The position numbers and the translations under genes were made by a program. From IMG/VR virus record IMGVR_UViG_3300007512_001412, positions 1-64,000 of that record: DNA of 64,000 nt. One strand, given 5' to 3'. Shown here one piece after another: positions 1-64,000 of the stretch; positions within the stretch are counted from its first letter, which is position 1, and every line of letters starts with the position of its first letter. The notes beneath the pieces are model-generated. The model ran no database searches and was not told where the DNA came from. It saw nothing but the letters and a program-made list of their open reading frames with translations. This DNA is from a virus.

Positions 1-62
1 GGAGAGCCTCGACCGTCCCAATCGTCAGGCCAGAAGCGGGTGCTATTGAACGGGGGCCTCAT
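1..62 (-). CDS. 5' end of a probable holin-like paralogue (runs off window; apparent frameshift near 30)
   Basis: ATG at 62 preceded by AAGGAG; MRPPFNSTRFW resembles MKNVLPLNSHRFW of 611..832; a +1 shift continues as hydrophobic LTIGTVEAL. Confidence 0.4.
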   Translation of the reverse strand, partial: MRPPFNSTRFWPDDWDGRGS

Positions 63-103
63 GGTGTCTCTCCTTCACTCTTAAGCTTTGCGAGCGTGCG
101 CGA

Positions 104-614
104 CTAGCCCCCGGCCTGAGAGCCGAAGTACGCCGCCGTCGCGGCGGTGATGATGACCCCACCCCACTTGAGGATGGCACCCAGGACGGAGGCGGTCTGC
201 CCCCGGAGCCACTTCTGGCGCTCGCGCTCGTCCTGCTTCTGATCCGCGTGCCACCGATCGAGGCGTTCGCCCAGGGCGCGGACCTCCTTCCGCAACTCCC
301 CGGCGAGCGCGGTGACGACTTCCTCGATCTTCCCGTGGGCTTCCTGCTCCTCGCGGAGAATCAAGTCGAGGCTCGTCTGGACGCGCTCCGCCAACTCAGC
401 GGCTCCCCGAACCTCCGCAATCGCCCTTGCCAGCAGCGCTTCGACTTCTTCGGGGGGCACCGCGCACTCCGATCTTCGACAGCGTGTCCTTGAACGCGCG
501 GGCTGCGTCATGCAGTTGGCGCACCTGATCTTCTAGGGACGGGGGCGTGGGTGCAACAACGGATCGGGGGTCGGGGGGGAGCGGAAGGGACACGGACGGG
601 TCGGTGGGATTCAC
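104..614 (-). CDS. Coiled-coil protein with C-terminal TM helix (lysis-associated, holin/XhlA-like); apparent frameshift near 465
   Basis: GTG overlaps the stop of 611..832 and reads VNPTD...LEDQVRQLHDAARAFKDTLSKIG; coding-like sequence then continues in the 104..511 frame (VPPEEVEALL...LKWGGVIITAATAAYFG). Confidence 0.5.
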
Positions 615-832
615 GGAACCGGCTCCCTCTCCCCCATCCTGCGACCGCCGTCCGACTCGATCGCTTGGCCGAACAGCGTCTTGATCGCCCACCCCAGGAC
701 AGCGATTGCGCCGGCCTTGACCTCGTCGCTGGCGCTGCCGTTGAGGACGACGACGATCAGCCCAATCCCCAGGATGGTGCCGACGACAAGCATCCAGAAG
801 CGGTGCGAGTTGAGGGGGAGGACGTTCTTCAT
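611..832 (-). CDS. Putative holin (two TM helices)
   Basis: 73 aa, two hydrophobic stretches, charged C-terminus, directly downstream of an amidase. Confidence 0.65.
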   Translation of the reverse strand: MKNVLPLNSHRFWMLVVGTILGIGLIVVVLNGSASDEVKAGAIAVLGWAIKTLFGQAIESDGGRRMGEREPVP

Positions 833-854
833 GTTTCGACCCTACCACCCGGGG

Positions 855-1316
855 CTAGGCGTGAACGATCAACCGTTGCCTCACGGCGACCCGCAGGTAC
901 TCCAGATCCACGTGCTTGCCGGGGCACGCGGTCGCGGACAACTCCTTGTGGCCCTTCACCGCGCGCTCGTCCAGGCCCCAGCGCCGGCAGGCGACGGCGA
1001 ACAGGTCCACGGCGGCGCGGAGCATCGGGTCGGGTAGCCGTTCCTCATGGAAGTTGCCGATCAGGCACACCCCGTAGGACACCCGGTTGTTCCCTCGCGC
1101 GTGCGCGCCGTACTCCCACGGCTCCCACACTTCATCGAGGTCGTACGGACGTCCCAGGATGATCTGGACGGGATCCCGATCGGTCGGCTGGCGGATCAGA
1201 TCGTGGTAGCCGACGTCGCGGAACCCGCGCGCGAGGTGAACCCACTCGACTTCGGCGCGCGTCCACGTGCGCGGGCACGCGCCGTGGTGCAAGACCAGCA
1301 GGGACGGTCCGGTCAT
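855..1316 (-). CDS. N-acetylmuramoyl-L-alanine amidase (Amidase_2, T7 lysozyme-like endolysin)
   Basis: LVLHH, GYHxLI, GAHARGNN, GVCLIGNF, GHKE..TACPG motifs; ATG at 1316 overlaps the upstream stop. Confidence 0.9.
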   Translation of the reverse strand: MTGPSLLVLHHGACPRTWTRAEVEWVHLARGFRDVGYHDLIRQPTDRDPVQIILGRPYDLDEVWEPWEYGAHARGNNRVSYGVCLIGNFHEERLPDPMLRAAVDLFAVACRRWGLDERAVKGHKELSATACPGKHVDLEYLRVAVRQRLIVHA

Positions 1317-1726
1317 CGCAGCGTGCCCAACGGGGCGAGCACGGTCCAGTGCGTCACGCGCAGGAGGCCGGTGCCTCCCGGGTACGGGTCGAAGGCGAGC
1401 CGGTTGTTCGCGTAGATGACCGCGTGGTTGAGTCCACGCGGCCCGGGGCCGTGCGCGATCCAGTACAGCGGCGGCGCACCGGGCGGCAGGAGCACGGGCG
1501 GGCTGCTTCCCGATCCACGCACGGCGGCGTACCCCCGGCTCGCAGCGAACAGCGACAGCGCCTTCTGCATGTTGGCGAGGCCCGCCCGGACCCGCGCGTC
1601 CCCGGCGCGGAGTCCGCTTCGCGGGTCGGGGATGGCGTGGAGCGGCACGTTGAGCAGGGTCGCGTAGCACGCGAACAGGCAGTTGCCGAAGGGGTAGCCG
1701 AACCGATCCTGCTGCACCGGAGTCAT
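1313..1726 (-). CDS. Papain-fold (C39-like) cysteine peptidase-like protein
   Basis: GNCLFAC ... NHAVIY ... FDPYP gives a Cys-His-Asp triad in the expected order. Confidence 0.6.
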   Translation of the reverse strand: MTPVQQDRFGYPFGNCLFACYATLLNVPLHAIPDPRSGLRAGDARVRAGLANMQKALSLFAASRGYAAVRGSGSSPPVLLPPGAPPLYWIAHGPGPRGLNHAVIYANNRLAFDPYPGGTGLLRVTHWTVLAPLGTLR

Positions 1727-1896
1727 GGATCAGAGTGTACCGGAGGGCGACGGGGCGATCCGCACGTTTGAGCACCGGGGAGGCCAACCCCCGCTGCGCT
1801 GGAGCTTTTCGCGCGGCGGCAACCAGCAACCGGCCCCGCCACCCTCACTTTCTATGGGACCGCTCCCGCCGACTTGGGCCGAAGATTTCTCCGACG

Positions 1897-1925
1897 TTGA
1901 CAAACCGCAAGTAGCTTCGTAGCCT
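1897..1925 (+). promoter_or_regulatory. Sigma70-like promoter with overlapping TTG-N8-CAAG box
   Basis: TTGACA-N17-TAGCCT; TTGACAAACCGCAAG is identical to the copy at 14444. Confidence 0.7.
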
Positions 1926-1950
1926 GCCCGTGCTGATGGAGATTGAAACG

Positions 1951-2841
1951 ATGACCGACGCTGCGAAGTCGCTTCCCGACCCGTCGATCAACACCGGCAA
2001 GTCGCGCCGAGGTTGGTCCTTCTACGGCACGTGGCAGGTATGCAAGCGCAAGTGGGCGTACGACAACCTGGGGGACGAGGACGTCTTGGTCCCCTCCGGG
2101 CCTCCCACCTCCGACCCCCGGAACCTGGGGACGCTCGTCCACGCGCTGCTCGCGCGGGAGTACATGGATCGGATGGGCCACGCGCAGGAACCGATGCGCG
2201 CCTTCGCGTTCCGCGAGGGGCGGCGGCTCATGCTCCCCGACGAGGACATTGAGTTGGCGCTCTCCCGCGTGCGCCGGCACAACGCGATGTACCCGCTGGA
2301 CTTCACGCCCGTCGCGGTCGAAACGGAGTACGCCATCGGCATCCTCCCGGTGCGCGACAGCGACGGCGGCATGTCCGCGCGCGTCGTACCGGAGGGGACG
2401 CCGGGGTCGGTGCTGTTCAGCAACCGCGTGGACCTCGTCGGTGAGGATCGGCAGCGCCGGATCTGGACGATCGACCACAAGACCGCCGCCACCGTGAAGC
2501 CGGGGACGTCCCGGGGCTACGGGATGCACGGCACGTTCCACGGCATCTGGCACCTGGGGCGCACGCACTTCGGCAAGCGGTTCGCCGGCCCCCTGATCAA
2601 CTACGTGCAGACCCGATCCGGCCCGAAATTCAAGCGGGTGCGCCCGCCCGCCGCCCCGGCGCTGGTGCAGGGCTTCCCGATGCTGGTGATCGCCATCGTG
2701 TCGGAAATGAAGCTGTGGGAGCGCATCGCGCGCGGCAACCCCGACAAGTACCCGCCCGCGACCGACGAGAAGGTCTGCGAGGGCCGCTACGGACCGTGCG
2801 AATTCCAGGCACGTTGTCGCTTCGGGACGGGCCTCCTGTAG
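1951..2841 (+). CDS. PD-(D/E)XK exonuclease, Cas4/RecB-like
   Basis: CKRKW, GTLVH, VETE, RVDLV, IDHKT and C-terminal C..C..C cluster. Confidence 0.85.
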   Translation: MTDAAKSLPDPSINTGKSRRGWSFYGTWQVCKRKWAYDNLGDEDVLVPSGPPTSDPRNLGTLVHALLAREYMDRMGHAQEPMRAFAFREGRRLMLPDEDIELALSRVRRHNAMYPLDFTPVAVETEYAIGILPVRDSDGGMSARVVPEGTPGSVLFSNRVDLVGEDRQRRIWTIDHKTAATVKPGTSRGYGMHGTFHGIWHLGRTHFGKRFAGPLINYVQTRSGPKFKRVRPPAAPALVQGFPMLVIAIVSEMKLWERIARGNPDKYPPATDEKVCEGRYGPCEFQARCRFGTGLL

Positions 2842-2870
2842 TACGATGGGGGCCGCTGATGGAGGTATGA

Positions 2871-3209
2871 ATGGGAGCCCACGGAGCGTCACGCGCTCGC
2901 GTCCTCACGCTTGTCCGCGAGGAACCACACGACAATCCGATCCCCGACGTAGCCATCGCTGCGGACCTGGGGATCAGCGAGCCGGCTGTCTCGCACATCC
3001 GACGAGCCATGACGATCCCGCCCTCGCGGGCGCGCGCGTCCATCTATGCAGAGGGCTACGCCATCGGCCCCGCCATCGGTCAGTGCCGGTGCTGCGTCGG
3101 GCGCTGGTACGAAATCCCCACGGGCCAGGGCGCGGTGCCCTGCCCGGAGGGCCACGGGCGGGTGCTCGCCAGCGGCTACCGGCTGGTGCTGCGGAACCCC
3201 TCCGTCTGA
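2871..3209 (+). CDS. HTH DNA-binding protein with Zn ribbon
   Basis: DVAIAADLGISEPAVSHIRR helix-turn-helix; CRCC..CPEGH; GGAGG RBS. Confidence 0.65.
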   Translation: MGAHGASRARVLTLVREEPHDNPIPDVAIAADLGISEPAVSHIRRAMTIPPSRARASIYAEGYAIGPAIGQCRCCVGRWYEIPTGQGAVPCPEGHGRVLASGYRLVLRNPSV

Positions 3210-3318
3210 CCCGCCAGGATCGCTGCCCGGAGCCCCCACGGGGTGCCCGGTCCCCAAAAACGCTGTACGTCGGTTGATTGTCAAATGATTGTCAAGGGAT
3301 CATTATTTGGTTGTCGGG

Positions 3319-3336
3319 TAGCTATGCAGTAGCTAC
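3319..3336. promoter_or_regulatory. TAGCTA-N5-TAGCTA operator-like site
   Basis: Two palindromic TAGCTA half-sites 11 bp apart in an AT-rich intergenic region; recurs elsewhere. Confidence 0.55.
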
Positions 3337-3394
3337 ATTCAAGGTGTCAGAGGGACACAGCGCCGGTTGGCTGACCGGCCCAAGGAGAACCGCT

Positions 3395-4234
3395 ATGACG
3401 ACCGCTTTCGACCAGATCATCGCAATGGCGCAGGAGTTGGGGAACCCGACGCCCGCCGCGAAGCCCGCCGCCAACGTCGCCGCCGAGCCCGTCGAGGACG
3501 ACGGGCTTGACTTCGACATGGGCGCGACCACCGACGACGACGCCCCGACGCCCGACGACGTCACCGGGATCAACCCCGCCGCGACCATCATCGTCACCGA
3601 CCGCGAGGCCAAGCAGCGGGCCGCGAACGGCTGCCAGTCCTGCGACGGCACCGGCACCGAGCCGGGCAACCCCTCCGGCGATTGGTGCCGCGCCTGCGGC
3701 GGCACCGGCCTCCCCCTCACCGACCCCAACCACCCCGACCACACCCCCGAGAGTGGCTCCGACGACCCCATCGTGGACGACGGCCCCAACGGCGAGCCGC
3801 CCTCCAAGACCGACCTGATCGACGCGATCCGCGCCGAGCCCGCCCCGGACACCGACGACGACACCGACGACACCGACACCGACACCGACGCGGACGTCAC
3901 CGACGACGAGCCCGCCCCGGTCATGGTGGACGTCATGGACGTCAACGGGATCGTGGTCCCGGTGATCAGCGTCAACGCGATGCACGACGGCACCGCGACC
4001 TGCACCCGCTGCGGACGCACCGGGGACGCCGCCTCCGAGTTCGGCTGGCGCAAGGTCAAGCGGTTCGACAAGGACGGCAACCCGATCCGGGTCGAACAGC
4101 GCAACCAGCCTCAGTGCAAGGACTGCCGGAACCTCGCCGCCAAGAAGGCGTACGCCCGCCGCACCGGCAAGGTGTGGATCGACCCCGCCGACGACAAGTC
4201 CCTCGCGGGCTGCGCCGACAGCGAGGCCAAGTAG
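3395..4234 (+). CDS. Acidic protein with DnaJ-type CxxCxGxG finger and C-terminal Zn finger
   Basis: AAGGAG RBS; CQSCDGTG/CRACGGTG; D/T-rich tract; CTRC...CKDC. Confidence 0.7.
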   Translation: MTTAFDQIIAMAQELGNPTPAAKPAANVAAEPVEDDGLDFDMGATTDDDAPTPDDVTGINPAATIIVTDREAKQRAANGCQSCDGTGTEPGNPSGDWCRACGGTGLPLTDPNHPDHTPESGSDDPIVDDGPNGEPPSKTDLIDAIRAEPAPDTDDDTDDTDTDTDADVTDDEPAPVMVDVMDVNGIVVPVISVNAMHDGTATCTRCGRTGDAASEFGWRKVKRFDKDGNPIRVEQRNQPQCKDCRNLAAKKAYARRTGKVWIDPADDKSLAGCADSEAK

Positions 4235-4236
4235 CC

Positions 4237-5121
4237 ATGCCCCTCAACTTCAACCTGACCGGCATCGCCAACTTCAAGGACGTCTGCTACGACACGCGGA
4301 CCGACCCGCCCCCGACCCTGGATCGACCGGGACCGTGCCCCAAGTGCGGCGGTCCCGGCGAGATCATCGGCGCGGGCGAGGACGGGCGCATCGTCCTCTG
4401 CTTCGACTGCGACCACCGGCACAGCACGTTCCGGGTGTTCGTGGACTGCTCCCCCAACCCGTGGTCGCCGTCCGCGTTCACCTGCGCCCGGAGCGGCTGC
4501 GAGCGGACGGGCGAGCCCACCGACGACGACGATCAGTGCCCCTCCCCCGACTGCGACGGGCTACTCAAGCCGGTCGAGTGGGCGCGGCGCAGCGCCGTGA
4601 CCTACGTCCTGATCTGGAAGGCGTTGAGCCTGGACCTGGGGTCCATCACCGCCGACAACGTGGACGAGTGGATGCTGCGTCTGCGGCTCCACAGCGCCTT
4701 CCACGGCGACGAGCCCTGCGACCTGATCACCACGACCGAGAAGACGCTGGAGGATGCCATGAGCGGCCCCTTCGCGGGCCTCCCCGTCGCCACGATCCAC
4801 AAGCTGCTCGCGGAGGGGTGGGAGCCGCACTTCGTGGGGCCGACCCTGGACGTGCAGATCGACTTCGATGCGTTCCTCCGGGTGGACAACCCCGACGACC
4901 CCTGCCTCAAGGGGGCCGACGCCGCCCGCGTGATCCGCACCGCCCTGGAAGGCGACCGCTCCGCGATCCTGTTCCGCAAGCGGACCGCCCGCGCCCTGAC
5001 CCGCGCCGAGGTCGAGGCGCACATCGGACTGACCACCAACGTCACCACCGTCAAGCGGCACAAGTGGCTCAAGTCCATGAGCGCCGCCCACGACTGCCGC
5101 ATCGAGTGGGCGAAGGAGTAG
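4237..5121 (+). CDS. Hypothetical protein with multiple Zn-ribbon motifs
   Basis: ATG two bases after the upstream stop; CPKC, CFDC, CxxxxC pairs; GC3-biased codons. Confidence 0.65.
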   Translation: MPLNFNLTGIANFKDVCYDTRTDPPPTLDRPGPCPKCGGPGEIIGAGEDGRIVLCFDCDHRHSTFRVFVDCSPNPWSPSAFTCARSGCERTGEPTDDDDQCPSPDCDGLLKPVEWARRSAVTYVLIWKALSLDLGSITADNVDEWMLRLRLHSAFHGDEPCDLITTTEKTLEDAMSGPFAGLPVATIHKLLAEGWEPHFVGPTLDVQIDFDAFLRVDNPDDPCLKGADAARVIRTALEGDRSAILFRKRTARALTRAEVEAHIGLTTNVTTVKRHKWLKSMSAAHDCRIEWAKE

Positions 5122-5313
5122 TAGATGCTGTACCGCGACGACGACCGCCGGGTAGCGCCGGTACGACGACGCTTCCGCGTGCAGGGCTCGACTCTGCCGT
5201 AGAGGACCGCCCAAGGGTTAGCGGGTGCGAGGCCCGCAAGCGTCTGAGCAGCCCCGGACCCCGGAGGGGACCCCGGAACCACCAACCTTCACCCTGAGCG
5301 GACGGACGAGCAC

Positions 5314-6012
5314 ATGAGCAGCACCCTTCGACGGGCCGCACGCCGGGAGGGCGACTTCTACGCCACCCCGCCGTGGGCCGTTCACCAGTTGATCGACCAC
5401 TACCCTGCCGTGTTGGAGGGCCGCACCCTCGACGCGGGTTGCGGGTCGGGCGCGATCATGCGCGTCCTGGCGGATCGGGGCGCGAACGTCTGCGGGATCG
5501 ACAACGACCCGGACCGCGCCGCGACGGCCAAGGCGGAGGGCTTCCTCGCGGTCGCGGGCGACTTCCTGACCGCCCCATTGCAGGAGGACATTCTCGACGG
5601 GGTCATCGCCAACCCGCCCTACCGGGACGCGGTGCCGTTCATCGAGCGGGCGTTGGGGATCGCGGAGCGGGTCACCTTCCTGCTGCGCCTCAACTTCCTG
5701 GGGTCGTCCCGATCCCGGCTCCACCTCCTGCGGGAGAGCGGCCTCGCGCGCGTGGACGTCCTGTCCAAGCGCCCGTCGTTCGTCGCCGTGGGCTCCTGCC
5801 GGGTCTGCAACGAAACGTGGTGGTGGCCCGCCACGGCGTCGGGCGAGGAAGTCCGACACCCCGCCTCGTTGGTCGCCTGCCCGATGGTCGGGCGCGCGGG
5901 CGGGTCGAAGGAATACCGGGTCACGCGCACGGACTCCTGCGACTACGCATGGTTCACCTGGGAGCGGGGCTCGACGGAGAGCCTGTTGACCGTGTTCCCG
6001 CTGCCTACTTGA
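5314..6012 (+). CDS. DNA N6-adenine methyltransferase
   Basis: DFYATP, LDAGCGSG (SAM-binding), IANPPY (catalytic). Confidence 0.85.
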   Translation: MSSTLRRAARREGDFYATPPWAVHQLIDHYPAVLEGRTLDAGCGSGAIMRVLADRGANVCGIDNDPDRAATAKAEGFLAVAGDFLTAPLQEDILDGVIANPPYRDAVPFIERALGIAERVTFLLRLNFLGSSRSRLHLLRESGLARVDVLSKRPSFVAVGSCRVCNETWWWPATASGEEVRHPASLVACPMVGRAGGSKEYRVTRTDSCDYAWFTWERGSTESLLTVFPLPT

Positions 6013-6066
6013 CATTGAAGTTGCCCGCCGACTCCGTCGCTCCTACCATCGCCGCCGCCACTGAGG

Positions 6067-6297
6067 GTGAGGGAGAGGGCTGTGGAGAGGATCGATCTGA
6101 CGTTGCCCCCGGGGCTGGACCGGGTGTTGGCGAGCGCGAGCGTACAACCGGGACGATCCGGGTGGATGCTGGTACTGGTGCCTCCAGCGGGACCGGCGAC
6201 GCGGATACCGCTGACGGCACGGTGCCCGGAGCAAGCGGACCGGGCGCTGACGGAATGGGCGGCGACGACGCTCCCGACGACGGTGCGCCCCCGCTGA
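6067..6297 (+). CDS. Small ORF, possibly the frameshifted N-terminus of the SNF2 helicase
   Basis: Follows a TTGACA near 6009; ends at a C6 run where the helicase-like sequence begins in another frame. Confidence 0.4.
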   Translation: MRERAVERIDLTLPPGLDRVLASASVQPGRSGWMLVLVPPAGPATRIPLTARCPEQADRALTEWAATTLPTTVRPR

Positions 6298-7802
6298 CGA
6301 TCCTCCCCGAAGTCCGTTCGTGGGTGTGGTCGTACCTCAAGGAGTACCAGCGCGAGGGCATCGCCAAGGTCATCGGGCGTGGCGACGGGGCGCTGTGGTG
6401 GCCCTGCGGCGCGGGCAAGACGGTCGCCGCGCAGATATGGGCGCTGTCCGGGCCTGAGAACGTCCTCGTCGTCTGCCGCGCCAACGCCCGGGAACAGTGG
6501 GCCGATTCGGTGTGGCACTTCACCCGGTGCCAGCCCCACGTGCTTCGCCCCACCGGCAACCGGCGCAAGGGCGACGAGTCGCTGGACGACTACATGGATC
6601 GGGCGCGGCGCGAGGGGTTCCGCCCCTTCCTGATCACCTCCTGGGGGTGCCTGCGGACGCTCCGCCCGGAGGTCGAGCAGTACGTGGACGCCTCCCGCCG
6701 CCTCGCGTTGGTGTGGGACGAGAGCCATTGCGCCAAGGACTACAAGCGGGCCAAGCGCGAGGCCAACGAAGACGGCGGCTTCGACTACATCCCCCTGGAC
6801 ACGATCGCTGCCATCGCCTCCCGGCTGGCTCCCAAGGCGGTGCGCCGGCTGAACCTGACCGCCACGCCCGATCCCGACCGGCCCCGGGACTGGTGGTCGC
6901 AATTCGATATCATGTCCCCCGGCAAGGTCTTCGCCCCGATCTTCCACCCCTTCGGCGTCCGCTACTGCAACGGCTTCCAGCACGAATACGGGTGGGACTA
7001 CTCCGGGTCGTCCCGCCTGACGGAGTTGAAGGCGCACGCCGCGCCGTGGGTCCATGAGGTAGACCCACAAATCCTCTACGACCAGTTGCCCCCCTGCCGG
7101 CGCGACGTGACCCGCCTGGATCGGGCGAGCCTGCGCTCGACCTCCAAGGATGCACGCGCGCGCGTGCGCGAGGCAGCGCAACGCCTGGGCCGGGAACGCA
7201 CCCAGGAGGCTGCGGAGGCTCTGATCGCCGCACAGATGGGCGCACGGGCCACGCAGAAGGACGCTCACCTCCGCGCCCGGGCGGAGGAATGCGCCATGTC
7301 GGGACAGAAGCTCCTGATCTTCACGGAGTTGCGCTCCCACGTGGACGACCTGGGGCCGTACATCCGGCACGCGCTCCCCCCCGACGTCCCGGTGTGGGCG
7401 TCCCACGGGGGCGACATGCCCCGGGTCCGTCGCCAGATCCAGTTGGACTACATGGCGCACAAGGGGGCGGCGGTCCTGATCGGGACCACGGCGGCGTGGG
7501 GCGAGTCGGTGGATCTGCAAGACACCGACCGGCTGATCATGTCGGCGCTCCCCTGGACCTGGGGCCGGATGTTCCAGGCGGAGGGACGACCGCGCCGCCT
7601 GGGTCAGACGCGGCCCCTGGTGATCGAGTACGTCATCGTGAAGGACGACCCCGACGAGGAACACGTGGTCGGCATCGTCACCGGCAAGCTCAAGGCGAAC
7701 CAGTCGCTTCACGACACCGACGTCATCGGCTCCCTGCGCGAAGCCCTACGGGGCGACCGGGACGAGATCGTCGCGGGCCTGCTGGCCCGGTACATGACGT
7801 GA
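6255..7802 (+). CDS. SNF2-family (SF2) helicase
   Basis: YQREG, CGAGKT, WDESH, TATP, LIFT, GESVDLQ, QAEGRPRRLGQ; start uncertain. Confidence 0.85.
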   Translation: MGGDDAPDDGAPPLTILPEVRSWVWSYLKEYQREGIAKVIGRGDGALWWPCGAGKTVAAQIWALSGPENVLVVCRANAREQWADSVWHFTRCQPHVLRPTGNRRKGDESLDDYMDRARREGFRPFLITSWGCLRTLRPEVEQYVDASRRLALVWDESHCAKDYKRAKREANEDGGFDYIPLDTIAAIASRLAPKAVRRLNLTATPDPDRPRDWWSQFDIMSPGKVFAPIFHPFGVRYCNGFQHEYGWDYSGSSRLTELKAHAAPWVHEVDPQILYDQLPPCRRDVTRLDRASLRSTSKDARARVREAAQRLGRERTQEAAEALIAAQMGARATQKDAHLRARAEECAMSGQKLLIFTELRSHVDDLGPYIRHALPPDVPVWASHGGDMPRVRRQIQLDYMAHKGAAVLIGTTAAWGESVDLQDTDRLIMSALPWTWGRMFQAEGRPRRLGQTRPLVIEYVIVKDDPDEEHVVGIVTGKLKANQSLHDTDVIGSLREALRGDRDEIVAGLLARYMT

Positions 7803-7905
7803 CCCCAGGGGAACGGACGCGGGAGGGCAGAGCGCCTGACAGCCAGCGGCGATTTTCCTGCGCTCTTGCGTTCCCTCGCCGCCCGTGCAGGCTCAGAACG
7901 AGGAA

Positions 7906-7929
7906 AGCCCCCCCGAAACCGGGGGGGCT
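7906..7929. terminator. GC-rich hairpin, probable intrinsic terminator
   Basis: AGCCCCCCC-loop-GGGGGGGCT; pyrimidine tract on the minus strand. Confidence 0.55.
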
Positions 7930-8087
7930 CGCCAGGGCTGATGGAGGAACACGGGGACCGTGACCGCATCGCTATGATAGCGACCCTCACGGTGGAGTGC
8001 AACTAAATCGCCCCCGGGTTGCAGATCCACGCACGCGCGCACGTGATACCGTAACCCGGTCTGCGACCCCTGTGTGGAGCATCCCGA

Positions 8088-9584
8088 ATGGCAAAAGGCA
8101 GCAACGAGAAGGTCGTCCGGTCCCTGGCCGTGGCAATCCAGGCACCCGGACCGGGAGGCGTCCTCCTGGGAATCCCGATCCTGCTGTGGGGACCCCCCGG
8201 CGTCGGCAAGACCGCGCGCGTCGAGGACATTGCCGAGGCCCTGGGCTACCACATGGTCACGGTCCTGGCGTCCGTCCGCGAGCCGTCCGACTTCCTGGGT
8301 CTGCCGGTCCCGGTCAAGTCCACGGGTGAGGTCAGCTACTTCCCGCCCGATTGGGCGCGCGAGTTGAACGCGCACAGCGACAACCCGCACCCCGATCTCG
8401 ACAAGGTCAACAGGTTCAACAAGCAGCACGCGGCCAAGATCGCTCAGGGGCTCGTCACGGCCCGGACGCACGGTGCGATCGGCACCGGGCGGCGCGCGCT
8501 CCTGTTCCTCGATGAATTCAGCACCGCGACCCCGGCCACGCAGTCGGCGCTGCTGCGCGTCGTCCACGAACGGGTGGTGGGCGACCTCCAGTTGAACAGC
8601 AACGTCGCGGTCATCGCGGCGGCGAACCCGCCGTCCATGTCCCCGGGCGGTGAGGAGTTGAAGCCCCCGACCGTCAACCGCTTCATCCACATGGAGTGGT
8701 ATCCGCCCAACAAGGATCAGTGGGCGGCGTGGGTTCAGCGTTCGGCGGGCACGGCGGAGGAAGCCCCGACCTACCTCACCCCGACTGGAGCCGACCCCTA
8801 CGAGAAGCCCCCGCGCGTGAGCATCCCGCAGTTCCGCGTGGCCTACGCTCAGTGGGCCGGGTTCGGCGCGGGGTTCGTCAAGGCGATGACGAAGTCCAAG
8901 CTGGAGCAGGATCAGGTCAAGATCGAGCCGGGGTTCACGGACTACGCCCCCCTGTTCAACATGCCCCCCGCAGCGGCGATGGAACAGGACGACGACCACT
9001 TCGACGCCACGCTCTACGCATGGCCGTCCCCCCGATCCTGGGAGATCGCCCTGCGCGCGGGCGCGGCCTGTGTCGCGTCGTCGCAGTTGGACTTGATCCA
9101 GGGGATGCTCTGCGGCTCCATCGGTGACCCGCTCTGCACGGTGCTGAACCGCTGGGCGTTCGACCACGATGCCCGCCCGGAGGCCCCCGACAAGCTGCTG
9201 GCCGACCGGGCGAAGGGCGAGAAGTACGTCTGGAACGACGCCAGCAAGGTCAGCATGGACCTGGGCGGGTTGCTCCAGTACGCGCTGAACGACCCGGATC
9301 AGGCTGACGACGTCGTCGGCTGGATGATCGAGAACAGCGGAGCCACGCGGAGCGACGGCTACCCCACCGACATGCTCCAGGCCATCGTGTTCCCCGTGTG
9401 GGCCGCGTGGCCCCGGAGCCCCGAAGCCAAGGAGTTGCGAGCCAACTCCCCCGAAGCCTTCTCCCGCCTGGGGGCGGCGATGGCGCGGCTGCACCAGCAC
9501 TGGCAGACGGCGGAGCAAGCCCAGGCCGACGTCCTGGGCGTCAGCATCAGCGGCGGGCGCGGCGGCGGGGCGTTTTCATCGTAG
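8088..9584 (+). CDS. MoxR-like AAA+ ATPase
   Basis: LLWGPPGVGKT, EPSDFLGLP, LFLDEF, QSALL, IAAANP, NRF, PSPRSWE. Confidence 0.9.
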   Translation: MAKGSNEKVVRSLAVAIQAPGPGGVLLGIPILLWGPPGVGKTARVEDIAEALGYHMVTVLASVREPSDFLGLPVPVKSTGEVSYFPPDWARELNAHSDNPHPDLDKVNRFNKQHAAKIAQGLVTARTHGAIGTGRRALLFLDEFSTATPATQSALLRVVHERVVGDLQLNSNVAVIAAANPPSMSPGGEELKPPTVNRFIHMEWYPPNKDQWAAWVQRSAGTAEEAPTYLTPTGADPYEKPPRVSIPQFRVAYAQWAGFGAGFVKAMTKSKLEQDQVKIEPGFTDYAPLFNMPPAAAMEQDDDHFDATLYAWPSPRSWEIALRAGAACVASSQLDLIQGMLCGSIGDPLCTVLNRWAFDHDARPEAPDKLLADRAKGEKYVWNDASKVSMDLGGLLQYALNDPDQADDVVGWMIENSGATRSDGYPTDMLQAIVFPVWAAWPRSPEAKELRANSPEAFSRLGAAMARLHQHWQTAEQAQADVLGVSISGGRGGGAFSS

Positions 9585-9593
9585 GAGGCCGAC

Positions 9594-12500
9594 ATGGCAA
9601 CCGATGTGATCCTCACCGAAGCGGACGGGCGGAAGTTTCTGACGCGAACGATGGGGCGCAGGATTCACTCCAGCCGCCTCGTCGCAATGGCCGACGAGGT
9701 CGTCGCCTCCCTGCTCATGGACGACATGGTCGCGGAGTTGATGGAGGGGAGCGGTAGCGACCCGGACGAGTGGGAGGGGTGCAACCACCTGATCTTCTGC
9801 GACGTCCTCGCACTCCAGGCGTTCGGCGTCGTGGAGTACGCCATGTACTACGCCCGCGCGTACGGCGCGTACGACGCGATGCGCGAGCTTCGGGAAGCCG
9901 GCGAAGGCGGCATGGCGCTGGCGCTGGAGTTGCAGGCGTGGGGCCTCTACCCGAAGACGGAGTGCATCATCGCGGAAGTCCTGGGCCTCGCCCGGTGCCA
10001 CCGTCCTTCGGTCGGCGCGAGCGGCGGTCCGGGCACCCCCCACGTGTTGGGGTGGGCGGCGGAAGACGCCATGATCCCGGTCGGGACGGACCCCCGCTAC
10101 ACCCCCGTCGTGGAGTACCTGCACCAATCCCTGCGGGACAACGCCCCGCCCCCCGACCCGAAGGGGATGGAGCACGCGGTCCTGTCGTACCCGTACGCGA
10201 AGGTGCGCCCGGTCAATCGGCTGTGGAGCGAAGCCCACTGGCGCGAGGCGATCGATCGCTGCGCGGTGATCAACGCGACGACCACCAGCAAAGCCGACGA
10301 CATGAAGACGATCGGCAACGAATTCAACGACGGGGCGATCAACGTCCTGTTCGCCAACAAGAAGGCGTACGAAGGCGTCGATCTCCAGACCCTCACGTGC
10401 GGACTGCACCACCTCGATCTGCCCTGGGAGCCGGGGACGTACACGCAGCGCAACGGACGCGCGGTGCGCCAGGGGTCGAAGCGCGACGTCGTCCAGATCC
10501 ACGCCTACCTGACGAGCGGGACGGTGGACTACTACCGCTTGGGGCGCATGGAGGGCCGGCGCAACTGGCTGGAATCCGTCATGGACGGCGGGCGCGCGTC
10601 GGCGGCGTCCGGGCTCACCGAAGACGACATGATCTCCATGATCGTCGGCTGCACCCTCCCCGCGCAGCAGAGCGCGGTCCGGGCTCGCCTGGAAGCCCGC
10701 GTGGCGCAGTTGAAGCGACAGCGGGCGCAGCAGAAGGCGGGTCTGATCCAGGCGATCGTCTTCGGGTACATCCAGTTGGGGTCCACGCTGCGCTGCAACT
10801 CCCTCCCCGGAGAGGACGCTTCGCCGTACCTCGTCGGCAAGATCAAGGAGGCGGGGAGGAAGCCCGCCGAGTTGAAGAAGAACGACGTCGCGGCGATCTA
10901 CACGTTCGCGGACGCCTTGATCCGCACGGTCCGCTGCGACGTGGACACGAAGACCGTGGGTCGGTGGACGGCAGACAACCGATCCGTGCAGATCACGAAG
11001 GTCGAGCGCGTCCGGGGCGGGCGGTTCGCGGCGATGGCAAGCAGTCCCGAAGACCCGCCCCTGCTCGACGGGGCGCTCTACCACCACGGCCCCGACCACC
11101 AAGAGTGGTACGGGCGCATGGGGCAGCGCACGGGGCAGGCGGGCGCATGGGACACTCGCGTGGGTCGGCCCATCCTTGTGAAGCAGGACGACGGCACGTA
11201 CGTCCACCTGGGGTGGCGCTGGGAGGGGCGCTGGGAGGAGCGGGCGCTGGTGGAGCAGGTTGACGGCGCGACGGAGATCGAGCCCAACTTCTCCCCCTAC
11301 GCCGACCCCACGGCGGTTCCCCCGACGCTCCACGTGGCCGACTTCGACTCGATCTTCGACCTCATGGAGACATGGGCGCGGATCGGCCCCCAGGCAGCAG
11401 CGGCGAAGGTCAAGGAGTGGTTCGACGTCAGCTACGTGAACCACCGCGCCGTGTTCCCGGGCACGTGGCCCGCCCGGTACGCATGGCTCAACGCCTTCCC
11501 CGACGCCTGGGTCGAGCACCATCGCTGGGATCTGTGGGTGCGGATCGGGGCAGATCCCGACCTCCTCGATTTCGTGTCGGTGCTCCCCTACGTGACCGAC
11601 ACGGACTACCTCCACGACGGGCTCCGAATCATCGACACGGAGGCGTCGATCCCCAACGCCATCCAGCGGAGCATCATCGTGTGGCGCACCCTCGCCACCG
11701 CGTTCTACCGGGTCCGCAAGCTGCGGGGGGCGAAGCAGGGCGGCTTCACCCCGATCCTCAAGGACCCCGACCCCGACACGATCGACTGGAGCCTGTGGCG
11801 CTCCTTGACCATCACGGCAGACGGGGTCACGGTCATGCAGCGGGACGAAGGCTCACCCCCTGTCCCCGTCCTCTACGAACACCCCGGTGACCTCGTCAAG
11901 CTGCATGGCGGATCGTACGGCTCCGGGGCCAGCGAGACGAGGCAGCGGTGGCACAGGGAGATCGTGGTGCAAGTCGAGCCGCCCAAGCCGAAACCGGGCG
12001 AGCGGGCTACCCGACCTCGCGCACGTAAGGTGGATGCGGCGGAGATTCCCAAGCTCCTGTTGCCCTGCGACAGCGACTTCCGCGTGTTCATGCTCGCCCT
12101 CCGGGGCACCGCTGCCAAGCCCTCGACCGCGCCCAAGAAGGCGGCGATCCGGGTGCTCAAGGAGTGGTTCGGGTCCGCGTGGAGTTGGGCGCAGCCCGCG
12201 AGGCTGCTCTCCGGTTCCCACCGGGAGGCGGAGGCGCGCAAGGACAAGGTCAACATCGGCCACTACACGGGCTCCGGGGGGAGCAAGACGCCCATGTGGG
12301 GTGTCGCGCAGATGTACCAACAGGTGCGTTTGCAGGAGCGCGACAAGCGGAGGCCCGCGTGGGGCTTCTCCCACGACGGCTCCATCTACACGATCCGGGG
12401 CACGGCAGGCCCGATCGGGCCGCGCACGCCGCACACGGACTTGCACACCGTGGGAAAGGGCAACGTCGGCTTCGCCGTGACCGACGCCGTCACCGGGGAG

Positions 12501-12668
12501 GACACCGTCGTCGTCCTGTCGCAGACCGGCAAGCTGCCGTTCATCCAAAACCCCGCCCAAGCTGCCGCCGCGCAGCAGCAAGCTGCCGCCGCGCAGGCGC
12601 TCCCCCCGGAGGCGGAGCCCAACGACATGAGCGCGGATCTGGCCCTGGACGACGAGGACGAGAGGTAG
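9594..12668 (+). CDS. Large protein carrying only the helicase-C (RecA2) lobe of a DarB-like SNF2 helicase
   Basis: HLIFCD, FNDGAINVLFAN, EGVDLQ, HHLDLPWEP, TQRNGRAVRQG; no Walker A/B; GGAGG RBS. Confidence 0.85.
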   Translation: MATDVILTEADGRKFLTRTMGRRIHSSRLVAMADEVVASLLMDDMVAELMEGSGSDPDEWEGCNHLIFCDVLALQAFGVVEYAMYYARAYGAYDAMRELREAGEGGMALALELQAWGLYPKTECIIAEVLGLARCHRPSVGASGGPGTPHVLGWAAEDAMIPVGTDPRYTPVVEYLHQSLRDNAPPPDPKGMEHAVLSYPYAKVRPVNRLWSEAHWREAIDRCAVINATTTSKADDMKTIGNEFNDGAINVLFANKKAYEGVDLQTLTCGLHHLDLPWEPGTYTQRNGRAVRQGSKRDVVQIHAYLTSGTVDYYRLGRMEGRRNWLESVMDGGRASAASGLTEDDMISMIVGCTLPAQQSAVRARLEARVAQLKRQRAQQKAGLIQAIVFGYIQLGSTLRCNSLPGEDASPYLVGKIKEAGRKPAELKKNDVAAIYTFADALIRTVRCDVDTKTVGRWTADNRSVQITKVERVRGGRFAAMASSPEDPPLLDGALYHHGPDHQEWYGRMGQRTGQAGAWDTRVGRPILVKQDDGTYVHLGWRWEGRWEERALVEQVDGATEIEPNFSPYADPTAVPPTLHVADFDSIFDLMETWARIGPQAAAAKVKEWFDVSYVNHRAVFPGTWPARYAWLNAFPDAWVEHHRWDLWVRIGADPDLLDFVSVLPYVTDTDYLHDGLRIIDTEASIPNAIQRSIIVWRTLATAFYRVRKLRGAKQGGFTPILKDPDPDTIDWSLWRSLTITADGVTVMQRDEGSPPVPVLYEHPGDLVKLHGGSYGSGASETRQRWHREIVVQVEPPKPKPGERATRPRARKVDAAEIPKLLLPCDSDFRVFMLALRGTAAKPSTAPKKAAIRVLKEWFGSAWSWAQPARLLSGSHREAEARKDKVNIGHYTGSGGSKTPMWGVAQMYQQVRLQERDKRRPAWGFSHDGSIYTIRGTAGPIGPRTPHTDLHTVGKGNVGFAVTDAVTGEDTVVVLSQTGKLPFIQNPAQAAAAQQQAAAAQALPPEAEPNDMSADLALDDEDER

Positions 12669-12672
12669 TCCG

Positions 12673-13296
12673 ATGGCACGCGGGAAGCTCTCCGACGACA
12701 CCCTGGTCTTGGCAGGCGCGGGCCTCCTGGCACTCGTCGTCCTGGCGGGGAGCGGCAAGGCCAAGAAGGGCCGCGCGTGCTCCCCGATCCGGGCTCCCCG
12801 GTCCACGCGCGGGTTCCCGGGTCGGGTGGCGTTCATCCCGGCCCATCAGGACAACTACGGGGGGCAGCGGCCCACCTCCGCGATCAACCGGATCGTGCTC
12901 CACACCACCGAAGGCGACACGGCGCGCGGCACGATCCGCTGGTTCCAGAAGTGTCGGGGGAGTGCGCCCTCGTCGGCGCACTACGTCCTCGACAAGAACG
13001 GCGCGATCACGCAGATGATCCCCGACGACTACGTCGCGTACCACGTGCGGAACGCCAACCGGGACAGCATCGGGATCGAGCACGTGGGCCGCGCCCACCG
13101 GGCCGACACATGGAACCCCCGGAACATGGCGTCGAGCGTGCGGCTGGCCGCGTGGCTGTCCAAGGCGTACAACATCCCGTCGTCCCGCATCGTCACGCAC
13201 GCCTCCCTCGATCCGGCGCGGCGCACCGACCCGGGACCGTACTTCAACGTGGCCGACTACAGGCGGCGCGTCCGGGCACTCACGGGACAGCCGTGA
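12673..13296 (+). CDS. Membrane-anchored N-acetylmuramoyl-L-alanine amidase (AmpD-like)
   Basis: N-terminal TM LVLAGAGLLALVVLAG; IVLHTTEG, SAHYV, AYH, SIGIEH, RTDPG. Confidence 0.9.
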   Translation: MARGKLSDDTLVLAGAGLLALVVLAGSGKAKKGRACSPIRAPRSTRGFPGRVAFIPAHQDNYGGQRPTSAINRIVLHTTEGDTARGTIRWFQKCRGSAPSSAHYVLDKNGAITQMIPDDYVAYHVRNANRDSIGIEHVGRAHRADTWNPRNMASSVRLAAWLSKAYNIPSSRIVTHASLDPARRTDPGPYFNVADYRRRVRALTGQP

Positions 13297-13988
13297 GCAG
13301 GAAGCCCCCGGAGCAACCCACGTGGGCGTCGGCGCACCCGTGGCTCCAGGCGGGGGCCAACGGGCTCCTGTTCGCGGTCGCGGCGTTCACGGTCCCGTTC
13401 CTGCTGCGGAAGCAACTCGCCAACGACCCCACCGGGAACAAGGGCGACCCGCTGGCCCCGGCGAAGCAGTCCCCCGACCCGAAGGCGTACGTGCCGCCCC
13501 ATGAGGCGAAGATCACCCCCGCGACTACGCGGACGGTGTGGGTGCGTCGCCTCGCTGCCGCCGATCCTCACGCGGGCGCGCGCGGGGTAGCCATCCTCCA
13601 AGCGCACACGCTGGTCGTCGGCGGGGTCCGGGTGACGGATCGAACGCGCGTCGAAACGATCCCGGTGACGTCGAACAACCTGCTCCACCGGGACGCGAGC
13701 CGCACCTACGGGGGCCACTGGACGGTGGTCGCAGCGGAGGAGTGGAAGTGGCCGCGCCCGGTGTACCGCTGGCGTCCGATCCGGGCCTACGCCTCGCTCG
13801 ATGAAGCGGCTGCGGATTGGCTCTCCGACCTCCCGCCCGAAGCCCGCGAGGGGCTGCGCGTCGGGGACCCGGTCATGTACTGGCGGGCAGTCGGATCGGG
13901 TCCGTACGAAGCGGAGTTGGTCGCGCTGTACAAGGTGCAGATGCAGCCCGCGCTCGTCATGCCCTCACGGGTGGGCCTCCGCCACTAG
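13293..13988 (+). CDS. Membrane protein with degenerate glucosaminidase/FlgJ-like domain
   Basis: GTGA overlap; N-terminal TM; NNLL and RAYASLDEAAADW resemble the GH73 NNLFG and FRxY motifs. Confidence 0.5.
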   Translation: MSRKPPEQPTWASAHPWLQAGANGLLFAVAAFTVPFLLRKQLANDPTGNKGDPLAPAKQSPDPKAYVPPHEAKITPATTRTVWVRRLAAADPHAGARGVAILQAHTLVVGGVRVTDRTRVETIPVTSNNLLHRDASRTYGGHWTVVAAEEWKWPRPVYRWRPIRAYASLDEAAADWLSDLPPEAREGLRVGDPVMYWRAVGSGPYEAELVALYKVQMQPALVMPSRVGLRH

Positions 13989-14395
13989 GTCGGGGCGCGG
14001 ACCATGTTCCCGTACGCGACGTACGGGGTGGCGACGACTGTCTCCGGGCCGACGACGTCTGTCTCCAGCGTCATCCACGCGCCGTCGAAGATATCGATCG
14101 CCTGATCCCCCAGCATGTTCGTCAGGGACGTCTCGCTGGTCATGTTGAACGACGCCTTGTAGACGGTGGCCCCGCCCGCCGCTACCGGGTAGACCCGCGC
14201 GATGACCGTCTGCGCGGTGCCGTCCGTCACCAGCCGCACGCCCCGGAAGAACGCGGTCAGGAAGTTGGCGTCGGACGACGGGGTGTTGGGGTCCGCAGCC
14301 TGGATCTGCTGCCGCGCCGACTCCCCCCCGCCGGCTGCGAGGCCGGCGAAGGTGAGGTCGGGGCTCTGCGAGGCTTGGGTGAACGTCAGAGTCAC
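13985..14395 (-). CDS. Beta-rich protein, possible single jelly-roll virion protein
   Basis: AAGGAG then GTG at 14395; alternating hydrophobic strands. Confidence 0.55.
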   Translation of the reverse strand: MTLTFTQASQSPDLTFAGLAAGGGESARQQIQAADPNTPSSDANFLTAFFRGVRLVTDGTAQTVIARVYPVAAGGATVYKASFNMTSETSLTNMLGDQAIDIFDGAWMTLETDVVGPETVVATPYVAYGNMVRAPT

Positions 14396-14443
14396 GGGCG
14401 GAGTGTACTCCTTGGGGGCCGTGAGGAAAATGCAGATTGCGTG

Positions 14444-14473
14444 TTGACAAACCGCAAGGCCCGCCCGTAGGCT
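14444..14473 (+). promoter_or_regulatory. Sigma70-like promoter with TTG-N8-CAAG box
   Basis: TTGACAAACCGCAAG ... TAGGCT (N18). Confidence 0.7.
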
Positions 14474-14504
14474 CGCCGTGCTGACAGAGGAACGGACGGA
14501 GAGA

Positions 14505-15485
14505 ATGGCGCAACGTCGAACCGGGCCAGAGCCCTGCATCGTGGTCGTATACGGCGAGTCGAAGGTCGGGAAGACCGTGGATCTGCTGTACTCCGTCCCC
14601 AACGGGATCATCTTCACGCCCGCCCCGCGAGGGCTGGAAGCGTGGCGTCGGCTGACCCAGGTCAAGCCCAACGAGCGGCGCATCAACCGGGTGAGCGAGG
14701 CAATCGCCATCATCAAGAAGGAGAAGCCCCCTGCGGTGGGCTTCGATGACTTCTCCATCGCGCTCCAGCGGGAGCAGTTTGCCCTGGAGGCGAAGGGGCT
14801 GACCGGCTGGAAGCTGTGGGGCGCGATCAAGGGGATCGTCAACGCGCTGCGGGAAACGATCCTCGACCTGGGCGCGGTCTGCATCCTCAACCTGCATGAG
14901 AACCACCCGCGCTACGAAGGCGAGGGGCTGTTCAAGACGCGCGTGTCGCGGGGCGGTCCACTCATGCCGACCAAGGCGCTGTCGGCGTGGATCCCGCACG
15001 TGAGCCCCCTCGTCGTCCGGGCCATCAACAAGCCCCCCGGCGTGGCTGACTGGCCCGGGATGTACTCCTGCGACCCCTCCGACGCGGACTGGATCACGGG
15101 GGATCGGTGGTGCTCCACGCCGCCGTCGTCCCCGCTGAACATCCGTGAAGTCCTGCTCCGCGCGCGCGGCGTGGACCCGACCGTGGTGGTGCCCCCCCGC
15201 GCGCCGGGGCTCGCCGTCCTCGACAAGATGGCAGAGGGTGTCTGCAAGGGTCGCCTGACCGGCGCGTTCGCCACGGACGAGGCCGCTGCGGCGGGCCTCA
15301 CCAGCATGTTCCCGAAGCAGAAGCCCTCCGTCCTGCGATGGGCTTGGCGGGACGGCTGCGCCCGCGCCGCGCTGGAGCGCAGCGCCGATCACCTGTTCGC
15401 CATGTTCACCCACACACCCGACGCGGCCCCGGGCTCCGCGTGGGGAAGTAGTAGTGCTCGCCCGAACCAGACCCCCGCCGCGTGA
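14505..15485 (+). CDS. Sak4-like (AAA_24) P-loop ATPase / annealase
   Basis: VVYGESKVGKT, VGFDDFS, LNLHE; adjacent to an SSB-like gene. Confidence 0.7.
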   Translation: MAQRRTGPEPCIVVVYGESKVGKTVDLLYSVPNGIIFTPAPRGLEAWRRLTQVKPNERRINRVSEAIAIIKKEKPPAVGFDDFSIALQREQFALEAKGLTGWKLWGAIKGIVNALRETILDLGAVCILNLHENHPRYEGEGLFKTRVSRGGPLMPTKALSAWIPHVSPLVVRAINKPPGVADWPGMYSCDPSDADWITGDRWCSTPPSSPLNIREVLLRARGVDPTVVVPPRAPGLAVLDKMAEGVCKGRLTGAFATDEAAAAGLTSMFPKQKPSVLRWAWRDGCARAALERSADHLFAMFTHTPDAAPGSAWGSSSARPNQTPAA

Positions 15486-15518
15486 GCGCGGCACGTTCCC
15501 TGATGGAGAAAATTCGCT

Positions 15519-16118
15519 ATGGCTGAGAACAACCCCTACGTCGTGGACCTCTCCGACGCTTCGACCGACGTCGGTGGCGGCGGTCCCCCCGTCAACGAGG
15601 CGTTCAACCTGATCATCGGCACCCCCGTCGAGATCAAGCAGAACGCCAACGGCACGCCCCGCGTCGTCGTCCCCGTGCAGGTCAGCGACGGCCCGCACAA
15701 GGGCAAGGGCTTCCGCGCGCGCTTCAACTGGCCGACCGGCGACCCGAACAAGGACGGCTTCAAGAAGATGATGATGCTCCGTCTGCTCCAGGGCATCGGC
15801 GCTCCGCAGGACGTGATCAAGGCGGCGGATATCCGCACCATGCCGACGATGCTCCCCGGCAAGACCCTGGTGGGCTTCGTCAAGGACGACGGCGAGTACA
15901 TCAACGACAAGGGGCAGACCCGGCAGGGCCGCGACCTCGTCCCGTGCCTCCCCAACGAGGCGGCGGCGGCGCTCAAGGGCGAGTGGAACCCCTACGGCGG
16001 CTTCACGGAGGCGGGCGCGACCCCGACGACCACGCCGTCCAACGGGACGACCACGCCGACCCCCCAGGTCCCGTCGCAGAGCGGCTTCGACGGCCTGTTC
16101 GACGGCATCCCCGGCTAG
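15519..16118 (+). CDS. ssDNA-binding-like protein (DUF669-like)
   Basis: OB-like strands, flexible tail ending GFDGLFDGIPG; lies between Sak4-like and polymerase genes. Confidence 0.55.
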   Translation: MAENNPYVVDLSDASTDVGGGGPPVNEAFNLIIGTPVEIKQNANGTPRVVVPVQVSDGPHKGKGFRARFNWPTGDPNKDGFKKMMMLRLLQGIGAPQDVIKAADIRTMPTMLPGKTLVGFVKDDGEYINDKGQTRQGRDLVPCLPNEAAAALKGEWNPYGGFTEAGATPTTTPSNGTTTPTPQVPSQSGFDGLFDGIPG

Positions 16119-16238
16119 CCAACGCCGGTCCCTCTCGCGCGGACACGTCCTTTCCCGCGCGAGCCAGTGAAGGCTCCCCCCGCGTTCTCACCCCCCCCGA
16201 CTCGCGGGGGGTGCCTTCCGGCTGGCACTGACGCTCCC

Positions 16239-18974
16239 ATGACGTACGACCCGCGCCGCGACGGAGCCGACTGCGACCACTGTCCGATGCGACGGTGGCG
16301 CGGATCGGAGTGGACGCCTGTCCCTGCTGTAGAGGCGTCCGGTCGGCCTGACGGCATCCTCCTGGGAGAAGCCCCCGGCAAGCGCGAGGTCGAGAAGGGA
16401 GCCCCCTTCGTCGGCCCCTCCGGGGCGGAGTTGAACCTCGCCCTCAAGGCCGCGAGGATGAACCGCAAGCGGTACGACGTGGACAACGTCATCGCCTGCC
16501 GCGCCTTGCTGAACCGCCACGGCAAGGACGACTACCGACTGATCGAGATTCGGCTCAAGAAGGACAAGGCGGCGGGCAAGTCCCCCGACCATGAGAAGCA
16601 CCCGTCCGTCCACTGTCGCCCCCGGCTGGATCGCTGGCTCAAGCGGTCGGACAACGTCATCGCGATGGGCGCGACGGCGGCGAACGCCGTCCTGGGGGGC
16701 GCGCACAGCATCCTCTCGATCCGGGGAGGCCCCGCGTACAAGGGAACCGCCCGGGTCCTCCCGACCGTGCATCCCGCGTTCGTCGCCCGTGCCCGCCGCT
16801 GGCAGTTGGTCTACAAGGCGGATCTGAGGCGCGCGGAGCGGTTCTTCGCGGACCGGCTGGAGTGGTCGGACGCCCCGATCCTGTACGTCCCGACCCCGGC
16901 GAAGCTGCAAGCGTTCCTCGACGTCCCCGCGCCCCTGTGGACGTACGACGTCGAGACACCGATGGTCCCCGGCCCGCTGCACGCCCGGATCAACTGCGTG
17001 GCGATCGGGCGCAAGATCACCGACGACGAGTTGGCCGAGTGGATCCCCGGCCCCGACGACAACCCCGCGTTCCCCCCGGGGGAGATCGTGGTGGTGGTGC
17101 CCTTCCGATCCATCGAAACCGGGGAGCCCGTCTACAGCCCCGCCGACCAACGGGACGTGCGTCTGATGATCGCGTCGGCGTTCACGGACGGGCGGCTGTG
17201 GTGCGGGCACAACGCCGGCTGGTACGACCGGCTGGTGGTCGAGGAAGACCTGGGCGTGACCCCGGCTCCGCTGATGGACACGATCATGCTGTTCCGCCTC
17301 GCACACAGCGAGTTGCCGAAGTCCCTGGGCGTCGTCGGCACCATCTACACCGACGTCACCGCGTGGAAGATGGACAACGAGGGGAACAAGCTGGCGACGG
17401 ACGCGCGCAGCGACGACGAGTTGTGGGCCTACAACGCGAAGGATGTGATGGTCACGGCACGTATCGTGCCGCCGATTGTGCAGCAAGTACGACGTCGGCA
17501 GCAGGACCAGCCGTGCCCCGCGCGTCCGTCGCTGACGCTCCCGCAAGCCGACCACAAGATCCAGTCCTTCTGCGCGGGCCTGGGCCGCGTGGGGCTGCGG
17601 ATCGACCCCGACGCGCAGTACGTCATGGAGAAGGATCTGTCCGCGAAGGTGGCCGACGCCCGCGCCGCCATCGCAGCCACGCTCCCCTCACGGATCAACG
17701 CGATCAACCCCGCGTCCTACCCGCAGGTTCGCAAGGTGCTGTACGGTTCGCACGGCTTCCGTCTGGAGCCGAAGTCGTACACCGACACGGGCGAACCTTC
17801 GACGGGCGACGGTTCGATCCGCGAGCACCTCATGGACTCGCGGACTCCAGGCGATGCCGCCCGCTTCCTGTGGGCGCTCCGCAACTTCCGGTCGCTGCAC
17901 AAGCGGCTGACCTCGTTCGTCATCCCGCTGCGCCGCCGCTCCGTGGACCCGGAGAAGGGCTGCGTGGACGACGACGGACGCCTCCGGGTGTCGTGGTCGG
18001 CGCATGGGACGACGTCCGGGCGGCTGTCCTCGTCGCAGCCGATGAACGTCCAGAATTGGGAGAAGATCCTCCGCACCCTCGTCATCCCCTCTCCGGGCAA
18101 CGTCCTGATCGGCGCGGACTACGACCAACTGGAGGGTCGCCTGGGAGCCGCCACGGCGGGGATCAAGCACTACCTGCGCGCGTACGACGCGGGCCTGGAC
18201 GCACACCAGACGACGATGCACCTGACGGGCGGTGACATGATCTGGAGGATGCCGGGAGCGCCCCCTCACCCGGATCTGTACTTCCGCAAGGAGTGGCCCG
18301 CCGACCCGCAGGGGCGTTGGCCGGCAGGCGGGATCGGGGGCCGCTTTGACGAGTACAGGTCGCTGAACAAGAACTGGTACTACGGGCGGCAGTACGGCGC
18401 GGGGCACGAAACGGTCTGGAAGCTGCTCCGCGAAGTCGAGGCCGACTGCCCGCTGTGCAAGGGCGCGGGGTGCGGCACGTGCGTGTCGGGGACGGTGTTC
18501 ACGAACCGCGACCTCACCCTGCGCGAAGTCGAGGAAATGGGGGAGCGGTTCAGCGAGGCGTGCCCCGAAATGGCGCTGTGGTGGGAGAGGGAAACCGACT
18601 TCTTCCAAGAGCACGGGTTCAACTACGAACCGCTGATGGGCCGACGCCGCTTCTTTGAGGATGGGCTCGACAAGGACGGCGGCTTCTGCGACGTCATCAA
18701 CTTCAAGATCCAGCCCGCCGCCGCAGCCCTGATGAATTTCGCGTGCATCGACTTGGTGGACGCGGGGGTCGGCTGCGAGTTTGAAGGGCCGGGGACCGGC
18801 CCGATCCAACAGGGCCATGACTCCCTGCTGGTCGAGGCCCCGGAGCACCGCGCCGAAGAAGTGCGCCGCCTCGTTGAAGACTGCATGACGCAGACCCATC
18901 CCGCCTTCTACGGGTCCATGCGGTTCACCGCTACGGCCCGGATCACGCGCAACAACTGGAAGGAAGTCGCCTGA
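16239..18974 (+). CDS. Family A DNA polymerase with N-terminal family-4 uracil-DNA glycosylase and 3'-5' exonuclease domains
   Basis: UDG: CDHC, GEAPG, PFVGPSG, HPA; Exo: YDVET, HNAGWYD, YNAKD; Pol: TSGRLSS, ADYDQLE, KNWYYGRQYG, HDSL. Confidence 0.95.
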   Translation: MTYDPRRDGADCDHCPMRRWRGSEWTPVPAVEASGRPDGILLGEAPGKREVEKGAPFVGPSGAELNLALKAARMNRKRYDVDNVIACRALLNRHGKDDYRLIEIRLKKDKAAGKSPDHEKHPSVHCRPRLDRWLKRSDNVIAMGATAANAVLGGAHSILSIRGGPAYKGTARVLPTVHPAFVARARRWQLVYKADLRRAERFFADRLEWSDAPILYVPTPAKLQAFLDVPAPLWTYDVETPMVPGPLHARINCVAIGRKITDDELAEWIPGPDDNPAFPPGEIVVVVPFRSIETGEPVYSPADQRDVRLMIASAFTDGRLWCGHNAGWYDRLVVEEDLGVTPAPLMDTIMLFRLAHSELPKSLGVVGTIYTDVTAWKMDNEGNKLATDARSDDELWAYNAKDVMVTARIVPPIVQQVRRRQQDQPCPARPSLTLPQADHKIQSFCAGLGRVGLRIDPDAQYVMEKDLSAKVADARAAIAATLPSRINAINPASYPQVRKVLYGSHGFRLEPKSYTDTGEPSTGDGSIREHLMDSRTPGDAARFLWALRNFRSLHKRLTSFVIPLRRRSVDPEKGCVDDDGRLRVSWSAHGTTSGRLSSSQPMNVQNWEKILRTLVIPSPGNVLIGADYDQLEGRLGAATAGIKHYLRAYDAGLDAHQTTMHLTGGDMIWRMPGAPPHPDLYFRKEWPADPQGRWPAGGIGGRFDEYRSLNKNWYYGRQYGAGHETVWKLLREVEADCPLCKGAGCGTCVSGTVFTNRDLTLREVEEMGERFSEACPEMALWWERETDFFQEHGFNYEPLMGRRRFFEDGLDKDGGFCDVINFKIQPAAAALMNFACIDLVDAGVGCEFEGPGTGPIQQGHDSLLVEAPEHRAEEVRRLVEDCMTQTHPAFYGSMRFTATARITRNNWKEVA

Positions 18975-19312
18975 TGCCCGTCACCGTCACCGCCACCGAA
19001 GTCCTCGCCCTCAAGGGGGTCGCCGCGCGCAACGCGGTCTACCAGATGACCGATCCCGACGAGGTCCGCACCCTGCTGGATCGGGACAAGCGCAAGCTGA
19101 TCACAACGGCGGCGACCTCCCGGCTCGCCAAGCTGAACCGGCTCGCCGCCACGTTGGAGAAGGGCTGGCCCTGCTCCCGCTGTGGCACCGTGGGCGTCCA
19201 CGGGATGCGGAAGTGCAAGCGGACCCGCGTGGACGGGTCCTTCAAGGTGTGGGTGCGCCGACAGCCTCGCTGCGGTCCCTGCCGCAACATCAAGAAGGAG
19301 AAGACCCGATGA
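18974..19312 (+). CDS. Basic Zn-finger protein
   Basis: CSRC...QPRCGPC; similar in layout to the C-terminal finger of 3395..4234. Confidence 0.6.
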   Translation: MPVTVTATEVLALKGVAARNAVYQMTDPDEVRTLLDRDKRKLITTAATSRLAKLNRLAATLEKGWPCSRCGTVGVHGMRKCKRTRVDGSFKVWVRRQPRCGPCRNIKKEKTR

Positions 19313-19440
19313 AGAAGCCCGCCTCCAAGAAGTCCAAGCCCACCCTGCGCCGGGGGGCACCGCCCGCGCCGACCACAGTCGAGTTCCACCGAATCAGCGT
19401 CTCAGTTGGCGATGTTCGGAGCCCCGGAAGAGCGGGCTGA
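19309..19440 (+). CDS. Small basic hypothetical protein
   Basis: AAGGAG RBS, ATGA overlap, MKKPASKKSK. Confidence 0.4.
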   Translation: MKKPASKKSKPTLRRGAPPAPTTVEFHRISVSVGDVRSPGRAG

Positions 19441-19602
19441 GTCACCGTCGTACTTGTCAGACCAGATCCTGACCTACATCGGGAACAAGAGGTCACTACT
19501 CGACTCGTGCGCTCCATGTGCCGCCCGCTCGCCACGCTGATCCTGCGGAAGTAGCGCGATGCGGGGGGGCCGCTGCACGCGGGCGGGGGGGCGGCCGCTG
19601 CA

Positions 19603-19618
19603 CTTGACATTCAGCAAG
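19603..19618 (+). promoter_or_regulatory. CTTG-N8-CAAG box containing -35 TTGACA
   Basis: CTTGACATTCAGCAAG upstream of the HTH gene. Confidence 0.6.
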
Positions 19619-19638
19619 CTGCCTGGAAGGGTGTGTCC

Positions 19639-19974
19639 ATGAGTACCGATCGACCCCCCGTCCTCTCGTCCCTGGACAACGTCCGCGTGGGCGACACCCG
19701 CGAGGCCAAGCTGGTCGAAGCGTTGCTCCGATCCGCGCAAGCGGACTACGCCGAGTCGGACTCCTTGAGGAAGGCGATCACGCTCGTCGCCCACCGCTGC
19801 GTCAAGAACGAGTGGACCGTCTACCGCTGGCTCCGGGGCATCGCCGCGCCCCCACGTGCGGCCCTCGCCGCCCTGGAACGCCTCGCGCATGACCGGGGCG
19901 TGCCGCTGGAGCCGGTCCCCGCAGAAGGGGCCGCTCCCGTCGAAGGCGTCGAGGACGCACCCCCCGCCGCCTGA
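19639..19974 (+). CDS. Cro/XRE-like HTH protein
   Basis: VAHRCVKNEWTVYRWLRGIAAP. Confidence 0.6.
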   Translation: MSTDRPPVLSSLDNVRVGDTREAKLVEALLRSAQADYAESDSLRKAITLVAHRCVKNEWTVYRWLRGIAAPPRAALAALERLAHDRGVPLEPVPAEGAAPVEGVEDAPPAA

Positions 19975-19978
19975 GCCG

Positions 19979-20170
19979 ATGAAGGACGTACCGTCCACGG
20001 TCCTCGCCCTCGCCTTGGTCATCGTGGTCATGGTCGCCATGTGGACGTCGGAGCACCCGTGGCTGCGCGTGCTCGTCGGTGCCTACATGGGCGTCGTCAT
20101 CGTGTCCGGGGTGTACCTGCTCCTGCGGCGAGGTGAGCGCCGGGGCAAGGGACCGCACGGCCCCCCTTGA
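19979..20170 (+). CDS. Small two-TM membrane protein
   Basis: Two hydrophobic helices and a basic tail. Confidence 0.6.
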   Translation: MKDVPSTVLALALVIVVMVAMWTSEHPWLRVLVGAYMGVVIVSGVYLLLRRGERRGKGPHGPP

Positions 20171-20196
20171 CATTCCGCAAGCAGGCGGGGTAGACC
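20166..20196 (+). promoter_or_regulatory. Promoter with CTTG-N8-CAAG box
   Basis: CTTGACATTCCGCAAG ... TAGACC (N18). Confidence 0.65.
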
Positions 20197-20223
20197 CTCC
20201 CTGCACGCACGCGGAGGTACTTG

Positions 20224-21996
20224 ATGGACAACGGACACGGCTCGATGGCGCTGCACGTAGTGCGCCTCACCACCAACTTCAAGCAGGACGGGTTCCCTGA
20301 CGGGCGCACCTTCGACCTGGGGCAGCGGACGGCGTTGTTCGGCCCCAACGGATCGGGGAAGTCGGCGGTCGTCCACGCGCTGCTGTGGGCACTGACCGGC
20401 GAGGTTCGTGGGTTCGCGGGCCGCGCCGTCGTCAAGGAGGCGCGCACGATCTGGCGCGCGAAGCCGAAGAAGGCGAAGACGTTGTTCGCGGAGGTGACGC
20501 TGTCGGACGGGCGCGTCATCCTGCGCCGGCAGAAGCGGTCCAACGGCGCGATCGACTGGAACGTGGACGGGATCGAAGTCCCCAAGAAGTCGCTCGCCAT
20601 CGCCACCGCGCTCGTCGCGGGCGAGGTCCGCGACAACCTGTTCGGTGCCCCGGCGACGGCGGAGCGATGGCTCGACGGCGTGCTCGACATTCCCCTCGCC
20701 GCGATCCTCGCGTCTGCGCTCGACGGTCGGCCCTGCGCCCCCTGCAAGGGGATCGGGTGCGACCTCTGCGACGAGGGGACGGTGAAGCTCGACGCGCTCA
20801 CGCGGGCGACCCTGGAAGCTGCCGCGCTCAACGCGGACACGGGGGCGACCCTGGTGGACTCCCTCCGCGCCGACGCGCGCGCCGCGAACAAGGAGGCGTC
20901 GGTCACCGACTCCGTGGTCGAGGAGATCGCCCATGACGTCCGCATCGTGACGGACGGCGAGTTGGAAGCCGCGACCACCAAGCGCGACACGCTCCGCGAG
21001 GGGCTGTGGAAGGCGCGGGAGCGCCAGCGCAACGCGACCGCCCTGCGGGGCCTCGCGGACGACATGCGCGCGGCGACCGCTGCCCTGGCGAAGCTGCCCC
21101 CCGGCGAGCCCAACGAGGGGAAGAAGCGGAAGCTGGTCGAGGACACGATGGCGGTCGCGGAGGACGCTGCCGCCCTGGGGCTGAACCGCTGCCCGTGCTG
21201 CGGCGGGGCGTCCAGCCCCGAAGCCCTCCGATCCCGCGCCACGGGGATGCAGGGGCTCCTGCTCTCGATGAAGGCGCAGAGCGCCGACGCGCACGAACGG
21301 GAACGCCTCAAGATCGCGATGACCGGGTTCCAGGGGCGGGCACAGGGGCTCCGCGCCTCGATGCCCGCCGACGACTTCGCCGCCGTGCGTGCGGGCACCT
21401 GGGAGGACCCGACGATGACCTGGGCGGCGTCCCTGGCGAAAGCCGAAGCGGTGCTGGACGACCTCCGGGCCGCGCGTGTGGGCGCGCAGGGGCCGAAGAT
21501 GGCGATGGCTCAGGCGGAGGCGCACCGCGCCCGCGCCGACGCGCTCACCGCCGCTGCGAACGCCGTGGAGCACGCGCGGGCCAAGCTGATCGCCAGCGCC
21601 GTCAAGACCTTGACGGCAGGGGCCAAGGCCCGCTTCCCGACGCGCTTCGGCAAGCCGGTGATCAAGCTGCGCCCGAAGGTGGTCCTGGGCGTGGATCGGG
21701 ACGGTGCCGAAGGCGACCCCTCCGAAGGGGAGATCGCCGCGCTGGTGCTCGCCTTGGCGGGAGCCGTCGCGGAGCGCCGCGCCGACACGGGCCTCTCCGT
21801 GCTGGTGCTCGATGACCGGGGCTTCGATGACGCCACCGTCGCGGACCTCCGCGAAGCGTTCAACCAGTGGGACGCGGGGATGCTGCTGCTCCCCGTGATC
21901 GCCAACCCCCCGGCCTGCGAGGGCTGGACCGACTTCAACTTCTGGCCCACGGAGGGCGGCACCGATGACCGACACGCTGACCACGTCACTCACTGA
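20224..21996 (+). CDS. Rad50/SbcC-like ABC ATPase
   Basis: GPNGSGKS, coiled coils, central CPCC hook, PSEGE signature, VLVLDD Walker B. Confidence 0.85.
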   Translation: MDNGHGSMALHVVRLTTNFKQDGFPDGRTFDLGQRTALFGPNGSGKSAVVHALLWALTGEVRGFAGRAVVKEARTIWRAKPKKAKTLFAEVTLSDGRVILRRQKRSNGAIDWNVDGIEVPKKSLAIATALVAGEVRDNLFGAPATAERWLDGVLDIPLAAILASALDGRPCAPCKGIGCDLCDEGTVKLDALTRATLEAAALNADTGATLVDSLRADARAANKEASVTDSVVEEIAHDVRIVTDGELEAATTKRDTLREGLWKARERQRNATALRGLADDMRAATAALAKLPPGEPNEGKKRKLVEDTMAVAEDAAALGLNRCPCCGGASSPEALRSRATGMQGLLLSMKAQSADAHERERLKIAMTGFQGRAQGLRASMPADDFAAVRAGTWEDPTMTWAASLAKAEAVLDDLRAARVGAQGPKMAMAQAEAHRARADALTAAANAVEHARAKLIASAVKTLTAGAKARFPTRFGKPVIKLRPKVVLGVDRDGAEGDPSEGEIAALVLALAGAVAERRADTGLSVLVLDDRGFDDATVADLREAFNQWDAGMLLLPVIANPPACEGWTDFNFWPTEGGTDDRHADHVTH

Positions 21997-22372
21997 TCCC
22001 GACCCCATCGTGGAGGCGATGGTCGCCTTCCAGTTGTACTGCTCGATGGGCTACCCCCCCGAAGCCGTCAAGATCGGCGTGGCGCACGTCCAAACGCAAC
22101 CGGAGGCAGCGCCCTCCCTCGTCACCGTCGCCGTGCTCCGGTGGGACGACAAGGAATTCGTGTCCTACTGGCAACCCAACGCCGAAAGCGGCGAGGACAG
22201 CAGCGCGCTCAACGCGCGCCTGCACGATTCGATGCCGATGTGGAACGCGCTCGACGGGGACGCCCGGAACGCGCTGGTCGAAGCATCGTGGACCCACGCC
22301 CACCGCGACGAGATCGTGGCGGCGATGGCAGCGAAGGGCCTGGCGGGGCTCGCTGCGCCGGTTACGCCATGA
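21965..22372 (+). CDS. Hypothetical protein
   Basis: GGAGG RBS, coding-like codon use. Confidence 0.6.
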   Translation: MTDTLTTSLTDPDPIVEAMVAFQLYCSMGYPPEAVKIGVAHVQTQPEAAPSLVTVAVLRWDDKEFVSYWQPNAESGEDSSALNARLHDSMPMWNALDGDARNALVEASWTHAHRDEIVAAMAAKGLAGLAAPVTP

Positions 22373-22626
22373 TGCTCAAGATCAAGCAGTTGCAGCCCCC
22401 CGGTGCGCCTGAGTCCTGGGCCTACGTGGACCCCGAAGCGGTAAACGCCGTGACCCCGGCGAACCTCCAGAAGCGGTCCCCCCACCCGTTGAACCCGCAG
22501 CAGGTAGTCGAACAGACCCTCGCCAGCGGGACGATGCTGTACCTCCCCGGAGGCCAGATCGCGGTCGAGGGGTCACAGGAGGACGTCATGGACCTCCTGG
22601 GCCTGACTGTCCGGGTGGAGCACTAG
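22369..22626 (+). CDS. Hypothetical protein
   Basis: ATGA overlap; coding-like. Confidence 0.6.
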   Translation: MMLKIKQLQPPGAPESWAYVDPEAVNAVTPANLQKRSPHPLNPQQVVEQTLASGTMLYLPGGQIAVEGSQEDVMDLLGLTVRVEH

Positions 22627-22709
22627 CCCTGCCGGTAGCCGTCGTCGTAGGTGTCGGGCGTGGTCACGTTCGCGTTATATCACCGCGTCGGAGGGCCGCA
22701 CAGACCGGA

Positions 22710-23027
22710 TCATGCCGTGTGCTTGAGCCGGTCCATCTGCGCGGCCTGGAGTCGCCGCACCTCCGCCCGTGTCGGGGCGGGACGAAGTGGGAACGTCGGC
22801 CAGCCCCGTTGGCGCTGCCGGTCGTACCGATCCACGCTGCCGTAGAAGCCGTCGCAGGGGCCGTGGGTCGCCAGCCCGGACGGGTTGGTGCCGCGCCCGT
22901 AGGTGTTGCCGCACCCCGGGCAGATCCGGTAGTACCCGGCGAGGCGTGAGCCCGAAGCAGACGGGGCCTGCCGCAGCCATTGCCGCTGCAAGATCCACCG
23001 GAGCGTGGGGCACCGCTTCCGCCGCAT
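22710..23027 (-). CDS. Basic Zn-ribbon hypothetical protein
   Basis: CPGC...HGPC; start overlaps the upstream stop. Confidence 0.45.
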   Translation of the reverse strand: MRRKRCPTLRWILQRQWLRQAPSASGSRLAGYYRICPGCGNTYGRGTNPSGLATHGPCDGFYGSVDRYDRQRQRGWPTFPLRPAPTRAEVRRLQAAQMDRLKHTA

Positions 23028-23392
23028 CAGCGCGCGCGTGCGAGGGCCGCTGCGGCTGCGATCTGCTCCGGGGTCGCGGTCTTCTCGCCTGAGTACACCG
23101 CGAGCAGGAAGTCGTAGGCTTCCTCGCCCCTCCGGGTCGCGTCCACGCGGCGTTGCCCCTTGTCCCACTCCGCCTGATCCACGGCGACGTCGGCCTTGGC
23201 TTCCTCGATCTGATCGAGCAGCGCCACCCGGAAGTCGCGCAGGGGGTGGTCGGAGGGGAGATCGGCGGGGATGATCTCCAGCAGCGCCAGCCCCACGATC
23301 GCGGACGGCTCCAGGCACAAGTCCTGCGCCTCCAGGGTCGGGCGGGGGTCGATGAAGAAGCGTCGTTGGTGTCGTCTCACGTCAGGTTCCAA
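23027..23392 (-). CDS. Hypothetical helical protein
   Basis: Coding-like, operon-packed. Confidence 0.55.
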   Translation of the reverse strand: MEPDVRRHQRRFFIDPRPTLEAQDLCLEPSAIVGLALLEIIPADLPSDHPLRDFRVALLDQIEEAKADVAVDQAEWDKGQRRVDATRRGEEAYDFLLAVYSGEKTATPEQIAAAAALARAR

Positions 23393-23679
23393 TCGGGCTG
23401 TGCGGGTGCGTCGGACTCGTCGGGCGGGATCGGGGCAGGGGCGTCGGCGGCGGCTTCCTTCAAGCCCAGGAGGGCCGCGACGCTGCGCCGGTCGGCTTCA
23501 TGCGCTTCGATCGCGTTGATCCAGGCGGGGTCGGTGGGGAGCGCGGCGAGGTAGTCGGTGAGCGCCGCGTGTAGGACCGCCGCCATCGACGTCCCCCGCA
23601 CGTCGGCCACCTTCCGAAGCAGCGCCCGCTGGCGGCTGTTGAGGTGGATCGTGAACGGAGTGCCCTTGCTGTTGCTCAT
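23377..23679 (-). CDS. Ribbon-helix-helix (CopG/Arc-like) regulator
   Basis: FTIHLN strand followed by LRKVADVRGTSMAAVLHAALTDYL. Confidence 0.75.
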   Translation of the reverse strand: MSNSKGTPFTIHLNSRQRALLRKVADVRGTSMAAVLHAALTDYLAALPTDPAWINAIEAHEADRRSVAALLGLKEAAADAPAPIPPDESDAPAQPDWNLT

Positions 23680-23880
23680 GCGCGTGTACCTCTATAGGGG
23701 CCGGGGCGGCGGGTAGAGCAGGTTTGGCCCGTACTCGTTGAACAGCGCAAGCCCTACCCGACTGCCACGGCCCCCAGGAGTGTGCCGGTGGTGGATCGGG
23801 TCGTCAAGGGCGCAGTACATCGAATCCCGATCCTCCCTTCCAGGGATTAACGATTCTTTATCATTATCGTGAGAAAGTGG

Positions 23881-23913
23881 TTGTCAGGATCGATGGGGGG
23901 ATTATCATAGCTA
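23881..23913 (+). promoter_or_regulatory. Putative promoter with TAGCTA half-site
   Basis: TTGTCA-N16-TATCAT in an AT-rich divergent intergenic region. Confidence 0.5.
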
Positions 23914-23914
23914 T

Positions 23915-24035
23915 GTCGATGGGGGGTCACCCCCCTGCTCCTGGGGAGCTATCCGCCTTGCATTGAGCAGGACGCTCCACCAGCCCAGCCGTTCAGTCGG
24001 TGGTGTGGAACCGGGGGGGTGCCTCCCCCATCGAC
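23915..24035 (+). ncRNA. Candidate structured RNA (closed multi-stem junction)
   Basis: GTCGATGGGGG pairs with CCCCCATCGAC, CACCCCCC with GGGGGGTG; internal CCTGCTC/GAGCAGG stem; begins at the predicted TSS. Confidence 0.45.
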
Positions 24036-24062
24036 GCTGATGGACTACCAACCGGAGACACC

Positions 24063-24323
24063 ATGACCATGAGCAACCCCAACGACTTCGTCGCCGGCTA
24101 CCGCATCGAGGATGCGCTCGCCGCCCTGCGGGACGCCCGCAACCACCCGATGCCTGCGGGGGCCGCTGCCGCCGTCGAGGCGTGCATCGTCACGCTGGAG
24201 TCGTGCCAGCACTTGCTGCCGTCGCCCCAGGCGGTCCCCCCGTCCTGCCGGTTCCCGGCCCCCTCCGACCCGTCGTGGTCGAACACCCCCATCGTGGCGC
24301 TGCCGCCCGTGAGGAAGCCATGA
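24063..24323 (+). CDS. Hypothetical protein
   Basis: GGAG RBS; coding-like. Confidence 0.55.
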   Translation: MTMSNPNDFVAGYRIEDALAALRDARNHPMPAGAAAAVEACIVTLESCQHLLPSPQAVPPSCRFPAPSDPSWSNTPIVALPPVRKP

Positions 24324-24363
24324 GCCGCCTCTCCCCCTGGGCTCCGATTGCGCGGAGGCTCCG

Positions 24364-24723
24364 GTGAACTGCGGCTCCTGCGGAGAGGGGCCGCTGGCCT
24401 CCTACGGATACCTCCTGCTCGACCCGGGCGTGAAGGCGTGCTCGGACTGCATCGACAAGGAGAAGTCCGACCCGCGCTACCGTGGTGCCGAGGTCCAGGA
24501 GCTGCGGGACTACGCCGACCGGATGGTCAGCGTCCACGGCTGTGCCCCGGCCCAGGCCGACGCGGTTCGACACGCGGCCTCCGAGATGGAGGGAACGCAC
24601 AACCCCGACGACTGCCACCTCTGCAACGCGGAGCGCCACGAGGTCCCCTACTGCCGCAAGTGCGGCGCGTTGGACTCGGGGACCTGCCATTGCTGGCACG
24701 AGGACCTGGGAGGTAACCGATGA
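24364..24723 (+). CDS. Cys-rich Zn-finger hypothetical protein
   Basis: CGSC, CSDC, CHLC, CRKC; GGAGG RBS. Confidence 0.6.
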   Translation: MNCGSCGEGPLASYGYLLLDPGVKACSDCIDKEKSDPRYRGAEVQELRDYADRMVSVHGCAPAQADAVRHAASEMEGTHNPDDCHLCNAERHEVPYCRKCGALDSGTCHCWHEDLGGNR

Positions 24724-24953
24724 CCGGCAAGGACTGGCACGCCGCCCTCCGAGACGCCGCCACCCGCGCCCGGGAGCGCGAGGCCGCGAAGGACACGCGC
24801 CCCAAGCGCGGGACCCGCGTGGTCTGCGACAAGGGCGCGGGTGTCATCCACGGCCCCGACCCGACCAACAGCGCCCGCGTCATGGTGAACGTGAACGGGC
24901 GGCTGTACTCCGTCCACGCCCTGCTGACCTTCCCCGACGAACACGGGAGCTAG
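24720..24953 (+). CDS. Hypothetical protein (SH3/KOW-like)
   Basis: ATGA overlap; RGTRVVC..GAGVI. Confidence 0.55.
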   Translation: MTGKDWHAALRDAATRAREREAAKDTRPKRGTRVVCDKGAGVIHGPDPTNSARVMVNVNGRLYSVHALLTFPDEHGS

Positions 24954-24955
24954 AC

Positions 24956-25207
24956 ATGAGTCCGATGATGGCGTACTACGTCCTGCCCGACCGCAAGACC
25001 GTGGTCGAGTACACCCTCGCCGCCACGCGCGGGATCGCCGCCACGCGCGACGGGATCATCCTGGCGCTCCCTGACGGAAGCGAGGGCTTCGTACCAGAGT
25101 CGCACGTCGTAAACGCCCGCCTGTTCGCCGTCCACCCCGACGAGAACGACCTGTGCAAGCGGGCCGACGACGGGACCATCATCTACCGGGGGGAGCCCCT
25201 GCCATGA
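24956..25207 (+). CDS. Hypothetical protein
   Basis: Operon-packed, coding-like. Confidence 0.55.
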   Translation: MSPMMAYYVLPDRKTVVEYTLAATRGIAATRDGIILALPDGSEGFVPESHVVNARLFAVHPDENDLCKRADDGTIIYRGEPLP

Positions 25208-25992
25208 TCATCGGTCTGACCGGCAAGGCCGGGAGCGGTAGGACCACGGTGGCCCGCTTCCTGCGCGAGCAAGGGTTCGCCTCCCTGGCGTTCGCGGACC
25301 CGCGTGAGGCGTTCGTGCGCGAAGTCGAGGTTGCTGGCTGTGCCGTCTGGACTTGTGGTTACTGCAACTGGATCGGGGAGCACCCCGATCACGGCGAAGG
25401 TGGATTCACCTGTCCACGCTGCGAGGCCGTCGAACCGGCCAAGCGGCCCGTGACCGCCCAACTCGCGCTCCAACGTCTTGAGGAATGGGGCCGTGCCCTG
25501 GACCCCGACGTGTGGGCTCGCCTGGGCGTGCGCCGCGCGCAGGGGGTCCTCCGGGTGGCGCGGGGGACGGCCCCGCTTGCCGTGGGGTCGGAGCCCTTCC
25601 TCGCACGCCTCCGCTGCGAGGTGTCCTTTGGGGGCCGGGTGAACCTCGACGGGAGCTACCTCTCGCGCGACCCGTCGCCTCGCCCACCCGGCGTCGATCC
25701 GCTCCCCCTGATCCGGGGCGTCGTCATCACCGACTGCCGCTTCCCCAACGAGGCCGCTGCGATCCGCGAGGCCGGGGGTGTCATCTGGCGGGTGGAGCGC
25801 CCCGACACGTTCAAGGCGCTCACGATGGTCAACGTCCCCCCGAAGATGGCCCGCAAGGTCTTCGACGCCGCGTGGCGCTCCCACGCCTCCGAAACGGAGC
25901 AGGACGGCATCGAGGCCAACGTGGTCCTGATCAACGACGGCACCCTGGACGACTTGCGCGCCGAGGTGTCAAACGAGTTGCTGGAGGACTGA
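25204..25992 (+). CDS. Deoxynucleoside monophosphate kinase (phage T4 gp1-like)
   Basis: IIGLTGKAGSGRTT, FAD, LQ..EWGR, VVITDCRFPNE, HASE, INDGTL. Confidence 0.85.
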   Translation: MIIGLTGKAGSGRTTVARFLREQGFASLAFADPREAFVREVEVAGCAVWTCGYCNWIGEHPDHGEGGFTCPRCEAVEPAKRPVTAQLALQRLEEWGRALDPDVWARLGVRRAQGVLRVARGTAPLAVGSEPFLARLRCEVSFGGRVNLDGSYLSRDPSPRPPGVDPLPLIRGVVITDCRFPNEAAAIREAGGVIWRVERPDTFKALTMVNVPPKMARKVFDAAWRSHASETEQDGIEANVVLINDGTLDDLRAEVSNELLED

Positions 25993-26363
25993 TGGGGACC
26001 GTCTACTACATCGTGGACCTCGACCGGCGCGAGGCGCTGTGCCTCAACAAGTGGCACTACCTCGACGGAGCGACGTCGCCGGGGGGCGACACCCTCCGCT
26101 CGACGCCCCACCCCTCCCGGCTCCCCGACGCGGAGCCGACGCACTTCGGCTACGTCCGCAACGCGCTGGCGAACGCGATCCTCGACGGGACCCCGGTCCC
26201 CGACGACGTCGTGACCCGGCTCGTCGCCTTCGTGCGTGATGCCGTCAAGCCGGTGCTGTGGGACGACAGCGCCGCCTTGTGCCCACCGTGGGAACGTGAG
26301 GCCGGCTCGCCCGTCGCGGGCTGGACCGTGATCGACTGGACGACCGGGGAGCTGGTGACATGA
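25992..26363 (+). CDS. Hypothetical protein
   Basis: TGATG overlap, GGAGG RBS; MGTVYYIVD. Confidence 0.6.
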   Translation: MGTVYYIVDLDRREALCLNKWHYLDGATSPGGDTLRSTPHPSRLPDAEPTHFGYVRNALANAILDGTPVPDDVVTRLVAFVRDAVKPVLWDDSAALCPPWEREAGSPVAGWTVIDWTTGELVT

Positions 26364-26931
26364 CCGACGCTCTTGCACCTCCGGGCGTACCGGAAGCAGC
26401 ACAAGATCGTGACGACGTACCTCATTCCGCGGACCGTGGGACACCCCCAAGGAGACAACGACATGATCGTGGATCGACAGACCCTCACCCCGGCTCAGGG
26501 CGGCTCCTTGCCGACCCTGCCGACGCACGATTGGCAACCGTGGGCGACCCTCCCGGTCCCGTCGCGGGGCCTGGACGCCGCGAGCAGGGAGTACTCGCTG
26601 CCCCGCCGACGCTGCAAGCGGTGCGGGAAGATCGAGGTCGGGATCGGGGACGGCCCCGCGCCCCCCGGCGACCCCGCCTGCCGGGGCTGATCCTGACAAC
26701 GACTGCGACGGCTACGTCCCCAACTGGACGTTCGCGCCTTGCGCAGCGTGCGGGAAGCTGCGACACATCAACGGGCGGGACCGCTCCGTCACCCTGGTGG
26801 AGCACCTGAGCGACGGGGACAGCGCCTTGGCCGCGTGGGAGAGCGCCGCGCAGGAGGGGCCGGGACGGCACATGACGGACGAGGAATTCATCGCGGCCTT
26901 GAGCCAGTCGGACGTGCGGGAGGGTCCGTGA
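26360..26931 (+). pseudogene. Zn-finger hypothetical gene apparently broken by two +1 frameshifts (or assembly errors)
   Basis: ATG at 26360; coding continues in the 26373 frame, then near 26685 in a third frame (DPDNDCDGY...CAAC...EGP*) whose stop overlaps the recombinase start. Confidence 0.45.
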
Positions 26932-28010
26932 CCGACGACGGACCAAATCGTCAAGAGCTTGTCAAGGATCCATTCCCGGTGGAGCGGGAAGGGCTCCCGG
27001 TTCGCGGTCCCTTGGGCGTCCCGGCGACCGTCGCCCGTGACCCGGATCTGACGGAGGACGAGGTCGAGGCGATCAAGGCGACGATGGCGCAAGCCGACGC
27101 CGACAACACCAAGCGGGCGTACACGGCGGCGTGGCGGTCCTTCACGGACTGGTGCGAGCGTCGGGGGGCGACTCCCCTGCCCTGCACCCCGGTGACGCTG
27201 GCGGCGTACCTGCGGCTCGCCACGCAGCGGGACGGGTCGCCCTACACGGTGTCCTCGCTGTCCCTGCACCTGTCCGCGATCAAGCGGGCGCACCGCACGT
27301 GGAACCTCGCCGCCCCCACGGAGCACCCGTACGTCTACCAGACGTGGCGCGGGCTGCGCCGGGAGCGTGGCACCCACCAACAGGGAGCGACCGCGCTGAC
27401 CGCCGACTTGCTGCGGAAGGTGGTCGCCGGCATCCCCCCGGGGGTGCAGGGGATGCGGGATCGGGCGCTGCTGCTGGTCGGCTTCGCCGGGGCGTTCCGA
27501 CGCAGCGAGTTGGTCGCCCTGCGGCTCTGTGACGTGCGCCTGCTGCCCGAAGGGGTGCGCCTCCGGGTGGAGCGCCGCAAGACCGGCGACGAGCCGGTGT
27601 GGCTCGACTTCCGGCGCTCCGGGGGCCTGTACTGCCCCGTGGACGCCTTGGGCGACTACATCGATGCCCTGGCCGCGTCGGACACCCCGCTGTCCATCGC
27701 GGAGGGGGGCCGGGGAACGGCGCTGTGGCGGCAGCACGGCACGGGCGCGGGGGGCCTCTCTGCGGGCTCCGTCCGGTTGGTGGTTCGCCGTGCGTGCGAC
27801 CGCGTGGGGCTCGACCCGGACCTGTTCAGCGCGCACAGCCTCCGATCCGGGTTCGCCACGTCGGCGGCGGAGAGCGGTCTGAGCGCGATGGAGATCAGGG
27901 AGGCGGGCGGCTGGAAGTCGGTCGTCACCGTGGACCGCTACGTCCAACACCGCCGCCAGATGGGGGCCGACGCGCCCCGCTCCCGCGTCATCGCGGACCT
28001 GACCGACTAG
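26928..28010 (+). CDS. Tyrosine recombinase (Cre-like, with N-terminal SAM-like domain)
   Basis: NTKRAY..W..F..WC, RDRALLLVGFAGAFRRSEL, KT, HSLRSGFAT, GGW, RY. Confidence 0.92.
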   Translation: MTDDGPNRQELVKDPFPVEREGLPVRGPLGVPATVARDPDLTEDEVEAIKATMAQADADNTKRAYTAAWRSFTDWCERRGATPLPCTPVTLAAYLRLATQRDGSPYTVSSLSLHLSAIKRAHRTWNLAAPTEHPYVYQTWRGLRRERGTHQQGATALTADLLRKVVAGIPPGVQGMRDRALLLVGFAGAFRRSELVALRLCDVRLLPEGVRLRVERRKTGDEPVWLDFRRSGGLYCPVDALGDYIDALAASDTPLSIAEGGRGTALWRQHGTGAGGLSAGSVRLVVRRACDRVGLDPDLFSAHSLRSGFATSAAESGLSAMEIREAGGWKSVVTVDRYVQHRRQMGADAPRSRVIADLTD

Positions 28011-28357
28011 ACGACGTGGACCGTAGCCGTCCCGCGTGCGATGTACAGATCCTTGACCTGACGCACCGTGGGGTGCTCGACGCCGTGCGCCCGGATCGTG
28101 GCGCGCAGAGGGAAGGTGCTCCCCACGGTCCCCGGCTTGGGCGGGTACGCGATGATCTTGAGCTTGACGTCATGGGGGTCGGCGGGGGCCTCCACGATCT
28201 CATAGATCGCGCCGGGGACGACGCCCCGGACCCGGAAGCCGACGAGCCGGTCGGTGCGCTGTACCGCAGTCTCACCGCGCTTCGGGAACGCCAGGAGGCC
28301 GATCGCGCCCGCACCCAGGAGTAGGGGCCACAGGAGAGGGGATCGGGACTTCGCCAT
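28007..28357 (-). CDS. N-terminally membrane-anchored hypothetical protein
   Basis: LLWPLLLGAGAIGLLAF TM helix. Confidence 0.6.
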   Translation of the reverse strand: MAKSRSPLLWPLLLGAGAIGLLAFPKRGETAVQRTDRLVGFRVRGVVPGAIYEIVEAPADPHDVKLKIIAYPPKPGTVGSTFPLRATIRAHGVEHPTVRQVKDLYIARGTATVHVV

Positions 28358-28375
28358 GCGGGGAAGCTACCACGG

Positions 28376-28675
28376 TCAGCCTTCCTCGCGGTACGGATCG
28401 TAGGGCTGCGCGCCGGGGGCGTCGTCGTAGGGGTCGTCGTAGAGCCCGTCGTGTTCGCGGGCGGGGGAGAGTCCGTGCCCCGCGACCCGGGCGCGACCAC
28501 GCGCCATCGCGTCGGGGACGTCCTCGCGGACCAGGGTCAGGGAGTCGCGGACGATCAGTGCGCCCGTGCCGGGAATGTCGATCAGGTCCGCAGCGGTGCC
28601 GACGACGTCAGCCGCCCTCTGTGCTCCCCTCGCCCGGTTCACCCACGCCTCGATCCGGTCCCACGGAATACCCAT
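28376..28675 (-). CDS. Hypothetical protein
   Basis: MGIPWDRIEAWVNR...; coding-like. Confidence 0.5.
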   Translation of the reverse strand: MGIPWDRIEAWVNRARGAQRAADVVGTAADLIDIPGTGALIVRDSLTLVREDVPDAMARGRARVAGHGLSPAREHDGLYDDPYDDAPGAQPYDPYREEG

Positions 28676-28841
28676 CCATGCTCTCCCGCCGTGCCTTCCG
28701 CAGAATGGTATCCGCTTCGCGGAGGCCCGCCGACCGGAAGAACACGGTGGCAGGGATTCCTTGTACGCGGGCGGCGTCCGCGATCCGCTCCCACTCGTCT
28801 TCACGCAGCGGGATGCCTCGATTCTTCCTTCGTTCAACCAT
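28608..28841 (-). CDS. Ribbon-helix-helix regulator
   Basis: RGIPLREDEWERIADAARVQGIPATVFFRSAGL. Confidence 0.65.
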   Translation of the reverse strand: MVERRKNRGIPLREDEWERIADAARVQGIPATVFFRSAGLREADTILRKARRESMDGYSVGPDRGVGEPGEGSTEGG

Positions 28842-28851
28842 GCTGATAGTA

Positions 28852-28868
28852 TAGCTACACCGTAGCGA
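28852..28868. promoter_or_regulatory. TAGCTA-N5-TAGCGA operator-like site
   Basis: Between the divergent RHH and serine recombinase genes. Confidence 0.55.
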
Positions 28869-28886
28869 TACTACAACGAGGTTTGC

Positions 28887-29507
28887 ATGAGCGAGGACGG
28901 ATCGGAGCGCGTGTCCACCGCGATCTACACGCGCGTGTCCACGCGGGCGCAGGCGCGTGAGTGCGGCACGGAGTACCAGCGGGAGCCGCTACTCGCCCTG
29001 GCGGCGACTTGGGGCCTGGACCTGACGGGAGTCTTCGCGGACGGCCCTCCGGGGGACAACGAGGACGCCTTCCGGGGCGACCTGGGGATGCCGGGGCGGG
29101 ATCGGCTCCTCGACGCGGTGCGGAGCGGGCGGTTCAACTGCGTCCTGATCTGGCGACTCGACCGCATCGCGCAGACCCCCGATGACCTGATCGACGTCCT
29201 GCGGGAGCTTGACCAGTGGGGCGTGCGCCTCGTCAGCTACAGCGAGTCGTTCGATTCCACAACGCCACGCGGTCGCGCTATGGTAGCCATCGTTGACGCG
29301 ATGGCGGATCTTCGATACCAGACCTTGCGCGAGCGGACCCAGGCGGGCTTGGATCGCAAGCGCGCGAAGGAAGTCGGCGCGGCCCCTCTCCCCACGGGCG
29401 GGGAAGCCCGGGAAGCCCTCGCGGAGCACGGCTCCGTACGCCGCGCCTCCCGTGCCCTGGGCGTGTCGATCCATGATTTCCGGGGCATCGTGTTACAACC
29501 GGACTGA
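28887..29507 (+). CDS. Small serine recombinase (resolvase/invertase)
   Basis: IYTRVST, LIWRLDRI, RERTQAGL, C-terminal HTH (SVRRASRALGVS). Confidence 0.9.
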   Translation: MSEDGSERVSTAIYTRVSTRAQARECGTEYQREPLLALAATWGLDLTGVFADGPPGDNEDAFRGDLGMPGRDRLLDAVRSGRFNCVLIWRLDRIAQTPDDLIDVLRELDQWGVRLVSYSESFDSTTPRGRAMVAIVDAMADLRYQTLRERTQAGLDRKRAKEVGAAPLPTGGEAREALAEHGSVRRASRALGVSIHDFRGIVLQPD

Positions 29508-30466
29508 TGCCCCACCCCACCTACGCTCTCCTGGGCGCAGCGGGCTACATCGCCCCTCGCCACCTCGACGCCATTGCCGCGACCGGAGGCACCCTCGTCG
29601 CAGCGGCAGACCCCCACGATTCGGTCGGCATCCTCGACAAGCACTTCCCCGACGCGGCGTTCTTCGCCGGCCCCGACTGCGACGAGCGGTTGTTCGGAGC
29701 CATCGCGCGGCGCGACCTGGGGCACGTGGATCGGGTGGTGGTCTGCTCCCCCAACGACCTGCACGTCGTCCACACGGTCAGCGCCCTCAAGGTGGGCTGC
29801 GACGTCATCTGCGAGAAGCCCCTGGCCCTGACGACCACCGGGATCGCGGCGATCCAGCGGGCGGAGCAGGAGAGCGGTCGGCAGGCGTGGACCGTGGTGC
29901 AGCTTCGACACCTCCCCCGCATCCTCGATCTTCGGCCCCGGTGGCGCTCCACGGGCACGCAGTCCCGTGCCCGGGTGACGCTGTCCTACGTGACCCGGCG
30001 TGGTCCCTGGTACGCCGAATCGTGGAAGGGGGACCCCTCCCGATCCGGGGGCCTCCTGTTCAACCTGGGGATCCATTTCCTCGACCTGTTGACGTGGTGC
30101 TTCGGCCCCCTGGAGTCGTGGGACACGCTCCTCGCGGAGCCCCACCGGAAGCGCGGCACGTTCCGCTTGGCAAGCGCGGACGTCGAGTGGTTCCTGTCGT
30201 CGGACGCGCGGGATCTGGACAACGGCGACGTCGCGCAGCGGCGCATGACGGTCAACGGGGCGGAGGTCAACCTCGACCCCAACTTCGTCGCCGGCACGCA
30301 CACCGTCGTCTACCAGTGGATCAACTCCGGTAACGGCTTCGGCCCCGCCGACGTGCTGCCGGGGATCGAAGCCGCGTACCAGATCGGGTCACAGGTATCC
30401 GGCGCACCGCAGCGCGTACCGGAACGCGACGTCCCCGCCGCCACGGCGCGGGCGAGTGCCGATTGA
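29507..30466 (+). CDS. Gfo/Idh/MocA oxidoreductase, WbpB/WlbA-like UDP-GlcNAcA 3-dehydrogenase
   Basis: GAAGYIAPRH, SPNDLH, ICEKPL, RGPWY..SWKGD..RSGG..NLGIHFLD. Confidence 0.85.
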   Translation: MPHPTYALLGAAGYIAPRHLDAIAATGGTLVAAADPHDSVGILDKHFPDAAFFAGPDCDERLFGAIARRDLGHVDRVVVCSPNDLHVVHTVSALKVGCDVICEKPLALTTTGIAAIQRAEQESGRQAWTVVQLRHLPRILDLRPRWRSTGTQSRARVTLSYVTRRGPWYAESWKGDPSRSGGLLFNLGIHFLDLLTWCFGPLESWDTLLAEPHRKRGTFRLASADVEWFLSSDARDLDNGDVAQRRMTVNGAEVNLDPNFVAGTHTVVYQWINSGNGFGPADVLPGIEAAYQIGSQVSGAPQRVPERDVPAATARASAD

Positions 30467-31036
30467 CGCTGTGTCGAGCGGGCGGAGCCGGTAGAGCTTG
30501 GGCGAGCCTCCCCGGGGGGTTCGCCGCGCAGCGGGGGGGAGAAACTCCGGGTAGGTGGAAAACTCCACACGGGACGTCAGGTCAAGGGCAGCGGCCAACT
30601 CCTCTTGGACGGCGTCCGGTTCGGTAACGAGGCGTTCGTAGCGGACCTCCGCCGTGATCAGGTCGGGGTAGGCGTCCCGCTGCTTCATGGTTGCGGTCCA
30701 CCGCGCAGGCGGCACGTAGTTGCGGTCCGACGTGATGACGTCCCGCCCGTCCCTGACGATGTTCACGATCCGCAGCCCCGACGCCCGCATGGTCGCGGCC
30801 TGCTCGTCCAGGGACTCCTGCTGGAGTGCTTCGGAAAAGATCGTCCAGCCCTTGCGCTTCGCTACCCACACGGGGCCGGGGTTGCGGTCGGCAACGGCGG
30901 TCAGCCGTCCGAAGGGGACTTCGTACTCCCCCTTGGGTCCGTAGAGCAGCCGCACGCCCGCGAAGGCGTTGAACATGCGGAACAGGAGCGTGGTGCCCGA
31001 CTTCGCGCAACCCGTGATCAGGATCGGAGCAGCCAT
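30389..31036 (-). CDS. PAPS-dependent sulfotransferase
   Basis: ILITGCAKSGTTLL, IVRDGRDV..S, VRYERLV..P. Confidence 0.85.
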   Translation of the reverse strand: MAAPILITGCAKSGTTLLFRMFNAFAGVRLLYGPKGEYEVPFGRLTAVADRNPGPVWVAKRKGWTIFSEALQQESLDEQAATMRASGLRIVNIVRDGRDVITSDRNYVPPARWTATMKQRDAYPDLITAEVRYERLVTEPDAVQEELAAALDLTSRVEFSTYPEFLPPAARRTPRGGSPKLYRLRPLDTASIGTRPRRGGGDVAFRYALRCAGYL

Positions 31037-31044
31037 GCCGTATC

Positions 31045-31107
31045 CTACTCCGACCCCCGCGTGTACACGCAGGGATTCAAGCCGATCAACGCGGTCGGGT
31101 GGATCAC
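31045..31107 (-). pseudogene. Possible remnant of a hexapeptide-repeat acetyltransferase
   Basis: GTGA-coupled 20-aa ORF beginning MIHPTALIG. Confidence 0.35.
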
Positions 31108-31622
31108 GGCTTCGTCCACACGTGCCAGCGCAGCGTGGGAGCCCACTTCGTTCCGGTGAACGCCGGGGCTTTCTGCACGTGGGTCACGGGCTCGATCCCC
31201 AAGCGGAACAGACGCCCGCCCGAACGGAGCGCATCCTTGACTCGCTTCTCCGCCCCCGCCCTCACAGAGTCCCGTAGGTGCCGGATCACGAACAGGTCGA
31301 GGACGACGTCGTACTCCCGATTGGGGATCGTGCCCGTGGCGAGGATGGTCGGGTTCCGGGGGGCGAGCCCGTGCAGCAGCACCTCGTACTGCTTGAACGC
31401 CCGAATGCGGGAGGCGTCCGGGTCCACGCCCACGTAGTTGCCCGGGTCGAGGTACGGGATCAAGTGGATCCCCGTGCGACCGGAGCCGCAGCCGAAGTCG
31501 AGCACGTGGTCCTCTGCGCGGAGCCCTCCGTGTCCGACCAAGAAGTCGAAGTGGTAGCGCCCCAAGACCCACGGGCGTCCGTAGAGGTGATGGTGGTCCT
31601 CACGGAGAAGCTGGGGGTCCAC
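31104..31622 (-). CDS. Class I SAM-dependent methyltransferase
   Basis: VLDFGCGSGR, YVGVD, YDVV, LRSGG; start uncertain. Confidence 0.85.
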   Translation of the reverse strand: MDPQLLREDHHHLYGRPWVLGRYHFDFLVGHGGLRAEDHVLDFGCGSGRTGIHLIPYLDPGNYVGVDPDASRIRAFKQYEVLLHGLAPRNPTILATGTIPNREYDVVLDLFVIRHLRDSVRAGAEKRVKDALRSGGRLFRLGIEPVTHVQKAPAFTGTKWAPTLRWHVWTKP

Positions 31623-31674
31623 TACCTGTACTTCCTCGCCGGACGGGAATCGGCGCGGACGAGTTGTTGGGGGG

Positions 31675-31986
31675 CTACTCCCACCATCGCAGCGCCTTCC
31701 ACGCCGCCCCGTCCAACCACTCGATGTGGTCCGGGCCAACCCCGTGCGAGGTGTAGCAGTCGCGGAGGCGTTCCTCGTACACGCCCTCCGCAAAGCGGGG
31801 CCAGAAACCGAAGTCCGCGAAGTGCGCGCGCTCGGACTGGCTGTCGTAGTAGGAGCCGTCGTACACGCACGTGACTTGCAGCGTCGGCACTCGGAGGATC
31901 ACACGGTCACGGCGGTGCTGGTGCCACGATTCGGGTGCCACCTCCCGCCAACGCGGTCCCGTGGTGAAGGGTGATGCTCTTGCCAT
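31675..31986 (-). CDS. Hypothetical protein
   Basis: Coding-like, aromatic-rich. Confidence 0.45.
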   Translation of the reverse strand: MARASPFTTGPRWREVAPESWHQHRRDRVILRVPTLQVTCVYDGSYYDSQSERAHFADFGFWPRFAEGVYEERLRDCYTSHGVGPDHIEWLDGAAWKALRWWE

Positions 31987-32139
31987 CTTCGGGCTTGGTG
32001 TCCTCCCAGCACGTGCGGTCGATGCACAGGGAGTACTCGCCGTTCGTGCACGCCGTCGTGGGTGATAAGGGAACGCATGAAAGTAGTCTCCTTTAGACTG
32101 GGGGTTAGTAAGTCCCTTATCCCAGAAACTATCCAATAG

Positions 32140-33138
32140 TTACTGTTCAGCGTCGTACATCTTGGCGCTTTCCTCATCGTTAACTCTAATGATGAGGATG
32201 TCCCTCCAGCCCATCCAATCCCCCAGTTCGCTGTCCAAGACGAACTGGGCGACGTCCGGAAGCCGCTCTTGCGGGATGCCGTGCTCCTCTATCAGCTTCT
32301 CTGTGAGGGTAGCGCCTGTGTAGCTCAGCCCATAGCTGAGCCCTTTGTGGGTGTTGAATACCAGCATGAAGCTATCGGGCTGCATCAGTCCACCTTCCAT
32401 CCCTGCTCCTCGCCTGCGACCGTCGTCGTAGCCGTCGCAGTCGCAGTCGCAGTCCTCGTGGCAGGGGCAGAGGCACGCGCCCGGGTCGGGGTTCCAGCGC
32501 CGCTGCGGGGCAGCGCGGCGCTTCGCCGCGCGCATCCTCTCCAGCTTCTCCATGTCGAACAGCACGTCCACGAGCACGAGGTTGCCGTCCTCGTCGGACC
32601 CGACGTTCCGGGGGCTGATCTCAAACGTGTAGGACGCCCCGTAGTTGCTAGCACCGTCCCGCAGCGCCTCCATCGCCTCCAGCAGGGGCCCGGACATGCC
32701 GGCCTGCTCCGCGCACTCGACCGTCTCGGCCAGGACGTTGTGGCCCATGTGGATCGTGTTCCAACCCTTCGCCCGCGCCCGGTTGTACACGGCGGTCTGC
32801 GCCTCCTGCCAGCAGCGCCGGAGGATCTGGTACGCCTGCCAGTCGTGCGTGTCGGCCTTGCGGAGCGGCATCCTGTACAGGGGCATGGCGAAGACCTTGC
32901 CCGTGCGCGTGTAGCCCAGGTGCTCGACGGCGGGGAGGTGGGGGTTCTCCGGGTCGTCCCGGTGGATATCCGCCAGGATCTCCTTGTCGTAGATATCCTC
33001 GGGCACCGTCACGTAGACGTTGTCGTCGTCGTCTGCGTAGGCGGTCGCGAACGCGCCCTTGCCGATGCGGCGCACCGCGATCGGGCCCGACTCCGGGCTG
33101 GAGAGGATGCCGCGCGAGATCGTGTAGTCGTCCTGCAT
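32140..33138 (-). CDS. Protein-kinase-like fold protein with an unrelated lower-GC C-terminal domain
   Basis: IGKGAFATAY Gly-loop, KE, HLP, EISPRNV, LVLVD. Confidence 0.65.
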   Translation of the reverse strand: MQDDYTISRGILSSPESGPIAVRRIGKGAFATAYADDDDNVYVTVPEDIYDKEILADIHRDDPENPHLPAVEHLGYTRTGKVFAMPLYRMPLRKADTHDWQAYQILRRCWQEAQTAVYNRARAKGWNTIHMGHNVLAETVECAEQAGMSGPLLEAMEALRDGASNYGASYTFEISPRNVGSDEDGNLVLVDVLFDMEKLERMRAAKRRAAPQRRWNPDPGACLCPCHEDCDCDCDGYDDGRRRGAGMEGGLMQPDSFMLVFNTHKGLSYGLSYTGATLTEKLIEEHGIPQERLPDVAQFVLDSELGDWMGWRDILIIRVNDEESAKMYDAEQ

Positions 33139-33205
33139 GGGAGGCAGCCTACCAGGGCTTCTTCTCCAGGGACGGGTGGACCTACCCCATCGCGCACCAC
33201 TACGG

Positions 33206-34000
33206 CTACCGCACCGACCAAGCGTGGCGTCCTTCCAGGGCGCGAAGCGCCTGCCCCGTCTGCGACCCCAGGCGGTCCACCAGGGGACTGAAGGGCGCGG
33301 CTTCGATCCGGTCCGCGACCTTCATCAGCGCGTCCCACTTCGTCATGTTCACGGCGCTCTTGACGTCCACCATGATCCCGTGGTCCCGGGCTTGGAGCCG
33401 GGTCCACTTCAACGGGGACCACCGATCCACCACCGCGAGGCGCGGGCACAACGACGCGATGCGATACTCCGCCATCGTGTCCAAACCGGAAGGAAGCGCG
33501 GGCCAGAGCCGCCACTTGCACGCCTCCAACACCTCGCGCCCGTACCACCGACCCGCCCCGATCAGCCGTGTCGTCGCCTTGCCGTACCCGGACCACCAGA
33601 CGCACTTGCCCGTCTTGAGGTCCGCGAACCAAATGTCGCGGAACCCGACCAGCGGGGACGACGCCCGGGCGGCGTAGACCCGGAACAGGTCGGGGCTCAA
33701 GAAGTCGTCCGACCCGATGACGATGACGCCCGCAGGGTCCAGCGTGCGCGCTACGTCCAGGGTCGCGTTGTACTTCGTCCCCAGGGGTTGGTTCGCGTGT
33801 TCGACGTAGTGCCAGCCCGCTGCTTCGACGTCGGCCCGGGGGTCGCCGTTCGGGTCGTCCTCCGATCCCGCCGCGACGAGACTGAGGTCGAGGGGGCACT
33901 CAGGATCAGCGGCGATGCGCGCGTGGTGCTCCAGGCACGCACGGGACAGCCCGCGCCGGCCCCACAGGGTGGTGACCAGGGTCGCCTTCGGGCGGGTCAT
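33206..34000 (-). CDS. Glycosyltransferase (GT-A/GT2-like)
   Basis: LVTTLWGR, NQPLGTKYN, IGSDDF, IGAGR. Confidence 0.75.
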   Translation of the reverse strand: MTRPKATLVTTLWGRRGLSRACLEHHARIAADPECPLDLSLVAAGSEDDPNGDPRADVEAAGWHYVEHANQPLGTKYNATLDVARTLDPAGVIVIGSDDFLSPDLFRVYAARASSPLVGFRDIWFADLKTGKCVWWSGYGKATTRLIGAGRWYGREVLEACKWRLWPALPSGLDTMAEYRIASLCPRLAVVDRWSPLKWTRLQARDHGIMVDVKSAVNMTKWDALMKVADRIEAAPFSPLVDRLGSQTGQALRALEGRHAWSVR

Positions 34001-36126
34001 CGTCGCTCCGTCTTCACGTAGTGGTACAGCGCCTCCAGGCGACGGGCGACGACGTCGGGGTGGTGGGTTGCGTAGGCCCACCGACGACTTCGGAGCGAGG
34101 CGTTCCCCCACACCCGATCCCCGTTGCGTAGGCGGCGGAGAGCGTCCACCAGGGTGTCCGGGGTCACGTCGATCACCGGCATGTCCGGGTAGACCGACCG
34201 CGCCCACGCCGACGTCCCGGTCAGGACCGGCTGGCCCATCGCCATCGACTCCACCGCGCTCATGCCGTAGATCCCGACGCTGAATTGGTCGAAGTAGGCG
34301 TGGCACGTCGCCTTCTGCGCGAGGCATTCGGCGTTGTCCACACCCTCGATGACGACGCCTTCGATATCCATCCCCTCGCCCCGGAGGGCGTCCACGGCGT
34401 CGAGGAAGGTCTGCGTGCCCTTGAACGCCCGGTTGGTCGTCGCGTGGGCGACCCGGAAGGGCGCGGAGCCCCGATCCACGCCCCCCCAGGACGCGCACCG
34501 CTCTCCACCTTGGGAGGTGGCGTCGTTCCCCAAGGACGCCAGGACCAGGGGGACGTGGTACGGCATGTCGCTGCACAGCATGGTCGGGTCCCACGCCGAC
34601 AGGCCCAAGATCCCGGTGTGCTCATGCCACCGGATCAAGGAGGTGCGCCGCTCCCGCAAGACCGACCCCATGTACTGCACCAGGGAGTTGCCGGCGTGCG
34701 CGTAGTCGGGCCACTGGACCCCCGGGAGGTCTTCGGGGGGCAGCAGGAAGTGAATGACGTCGGCCTGCTCTGCGAGCCGTTGGACCGCCAGGATCGTGTT
34801 CCCCACGTTGTCCTCGACCACCACCGTCCCGTTCGGGACCGGGTAGCCGTGGGGGTGGCGACGGTAGAGCACGAACGAGACTTCCAGCCCGGTGTGCTCC
34901 CGAAGGGCGGCGACGAGGCCGCTGGCCTGCCCCGCGACGTCCCGCGAGGCGACGACGAGCACGGTCTTGGGCGGTGCCGTGTGGCGGGGAGCGCCCCGGG
35001 ACGGCCAACCCCCCTCCCAGGCGCGTGACCCCATGCCCCGGATGCGCGCGGCCTGCACGCGCAGCGCCGTCAGATCCAGCCCGGAGTCGAGGACGCCGCT
35101 GTCCGTCAGCGCCGTCAGGATCCCGGGCACCCGATCGAGCACAGCCGACACCCCGGGCGAGCCCAAGGCCAACGCCGATGCCCGCCCGTACAGCCCCAGG
35201 GCCGCGATCTGGAGGGCGACCACCCAGGCGTCCGGGCTCAGTGCGTAGCTCTCGCCCTGGGAGAGCCCTTGCGCGAGGACGCGCAGGGCCGCGACGTCTT
35301 CTCCCTGGAGGAGCAACGCGCGCGCGAGGATGATCCAGGGGTTGACGTTGGTCAGCACCCCTTCGGGGTCGCCCGCCTTGCGCGCTTCGCGGTGAGCATG
35401 GATCCCCGCGTGCGCGACGGCCAGGGCCTCGTCCCATCGGCCCAACGTCGCCAGGGCGCGGGCCTCGACGTACGTCCGGTGAGGGTGCCCTTCGGGGAGC
35501 TTGGCGCGGGCGAGGCGGATCGTGCGCTCCGCGTTGCGCGTGTGCCCGTCTTCGGCGTAGCCCGTGTGCCGGATGGAGGTGTCCGTGAAGGAGCCGACCC
35601 GGTGCTCCGGGGTGAAGTCGGGGGTCAGGTGGACCGGGTACTTGTACCGGATGCCCGCAGATCGCCGGAACACCCGGGGCTGCACGGTGCTCTCCCTCCC
35701 CTCGCTCGACGTGGACACCACCGGCAGCATGATGGCGTCCACCGGGGGCCTGTCCTCCGACAGCAACCCGTAGAGGGCTTCGCCGTCTACGACGCGGTCG
35801 TCGCCGTCGAGGATCACGATCCAGGGGTCCAGGGGGACGTCGGTGGGGTTGAACACGCCAGCGGGCGCGCACAGATGGTCGATCAAGTCGAGGCCGACGT
35901 TCCGACTGCGGGCGAAGTCGTCGTCCCACGGGTCCACGGTCATGTGGATCGGGACGCGGTGCTCGCCGCCCAGGTTGTGCGCGACCTCGACCGTGTCGTC
36001 CGTCGATCCGGTGTCCACGATCACCCAGGCGTCCACAAGGCCGGCGCAGGAAGCGAACAGGTCGGGGAGGTTCTTCGCCTCGTCCTTGACGATCATGGAG
36101 GCGACGACGAGCGGCAGCTTCGGCAT
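33997..36126 (-). CDS. GT2 - TPR - GT4-like glycosyltransferase fusion
   Basis: MIVKDE, VDTGSTD, DFARSRN, LDGDD, HTGY; TPR-like helices; HATTNRAFKGT, DQF..G.YG...ESMAMGQPV. Confidence 0.88.
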   Translation of the reverse strand: MPKLPLVVASMIVKDEAKNLPDLFASCAGLVDAWVIVDTGSTDDTVEVAHNLGGEHRVPIHMTVDPWDDDFARSRNVGLDLIDHLCAPAGVFNPTDVPLDPWIVILDGDDRVVDGEALYGLLSEDRPPVDAIMLPVVSTSSEGRESTVQPRVFRRSAGIRYKYPVHLTPDFTPEHRVGSFTDTSIRHTGYAEDGHTRNAERTIRLARAKLPEGHPHRTYVEARALATLGRWDEALAVAHAGIHAHREARKAGDPEGVLTNVNPWIILARALLLQGEDVAALRVLAQGLSQGESYALSPDAWVVALQIAALGLYGRASALALGSPGVSAVLDRVPGILTALTDSGVLDSGLDLTALRVQAARIRGMGSRAWEGGWPSRGAPRHTAPPKTVLVVASRDVAGQASGLVAALREHTGLEVSFVLYRRHPHGYPVPNGTVVVEDNVGNTILAVQRLAEQADVIHFLLPPEDLPGVQWPDYAHAGNSLVQYMGSVLRERRTSLIRWHEHTGILGLSAWDPTMLCSDMPYHVPLVLASLGNDATSQGGERCASWGGVDRGSAPFRVAHATTNRAFKGTQTFLDAVDALRGEGMDIEGVVIEGVDNAECLAQKATCHAYFDQFSVGIYGMSAVESMAMGQPVLTGTSAWARSVYPDMPVIDVTPDTLVDALRRLRNGDRVWGNASLRSRRWAYATHHPDVVARRLEALYHYVKTERR

Positions 36127-36216
36127 GGGCGCAGCCTGCCGTAGCTACTTGCGTCCTGTCAACCGACAAGGGGATCGGCGTGGACCGCTCTCGCGCGTGC
36201 GCGTAGGATCCTGACC

Positions 36217-37239
36217 ATGACGGTCACACAGATCCAGCCCACGCCCCCCAACGGCACGCCGTTCGTACCTGGGGACGTGTGGCCCCGCCCGTCCAACGTC
36301 ATCATCGTGGACAGCGTCAACGGGGACGACGCGGATCCCGATCCCGCTGGCTACAAGACCATCGCGGCGGGACTCGCCGTCGCCGCCGCAGGGGACGCGG
36401 TGTTCTGCTACGGCACCTTCACCGAAGGGTCACTCACGATCCCGGCCCAGGTGTACGTCAACATGACAGCGGCGGTGTTCACCACCAGCGCCTCCCCCGG
36501 GATGACGTTGAACAACGGCGCGTGGCTCGACTTCAACAGCTTCAACGTCGCCGCCAACCACGTCGGCATCCAATCGGGAGCCCTGGCCCGCGTACAGGTC
36601 CGGGGCAACGCGCTGGTCGCCACGGGCGCGGACGCCATCGGCCTCGACGTCCCCTCGGGGACGACCATGCAGGCGCAGATCACACAGGTCAACGACGGGG
36701 CCGGCAACATCGAAGCCGCTCAGGTCGCGGGCAGTCTGTTCCTGACCACGCAGGATCTTCGGGCGACGATCGGCTTCGATATCAACGGGGGCACGGCGTA
36801 CGTCAACGCCAACGTGATCGCCTGCACCACGGCGGTCGAGATCGACGCCACGGGGCAAATCTACTGCACCGCGTCCGACATTTCGGGGGTCCAGACCATC
36901 GCGGCGGGCGGCGGGGGAGTCTTCCAGATCGCGGGCCGGCGCGTCAGCCGCACGGTCAGCATCACGGACGCGGACAGCCCGTTCAGCGCGAACGACGACG
37001 ACGGGATCGATCAGGTCTACTGCGACACCAGCGGCGGTCCCATCACGGTGAACCTCCCCGCAGCGGGTGGCGACAACGTCAACCGCGAGATCAACGTCAA
37101 GAACACCGACACCGGGGTCAACGACGTCACCGTACAGGTCACGGGCGGCGGCAACATCGACAGCGCCGCGACGTTCACCCTGTCAGCAGAGGACGCGATC
37201 TCCTGCCGCAGCAGCGGTGGTCAGTGGTGGATCGTCTAG
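36217..37239 (+). CDS. Spike/fibre-like protein (beta-helix plus C-terminal beta domain)
   Basis: VDSVNGDD..YKTIAAGL..GDAV beta-helix cap; DTSGGPITVNLP...GGQWWIV tail typical of phage fibres. Confidence 0.7.
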   Translation: MTVTQIQPTPPNGTPFVPGDVWPRPSNVIIVDSVNGDDADPDPAGYKTIAAGLAVAAAGDAVFCYGTFTEGSLTIPAQVYVNMTAAVFTTSASPGMTLNNGAWLDFNSFNVAANHVGIQSGALARVQVRGNALVATGADAIGLDVPSGTTMQAQITQVNDGAGNIEAAQVAGSLFLTTQDLRATIGFDINGGTAYVNANVIACTTAVEIDATGQIYCTASDISGVQTIAAGGGGVFQIAGRRVSRTVSITDADSPFSANDDDGIDQVYCDTSGGPITVNLPAAGGDNVNREINVKNTDTGVNDVTVQVTGGGNIDSAATFTLSAEDAISCRSSGGQWWIV

Positions 37240-37362
37240 GTGACGTACCTCCCCTCGCAATCCTTCAACATGGCCCCGTTCCACATCGGGACGTTCAACG
37301 CGGGCAAGTGCAAGGTCACCTGGGAGGGCTACCGTATCTACCGCGCGAAGGCTCCAGCATGA
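37240..37362 (+). pseudogene. 40-aa internally deleted paralogue of the downstream lectin-like gene
   Basis: Starts MTYLPS exactly like 37359..38141; abuts the upstream stop and overlaps the downstream start. Confidence 0.45.
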
Positions 37363-38141
37363 CCTACCTCCCTTCGGCAAGCGGCAACTCCCCCATCGGC
37401 CCGCGCTGGACCGTGGACGGCGCGACGGTGTGGCAGAACCACGCGCTCGCGGACGTGGCGGATCTGATTGCTTCCCCAGGCGTCGGCGTGTGGGGCTCGT
37501 CGGCCCAGGTGAACGGCGCGGTCATCAGCGGCTCCGCGCTGTCGATCACCAACAACGGCGGGGTCGCGCTCAACTACAAGAGCACCGACGTCAACACCGC
37601 TTACTGGTACTACTGGACGGCCCCGCGACCCCAACTCGGCTCCCTGGTCGTGCCGACCGGGCGCGTGCTCGCCGCAGGCCACATCCAGACCGACACCGCG
37701 CTCGGCGCGACGGACCCCGCCAACTTCCAGACGGGCAGCATCATCGTCCAACGGGACGCTGCTGCCGCCGCAGGGAATTGGGTCCGACTCAACATCGGCA
37801 ACTACGGAGCCCCGGACAGCGCCCTGGTCGCGCGCGTGGACTACGAAAGCGCGGCCCCCGCCGCGTGGTCATCCGGGCTCACCTCGTCGTCGCAGGGCGC
37901 ATGGTGGCGCGTCGTCGCCTACCAGGGGAACACCGGGATCGACTTTGAGTTTGCGGACGCGGCGCACACCGCCGACCCCTCGACGCTGGCGTGGGCGGCA
38001 GTCAACACCACGCCGTACAACATCGGGTTGAGCACCGACACCGACGTGCGGATCATGGTCAGCACGCTGAACATCGGGGTGACGACCGCGATCCAGTGGA
38101 ACCACCGGCACCTCCAGATGGGCTACCCCGAAGCGGCCTAG
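37359..38141 (+). CDS. ConA/lectin-like beta-sandwich protein (putative receptor binding)
   Basis: Trp/Tyr-rich beta strands; follows the spike gene. Confidence 0.6.
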   Translation: MTYLPSASGNSPIGPRWTVDGATVWQNHALADVADLIASPGVGVWGSSAQVNGAVISGSALSITNNGGVALNYKSTDVNTAYWYYWTAPRPQLGSLVVPTGRVLAAGHIQTDTALGATDPANFQTGSIIVQRDAAAAAGNWVRLNIGNYGAPDSALVARVDYESAAPAAWSSGLTSSSQGAWWRVVAYQGNTGIDFEFADAAHTADPSTLAWAAVNTTPYNIGLSTDTDVRIMVSTLNIGVTTAIQWNHRHLQMGYPEAA

Positions 38142-38259
38142 CGGTCTGCGCCTCCTACCCGAACGACACGGCGGCTTCACCCCGCGAGCGCAGGATCGCG
38201 GCCCGTTGGACAGGATCACAGGTGGATCCGGCTGTCGATCCCTACTCTTGATCGGCTCT

Positions 38260-39252
38260 CTAGAACAGCGTGGTTTGGCGACTGGACGGCACTCTTGATT
38301 GCAGTTCATGCGGCGTAACAGTCTTGCGCCGAATGACGATGCGAAAATAGGGTGACCTGCCGTTAATACGCAGGTCTTTTCCATCGTCACCCTTGCGGAA
38401 CCTGACGATGTCGAATTGCTCTGGATTGTGCTTGTGCAGGAAAGTGATCGGGACGCCCATCAGGCCAAACCAATCCGACGGAATATCCTTGGTCTTATCC
38501 ACATTGATCCCGTCGAGATTGTCGTAATGCGGGTACTCACTCTCGTTTCCCTCATAGGTCCTGGTCAGTGGAACATTGATGTGTCTCTTCTCGATGTCAA
38601 GGGTGGTCAGCCACAGGCTATTGTTTGTAGCAACTATGCGTTCTCCTTTATCGTTGATCCGCGCCTCAGTGCCATACAATTCATAGTGATCTGGAACAAT
38701 GAACCCGGAAATCGCCCGACCCAACCCTACTCCAAGCCAGATCTTGCCGTCCTGGAGTAGCTTGAAAACGTCCTTGTAGGTGATAGCGTTAACCGTCGCG
38801 ATGATGAGGATATCTTTACGATATCTAGTCATAACTGACACGAACTTTCGCAACAGCGAATAGGGAGGATTTGTGACAACTATATCTGCCTCGTTGAGCA
38901 GTTCGATGCATTCCGCGCTCCGGAAATCTCCATCGCCCCTTAGGGAAGTCAGATCGCCCGCTTCGAAAGTACGACGCTCTTCTTCTAGTCCGGTGTACGA
39001 AAGGTAGCTCCCGCGTCCGCCGGCCCGCATCGCGTATCCAGTGGCAATGAGCCTCTTCAGCCCCAATGACTCAAAGTGGTCATAGAAGTAGCGGACGAAG
39101 TTGCTTTCCAACGCTTGATCTGTGTTGCAGTACACCGTCTTACCACGGAAATGATTGCCGTAGTGCTGCAATTCGCGATCAATATCAACTCGTTGCGTAT
39201 AGAACTCATCGTTCTTGTTCCTTTTCGCTTTGGTTAGCAGAGTGCGATCCAT
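38260..39252 (-). CDS. Adenine-specific DNA methyltransferase, M.EcoRI family
   Basis: AKRNKNDEFYT, GDGDFRSAEC, VTNPPYS, GVPITFL; lower GC. Confidence 0.92.
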   Translation of the reverse strand: MDRTLLTKAKRNKNDEFYTQRVDIDRELQHYGNHFRGKTVYCNTDQALESNFVRYFYDHFESLGLKRLIATGYAMRAGGRGSYLSYTGLEEERRTFEAGDLTSLRGDGDFRSAECIELLNEADIVVTNPPYSLLRKFVSVMTRYRKDILIIATVNAITYKDVFKLLQDGKIWLGVGLGRAISGFIVPDHYELYGTEARINDKGERIVATNNSLWLTTLDIEKRHINVPLTRTYEGNESEYPHYDNLDGINVDKTKDIPSDWFGLMGVPITFLHKHNPEQFDIVRFRKGDDGKDLRINGRSPYFRIVIRRKTVTPHELQSRVPSSRQTTLF

Positions 39253-39389
39253 AGTTCTTACCACTTTCAACCTGCTCTCCGTAGCGCACGACAAGGTGGA
39301 TCGGGCGGCGTGGCGGCTTCACGGGATTGGTCAAGACGCCCGTCCTAGACCATTGGTCCTATCGACACAGACCACTGGGCGGAGGCCGA

Positions 39390-40451
39390 TCAAGGACGTA
39401 TACCCAAGATGAGGACCTCACCAGCAATCCGACCACTGAGGGCGTATTGGTAGCCTTCAACCTCGTTGAGTTGGACACGCCGCCCTCGGATCTCCATGAG
39501 GGAAACCAACTCGGAAATTGGCGGCGAGCCGTCCGCTCGGTAGGAAAGTGCCACGGTCCGCGCCTCATCAAAGTGATCGAGGGTCTTCTCAAAGCACTCA
39601 ACCAACCTCTTCGGCTTGTTCCAGAGGTTCGGGCGTTTGGCTAGAGGCTTGTGCTTTCTGCCCGAATCGAGCAAGCCATCCCAGGACTCATAGAGCAGAA
39701 GCCCATCGAGGAAGTGATAGAATTCGTGGTAGTCAACCGATGTGCCGCGCGCGTTTGTGTACGGCGCGTCGAGATAGACCAAGTCGAAGTCAGTCGGCAA
39801 CTGCCAGACGTCCTCACATAGGCTCTGGCATGGGACCTCACCTTGGAAGATTGCACGGTTGAACTCGTCAGAGAAGACTCTCAGATAGTGGCCGAACGAC
39901 CTATCCCAGGTCACCTTGTTGCCGAAGGACCTCTTCACCTGATTGGTCCGCATGTAGAGGTTCGCACGGTGAAAGAGGTTGTATGGCCGCTTGATGATGC
40001 ACGCTTGAAACAGAACTGACCAAACCACCGCTCGCACGCTGGGGTCCTCAATTTGGGCTATCTCAACGACTGCTCCGTCGAGCCAGCGGTTCTCTTTGCT
40101 CGTGTAGTAGATATCACCGAACGTCGATTCGATGAATCCGCCGCCCTTTGCGTTGGCACCTGCATCAATGACCCTCTCGATCACGTCGCTTGCAACCGTC
40201 GTCGAGTCGTTCTCGATCAGTGCAAGCCCTATCTGTTGGTTGCACCGAAGATAGTCGTTGTAGGTGACCCCCTTGCCCGCCTCCTTGAGCGCGTAGGCGA
40301 CCACGCCCGTGCCCCCAAATGCGTCGAGTGCCGTATCGAACTCAAGGCTCGACAGAGTCTCGCAGATCCACCGAACAAGTTTCTGCTTGCTCCCCTGGTA
40401 GCGGGTTTGGGGAAAATTGCGCGCGGGCAATGGCGACGCTCGGTCAGCCAC
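39390..40451 (-). CDS. DNA adenine methyltransferase (Dam/FokI-like D12 class)
   Basis: RYQGSKQKL, DAFGGTG, YND, VYLDAPY; lower GC. Confidence 0.88.
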   Translation of the reverse strand: MADRASPLPARNFPQTRYQGSKQKLVRWICETLSSLEFDTALDAFGGTGVVAYALKEAGKGVTYNDYLRCNQQIGLALIENDSTTVASDVIERVIDAGANAKGGGFIESTFGDIYYTSKENRWLDGAVVEIAQIEDPSVRAVVWSVLFQACIIKRPYNLFHRANLYMRTNQVKRSFGNKVTWDRSFGHYLRVFSDEFNRAIFQGEVPCQSLCEDVWQLPTDFDLVYLDAPYTNARGTSVDYHEFYHFLDGLLLYESWDGLLDSGRKHKPLAKRPNLWNKPKRLVECFEKTLDHFDEARTVALSYRADGSPPISELVSLMEIRGRRVQLNEVEGYQYALSGRIAGEVLILGIRP

Positions 40452-40677
40452 GTCGGATACCCCACTCGCCCAGGTCGTAGTTGACGGTGAAGCGCACGCC
40501 CCGGAAGACGTACCCCTGTTCACCGAAGTCCTGCCGTGCGGCTTCGATCGGCCCGAGAGCCTCCTCGACGGCGGCGAATAGGGCCGAGCCCACTTCCGCA
40601 GAACCGGCTTTGCCCAGCGCAATGGCGGCGGCGTTCGCCCGGTCTTCGATCTTCCTCGCCGGGGTGCGGACGCGCAT
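40444..40677 (-). CDS. Hypothetical protein
   Basis: Translationally coupled; coding-like. Confidence 0.55.
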   Translation of the reverse strand: MRVRTPARKIEDRANAAAIALGKAGSAEVGSALFAAVEEALGPIEAARQDFGEQGYVFRGVRFTVNYDLGEWGIRRG

Positions 40678-41174
40678 CAGTCACCGTCGTCGTCGGTCAG
40701 GTCGTCCAGCGCGTCGTCCACGGCGTCGGTGACGTCCCCGATGGTGCGCCCGATGTGCCCCAACTCCGACACGCCGAAGATCATGGCGATGGCGTTGAGG
40801 AAGCCCGCCGCCGCCCGGGCGATCTTCACGGCGATCTTCCACGTCTTCGGCTGCGTGCTCTCCAACCAGTCCTGCACGGCCTGGGGCAGCTTCGGCTCCA
40901 TCGTGCCGGCCCCGCTGAACGTGACGTAGGAGCCCTTGCCGCCGCCCACGTAGACGCGCTCGACCTCCTGCCAGCCGTAGGGGCGCATCATTTCCGCGAC
41001 CTTGTTCCAGTGGACCGCGTGCCACACGCTCGCCGCCGACAGCGTGGTCGGGGGGCCGAAGGCGACCGTCACGAACACCCGATCCGGCAGCGCCGGCTTG
41101 GGCACCCCGTCACCGGGGACGTAGGGGTTGGCGACGAGGTCAGCGATGGCAGTCGGGTTGATCAGGTCGGGCAT
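40677..41174 (-). CDS. Hypothetical protein with C-terminal amphipathic/hydrophobic helix
   Basis: Coupled ORF; AAAGFLNAIAMIFG. Confidence 0.65.
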   Translation of the reverse strand: MPDLINPTAIADLVANPYVPGDGVPKPALPDRVFVTVAFGPPTTLSAASVWHAVHWNKVAEMMRPYGWQEVERVYVGGGKGSYVTFSGAGTMEPKLPQAVQDWLESTQPKTWKIAVKIARAAAGFLNAIAMIFGVSELGHIGRTIGDVTDAVDDALDDLTDDDGD

Positions 41175-41845
41175 CAGGTGCGCTCTCCGTAGGCCGACTG
41201 TGCGACTTCGTACTCCGCCTCCATGCCGGGATCGTAGTCGTAGTCGTCGTCGGGCTCGTCATCGTGATCCGGCGCGCGGCTGTCGCCCTCGTCCAACCCG
41301 CCCGGAGTCAGGATCAGGTCGGGGTGCGTGATCACCACGGCTCCCGACTTGGTGACCCACACCTCCGCGCCGGTCGGGAAGCGGTGGTAGTAGACGCGCC
41401 CCGCGTCGGGGAGGTCGTACCCCAGGACCGGGAACACCTCGCCGTCCTCCAGCGTGTCCATCGCCAGGAACGCCCCGGGGCCAAGCCGCAGCGCGGGTTC
41501 CTCTTGGAGCACGCGGACCTCGCACGCGGTGCCGTCCGTCCACGTGGAGCAGGCTTCGTACAGGTCCAACAACTCCCGGTCGTCGGCCTCCTGCGCTTCC
41601 TCCGCTTCGTCCTCCGATCCCGCCCCGGGGGTCGCGCAGCACGCGGCCTTGCCCGGTTGCACGGGGCCGAACATCGCGGCCCTCATGGCATTGACGAGGG
41701 CGACCGACAACTCGTCGGCGTCGTCATCGTCTTCAAACAGGTGCGCGTGGTTGTCCAGCACGCCTTGGATCAGTTGGGGAATCGACACCCCCGCATCATC
41801 GGCCTCACGCGCGCGTGTGTCTAGCCCGTTCGCGTCGTTCGACAC
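41174..41845 (-). CDS. Acidic hypothetical protein
   Basis: GGAG RBS with GTG start; D/E-rich. Confidence 0.65.
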   Translation of the reverse strand: MSNDANGLDTRAREADDAGVSIPQLIQGVLDNHAHLFEDDDDADELSVALVNAMRAAMFGPVQPGKAACCATPGAGSEDEAEEAQEADDRELLDLYEACSTWTDGTACEVRVLQEEPALRLGPGAFLAMDTLEDGEVFPVLGYDLPDAGRVYYHRFPTGAEVWVTKSGAVVITHPDLILTPGGLDEGDSRAPDHDDEPDDDYDYDPGMEAEYEVAQSAYGERT

Positions 41846-41891
41846 CGGCTCCCAAACGCCCCAGGAAGCCCCCAGGACGTCCCAGGAGGCC

Positions 41892-41926
41892 AGAACGACG
41901 AACCCCCCGGCGCGGACGCCGGGGGG
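41892..41926 (-). terminator. Intrinsic terminator after the VWA gene
   Basis: CCCCCCGGCG-TCCG-CGCCGGGGGG followed by TTCGTCGTTCT on the minus strand. Confidence 0.7.
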
Positions 41927-41942
41927 CCGTTTCCTGGGGGAG

Positions 41943-42971
41943 CTACGCGCGGGGCTGGCGGCGAGCGCCCTGCTCCGGGCGCATGACGGCGACCTTGGCG
42001 TAGCCGCTGGTCGCGGCCTTGGTGCTGCGGACGGTGGACTCCGCGACCTTGCTGCCGTCCCACTCGGGGACGAGGACGATGACCACGTTCCGCAGGGGCG
42101 TCGTCTTCGGCCACCGCGTCCCGCCGTCCGTGAAGACCACGGTCATCTTCGGCGCGGGCTTGATCTTCGCCGCCGCTTCCAGCCCGACGCCCATGTCGGT
42201 GCCGCCGCCGCCCTTGAGCATCGTGGTGATCTTCGCCTTGTTGAAGACGCGGGTCGCCGCCTGATGCGCCTGGGTGTCCACGGGGATCAGGAACACCTTG
42301 CTGACACCCCGGACCTTGAGCAGCTTCGCGGTTTCGGTCGCCGCGAGGCCCAGGGCACCGGAGCCCATCGAACCGGAGGTGTCCACGACGACGCAGACGT
42401 TGACTTCGGAGCCGCGCATCGACGGGAACACCGGAGCGCCCCGGTAGGACGTCGAGCGGCGACCGGGCTTCTTGTAGGTGTAGTCCTCCTTGCGCGCCGT
42501 CGTCAGCGACGTGTTGACGGCGTTCTTGAGGTACTTCTCCCACCGGACCTGCTTGGGGGACGTGACGTCGTCGGCCCACCGCTTGGAGTTGCCCGCGGCG
42601 GTCCCGCGACCGGAGCCGCCTGCGGAGGGGGCCGGGTCATCGATGTACTGCTCGATCTGCTTCGCTTCGGCGCGGCGGGCGTTCGCCCACTCCTCGTCGG
42701 TGCGCTCGATCGGGAGGTCCCCGAATTCCTTCACCGCCGCCGCCTCCGCCGCGTTGGTCGCTGCGGGGTCGCCGCCTGCACCGGAGCCGCACTCGCCGTG
42801 ACCGACGCCGTCGCCGCCGCTGCCGCCGCTGCCGCCGCCCTCGCCGGGGTCGCCGTTCTCGTCGCCGTTGCCGCCACCGTCGCCGCCGTCGCCGTCGTCG
42901 CCACGGGGGCGAAGGACGACGCTGCTCAGGGGCGTTCCGTTGGGGTCGAGAGTCTGCTGTCCTGCGCTCAT
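41943..42971 (-). CDS. VWA-domain protein (C-terminal part of DUF2201 family)
   Basis: G/D-rich linker, CGSGAGG, YTYKKPGRR, VVDTSGSM (MIDAS), GGGGTDM, VFTDG. Confidence 0.9.
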   Translation of the reverse strand: MSAGQQTLDPNGTPLSSVVLRPRGDDGDGGDGGGNGDENGDPGEGGGSGGSGGDGVGHGECGSGAGGDPAATNAAEAAAVKEFGDLPIERTDEEWANARRAEAKQIEQYIDDPAPSAGGSGRGTAAGNSKRWADDVTSPKQVRWEKYLKNAVNTSLTTARKEDYTYKKPGRRSTSYRGAPVFPSMRGSEVNVCVVVDTSGSMGSGALGLAATETAKLLKVRGVSKVFLIPVDTQAHQAATRVFNKAKITTMLKGGGGTDMGVGLEAAAKIKPAPKMTVVFTDGGTRWPKTTPLRNVVIVLVPEWDGSKVAESTVRSTKAATSGYAKVAVMRPEQGARRQPRA

Positions 42972-43028
42972 GTCGTTTCCTCCTGGCGAGCCCTTCGCCG
43001 GGGCCGGGTGTCGGCCCACCACCAATGT

Positions 43029-43050
43029 AGGGTCGCTACCAGATAGCTAC
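43029..43050. promoter_or_regulatory. TCGCTA-N5-TAGCTA site; includes the inverted copy of 7978..7987
   Basis: AGGGTCGCTACCAGATAGCTAC. Confidence 0.5.
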
Positions 43051-43150
43051 AACCCTTTTCTTTCCACAGGGGCTACGTACAGCGTTTTTTCCAAGCGACC
43101 TCGCACGGCAAGACCTGCAGCAGCGCCAGCAGCAATCCAGGGAAAGTAGC

Positions 43151-44515
43151 TCATCGCGGACGTGGGAGTCGGTGGGACCGAGAGCGCCGCGTCGGATCTC
43201 CCCCAATGTACGACGGGATCTGTCCGTCGAACTGTGCGATGGCACCGTCTACGATCACGGTGCGCCCGTCGCGGTCACGGACCTCCGTCCAGTCGTGGCC
43301 GATGTGATCGACCTCCTCCTCGGCATCCTCGCTCCAGATCGGTGCGGCCAGGACGGCAAACCCGTCGAGGACATGAACAGCGTCCCATCCGTCTCTGCGG
43401 AGCACGCGGGTCCAAGCCGCCGCGTTCGCGTCACAACTGTCTGCGACGCGGCCCTGTTCGATGATGCAGGTATGAACCTCATGCCGATTCGCGGCGACGG
43501 CCTCCCGCAACGCCCGCGATGCTCCAGGGGAGACGTAGACCGGATACGCCTCGACCGACGCACGCAGCGCCGGGTTTCGGTTCTCCATGCGCGCGAAGGG
43601 GGCCTTACGCCGCGAGGACGCCAGGATCGCGTCCACGATGCTGTTCCAGTGCGCCTTGCTCGCGTCCAGCCCTGACAGCCCCGCGATGCCGCCGCCCTTG
43701 AGCAGCTTGTTGTACTTGGTGGTGAACGACTTGGGGAGGACTCCGATGCGAACGCCCCCCTGGACGTAGAGCGGGACCGACTCGGCGGCGAGGTCCAAGT
43801 CGTTGAAGTCGCGTGCCGCCAGGATGCGCTTGCGGATCGCCTCGACCTCGCGTGCGAAGCGATCGAACGGCGGCCCCTCGGCTCGACGCCCGCGCCGCCC
43901 GGACTGACCTCGCCGCGCAAGTCCCAGAGCCGCGCCAGCGGGGATCACCGTGACTTGCTGGTTGCCGTTGGCGTCGGGCTCCGACGCCGTTTCCACGATC
44001 CCGTCCTGCCCCGCGAAGGGACCGTCCACGATCGTCACGGGGTCGCCGGGGCTGTAGACGTTGGGGCCGTCGCCGCCCCCTCCGCCGTCCTCACCCTCGC
44101 CGCCTTCACCGCCGCCGCCTCCGCCGCCCCCGCCGCCGTCGTCATCGTCCAGATCCCCCAGGTCGTCGCCGCTGCCCACGATGGGCTGGCCTGCCAGGGG
44201 CGGGATCGGGGCAGCGGGACCGCCGCCACCGGAGCCCTGCGGGGTCGCCCACGGGGGCACACCGCCCGCCTGGGGCGCGCGGGACACCGTGTTGATGGGG
44301 GACGAGCCGTCGCTGCCCGTGCGGAGCAGCGTCTTGAACGACTGGCCCTTGAGGGGGCCGTCCGTCCAGCGGATCGAGAGGAACGCCGGTAGGACGCGCG
44401 TGACGACGCCTTCGCTGCCGTACCACTGGTCGTCGCCGGGGTAGAAGCCGTTGCCGATGTACTCGACCCGGTCGCCCTGGTTCACCGGGACGGGGCCGTG
44501 GATCATGTTGCTCAT
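43151..44515 (-). CDS. KOW-repeat, Gly-rich protein with C-terminal transglutaminase/papain-like domain
   Basis: QGDRVEY and PGDPVTIVDGPFAGQDG KOW motifs; DSC...HDWTEV...IVDG.IAQF triad. Confidence 0.7.
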   Translation of the reverse strand: MSNMIHGPVPVNQGDRVEYIGNGFYPGDDQWYGSEGVVTRVLPAFLSIRWTDGPLKGQSFKTLLRTGSDGSSPINTVSRAPQAGGVPPWATPQGSGGGGPAAPIPPLAGQPIVGSGDDLGDLDDDDGGGGGGGGGGEGGEGEDGGGGGDGPNVYSPGDPVTIVDGPFAGQDGIVETASEPDANGNQQVTVIPAGAALGLARRGQSGRRGRRAEGPPFDRFAREVEAIRKRILAARDFNDLDLAAESVPLYVQGGVRIGVLPKSFTTKYNKLLKGGGIAGLSGLDASKAHWNSIVDAILASSRRKAPFARMENRNPALRASVEAYPVYVSPGASRALREAVAANRHEVHTCIIEQGRVADSCDANAAAWTRVLRRDGWDAVHVLDGFAVLAAPIWSEDAEEEVDHIGHDWTEVRDRDGRTVIVDGAIAQFDGQIPSYIGGDPTRRSRSHRLPRPR

Positions 44516-45216
44516 GGCGTGCTCCGGTGTGCCGGATCGACCGGCGCGTACTCGACGTTCTGCTTGCCGTTGGCGTCGGGCGGGGTCGCGGAGATCACGA
44601 CGACCTCCCGGCCCTTGTACTTGCCGCGCTTCGGCTTGGCCCGGTCACCGACCGCCCACACCTTCTTGGGCGGCGGGGGCTTCTTGCCCTTCTTCTTCTC
44701 GACCGCGTAGTACAGGTCCGCGCTGTACCCTTCGGGAGCGCCGATCTGTCCGGGCTGGAGCGCCCACCGCTGGATCTTGAATTCCTCCCACACCCCGTCG
44801 AGCAGCGCGTAGAGGCGCGTCAGGTCGTCGTTGATCTCCCGATCCCCGGCGCGGTTCCACAGGACTTGGTCGTAGCCGTTCGCTTCCTGGCGCGCGGCGT
44901 GGTTGTACTTGATGTGGCCGTGCTCATGGAGCAAGTCGGCGGCGAGCGCGAGCAGTCGCCGCTTGTCCCGTCCTTCCTCCGTTTCCCCTCCGGGGTCGGT
45001 GGCGGGATCGGGGTCGGGCCACTTGGCGAACGAGGGGCGGTAGAACAGGTGCCCCTTCGTGTTCACCGCCATCGTCTTGACCTTGCCGCTGACGTCTTCC
45101 ACGAACGTCAGCTTGTAGAGGATATCCGCCGTCCAGGGCATCGCGGTCAGCGCGAGTCCCCGCGCCATCTGCATCAGCCCGTGGGCTTCTTCATCCTTGT
45201 AGTACTTGCGTGCCAT
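44512..45216 (-). CDS. DUF2201 N-terminal putative metallopeptidase with C-terminal KOW motif
   Basis: TMAVN..LFY, LLHEHGH, WNRAGDREIND; VGDRAKPKRGKYKG. Confidence 0.85.
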   Translation of the reverse strand: MARKYYKDEEAHGLMQMARGLALTAMPWTADILYKLTFVEDVSGKVKTMAVNTKGHLFYRPSFAKWPDPDPATDPGGETEEGRDKRRLLALAADLLHEHGHIKYNHAARQEANGYDQVLWNRAGDREINDDLTRLYALLDGVWEEFKIQRWALQPGQIGAPEGYSADLYYAVEKKKGKKPPPPKKVWAVGDRAKPKRGKYKGREVVVISATPPDANGKQNVEYAPVDPAHRSTP

Positions 45217-45518
45217 CAGGTGCGCTCCAGCCCCTCGACCTCGTACGGGTCGGGGCGTCGGATGGTGGGGTTGTGCGCCGTGATCTCCCCGGAGGGGTCC
45301 AGCGTCAACGTCGCCTCCACGATCCACAAGCCGGTGTCGGGGAACGACAGGACGTCCCCGGTGTCGCCGTTGAGGATCCACCCCTCGTCCGTGTTGGACG
45401 CGAGGGCGAGGTCTTGGACTTCGGTGTCGAGGGCCGCGAGCAACACCCCGTAGACCACCGTGGTTTCCCCGGAGGGATCGGGAACCCCGTAGGTTCCTCC
45501 GTAGAGCAGCTTCGCCAT
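45216..45518 (-). CDS. Hypothetical acidic protein
   Basis: AGGAGG RBS; coupled to the peptidase gene. Confidence 0.65.
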   Translation of the reverse strand: MAKLLYGGTYGVPDPSGETTVVYGVLLAALDTEVQDLALASNTDEGWILNGDTGDVLSFPDTGLWIVEATLTLDPSGEITAHNPTIRRPDPYEVEGLERT

Positions 45519-45541
45519 GTCGGCCTCCTTCCACGTGAAGA

Positions 45542-45559
45542 TAGCTACAAAATAGCTAC
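45542..45559. promoter_or_regulatory. TAGCTA-N5-TAGCTA operator-like site
   Basis: TAGCTACAAAATAGCTAC upstream of the DUF2201 cluster. Confidence 0.6.
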
Positions 45560-45595
45560 CTCACAAGTCTTTTCTTCGGGAGGCTGGCCCGGAGG

Positions 45596-48500
45596 CTACC
45601 CGACCCCCATTCCGCCGCTCGCTACCGACTCCATCTGGAGTGTCGCCGCCAAAGCCTCCGCGCTGGTGAGCGCGGCGGCGTCCACCCCGATCCGGCTCAG
45701 GGCCGCTGTGCTCAACGCGCCGCCCGCCTCGTCCGCACCGAAGGCGAGCAGGGAGGCGAGCGCCACCCGGGTCAGAGGACCGGGGTGTCCGTCGAGGTAC
45801 GCCGCCACAGCCGGGTACGCATCTTCGGAGTCACCCGCCGCGTCGTCGTTCGCGGCTTCCCGCAACTCGTCCTCGCGGAGCAGGGGCACGATCTCATGGA
45901 GGCCCCCCGCACCGAAGGTAGCCGACAGCGTGCCGGGAGCCTCGCTGCTCCTGCTCCGCTGGACCCACTGGCGCGACTGCACCAGCGCGGTGTGCGCGAG
46001 CGAGGCGTTCAGGATGGCTTCGGGGCGCGTCCACCCCACGGGCTGTGCCCCCGTGGACTCGACCTCGTCGTTCCATGCGTCCCACAACTCTTTGTGCAGA
46101 TCCCGCACCGCCGACGCGACCACGTAGCCGCGCCACGTGGCGACGTAGATCGCGGCCTCGCCCTTGCCGGGGCGGAACGCCAGCACGATCTCCAGAAGCT
46201 CCCGGGGATGCGCCGTGAAGTACGGATCGGTGAGGATCACAGGGGAGGGGGTGCCCCGGGGGTAACGCTTGCCGTCCGGGGCGACCGGAGCCGGCACCAG
46301 GGGCAGATCCTTGGGCTCCCCGCTTATGTCCTTCGTCGGAATGTGCCGGATGCGGAGCATGTCCCGGCGTCCGTCGCCGTGCTTCGGCCACGCCACGTTG
46401 AAGGGCTGGAGGGTCTGTTCGCCCTGCACGGTGGTCGGGGTGATCGCGGCGAGCACGCCCCCGTTGCCGATGGGGAGCGCGGTCTGGAGCGCGTCCACGT
46501 ACGTGTCGATGGACGACTTCTTCTTCTTGCCGTCGTCGGCAGCGGTGTAGCTCGCTTCGGACGACGAGGCGGCAAACTCCAGGCCCACGTGCGCCGCCGT
46601 GCGGCCCATCTTCTGCATGACGCCCATGAGGTTGCCGATGTTCTCCGCCGCGCCCGTCGCCTTCGCCGTCAGCGCCGTCTGGTACGCCACGTAGCGACGG
46701 TACTGCTCCGGGGACATGCCGATCTCGACGCGGCGCGTCGGGGGTGCGATCGGCACCTTGCCGCCCGTGAACACGGCCCACTTGTTCCGTTCGGGATCGG
46801 TCGCGTCCAGGGTGGGCGCGTGCTGCGTGACCAAGCTGCCGTCGTCCAGGCGACCCTCGACGGCGTAGTCACCCACGGCGTCCCCGTCGAAGATCCGCAG
46901 CCGATCCTGCGCGCGCACGTGCTCCGTGGAGCCGTCCACGGGGATGAAGTGCCCGCGCACCGTGCCGTCCTGCCCGGTCATCGTGGTAAACACGGATCGG
47001 GAGCCGTTCCCGATCATCCTCCCGCGCAGGGCTTCGGCGTCGTCCACCGTCTTGCGGTTGGCGTAGCGCCGGAACAGGGCCAGGAATTCGTCTTGGTTGC
47101 GGAACGGAGGGACGACCGCCAGCCGCTCCTGCGGCTCCGACGAGGGCTTCGCCACGATCTTCGGCTCGATCTCCACGTACCGGCTGATGAATTCCTCCGG
47201 GGAGTTGATCCCGACCGGAGTGAACACCGACGAGTCCCGCTTCCCGGGCTCTCCGATGTACTGGAACAGGTTGTAGAATTCGATCGGGGACGTCGTCGCC
47301 GGGGTCGCGGTGAGCAGGACCACCCGCCCGTTGTTCCGCCGCACCGCCGCCGCCCGGAATTCCAACTGCCACGCGCTCTTGGAGTTGCCCGTGGTGTACA
47401 GGTACTCGACCTTGCCCTGGCCCAACGAGCCGCGCTTCTGCGGTTCGTACAGCGACTTGAAGCCCTTGTGCGCCTCGTCCACGACGAGGAAATCCACGCC
47501 GGTCGCGTCCCACGTGATCAACTCGCCTGCGGACGTCAGCGCCGGGGGCTTCGGGACGGCGGAGAGCCGTCGTCCCAGCGCCGCAGCCGCCTTCTGCGAC
47601 ATGCGCTTGCCGCTGATGCTCTCATAGTCCTGCACCGGATCGGACACCTCGACGGTGTACGGCCCCCATGATCCGTGGGCGTTGAGCCACTGAGCGACGT
47701 CCTGCGCGGCTTCGACGTTCGTCAGGGGGGACACGGCTCCGGTCTGGAGGTCGCGCGCGGCGTACCCGACGCCGTAGTAGGCCCCGTTGCGCTGCGCGCC
47801 CTTCGGCGCTTCCTCGCCGCTGCGCTTGAACGGCGGCGGCACCGGGTAGCCGTCCGGGTACTGGTTGCGCCGGCTGGGGAGGAACACCACGCCCGCGTAG
47901 ACGTCGTCGGGGAGCACGAACCGATGCGCGTAGGGGGTCACCCCGAAGCCCTGTGTCGGAGCCGGCAGGCCACTGTTGGCGAAGCCGGGGACGTGCCTCG
48001 GGTTGACAGTCTCCCCGTTCACGTCCACGACCCACGCCTTCTCCGGGGCGGCGAGGAGCCGTTCGTACAGGGCCGCGACGGCAACGTCATGGGCCTCGCG
48101 CTTCGGCTGCAAGCGATCCGCGATCCACTCCATGACCGCCTGCACGCGGAAGGGGGCACGGGGATCGTTGATCTCGTCTTCCAGGGTCGCCACGTACTCC
48201 GCCAGCGACATGCCCTTGGGGACGTCGCCAATGTCCAGGCCCGCTGCGGGCTGGATCCGGGTGCCTACGGGGATCGCCTGCGGGGCGACTCCCTGGACCG
48301 GAGGGCCGGTCGCCGCGCCCTTCTCCCACGGGATGTACTCCGTCCCCCGGGGGTCACGGAGGATGATCAGGTACGGCCCGCTGCCGTCGCTGTCCATCTT
48401 GATGACGCGCGCGATCTCCTGGCCGTGCGGCGCGTCGATGAAGACGTACTTGGGATTTGCCGGGGAGATTCCGCTCGCTGTGAGGATGGAGGAATCCCCG

Positions 48501-51500
48501 ATGTACAGCTTCTCGGACACGAACCCTTCGGTCTGCGCCGTGTAGGGCGGGTTCTCGTTCCGCAGCCCACCGGGTCGCGTGGGGGGGTTCTTCGGGTTCA
48601 GCGGGTGGAGCGCGACACGGTGGAGCGCATCCAAATCCAACGCGGATCGCGCGTTCGCCTTGGCGATCGACTCGATCCACTGGTTGGGATCATACGGATC
48701 GGGGTAGCGCAGGACGACCCAGGTCTTCGTGTTGCCGCTCCGTCGCTGCGCCGATCTCAAGTCGGGGCGGCCGGTTGCTTCAAGTCCCCGGGGCTGGTGC
48801 CCCGACGCGACGTACTTCACGGCGAAGCCGCTCTCTCTCACCCCGGCGAACGTGGTGGGAGAGCCAAGGGGCTGCGTGGTGACGGTTTCCTTCGCCAGCA
48901 GCCCCAGGAGCGCCTTCGACGCCCGAATGAGGCGTTCCCGCAACTCGTAGCCTTCGGTGTAGCCCACCGACGTCGTCACGGCGCGGCCGCTCGCGGACTT
49001 GCGGCCCGTGTCGATGTTGATCGACTTGAACAGGCTCTCCTCGATGGACTGGAGGATCGCGGGGGTAGCGAGCACGTGCTCCCGCACGGACGCATCGTCC
49101 AGGGGGAGCGCGTCGAGGCGGGACGCGGGGACGAACACCGCGTCGAAGCGCCCGGAGCGGAATTCCGCCCACTTGTCCGCGACCTCCGTGGGGGTTTCAT
49201 CCTCCGCCTTGAGTGGAGGCGGGGCCTGCGTCTTGCGGATCGGGGTGCCGTCGTCCTTGGTCCCGACCGTGTAGACGCCGCCGTGCAGCGCGATGAATTC
49301 GCCTTCCCGGCGCGACATTTCCGTCGCCACGCGGCGCACCTCGATGGCGTAGAGCGTGGGGTCAGCCTTGAGGTCCGCGATCGTCGCCTTGAATTCCACG
49401 CGGGAGACAGCCTTCCTGGCAGGCTTCCCCTTGCTCACGACGGTGACCGGCTTGACCTGGGATCGGACCCCCTTGTTCCCCGCCGCGACCGCCGCTTCGG
49501 TGCGCCGGAAGGCTTCGTGGAACAACTCCTGCGCCAACCGCACGGAGCGGAGCCGCAGCGGGTGTCGCTTCGCGCGCTTGTTCGGGATCTTGGTCGGGGG
49601 TCGGTACTTCTTGCCGATGATCTCGACCCGGTAGTCGGGAAACTGCTTGAGCAGATCCGCCGTCCACTTCGGGATCAGCGTGTTGGGGACGACGAACACC
49701 GGGCGCTTGGCAAGGCCCCGCTGCTTGGCGTACGCCATCGCCAGGATCGCCACGTTGGTCTTGCCGACGCCGACGCCCATCGCCAGGAGCCCGCCGCCTT
49801 CCTCGACCAGACGGCGCGCGCCCGCCGACTGGTAGGGGTACGGGGCCATCTTGTTCGACGTGCCGTCCGGGCCGACGCCTTCATAGTCGTCCTTGGTCAC
49901 CGGCCCCGCCCGGACCAGCCCCTCCGCGACGTTGTCCGTGTCGTACTCGGGCAGGACGTAGCTGCGCCAGCGCACGTTGTACGCATGGACGACCTGACGT
50001 CGGTGCTCGACGCCCTGGTCGGAGTCGAGGAAGGAGAGCAGGGAGGTGTTGAACCCGGAGGCGTACGCTTCCCGCTGCGCGTCCTTCCGCTTCGCCGTGA
50101 TCATGGACACGGCAGCACCGATCCGCCGTGGCAGATCCGTGGGGGGGATCGAGGGGAACATCGCGCTCAGGTTGGCCCAATCCTGCTGCGTCTTGTTCGG
50201 CCTACAGATATCCGCGAGGTCGCCCAACGTCCACGTGTGGCCCGCCTGGACCGCCACGTTCCCCAGGAGAGCCTGGAGGGTCGCTTCTCCTTCGGGCCAC
50301 AACTCCGCGCGCCATCCCGGCCCCTTCATGCGCGAGAGGACCGGGACCGACGTCAGTGCGTTGGGGCTGAAACAGGAAACGTCGCTGTTGAGGTAGCCCA
50401 GGAGGTAGCGGGTCCGGTGGCTGATCGAGTTCTGGTAGCCGCTCTCCCACGCGGACTTCGACGCGAGGGCTGCGTACGGGATCAACGCGAACACGTACAC
50501 CCGATCCCCGGGCTGGTAGGCCGCGTCCGGGTTCAACTCCCGAAGCTCGCGCAGCGGCATCCGGTAGGAGGCCGCGATGCTCTCCGGGGTGTCCCCCTGC
50601 TCGACGGTGTAGGGGCGCTCCCACGCCAGGGACGTAGCGAACATGCCGCGCCGCAGGCGCACGCGCACGGGCGCGTAGTCCCTGCCCGTGTTCTCCGCGT
50701 CCCTGATCTCCCCGAAGTCCCTGATCCGCTTGTACGTCCACACGTCCACGTAGCCCTTGCCCGTCCTGTACAGGTCTTCTTCGGTCAGAACCGGGGCGGC
50801 GTCGGGGAGCCAGTAGTCGAGGCGCTTGTTGTGCGGCGGGGACAGGGCTTCCCCGGTGGGGACGTCTTCGGGGACGTCCTCCGTGTCGAAGGTGTAGTCG
50901 GTCCCCAAGGTGGTCTTCGACCAGTCGCCGGGGTGCGGGATCTGCACGTACTGGTTGATCCAGGCGTTGAGCGTTTCCACCGGGAGGTACGTGTCGCGGA
51001 CGTCGAGCGCCGGGGCCAGATCCTCCGCCCAATCGGCGTCCCGCGTGTACCCGGCAAACTCGTCGTGCTGCACCATCCCCGCCGTGTAGAGGAACGCGGG
51101 GAGCGCGGGGATCGGCGGGGGCTCACCCGCTGCCAGCACCGTGTCCAGCCGCGTCTTCTTGTTCGTCAGGAGCCGGGAGTAGTAGTCCCGCGTGGGCATC
51201 ATGCGCGAGAGCACGGGGGAGCCGTGGAGATCGGCGTCGAAGCGCCAGCCGTGGTCGTGGAACAGGGCGTTCAGCAGGCTGGTTCCCAGCGTGTCCCGAT
51301 CCACGTCCGGGTCGGACGAGGCCGACACCCACTCGTCCACGAACGCATCGATGTACAGGACCCCTTCGCCCGCCCGGTACATCCAGAGGGCGGAGGCTTC
51401 CAGATCCTCTGCGACGTCCCACGGCCCCGGGTACTCCGTCAACGCCGCAGGCATCGTGCGGAATTCGGGGATCACGTGGCCGTTCGTGTCGAAGACGTGC

Positions 51501-52267
51501 AGGAAGGTGTCCAACTCCGTCGCCGCGCCCGGAGACAAGGCGTTCGGCCCCGCGTGGGGGTCGCCGTGGACCGTGTGCCAGCCCATGATCGCGTCGGACA
51601 ATTCGTACCAGTACGCGCGCGCTTCCTCGCGCCCACTCGCGTCGTCGCGCTGGCGGGCGGCGGCGTACCCCAGGAGGCGCGCGCCGATGACCAGGGCTTC
51701 CTCCTCCGGGTTCTTGGTACGGATGCCTTCTGCGGGTCGGACCTTCGGCTTCGACGGCTTCGACGCCCGCGACGGCTTCGCTCCCGGCTTGATCGGCTTG
51801 TGCCCGATCGCCTCGATCGCCGTGGCGATTGCGCCCCACACCGGCTTGGCGTACGCCACGTACCGGCGCAGCTTGTCGGCGTCCATCTCCATCAGGTCTT
51901 CGGCAACCGGACCCGTTCGCAGGAACAGCGCGTCGTAGCAGACCTTGATTTCTTCGGGGGACACCCACCGCTGGCACTGTTCGCCCAGGACGTTCGGGAG
52001 CAGCGTCTTGACGAATTCCTCGTTGGCGAGCGCAGACGAGTAAAGCTCCTGCGCCTCCGCCCGCCGCATCGTGACGACGATCTGGTTGAGCTTGGGGTCG
52101 GCGTACATCGAGAGGCGCAGCGGCCCCGGCTGGACCTCCGTCCCCACCGCAGCGGCGAACATGGCCGGATCATCGTGCCCCGGGGGGAGGTGCCTTCCGA
52201 CGACCGCGACCGCCCGGTTGACGACTTCGCGGACCCACGTGTCGCCCTGCTGGTTCCCGTTGCTCAC
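45596..52267 (-). CDS. Giant (about 2220 aa) DarB-like protein: LysM plus SNF2 ATPase (RecA1) lobe, lacking helicase-C
   Basis: GTGA-coupled start; LysM YTVEQGDT..IA..LRELNP..PGDRV; PYQ, GVGVGKT, VVP, VDEAH, LLTATP, EFYNLFQY; no motifs V/VI. Confidence 0.88.
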   Translation of the reverse strand: MSNGNQQGDTWVREVVNRAVAVVGRHLPPGHDDPAMFAAAVGTEVQPGPLRLSMYADPKLNQIVVTMRRAEAQELYSSALANEEFVKTLLPNVLGEQCQRWVSPEEIKVCYDALFLRTGPVAEDLMEMDADKLRRYVAYAKPVWGAIATAIEAIGHKPIKPGAKPSRASKPSKPKVRPAEGIRTKNPEEEALVIGARLLGYAAARQRDDASGREEARAYWYELSDAIMGWHTVHGDPHAGPNALSPGAATELDTFLHVFDTNGHVIPEFRTMPAALTEYPGPWDVAEDLEASALWMYRAGEGVLYIDAFVDEWVSASSDPDVDRDTLGTSLLNALFHDHGWRFDADLHGSPVLSRMMPTRDYYSRLLTNKKTRLDTVLAAGEPPPIPALPAFLYTAGMVQHDEFAGYTRDADWAEDLAPALDVRDTYLPVETLNAWINQYVQIPHPGDWSKTTLGTDYTFDTEDVPEDVPTGEALSPPHNKRLDYWLPDAAPVLTEEDLYRTGKGYVDVWTYKRIRDFGEIRDAENTGRDYAPVRVRLRRGMFATSLAWERPYTVEQGDTPESIAASYRMPLRELRELNPDAAYQPGDRVYVFALIPYAALASKSAWESGYQNSISHRTRYLLGYLNSDVSCFSPNALTSVPVLSRMKGPGWRAELWPEGEATLQALLGNVAVQAGHTWTLGDLADICRPNKTQQDWANLSAMFPSIPPTDLPRRIGAAVSMITAKRKDAQREAYASGFNTSLLSFLDSDQGVEHRRQVVHAYNVRWRSYVLPEYDTDNVAEGLVRAGPVTKDDYEGVGPDGTSNKMAPYPYQSAGARRLVEEGGGLLAMGVGVGKTNVAILAMAYAKQRGLAKRPVFVVPNTLIPKWTADLLKQFPDYRVEIIGKKYRPPTKIPNKRAKRHPLRLRSVRLAQELFHEAFRRTEAAVAAGNKGVRSQVKPVTVVSKGKPARKAVSRVEFKATIADLKADPTLYAIEVRRVATEMSRREGEFIALHGGVYTVGTKDDGTPIRKTQAPPPLKAEDETPTEVADKWAEFRSGRFDAVFVPASRLDALPLDDASVREHVLATPAILQSIEESLFKSINIDTGRKSASGRAVTTSVGYTEGYELRERLIRASKALLGLLAKETVTTQPLGSPTTFAGVRESGFAVKYVASGHQPRGLEATGRPDLRSAQRRSGNTKTWVVLRYPDPYDPNQWIESIAKANARSALDLDALHRVALHPLNPKNPPTRPGGLRNENPPYTAQTEGFVSEKLYIGDSSILTASGISPANPKYVFIDAPHGQEIARVIKMDSDGSGPYLIILRDPRGTEYIPWEKGAATGPPVQGVAPQAIPVGTRIQPAAGLDIGDVPKGMSLAEYVATLEDEINDPRAPFRVQAVMEWIADRLQPKREAHDVAVAALYERLLAAPEKAWVVDVNGETVNPRHVPGFANSGLPAPTQGFGVTPYAHRFVLPDDVYAGVVFLPSRRNQYPDGYPVPPPFKRSGEEAPKGAQRNGAYYGVGYAARDLQTGAVSPLTNVEAAQDVAQWLNAHGSWGPYTVEVSDPVQDYESISGKRMSQKAAAALGRRLSAVPKPPALTSAGELITWDATGVDFLVVDEAHKGFKSLYEPQKRGSLGQGKVEYLYTTGNSKSAWQLEFRAAAVRRNNGRVVLLTATPATTSPIEFYNLFQYIGEPGKRDSSVFTPVGINSPEEFISRYVEIEPKIVAKPSSEPQERLAVVPPFRNQDEFLALFRRYANRKTVDDAEALRGRMIGNGSRSVFTTMTGQDGTVRGHFIPVDGSTEHVRAQDRLRIFDGDAVGDYAVEGRLDDGSLVTQHAPTLDATDPERNKWAVFTGGKVPIAPPTRRVEIGMSPEQYRRYVAYQTALTAKATGAAENIGNLMGVMQKMGRTAAHVGLEFAASSSEASYTAADDGKKKKSSIDTYVDALQTALPIGNGGVLAAITPTTVQGEQTLQPFNVAWPKHGDGRRDMLRIRHIPTKDISGEPKDLPLVPAPVAPDGKRYPRGTPSPVILTDPYFTAHPRELLEIVLAFRPGKGEAAIYVATWRGYVVASAVRDLHKELWDAWNDEVESTGAQPVGWTRPEAILNASLAHTALVQSRQWVQRSRSSEAPGTLSATFGAGGLHEIVPLLREDELREAANDDAAGDSEDAYPAVAAYLDGHPGPLTRVALASLLAFGADEAGGALSTAALSRIGVDAAALTSAEALAATLQMESVASGGMGVG

Positions 52268-54747
52268 GCTGCCGATCCTTCCCACGTAATCGGGTCGCCC
52301 ACAAGACCCTGCGCCTTCGTCTGCTCCAGCAGGCGGATCGCTTCGGTGCGGATCGCGGAGGCCCACACCCGTTGATCCGCATCGGAGGGATCCGCCACGG
52401 TCGCGTCGGGGGTGAAGTCGATCCCGAAGCGGTTGGGGTAACGCTTCTGGTAGTCCACCAGCACGCGCGTGAGCACGGTGACGTCGATGGTGGGCGTCGT
52501 CACCGTGTAGACCAAGCGGGTCTTGAGCCCCGTCAAGGCGGAGTCCACCGTCGCCTCGACGCCGCCTTCGACCGTCGCCAGCTTCACGGCGAGCGTTCCC
52601 ATCCCCGCGTGTTCGCCTGCGGGGATGAACACCGCTTCGGGCTCCCACTCCGACATGACGCCCGTGAAGGTGAACCCTGCGGGACCGAAGGCGTTGTTGA
52701 GCCAGTCGGTCCAGCGGTCCGACTCCGCGCTGAATTGCCCCCGGAGGGTCGCGTCCGACGTCCCGGGCTCGACCACCGCCACCGGGTTGCCGGCGACCGC
52801 CGCGCCTTGCGTCCCGATCAGCGCGTCGATCGCCCCTTCGGGACCGGAGAGCCAGAAGAAGGGCTTGACCCCACCGGGGAGGATGGTGTCGTCATCGTCG
52901 GCGGGGAACCCAGTGACCGCCCCTTCGGGGGTGGGGAGGCTCCACGCGCCTCCCGTCTTCTTGGCTCCGGGCACCTGGGACACGAACGTCGAGTCCGCGA
53001 GCACGAACCCACCGTCCAGTCGCAGCACGCGACCGACTACTTCGGCGGGCGGATTGAGCGGGTTGACCGGGCCGGGGCCGACGTGGGCCAGGAAGGCGTC
53101 GGGCGTGAGCACGGAGTACCCCGTGCCGTCCTGCCACGCGCCGCTCTGCTGCGCGGACGTCGCCCCGACGATGGCGACGAGTCGCCACGCGGTGCCTCCG
53201 CCGTCCGGGCCGCGCACCGTGCGCGCCTCGATCTCCGTGGACGTGTCCAGATCCAGCGCGGCGGGTGCGTCCGTCCACAGCTTGACCGTGTCCTCTGCCG
53301 CGACCGCGTCGCCACGCAGCCACTCCCCGATCGCTTCGATCAGGAGCGAGTCGTCAAAGTCTTCGTACTGGCCCGCGTCGATGGCGGCTTCCAGGGCTTC
53401 CTCGACCTTGGCGTACAGGGTGTGGTTGGTGGCGGCGTCCCCCAACTCCTGTGCCGCGACGGCGATGAACCCCAACAGCGCCGTCTTGGAGGGCTCCCCG
53501 CTCACACCCGCGCCCACGGGGGCGGGCGGAACCGGGACGGGGGCGAGCGCCGACTTCCTGCGGACGTCGTAGTTGGCGGGATCGGCTTGCGGCGTCCCCA
53601 CGGGGGAGAACATCGCCTGCTGCTCCGCCATCTGGCGGAGGTACGCCTCGTCGTCGTCCTCGTCCAACAGGTGCGGCGTCTGCCCGGGGGCCGTGAACCA
53701 CAACTGCCACGGGGTGTCCACGGGGACCGGACCGGGCGGGGGCGTCCCGACGTTCAGATCCGGGCGCGACGGCGGTTCCGTCATCGGCGTCGGGGCGATC
53801 TGCTCCGTCGTGTTGACGGGGAGGCCCCCCAGGACGGACCCGGCGACCGGGTCGCTCGCGGCCAGGATCGCCTCGTTCAGCGCATCGGCGGCGGGGCCGA
53901 TGAAGCCCTGCCGCATGGTGGTGCGGAAGCGGTACTCCCGATCCTCCGGGGGCGCGGCGGCGGCGTCGCTGCGGATCTGCGCGACCGTCAGGACGTAGTC
54001 CTCCGCCTCGCCCACCTCGTCCTCGATCCGCTGCGCCAGGGCTGCGGCCCGATCCGCCAGCGTGAACAGGGAGAGGTCTTCGACGGAGGCGTGAACCGCC
54101 GACGCGAGGGGACCGCCCAGGTCCGGGTAGCGCGCGGCTTCCTTGTCGAAGGCGTCCGTGATCGCCTTGGACGCCGCGATGGCGTCCACGCCGCCTGCGG
54201 GGTCCAGCAGGGGGCTGTCGCCCCGGACGACCGCTTCCAGGGCACGCTGCACCTCGACCGCCGTCGCGGTGAGCCCCGCGCGCGCGACCCCGGCCTGGAG
54301 GTCGGCAAGGCGCTTCGCCACGGACGGCGGGTTGATCGCGGTGGCGAGGTCCACCAACTCCTGCGACAGATCCGCGAAGGACGGACCGACGACCGGGGGC
54401 GGCGGGGCGACAACGGGTGCGACGACCGGGGGCGAGGGCGGAGGCGCTACCGGAGCCGGGGGAGCCGGGGGCGGAGGCGCAACGACCGGGGGAGCCGGGG
54501 CCGGGATCGCGTCGATGGCGGGCTGGAGGCGCGTGAGGAAGCGCATGAGCCCGTCGCGGACCACGGCGATGATCTGATCCGTCTGCGGATCGTCCTGGCT
54601 GACCGCATCGTGTGCCGCGTCGAGCATGGCGACCGCCTTGCGCGTGTCGGCCTGTAGATCGACGGGCAGCGCCGCGTAGTACGGGCGGATTGCTTCCGCA
54701 AGTCCGTCCGACAGCGCCTTGATCTGCTGGAGGCGCGGATCGCCCAT
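52264..54747 (-). CDS. Large acidic Pro/Ala-rich protein (probable virion/ejected protein)
   Basis: 827 aa, AGGAGG RBS, coupled to the giant gene. Confidence 0.75.
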   Translation of the reverse strand: MGDPRLQQIKALSDGLAEAIRPYYAALPVDLQADTRKAVAMLDAAHDAVSQDDPQTDQIIAVVRDGLMRFLTRLQPAIDAIPAPAPPVVAPPPPAPPAPVAPPPSPPVVAPVVAPPPPVVGPSFADLSQELVDLATAINPPSVAKRLADLQAGVARAGLTATAVEVQRALEAVVRGDSPLLDPAGGVDAIAASKAITDAFDKEAARYPDLGGPLASAVHASVEDLSLFTLADRAAALAQRIEDEVGEAEDYVLTVAQIRSDAAAAPPEDREYRFRTTMRQGFIGPAADALNEAILAASDPVAGSVLGGLPVNTTEQIAPTPMTEPPSRPDLNVGTPPPGPVPVDTPWQLWFTAPGQTPHLLDEDDDEAYLRQMAEQQAMFSPVGTPQADPANYDVRRKSALAPVPVPPAPVGAGVSGEPSKTALLGFIAVAAQELGDAATNHTLYAKVEEALEAAIDAGQYEDFDDSLLIEAIGEWLRGDAVAAEDTVKLWTDAPAALDLDTSTEIEARTVRGPDGGGTAWRLVAIVGATSAQQSGAWQDGTGYSVLTPDAFLAHVGPGPVNPLNPPAEVVGRVLRLDGGFVLADSTFVSQVPGAKKTGGAWSLPTPEGAVTGFPADDDDTILPGGVKPFFWLSGPEGAIDALIGTQGAAVAGNPVAVVEPGTSDATLRGQFSAESDRWTDWLNNAFGPAGFTFTGVMSEWEPEAVFIPAGEHAGMGTLAVKLATVEGGVEATVDSALTGLKTRLVYTVTTPTIDVTVLTRVLVDYQKRYPNRFGIDFTPDATVADPSDADQRVWASAIRTEAIRLLEQTKAQGLVGDPITWEGSAA

Positions 54748-54763
54748 CCCGCCCTCCTTCTAC

Positions 54764-56641
54764 CTACAGGGACGCGGCCTGCGCGAAGATATCAGCGAAC
54801 GCCGACGACGGCTTCGGCGCGGGCCGGGGCTTCGGCGCAGCCGCCGGGGTGGGGTCCACGCCCTTGCGCGCTACGAGGCGCTGGTGCAGGGCAGCCGCGT
54901 TGGCGAACACCGACTCCCTGGAGCGGGTGAACGTCTGCTCGCCCGCCCGGAATTGCGGCATCGTGACGATCGACATGCCGTCCTGCGCGACCGCGACCAG
55001 CAACTTCGCGCCGCCGTTGGCCTTGTTGTAGTTGCCCTTGCTGTTGGGCTCGACCGCCTGCACCTGTCCGTGCTTGAGCTTCTTGCCGTCCCTGAAGCTG
55101 ATGTAGCTGCCGACGAGGCGCTTCTGCGTGACGGTCGGGTTCTTCCGCGTCCCGCTCGCCCCGGGGCCGGCCCCCGGGGCCACGTACACGGTCGCCTCGG
55201 TCGCAGCGGGCTTGCTGGACGCCTCCCGCTCGGCGTCCACCCGCCCTCGGATGGCTTCCATTTCCGCCTGCGTGAGGCCCTTCCGTCCCCGTGACTTCGG
55301 GAAGCGTCCGTCCCCCGCGAGGTACTTCCGGTACTGCGTTTCGTACTTCTGCGCGGCCGGGGACACCGGGGGCGCGGGCTTGCTGGACGCCGCCGCCTTC
55401 TTCGCGGACGCCGCCGCGATCCGGGTGACCTGGGAGTAGCCGTTCTTGGTCTTGATCTTGACGGTGCCGCCGATCTTGGTGAACGAGATCGGCTTCCCGG
55501 CTTCGTAGCGCGAGCCCTTCTTGGTCCACGTCTTCGTGGACGCGGCGATCTGCTTGCGCCGGTTGCCGCTCTTGACCCACACCTTGCGGCCCGCCTTCGG
55601 CTTGGCGGCAGCGGGCTTCGGCTTGGCCTTGCCGTTGCCGTTCGCCTTCGCGGGAGCCTTCTTCGCGGGCTTCGCCTTCTTCTGCGCGGCGGCGGCGTCC
55701 TTGAGCTTGCGGACGATCCCCTTGGACGGGACGACGCTGCGGTAGACACCCTTGGTGCCGACCTTGCGGACGCGCCACACCCACTTGCCCTTCACCTTGG
55801 CGACCTTCTCGATCTTGCCGACGAAGTCCTTGTCCTTGCCCTTGAGGACGACGACCCACTGGCCGACGCGGTTCTTCACCGACGCCGGGGCTTCGTTCTT
55901 CTTCGCCGCCGCCTTCCGCTTCTTGAGCGCGATGGCGGCGGTGCGGACCTTGTCCGACCGCGTCTTGCGAGCCGTGGCGATGGACACGCGCGGCTTGCCG
56001 GTCTTCTTGTTCGTGCGCGCCTTGCGCTCCGCCGCCTTGCGCGCGGGGGACTTCATCACGGACTGCGGGACGCAGGACGCCGTGACGATCTTGGCGATGG
56101 CAGCGTAGCCGTCCATCGCAGCCTTCTTGAAGCTGGGGGAGGTGCCGCCCTTGACGTTCTGCGCCTTGCCCCGGGCGGTGTACCACTTCTTGTTGGTCAG
56201 GCCCGCTGCGGACGTCCAGCCCTTCCCGGGCTTGCCGACGACCGCGAGGCGACCGTAGCCGGTCAGATCCCGGTACAGGACGACTTCGACGCTGCGCGTG
56301 GTGACCTCCAAGTAGCCCTTCCACTGGCCCTTGAGATCGGTCGCGCCCTTCGCCGCCTTGGTGGGGATCGCCTTCGCCGCCGCCTGGAGCGCCTTGACGA
56401 CCGCCGCTTCGTTCGACCCCTTCGCCGTCTTCACGTTGGGGGCGTCGGACGCCTTGCCGTTGCTCCACAGCTTGAGCCCGGAGTCGGACTGGCAGACGAG
56501 CACGGATCGGCCCTTCGTGGGGGCCGCGACGTAGTAGATCCGACCCATCGGGGAGTTGCCCTCTGCCCGGAGGCCCAGGGGAACGTCAGCGGTGGGTCCA
56601 ACGACGCGGATCGGGATGTGCGTGGGCTTCTTGACGGCCAT
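54764..56641 (-). CDS. Highly basic Lys/Ala-rich protein (putative DNA-condensing core protein)
   Basis: AAGGAG RBS; KKAKPAKKAPAK-type tracts; KOW-like VGQWVVVLKGKDK. Confidence 0.75.
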   Translation of the reverse strand: MAVKKPTHIPIRVVGPTADVPLGLRAEGNSPMGRIYYVAAPTKGRSVLVCQSDSGLKLWSNGKASDAPNVKTAKGSNEAAVVKALQAAAKAIPTKAAKGATDLKGQWKGYLEVTTRSVEVVLYRDLTGYGRLAVVGKPGKGWTSAAGLTNKKWYTARGKAQNVKGGTSPSFKKAAMDGYAAIAKIVTASCVPQSVMKSPARKAAERKARTNKKTGKPRVSIATARKTRSDKVRTAAIALKKRKAAAKKNEAPASVKNRVGQWVVVLKGKDKDFVGKIEKVAKVKGKWVWRVRKVGTKGVYRSVVPSKGIVRKLKDAAAAQKKAKPAKKAPAKANGNGKAKPKPAAAKPKAGRKVWVKSGNRRKQIAASTKTWTKKGSRYEAGKPISFTKIGGTVKIKTKNGYSQVTRIAAASAKKAAASSKPAPPVSPAAQKYETQYRKYLAGDGRFPKSRGRKGLTQAEMEAIRGRVDAEREASSKPAATEATVYVAPGAGPGASGTRKNPTVTQKRLVGSYISFRDGKKLKHGQVQAVEPNSKGNYNKANGGAKLLVAVAQDGMSIVTMPQFRAGEQTFTRSRESVFANAAALHQRLVARKGVDPTPAAAPKPRPAPKPSSAFADIFAQAASL

Positions 56642-56645
56642 GAGG

Positions 56646-57485
56646 TCAACTCCTTGAAGACGTCCGCGCTGACGCCAGCGCGAGGATACCAAAGACAGCA
56701 GCGACGACTGCGATGATCGGGACAGCGGTGGAGACAGCAGTCCCCGCCTCTTGAACGGACTCGATTGCACCCCGGGCCGACGCGACTGCGCGTTCCAGCT
56801 TGTCCAGGGTGTCCTTGAGCTTGGGCCACAGCCACAAGCCGACTGCCAGGGCGAGCACGCCGACGAGCACGCCGACGAGGATCGGGGCAACCCCGAAGGA
56901 ATCTTCGACGGGCGTCCCGTCACGGAGGGCGGGGCCGATGGCGGCTCCCAGGTTGATGCCGTCGTAGTAGGTCGCCTCGACGTCATGCAGGATCGGGAGG
57001 ACCCCCCCGATGCCTTCGACGTCTTCCATGCCCCGGGGGAGCATCGGCTTGCCGCTCATGCTGTCGCGGGGCGTCAGCCCCATCGAGAGCGCAGCCATCC
57101 ACCCGTACCACTCGCGGTTCGCCTTGCTCCACACGCGCGCGGAGAGGTGAGGCTTCCCGTTGTCGAGGACCGTCCGCATCTTCGCCATGTGGTCGAGGAC
57201 GACCCGGAAGATCGCGAAGGCGCGTTGCTGCTCCTTGTCGTCCTTCCCGATCCGCTCCGCGATCGGCACGGCGGCTTCCAACGCCTTGCGGGCGATGGGC
57301 CGCATGGTGGAGAGGTCGCGCCACCACGCCAGGACACTCTTGCCCTCCTGCGCGGCTTCGCGTCGCACGCGCTCCAGGCAGAAGGGCGCGGGGAGGTCGC
57401 AGGACAAGGCCCCCAGGCGCACGCCGACGACGGCACCGTCCCGTAGGACCGCCTCGTCTTCGTACATGCGGGGGGCGTACGTCAT
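56646..57485 (-). CDS. Membrane protein with two C-terminal TM helices
   Basis: ILVGVLVGVLALAVGLWLW; IIAVVAAVFGILALA. Confidence 0.75.
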   Translation of the reverse strand: MTYAPRMYEDEAVLRDGAVVGVRLGALSCDLPAPFCLERVRREAAQEGKSVLAWWRDLSTMRPIARKALEAAVPIAERIGKDDKEQQRAFAIFRVVLDHMAKMRTVLDNGKPHLSARVWSKANREWYGWMAALSMGLTPRDSMSGKPMLPRGMEDVEGIGGVLPILHDVEATYYDGINLGAAIGPALRDGTPVEDSFGVAPILVGVLVGVLALAVGLWLWPKLKDTLDKLERAVASARGAIESVQEAGTAVSTAVPIIAVVAAVFGILALASARTSSRS

Positions 57486-57488
57486 GCC

Positions 57489-58328
57489 CTACTTGACCTT
57501 CCCCTTGATCATCAGGAGTCCACCGATTCCGACCAGTGCCGCCACCGCCATGAGCCCCATGCCGCCTCCCGCGTCACCGCCGCGTTCCTTGAGCGCCCGG
57601 ACGTCGGCCAGGAGCGCGTGGCTGTACGCCGTGCCGCCCGCGAGCGCGAACGCCACGCCTGCGGAACGGAACCGGATGCCGCTGGAGGAGGCGGCGATGC
57701 CGCCCAGCGACGTGACGCGCTGGTCGGTGCCGTCGTAGACCGCGCCCGATCCGCCGCCCAGGAAGCCCGACGCGGCCTCACGCCACCGCTGATCCAGGGC
57801 GAGCCAGTCGGAGCCCCGGTTGGGGATCGAGTCGAGGACGCGCCGCGCGTCCGTCAGGTTGCGGAGCATCGACTTGACGGCGAACTTGATCTTCTTCCGG
57901 GGAGCCGACCGGATGCCCTGCGCCTTCGCCGCCACCGCTTGGAGCGCCGACGACGTCCACGCGGACGCCGGGAGCCACTGGCCCGCGCCCCACGTGTAGG
58001 GGGCAGGGCGTCCCGAGCTGCCGCGTCCCGGGCGTCCCGGGCGTCCCGGGCGTCCCGGGCTGCCGCGTCCCGGGCGTCCCGACCCACCCTCTTGGATCAG
58101 GGGAGCCCCCTCCTCCGCGAGCGTGTTCATCAACCCCTGCCCCTGGTTGGGGAAGATGAAGTCGAGGATCTGCTGTCCGCGACCCCCGCCGCCGCTCTGG
58201 ACGTTGCTGCTCTTGCCGCCGCCGCTCTGGACGTTGCTGCTCTTGCCGCCGCCCTGCTGCGACAGGGTGTTGACGATGTTGTCGAAGAAGCCGCCGACCT
58301 GTGTGCGTTCGCCGTAGTCGTACATCAT
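57489..58328 (-). CDS. Gly-rich protein with repeats and C-terminal TM anchor
   Basis: GGGKSSNVQS and GRP repeats; LMAVAALVGIGGLLMIKGKVK. Confidence 0.75.
   Translation of the reverse strand: MMYDYGERTQVGGFFDNIVNTLSQQGGGKSSNVQSGGGKSSNVQSGGGGRGQQILDFIFPNQGQGLMNTLAEEGAPLIQEGGSGRPGRGSPGRPGRPGRPGRGSSGRPAPYTWGAGQWLPASAWTSSALQAVAAKAQGIRSAPRKKIKFAVKSMLRNLTDARRVLDSIPNRGSDWLALDQRWREAASGFLGGGSGAVYDGTDQRVTSLGGIAASSSGIRFRSAGVAFALAGGTAYSHALLADVRALKERGGDAGGGMGLMAVAALVGIGGLLMIKGKVK
58006..58080. repeat. 9-bp coding tandem repeat (GRP)n
   Basis: CGTCCCGGG units. Confidence 0.85.
58186..58252. repeat. 30-bp coding tandem duplication
   Basis: CCGCCGCCGCTCTGGACGTTGCTGCTCTTG twice. Confidence 0.9.
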
Positions 58329-58334
58329 GAAGCC

Positions 58335-59138
58335 TCAGAATCCGGTGTTGAAGTAGGTTCCGCTGCCCCACCCCGGGTAGCGAGAGAGATCGCCTGCGGG
58401 CGCGAGGTCGCGCGGCTGCGCGTAGTTGGTGCTCCACCCTTGCCGGGTGGGGAGCGTGTTCTGGATGCGGTCGTAGCGCGGGCGCACGGGGGGCGCGGGG
58501 AGCGGGTTCATGTGAACCGCCAGCGGGGACTGCCCGCCGCGCCGCGCCTTGGCCCGGTCGTACGCCGGATCAGCGACACCCTGCGCGCCGAAGGGGTTGC
58601 GGGCCGATCCGTCGTCGCGCGCTTCCGCCTCACCCTGGCGGAAGTAGTAATTCCAGTCCTTGCCGCCGAAGCAGTCTTGGCCGTAGGGCCAGCCGCGAGG
58701 CGTGCGATCGACCCACCAGTCATGGACCTCCCGATCACCGGGCACCGCACCGAAGGCAGCGTCGAACAACGCTTCTTCCTCCGTGAGCACGGCGTCCTGT
58801 AGGAGTCCGCTCTCGATGAAGTCGAACCAGCCGATCGCCGGCTGCACGTCGAGCACGCGCCGGGAGGCCCCGTGTGCGAGCACGCGCGAGCCGTCCGGGT
58901 AGCCCCACAGCGCCACGCCCCGCCTCCGATCGACGCCCTCCACGCGCGCCACGCCGCCAAACTGCGGCACGGCGGCGTGAAGCCACCGGGGCACCGGCAC
59001 GGGCCGACCGCGCAGAGCGGCTGCGCGCTTCGTCGCCTCGCGCTTCGCCACGTCCCCCTGATCCGGTCCCCCGTCGAGGGATCGGTTCATGGCGACGAGC
59101 AGGAAGCCGACGAGGGCCGCGACGGGGAGGAACGGCAT
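58335..59138 (-). CDS. N-terminally anchored hypothetical protein
   Basis: MPFLPVAALVGFLLVAM; four FG(G/A) motifs. Confidence 0.7.
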   Translation of the reverse strand: MPFLPVAALVGFLLVAMNRSLDGGPDQGDVAKREATKRAAALRGRPVPVPRWLHAAVPQFGGVARVEGVDRRRGVALWGYPDGSRVLAHGASRRVLDVQPAIGWFDFIESGLLQDAVLTEEEALFDAAFGAVPGDREVHDWWVDRTPRGWPYGQDCFGGKDWNYYFRQGEAEARDDGSARNPFGAQGVADPAYDRAKARRGGQSPLAVHMNPLPAPPVRPRYDRIQNTLPTRQGWSTNYAQPRDLAPAGDLSRYPGWGSGTYFNTGF

Positions 59139-59147
59139 CGGAGACTC

Positions 59148-59432
59148 CTAGCCGTAGTACCCGGGGTAGTACCCCATGCTCGCCTGCTGCATCTGCTCCC
59201 GGGCGCGCGCCTTCGCGCCGCCCGACCCGGGCTGCATCTGCTGCATCTGCTCCATGCGGCGGCGCTTGACCTCCTCGCGCTTGTCCACGTCGGAGGCACC
59301 GCCACCGCCGCCTGCGGGCGGGAGGCTGGGCGGGAGATCAACCGTGACGTCCACGGACGCGGCCTGGGAACGGCGGGCCAGGAGCAGCAGGGCTGCGCCG
59401 CCGCCGAGCAAGTACATGGTGGATCGCTTCAT
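59148..59432 (-). CDS. Small N-terminally anchored protein
   Basis: YLLGGGAALLLLARR; AGGAG RBS. Confidence 0.7.
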   Translation of the reverse strand: MKRSTMYLLGGGAALLLLARRSQAASVDVTVDLPPSLPPAGGGGGASDVDKREEVKRRRMEQMQQMQPGSGGAKARAREQMQQASMGYYPGYYG

Positions 59433-59444
59433 GGTGTCTTTCTC

Positions 59445-59582
59445 CTAGGGGGTGTTCATCGTGGGAGGGTGTCCATCGGCATCCCGAACCTGCGGGACGT
59501 CATCTTCCAGAGTCTCTTCACGCAGAGCAGATGCACCGACACGGTTCATGTGGGCTTGCCACTTTTCTCTCTGATAGCTCAT
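59445..59582 (-). CDS. Small hypothetical protein (45 aa)
   Basis: TGATG overlap and AGGAGG RBS. Confidence 0.4.
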   Translation of the reverse strand: MSYQREKWQAHMNRVGASALREETLEDDVPQVRDADGHPPTMNTP

Positions 59583-60082
59583 CACGGCCTCCTGGGTGTT
59601 TGAGTAAGAAGATTTCGGTACTGCTTAGGTGTAATCCTCAAGGTTGGCCCAACCTGCTGTGCGCGAGGGTACTTACCCTTGACTGCCTGCCACCCCTTTC
59701 GAGGACCTGCCCCAGGTCGATAGCCTTCGTCTACGAAGCCCAGCCAAATGCGGAAGGCAGGAGACTTCAGAGCGTAAATGAGCCACCCACGGCGGGGGAT
59801 CCCGTTACGGTCATTCCCTGCGTTGACTGCTTGAGCAAGAACGCGCCCTCGGTACACAGCCTTACCGAAGGTCGCGGACAGCCGACGGCCGAACGCGGAG
59901 TAGTGGACGAGCGCGTGACACTTGGCGTGTTCCCACCCCGCGGCGTACGCCGCAGCCTGCCACGATCCGGCCTTGGGCTTGGGGAAGGCGTACTCCCGAT
60001 CGGAGGCCACACCGGAGTTGTACGCGAAGTAGGCCGTCCAGCCCCGCGCCCGCCAGTCCTTCTTGTCCACGCCACCGAACAT
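59582..60082 (-). CDS. Basic hypothetical protein
   Basis: Coupled; starts MFGG; 3' part has lower GC. Confidence 0.65.
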   Translation of the reverse strand: MFGGVDKKDWRARGWTAYFAYNSGVASDREYAFPKPKAGSWQAAAYAAGWEHAKCHALVHYSAFGRRLSATFGKAVYRGRVLAQAVNAGNDRNGIPRRGWLIYALKSPAFRIWLGFVDEGYRPGAGPRKGWQAVKGKYPRAQQVGPTLRITPKQYRNLLTQTPRRP

Positions 60083-61311
60083 CAGGTCATCCCTCCGCCG
60101 AAGTCGAGGTTGGTCGCCTCCGTGCCGAAGTCCGGGCCGACCCCTTCGACCCCCGTGATCTCCGTCAGGGAGTTCGCGTCACGCACGGACCATGACTTGT
60201 CCTGATCCATGTCCGCGCCGCCGAACACGTCACCGCTGAACTCGTCGGCCAGAAGGCGCGCGGTGTTCCGGCGCAGCCGTTCCTCCGCGTACTCGTCCGC
60301 GTACGCCTGCGCCTGGGGCTGCGGCTGCGTGGGCGGGATCACGTTGACCTGATAGACCCGCTTGCTGATCCTGTACCCGCCGACCATGGCCGTGGTCCCG
60401 AACCTCGCAGACGACTGCGACGGGATGAACGACGGCTTGGACAGCGACTGCGACGGGATGAACGACGGCTTGGACAGCGACTGCGACGGGATGGACAGCG
60501 ACGGCTGCGACGTGCCCGCCGGGGCCAGCCCGCCGGGGTAGTAGTAGCTGGTGAAGCTCACCGGGCGGACGATGAAACGCCAGCCGCCCTTGCGGGGGAC
60601 GGAGAAGCCCACCTCGCGGCTCAGGATCCGCCGTGCCGCCTCGCGCGCGTGTCCCGGGTTGGGGGCGGGGAGCGTGATCCTCCAGACGTCCTGGCCTCCG
60701 GGGGTCACGAACCAGCGCCCGCCGCGCGTCTGCGGGATCGCCTGGGGGACGACTGCCGGGGACACGGGGACGTTGGCGTCGGTGAACCCGGGCAGCGTCT
60801 TGTTGAAGGGCGAGCCCTTGCTGCTGTCGATGAACGACGGATCGGCGGTCTTGTTGAACGACACGTTGCTGGTCAGCGCGCCGAAGCCGCCCTCGCACGT
60901 GGCGCACCCGAACAGGTTGGGGTCCCAGCCTTCGGGGACCTCGCCGGGGCGCACCATGCCTGCCGGGGGGACGCCCCACTGAGGCGGGAGGTTCAGACCG
61001 GCGGGGATGCGTCCGAAGGCGGATCGAGCCATCGCTTCCTTGAACTGCTCCTCGTCGTTGCGGCCCAGGGCCTCGATCGCGTCGCGCTGCCACGTCGGCG
61101 GCACGTAGCGGTAGGTGCGCGTGCTGCGCCGCCGCTTCTTGTGGGCGTGGAACTGCGCCTTGTGCTCCCGGGCGGCTTCCCGCGCGAGCCACGCCTGCGC
61201 GGTGGTGTGCCAGGAGAGATCCGGCCCTCCGAAGCTGTCACCCGCGAAGTGAACCCCCGCGCGCTGGAGCCGGTAGGCCGCTGCGGCGTCGATGGCATCG
61301 GTCTTGAACAT
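60082..61311 (-). CDS. FG-motif-rich mosaic protein (putative polyprotein)
   Basis: TGATG-coupled start MFKTD; eight FG motifs separating compositionally distinct segments. Confidence 0.7.
   Translation of the reverse strand: MFKTDAIDAAAAYRLQRAGVHFAGDSFGGPDLSWHTTAQAWLAREAAREHKAQFHAHKKRRRSTRTYRYVPPTWQRDAIEALGRNDEEQFKEAMARSAFGRIPAGLNLPPQWGVPPAGMVRPGEVPEGWDPNLFGCATCEGGFGALTSNVSFNKTADPSFIDSSKGSPFNKTLPGFTDANVPVSPAVVPQAIPQTRGGRWFVTPGGQDVWRITLPAPNPGHAREAARRILSREVGFSVPRKGGWRFIVRPVSFTSYYYPGGLAPAGTSQPSLSIPSQSLSKPSFIPSQSLSKPSFIPSQSSARFGTTAMVGGYRISKRVYQVNVIPPTQPQPQAQAYADEYAEERLRRNTARLLADEFSGDVFGGADMDQDKSWSVRDANSLTEITGVEGVGPDFGTEATNLDFGGGMT
60412..60492. repeat. 33-bp coding tandem repeat (IPSQSLSKPSF)
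   Basis: CGACTGCGACGGGATGAACGACGGCTTGGACAG, about 2.5 copies. Confidence 0.9.
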
Positions 61312-63320
61312 CAGGAGCCTCCAATGCGGCGCTGCGCGCCTAGGTTCGCCGGGGAGGGCCACGCGAAGTGACCGGCGAGGTTCTTCCGCAGGTTCCGAAC
61401 GGCTCGCGCGAGCGCGCGCGGGTCGGTCTGCGGTGTTGCGGCGGCGAGCACTCGGATCTGCGCTGCCACCCGGGCAGGATACTCCCCCAATTCGCCGTTT
61501 CCGTCCAGCATCGCCGCTTCCTCTGCAAGCCCCTCCGCGCACATGAGGTGCTTGCCGATGCAATCGGGGCACTGACGCCGGGGATCGGTGAGGTGCTGCT
61601 CCAGCAGGATCAACTGCTTGCACACCTCGCGCATGTTGAAGCGCGGATCGCGCAGGGGAAGGAGTCCGTCCTTGTCCAGCATGGCTGTCTCCCCACCGAA
61701 TCCGCCCACGCTCCAGACGGAGCCCTTCGGGATGATCGAGGTCTGCTCCGACAGCACCTTGAGGATGCCCCCGCCCGGTCCCTGGCCCGGGAGCACGGGG
61801 ATGCCCCGTCGCTGACGCTCCTGCGTGAACGCCCAGGACTGGATCGACTGCGCCGACTTCCCGATCGCTTCCGCGAGCCGCATCGCCAGGAGCGCGGTGA
61901 CGGCAGAGGCCGCGTGGATCTTGACCGGCCCCTGCTCCGACTGGACGGTGGCCCCCTTGTGGGACACCTCGCGGCCAAACGCGGTGCGCTCCGCCGCGCC
62001 CATGACGTCGCTCGCCTTGACCCCCTGCGCCGCGATGTACTCGCGGATCTGACCGATGGTCGGGCCGATGGGGTACTTCAACTCGCGCTGCTGCGCGACG
62101 GAGAGCCCGTAGACCCACAGCGGGAGTACGATCTGGTCGGGGAGGATGCCGTTGATGTTCAGCCGCAACGCGGACGTCAACGCCGCGTTCCGGGTCGGGA
62201 ATGGCGCAACGCCCCGATCCACATCCACGCGGAACTCCGCCTGCGGGAACATCATCTTGAGCTTGGCGGGCGAGAACATGTCGGTCGGAGCGGACTCCAA
62301 CGGACGGTTGAGCCCCATGATCGCCGCGAGGTCGAACAGGTTGCGGTAGACGTCGAAGCCTGCGAGGACGTCCCAAAACTTCACGGCCATGCGCCGCCAG
62401 CCGACGACGTTGCCCGTGTTGCGGAGCCCGGGGCTGTTGATATCCATGATGCCGCGCGTCCGCGTGCGGATCCGCTCGACTTTGTTCTCCAACTGCCGGA
62501 TGCGCCACTGTGGCTTGCGCTTGGCGTTCTTCAACTGCTGACGGGCCGCGTTGTACTCCTTGAGCGTGCGGTCGAGGCCCTGCATGGCCTGCCCCCACTT
62601 GTTCCGCGCCCGCCGGTACGCGACGACGGGATCGTCCTCGCGGATCACGGCGGCGGAGATCAACTCCATGACGCCGACCACCGCCTTGGCGACCTCCGCG
62701 ACGGCAGCGCCGCCGCCCTCGCCGTCCCCCTGGCCTCCGCCGCCCTTGTAGGCGGCCGACACGTTGGCCACCATGGAGCCGTAGACGACTACGCTGGCGC
62801 TGTCCCCTTCGATCCGCACGCCGCGCCCGCGCGTGGCGACGTAGCCGCCGAACGGGGCGTCGGCGGAGGGGCCGATGGACGTGGGAACGAGCGGAGCCGC
62901 CTTCACGGGCGCACCGTCCGCGCGCTTCGCGCCCTTGAAGAACAGGTCCAGGGCGGTCTGCGCGGCCTGCGCGAGTCGGCGGTGCCGCCACCGCTGCCCT
63001 TCCGACGTACCCCGGCGGGTCTGATCCAACTGCTGCCCCGCGCTCTGGACGTCCACGACGGCGTCGTTGAGCGCGTTGAGCGCGGCCTGCGCCTGCCACA
63101 CCTCGTCAGCGGTCGGGACCATGCCCTTCGCCGCAGCCTGACTCCACGCCGACTGGTACGCCCGCAGGAGGCTCTGAACGGACGAGTCCACACCGGGCAT
63201 CGCGTCCCCGATGACAACGGGGTGCATCGCACCGAAGCCGTCTACGAACACCTCGCGCCGCCCTTCCTCGTCAGCGAGGCGCGGGTCGCGGGCGATCTTT
63301 CCCCGGTGTGCCCAAGTCAT
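61311..63320 (-). CDS. Multidomain protein with coiled coils and a C-terminal CxxC-H domain
   Basis: 669 aa; DPRFNMREVCKQLILLEQHL...CPDCIGKH. Confidence 0.75.
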   Translation of the reverse strand: MTWAHRGKIARDPRLADEEGRREVFVDGFGAMHPVVIGDAMPGVDSSVQSLLRAYQSAWSQAAAKGMVPTADEVWQAQAALNALNDAVVDVQSAGQQLDQTRRGTSEGQRWRHRRLAQAAQTALDLFFKGAKRADGAPVKAAPLVPTSIGPSADAPFGGYVATRGRGVRIEGDSASVVVYGSMVANVSAAYKGGGGQGDGEGGGAAVAEVAKAVVGVMELISAAVIREDDPVVAYRRARNKWGQAMQGLDRTLKEYNAARQQLKNAKRKPQWRIRQLENKVERIRTRTRGIMDINSPGLRNTGNVVGWRRMAVKFWDVLAGFDVYRNLFDLAAIMGLNRPLESAPTDMFSPAKLKMMFPQAEFRVDVDRGVAPFPTRNAALTSALRLNINGILPDQIVLPLWVYGLSVAQQRELKYPIGPTIGQIREYIAAQGVKASDVMGAAERTAFGREVSHKGATVQSEQGPVKIHAASAVTALLAMRLAEAIGKSAQSIQSWAFTQERQRRGIPVLPGQGPGGGILKVLSEQTSIIPKGSVWSVGGFGGETAMLDKDGLLPLRDPRFNMREVCKQLILLEQHLTDPRRQCPDCIGKHLMCAEGLAEEAAMLDGNGELGEYPARVAAQIRVLAAATPQTDPRALARAVRNLRKNLAGHFAWPSPANLGAQRRIGGS

Positions 63321-63982
63321 GCGCCCAAGTCCTTCCCTTGCGCGAGGCGGGTGCGCTTGCGCTTGCGTGCCATGCCCTCACCGTACCCGTGGGACACGTC
63401 CCGAAGGACGACGAACCCGATCCCGGCTGCGATCAGGAACGGCCACGGCCCCAGGCCCGGGGGGGCGGGCGGGAGGCCCGCCTGTCCCGACCGGGTGGCG
63501 ATGGCTTGCTGCACCGCGTCGGCCAACTCGTTGACCGGGACGTTGTGCGTCAGCTTGTTGACCTTGTCGTAGATCGCTTGCAGCTTGTTGAAGTACCCCT
63601 CGCAGTCCATCACGTGCGCGCCCAGGCCCACGGCGGTCGCAATGTCCCGCAGGGACCATGTGAGGTTCCACGCGGGACCGACCGGGGGGAAGCGAAAGAC
63701 CTTCTCCGCGATCTCGCCCAGGCTCCCACCGCCGTAGAGCCAGCGCATGACGACGCCCCGCTCCGGGCTGCTCATGTACCAGCAGTCCATCCCGGCGTAG
63801 TTGCGGGGGGACGACTTGATCATGCGCTCCGCCCGGATCAGGAGCCCCTGCGCGAGCGCGTGGACGTCGCTGGGGAGCCGACCGGCGCGGAAGGATCGGT
63901 CCAGCCCACGCTGCAACGCGAGGTTGTTCCGCAGCGCGTTGCCCTGCGCGATCTTGCTCACGTTGTCCACGCGCCGCGTCAT
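63317..63982 (-). CDS. Hypothetical protein with C-terminal TM and basic tail
   Basis: GGAG RBS; PWPFLIAAGIGFVVL...RKRKR. Confidence 0.7.
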   Translation of the reverse strand: MTRRVDNVSKIAQGNALRNNLALQRGLDRSFRAGRLPSDVHALAQGLLIRAERMIKSSPRNYAGMDCWYMSSPERGVVMRWLYGGGSLGEIAEKVFRFPPVGPAWNLTWSLRDIATAVGLGAHVMDCEGYFNKLQAIYDKVNKLTHNVPVNELADAVQQAIATRSGQAGLPPAPPGLGPWPFLIAAGIGFVVLRDVSHGYGEGMARKRKRTRLAQGKDLGA

Positions 63983-64000
63983 CGTCCGCTCCCGTGCAAC

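Follow-up and report, generated by a model that had tools for sequence, protein, structure and literature searches.

Two halves of a DarB-like SNF2 motor encoded by distant giant genes in a GC-rich virus and its relatives

In a GC-rich virus, the two halves of a DarB-like SNF2 DNA motor are encoded by separate giant genes that lie 33 kb apart on opposite strands, which raises the question of whether this motor is a working enzyme made in two pieces, a broken gene or an assembly error. We addressed this question in a window of 64,000 nt, the whole stretch of DNA analysed here, which covers positions 1 to 64,000 of the 77,325-bp record IMGVR_UViG_3300007512_001412. The split arrangement also occurs in a small group of related viruses and therefore, as far as the sequences tell, looks like a working two-piece enzyme rather than the result of breakage or artefact. 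The two genes and their relevant segments are:

45596..52267, minus strand: N-half gene, SF2/SNF2 lobe 1 in a giant protein of 2223 aa (N-only family P0050-P0054)
50531..50611, minus strand: LysM-like segment, N-half residues 553-579 (Pfam LysM 23.0 bits, cut-off 20.9)
49553..49861, minus strand: motifs Q, I (GVGVGKT, 832-838) and Ia (VVPN), residues 803-905
47501..49552, minus strand: insertion of ~680 aa in lobe 1 between motifs Ia and II, residues 906-1589
47285..47500, minus strand: motif II (VVDEAH, 1595-1600) and motif III (LTATPATTSP, 1652-1661)
46568..46759, minus strand: SNF2 'block C'-like strand and helix (VPIAPPTRRVEIGMSPEQYRRY, 1838-1859) and HPxL-like block (AAHVGL, 1892-1896), the predicted docking site of the C half
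45599..46567, minus strand: N-half tail, residues 1901-2223, poorly conserved, matching the expanded loop of fused giants
9594..12668, plus strand: C-half gene, SF2/SNF2 lobe 2, 1024 aa (C-only family P0004-P0009, P0080, P0081)
9657..9803, plus strand: helix ahead of motif IV (RIHSSRL..) and motif IV strand (CNHLIFCD), residues 22-70
10365..10517, plus strand: motif V (YEGVDLQ), HHLDLPW, motif VI (QRNGRAVRQG) and the next strand (297-308), the predicted pairing partner of N-half residues 1839-1847

An ORF check, Pfam and a regular-expression motif scan agreed with the earlier note that both reading frames are real, one carrying lobe 1 only and the other lobe 2 only. The N-half frame is open from 52648, and homologues start at the GTG at 52267 (MS..DPWV conserved), which overlaps the stop codon of the upstream gene. 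Pfam places ResIII at residues 807-895 of the N half (30.4 bits, cut-off 22.5); SNF2-rel_dom scores 21.8 bits in the window's copy, under the gathering cut-off of 24.9, which is passed by the relatives P0052 (27.2) and L039 (34.9) and just missed by L041 (24.5). Pfam found no Helicase_C in this copy or in P0051 and P0052, none is listed among the precomputed domains of P0053 and P0054, and motif VI was absent from a regular-expression scan that does locate the DEAH at 1597. Across the five clusters of the N-only family the N-termini are conserved and GVGVGKT, VVPN, VVDEAH and LTATP are invariant, and the family profile matches motifs Q-Ia of SMARCAD1.

The C half is its counterpart. Pfam detects only Helicase_C (residues 232-294, 32.8 bits, cut-off 23.5), CNHLIFCD, YEGVDLQ, HHLDLPW and QRNGRAVRQG lie at 63-70, 259-265, 272-278 and 285-294, and the motif and Pfam scans found neither a P-loop nor a DEAH. 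The AlphaFold2 model of residues 1-400 (pLDDT 82) shows a five-stranded RecA2 with long C-terminal helices, and its best Foldseek matches are mostly SNF2 lobe 2 (CSB, ISWI, SWR1, RapA, Rad26, Rad54 and INO80), with weak E-values (5e-4 to 1e-2). In the C-only family, comprising seven clusters plus P0080 and P0081, the N-terminus is conserved and the motif V/VI residues are invariant.

Profile searches show the two halves to be complementary. They cover successive parts of phrog_11801 (N half 1032-1193, C half 1384-1541) and of phrog_1685 (1018-1189 and 1454-1601), and the two families share nothing in profile-profile comparison (probability 0.2%). Both lobes sit in one ORF at 164 of 180 related loci, so that the fused state is the normal one for this motor, and in two ORFs throughout the split clade. 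Aligned to the same full-length homologues, the split pair is collinear with the fused giants, N first and then C: in L041 (3271 aa), residues 161-1938 correspond to the N family and residues 2133-2561 to the C family. In separate trees, built by a quick method and with moderate supports for the split clades, the split proteins group together, in a single N clade (91) and a single C clade (80), and each of these is nested in a larger, strongly supported clade (99 and 100) that also holds four fused proteins, in both trees L125, L035, L039 and L041. Both halves thus belong to one helicase clade and share a common origin. Their branching is mirrored (P0050/P0001, P0051/P0004, P0052/P0005 and (P0053,P0054)/(P0006,P0008,P0009)), which fits one old fission. 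Indeed, the split appears to be old, since the diverged contigs L023 and L024 (40-45% identical at the protein level) keep an AAA_5 gene directly upstream of a C-only gene, with downstream genes ordered as in the window. This recurrence on independent contigs supports a real, conserved gene fission, and not an error, as the origin of the split helicase.

Among the data examined, this record is the only genome in which an N-only and a C-only gene occur together; no N half lies within the flanks of ~9-10 kb of L023 or on the 10-kb contig of L024. Neither half has a second partner in the 77-kb record, where SF2 lobes are otherwise confined to one complete helicase at ~6.0-7.8 kb (ResIII plus Helicase_C), and because the record is rated 48% complete a further lobe could sit in the unseen part of the genome.

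The earlier note had put the break exactly at the RecA1/RecA2 boundary, and here it needs correction. The N protein retains an SNF2 block 'V.M...Q...Y' at 1847-1859 (MSPEQYRRY at 1851-1859) and the HPxL-like block, so the break falls slightly inside lobe 2, in the loop between the HPxL-like block and the helix preceding motif IV. The blocks [LM]S..Q...Y and HPxL, which we take to be Snf2-specific when found ahead of motif IV, recur in a consensus built from 45 relatives, both fused and split. In ordinary fused relatives the HPxL-like block stands directly before this helix and is nearly contiguous with it, in the fused giants the loop measures 95-313 aa (acidic and of low complexity in L041), and the split proteins end (N) and begin (C) at this loop. 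Read along the alignments, the loop appears to grow stepwise from ordinary fused proteins through fused giants to the split state. An ancestral giant single-chain DarB-like SNF2 ATPase would have been cut into two genes within this expanded, probably disordered loop.

The genes around the two halves offer an indication of how they might have become separated. The relevant neighbours are:

54764..56986, minus strand: upstream neighbour gene of the N half, with homologues also upstream of ordinary fused DarB-like genes
8088..9584, plus strand: MoxR-type AAA_5 ATPase directly upstream of the C-half gene, an adjacency conserved in L023 and L024
41943..45518, minus strand: genes directly downstream of the N half, together the usual partner of the AAA_5 ATPase
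45518-45216, minus strand: 100-aa ORF, first after the N half
45216-44512, minus strand: DUF2201_N peptidase part
44515-43151, minus strand: middle ORF
43025-41943, minus strand: DUF2201/VWA part
9583..9598, plus strand: arm 1 of an exact 16-nt inverted repeat (AGGAGGCCGACATGGC), ribosome-binding site and start codon of the C-half gene
45514..45529, minus strand: arm 2 of the same repeat, ribosome-binding site and start codon of the 100-aa ORF that follows the N half

Since homologues of its upstream neighbour precede ordinary fused DarB-like genes, the N half has retained the ancestral neighbourhood. PHROGs recognised no structural genes near the N half. In Pantoea phage G19, an ATPase gene matching the window's AAA_5 protein is directly followed by a DUF2201 gene. 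Undoing an inversion of ~9584-45528 (about 9.58-45.53 kb) brings N beside C and the MoxR AAA+ gene beside its DUF2201/VWA partner, and the two halves are convergent, as one inversion predicts. We infer that a single inversion of ~36 kb, with breakpoints at the fission point and between the MoxR AAA_5 gene and its DUF2201/VWA partner, took the C part away after the fission; this would explain why the halves converge on opposite strands, each beside one half of the MoxR/VWA pair. The 16-nt repeat at the two junctions may reflect two ribosome-binding regions that are alike by chance, as L023 and L024 lack it at the corresponding junction and the window holds 13 exact 16-nt inverted pairs.

To assess whether the products could meet again, the complex of the N and C halves was predicted with custom alignments and a three-chain design. 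The pair scored 0.71 and the best control 0.00; 58 of 80 solved complexes attained that mark, as did 2 of 110 mismatched pairs. The three runs had at least 69% of contacts in common and a partner pLDDT of at least 73. The tightest predicted contacts run parallel between N 1839-1847 and C 299-306, and motif VI is placed opposite motifs I and II. The prediction supports binding of N to C, with the caveats that alignments and design were our own and that the pass may only reflect likeness to the SNF2 structures that have been solved. Assembly in trans, as the earlier note proposed, is the reading that best fits the conserved motifs, the mirrored phylogeny, the collinear fused relatives and this prediction. 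We consider it likely that an old single-chain giant was divided by fission, that its C part was moved by inversion and that the two proteins reassemble after translation, most likely into one ATPase. The N chain would contribute lobe 1 together with a strand and helices that complete and brace lobe 2, and the C chain motifs IV-VI with their arginine fingers. The control switch suggested in the earlier note is speculative.

It is unlikely, although it deserves more weight than the other alternatives, that the halves no longer cooperate and that each has a separate role or another partner; the C half, for instance, could act with the upstream AAA_5 ATPase or the complete SF2 helicase at 6.0-7.8 kb, and the N half could be a structural or virion protein. 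The AAA_5/C-half adjacency is kept in three viruses, the two genes lie in different co-directional blocks, and both proteins extend beyond the motor, by about 620 aa in the C half and by well over 1000 aa in the N half, with no assigned function for these parts. Against this, the residues of the ATP cleft are invariant in both halves at only 26-35% overall identity, we know of no use for lobe-2 arginine fingers without an SF2 lobe 1, the inversion accounts for the AAA_5 adjacency without a functional link, and both the mirrored trees and the complex prediction point to partnership. Decay, in which a rearrangement broke the gene and left two drifting remnants, seems quite improbable. The MoxR and DUF2201 genes have also been separated and the DUF2201 protein is itself in pieces, but neither ORF is interrupted over its 2223 or 1024 codons, their third-position GC of 0.87-0.91 is like that of other genes here, and both pieces are full-length in several lineages with invariant motifs despite their overall divergence.

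Just as improbable as decay is a programmed inversion, in which an internal serine recombinase would flip the 36-kb segment through the 16-nt repeats, so that the C-half gene lies alternately behind the N-half gene and behind the AAA_5 gene. In its favour, the repeat is exact at both junctions and makes up the window's sole pair of GGAGGCCGACATG sites (0.25 expected), and the segment contains a Resolvase-family gene (28887-29507) matched by a PHROG family named 'DNA invertase' and a tyrosine integrase at 26739-28010. However, the repeat is short, lacks the dyad symmetry of hix/gix and is missing from the L023/L024 junction, the flipped form would still hold two ORFs (separated by a stop codon, a 77-nt spacer and a start codon), and the invertase segments known to us are all far smaller than 36 kb. 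A scan of IMG/VR for the flipped junction found neither it nor the control junction. That a chimeric or wrongly inverted contig produced the split is very hard to credit, even for a viral contig derived from a metagenome: C-only genes that share both the start region and the AAA_5 gene upstream are found on L023 and L024, which are independent contigs, the first residues are conserved in both families, the N proteins end without lobe 2, and the identical N protein is recorded from three contigs. Rejoining of the halves by protein trans-splicing through a split intein has next to no probability. The relative P0009 has an intein-like insertion elsewhere in lobe 2, so inteins may visit the family; nevertheless, consistent with the earlier note, Pfam found no intein domain, the C-termini of the N family vary in length and sequence with no conserved residue at a shared end in the alignment, and the C family has ~21 residues before the helicase sequence alignable to fused relatives and no HN-C/S/T junction.

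DarB of phage P1 and the methylase-SNF2 'dyad' are polyvalent proteins (Iyer et al. 2017, PMC5512222), and like P1 DarB the proteins described here are giant mobile-element proteins with an SNF2-clade motor. The label given in the earlier note holds for the helicase module: both halves match the 'DarB-like antirestriction' phrog_10089 (E 1e-10 for N, 3e-16 for C), tblastn aligns the C half to P1 darB (35% over 113 aa, E 7e-15), and the helical inserts that follow motif III and the first lobe-2 strand agree with the family description in PMC5512222. It does not extend to the methylase. P1 DarB carries an N6-adenine methylase at the N-terminus of its single chain, whereas here the motor is in two chains and Pfam scans of the N half and of two fused giants, L041 and L039, were negative for a methylase domain; Eco57I/N6_Mtase domains occur in the more distant fused relatives P0055 and P0056. 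Because no methylase domain was found, the module is best described as DarB-like and not as a DarB orthologue. Its fused giant relatives (L041, L039 of 2680 aa, L035, L125 and P0082-P0098), share its clade in both trees, the N-then-C order, a large lobe-1 insertion (shorter in L041, at about 440 aa) and the expanded loop at the break, but consist of a single ORF.

SNF2 ATPases have a 'major insertion region' between blocks C and K, which is large in the INO80 family (preprint 10.1101/2023.08.09.551721). The 'split' ATPases of the INO80/SWR1 type likewise tolerate a long insertion between the lobe-1 side and motif IV; they are single polypeptides, however, and the register appears to differ, the expansion and break here falling after the HPxL-like block. 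The halves of cyanobacterial DnaE are encoded far apart on opposite strands, as here, but are covalently rejoined by split-intein trans-splicing, and the intein features were not found in our pair. The split genes of Nanoarchaeota include the SF2 'large helicase-related protein' NEQ003/NEQ409 and reverse gyrase (PMC3655853, Table 1, which does not give the position of the break). They differ from the viral case in being cellular, associated with genome reduction and of another helicase family, and resemble it in that genes which are whole elsewhere occur as two distant genes whose products are presumed to reassemble after translation.

The two lobes of the motor lie in separate ORFs, as the earlier note had read from the motifs, and Pfam domains, motifs and complementary PHROG matches bear this out. 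The C half (9594-12668, plus strand) encodes 1024 aa whose only Pfam domain is Helicase_C (residues 232-294); it contains CNHLIFCD, YEGVDLQ, HHLDLPW and QRNGRAVRQG, and scanning its sequence revealed neither a P-loop nor DEAH. The N half (45596-52267, minus strand) encodes 2223 aa with ResIII/SNF2 signatures at 807-895, GVGVGKT, DEAH at 1597, TATP and a LysM-like stretch at residues 553-579; lobe 2 was not found in it. The frame of the N half is open to 52648, and all homologues start at codon 52267, which overlaps the stop of the gene upstream. The halves match consecutive, complementary stretches of the same PHROG profiles, a direct profile comparison of one with the other found nothing in common, and apart from them the 77 kb contain SF2 lobes only in one complete helicase, at 6.0-7.8 kb.

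As judged from alignments and phylogenies, the N and C halves derive from one protein. In the fused giant L041 (3271 aa) the N-only family aligns at 161-1938 and the C-only family at 2133-2561, and the fused proteins L039 and L035 align in the same way. We computed one tree from the motif II-III region (N) and another from the motif V-VI region (C). In the N tree the split proteins make up a single clade (support 91), in the C tree likewise (support 80), and each of these is nested in a larger, strongly supported clade (99 and 100, respectively) with the identical four fused proteins L125, L035, L039 and L041. The inner branching is mirrored as well: P0050/P0001, P0051/P0004, P0052/P0005 and (P0053,P0054)/(P0006,P0008,P0009). 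Rather than falling into different helicase clades, which by the earlier note would have refuted the split, the halves are placed beside the same fused proteins.

The break had been located exactly at the RecA1/RecA2 boundary, and this has to be revised. The N half keeps a Snf2 block with MSPEQYRRY at its end (1851-1859) and, further on, AAHVGL (1892-1896), a block resembling HPxL, and the C half begins about 21 residues ahead of the S-x-R-L helix that precedes motif IV. Because alignment A3, in which a short query is set against long proteins, misplaces the first ~60 residues, we measured the gap between the HPxL-like block and this helix with small HMMs of each. The two are nearly contiguous in ordinary fused relatives and 95-313 aa apart in the fused giants, the stretch in L041 being acidic and of low complexity, and in the split family one chain stops and the other starts exactly between them. 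This stepwise series places the cut a little way into lobe 2, in a loop that tolerates expansion.

The split is conserved and is not an accident of the window's contig. A search of 5.8 billion proteins returned C-only relatives of 1037-1316 aa with Helicase_C alone (P0004-P0009) and N-only relatives of 2372-2970 aa without Helicase_C (P0051-P0054); each family is conserved at its first residues and does not vary at the catalytic ones. Two further C-only clusters, P0080 and P0081, came from searching 1.84 billion cluster representatives with a profile, and the best matches after them were fused giants of 2400-3570 aa. As 5931 proteins match in total and fused giants come next after a few C-only clusters, the split form is rare. 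At 164 of 180 related loci from viral, metagenome and genome collections both lobes lie in a single ORF, true C-only genes with their own start being confined to the independent contigs L023 and L024, and scans of IMG/VR and GTDB genomes with the C family returned fused relatives and no split ones. As explanations of the split, we consider a split intein, a pseudogene and a misassembly each improbable. In a Myxococcota MAG contig (L108, JAKLKF010000097.1) the lobes of an ordinary fused relative lie in adjacent overlapping ORFs (~9593-9678), which is probably a frameshift or sequencing error and not a second fission. In P0009, an insertion of ~147 aa is found exactly between HHLDLPWEPATF and TQRNGRAVRQG (alignment A1, columns ~340-486); it starts with Cys, includes TPNH and ends in TGN before Thr. 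Lying beside motif VI, it looks like a mini-intein by its sequence, and Pfam detected neither an intein nor any other domain in it.

The genes near the two halves suggest how they came to lie apart. A MoxR-type AAA_5 ATPase gene (8088-9584, plus strand) directly precedes the C gene; behind the N gene come, in this order, a 100-aa ORF and the fragments of a DUF2201 metallopeptidase/VWA gene (45216-41943).

Genes near the two halves or lying between them
12673-13296, plus strand: N-acetylmuramoyl-L-alanine amidase (Amidase_2, 104 bits), directly after the C half
26739-28010, plus strand: tyrosine integrase, within the putative inverted segment
28887-29507, plus strand: small serine recombinase (Resolvase domain, PHROG family 'DNA invertase'), within the putative inverted segment
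39390-40622, minus strand: D12-class N6-adenine DNA methyltransferase gene, adjoining a low-GC island
43025-41943, minus strand: C-terminal part of DUF2201_N plus VWA domain, last of three consecutive ORFs
45216-44512, minus strand: N-terminal part of DUF2201_N, first of three consecutive ORFs
54764-56986, minus strand: conserved upstream neighbour of the N half (740 aa), with homologues upstream of ordinary fused genes

Pantoea phage G19 has a DUF2201 gene immediately behind an ATPase gene that matches the AAA_5 protein of the window. Reversing a single inversion of ~9584-45528 would restore such an AAA_5-DUF2201 operon and place the C gene right behind the N gene, and the convergent orientation of the halves is what a single inversion predicts. 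We prefer these breakpoints, at 9.58 kb and 45.52 kb, over 7978/43038, which would not bring N beside C and would part the VWA gene from the other DUF2201 pieces. A scan of IMG/VR matched neither the junction that a flip of the segment would create nor, as the control, the present junction. Both junctions carry an exact 16-nt inverted repeat, which takes in the RBS and start codon of the C gene at one junction and those of the gene next after the N gene at the other; the window contains 13 such exact pairs, and the junction pair has no counterpart in L023 or L024. These two contigs likewise have the AAA_5 gene next to the C gene and the downstream genes in the window's order, and since their proteins are just 40-45% identical to those of the window, the rearrangement is an old one that has been kept. 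The full series would run from a short loop through an expanded loop to fission and, finally, separation by inversion. Upstream of the N half, residues 116-305 of the 740-aa neighbour have homologues in separate ORFs of 500-900 aa, which in at least 11 loci lie 2-4 kb ahead of a fused DarB-like gene of the ordinary kind. Pfam assigned this neighbour to no family, and its codon-position GC is odd (0.58/0.56/0.91).

The window makes up the first 64 kb of an IMG/VR virus record (77,325 bp, linear, GC ~69%) that has a CheckV completeness of 48% and may be incomplete. Among the genes tested, including those from 56646 in the window to the end of the record at 77325, PHROGs recognised no terminase, portal, capsid or tail gene, the sole match beyond 64 kb being a primase. 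The closest fused relatives come mostly from Myxococcota genomes. The C half sits in a replication block, with a helicase, an AAA+ ATPase, an amidase and a DNA polymerase nearby, and the N half in a long co-directional block of genes without known function, possibly late or virion genes. The amidase next to the C half and the LysM-like segment of the N half both point to the cell wall. GC falls to 0.546 at 38000-40000, against ~0.69, and this island may be a recent acquisition. The motif RTAGCTAY occurs 8 times, against 0.36 expected (window 45541-45559, 3318-3336, 23907, 28851, 36141 and 43043), with a tandem pair, a candidate operator, within the 77 nt that separate the stop codon of the N half from the next start codon.

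In families with an overall identity of just 26-35%, the ATP-cleft residues vary in neither lobe, and the arginine fingers of lobe 2 have no known use without lobe 1. From this selection and from complex prediction we infer that the halves cooperate. With N 770-905, N 1560-1905 and C 1-400 as input, the predicted complex scored 0.71 and the best of three controls 0.00, using our own alignments and a three-chain design that differ from the tool's calibration, and this pass may reflect mere likeness, since Snf2 structures have already been solved. Of 80 solved complexes, 58 reach the 0.71 mark, as do 2 of 110 mismatched pairs. At least 69% of contacts were common to the runs, partner pLDDT was at least 73, and the predicted cleft is canonical, with motif VI opposite motifs I and II. 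The firmest predicted contacts align N 1839-1847 parallel to C 299-306, the strand after motif VI, and further ones link N 1884-1900 with the long helices C 322-377; the model suggests strand complementation as the glue of the halves. For C 1-400 alone, AlphaFold2 gave a five-stranded RecA2 (pLDDT 82; residues 1-21 below 50) whose top Foldseek matches are mostly Snf2 lobe 2. The whole C half, modelled with 7 rows, reached pLDDT 36 and was unusable, ESM Atlas gave no result for C-half residues 400-1024, and phmmer of N 1560-1905 against the PDB returned only spurious matches to designed Kelch repeats.

Taken together, a DarB-like Snf2 motor has undergone a real, conserved fission, and we consider it likely that its halves were parted by one inversion and reassemble in trans. 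A further reading is a 'two-key' motor, in which the halves are made or delivered at different times and the ATPase fires only when they meet, for instance if the N half were delivered with the genome and switched on by newly made C half; we regard this as rather unlikely, and if true, a virus would be using a natural split enzyme as a timed switch. Work on Snf2-type motors deals with single chains, the two lobes of which close on ATP. A conserved, natural two-chain form reassembling in trans would reveal where the fold tolerates a cut, supply a split-ATPase pair that mechanistic studies or tool development could use as it is, and document a clear evolutionary series of loop expansion, fission and separation. 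It also raises the question whether giant polyvalent DarB-like proteins are sometimes built from parts of different expression modules.

By its helicase clade the DarB-like label holds, the motor being a member of the DarB/Snf2 clade of polyvalent proteins (PMC5512222); Pfam found no methylase domain, so we do not file it as a DarB orthologue. A limited full-text literature search returned no report of a naturally two-chain Snf2 motor. Distant split genes, one of them for an SF2 helicase, are known from Nanoarchaeota (PMC3655853). The INO80/SWR1 enzymes carry long insertions near the site of the cut (10.1101/2023.08.09.551721) and remain single chains.
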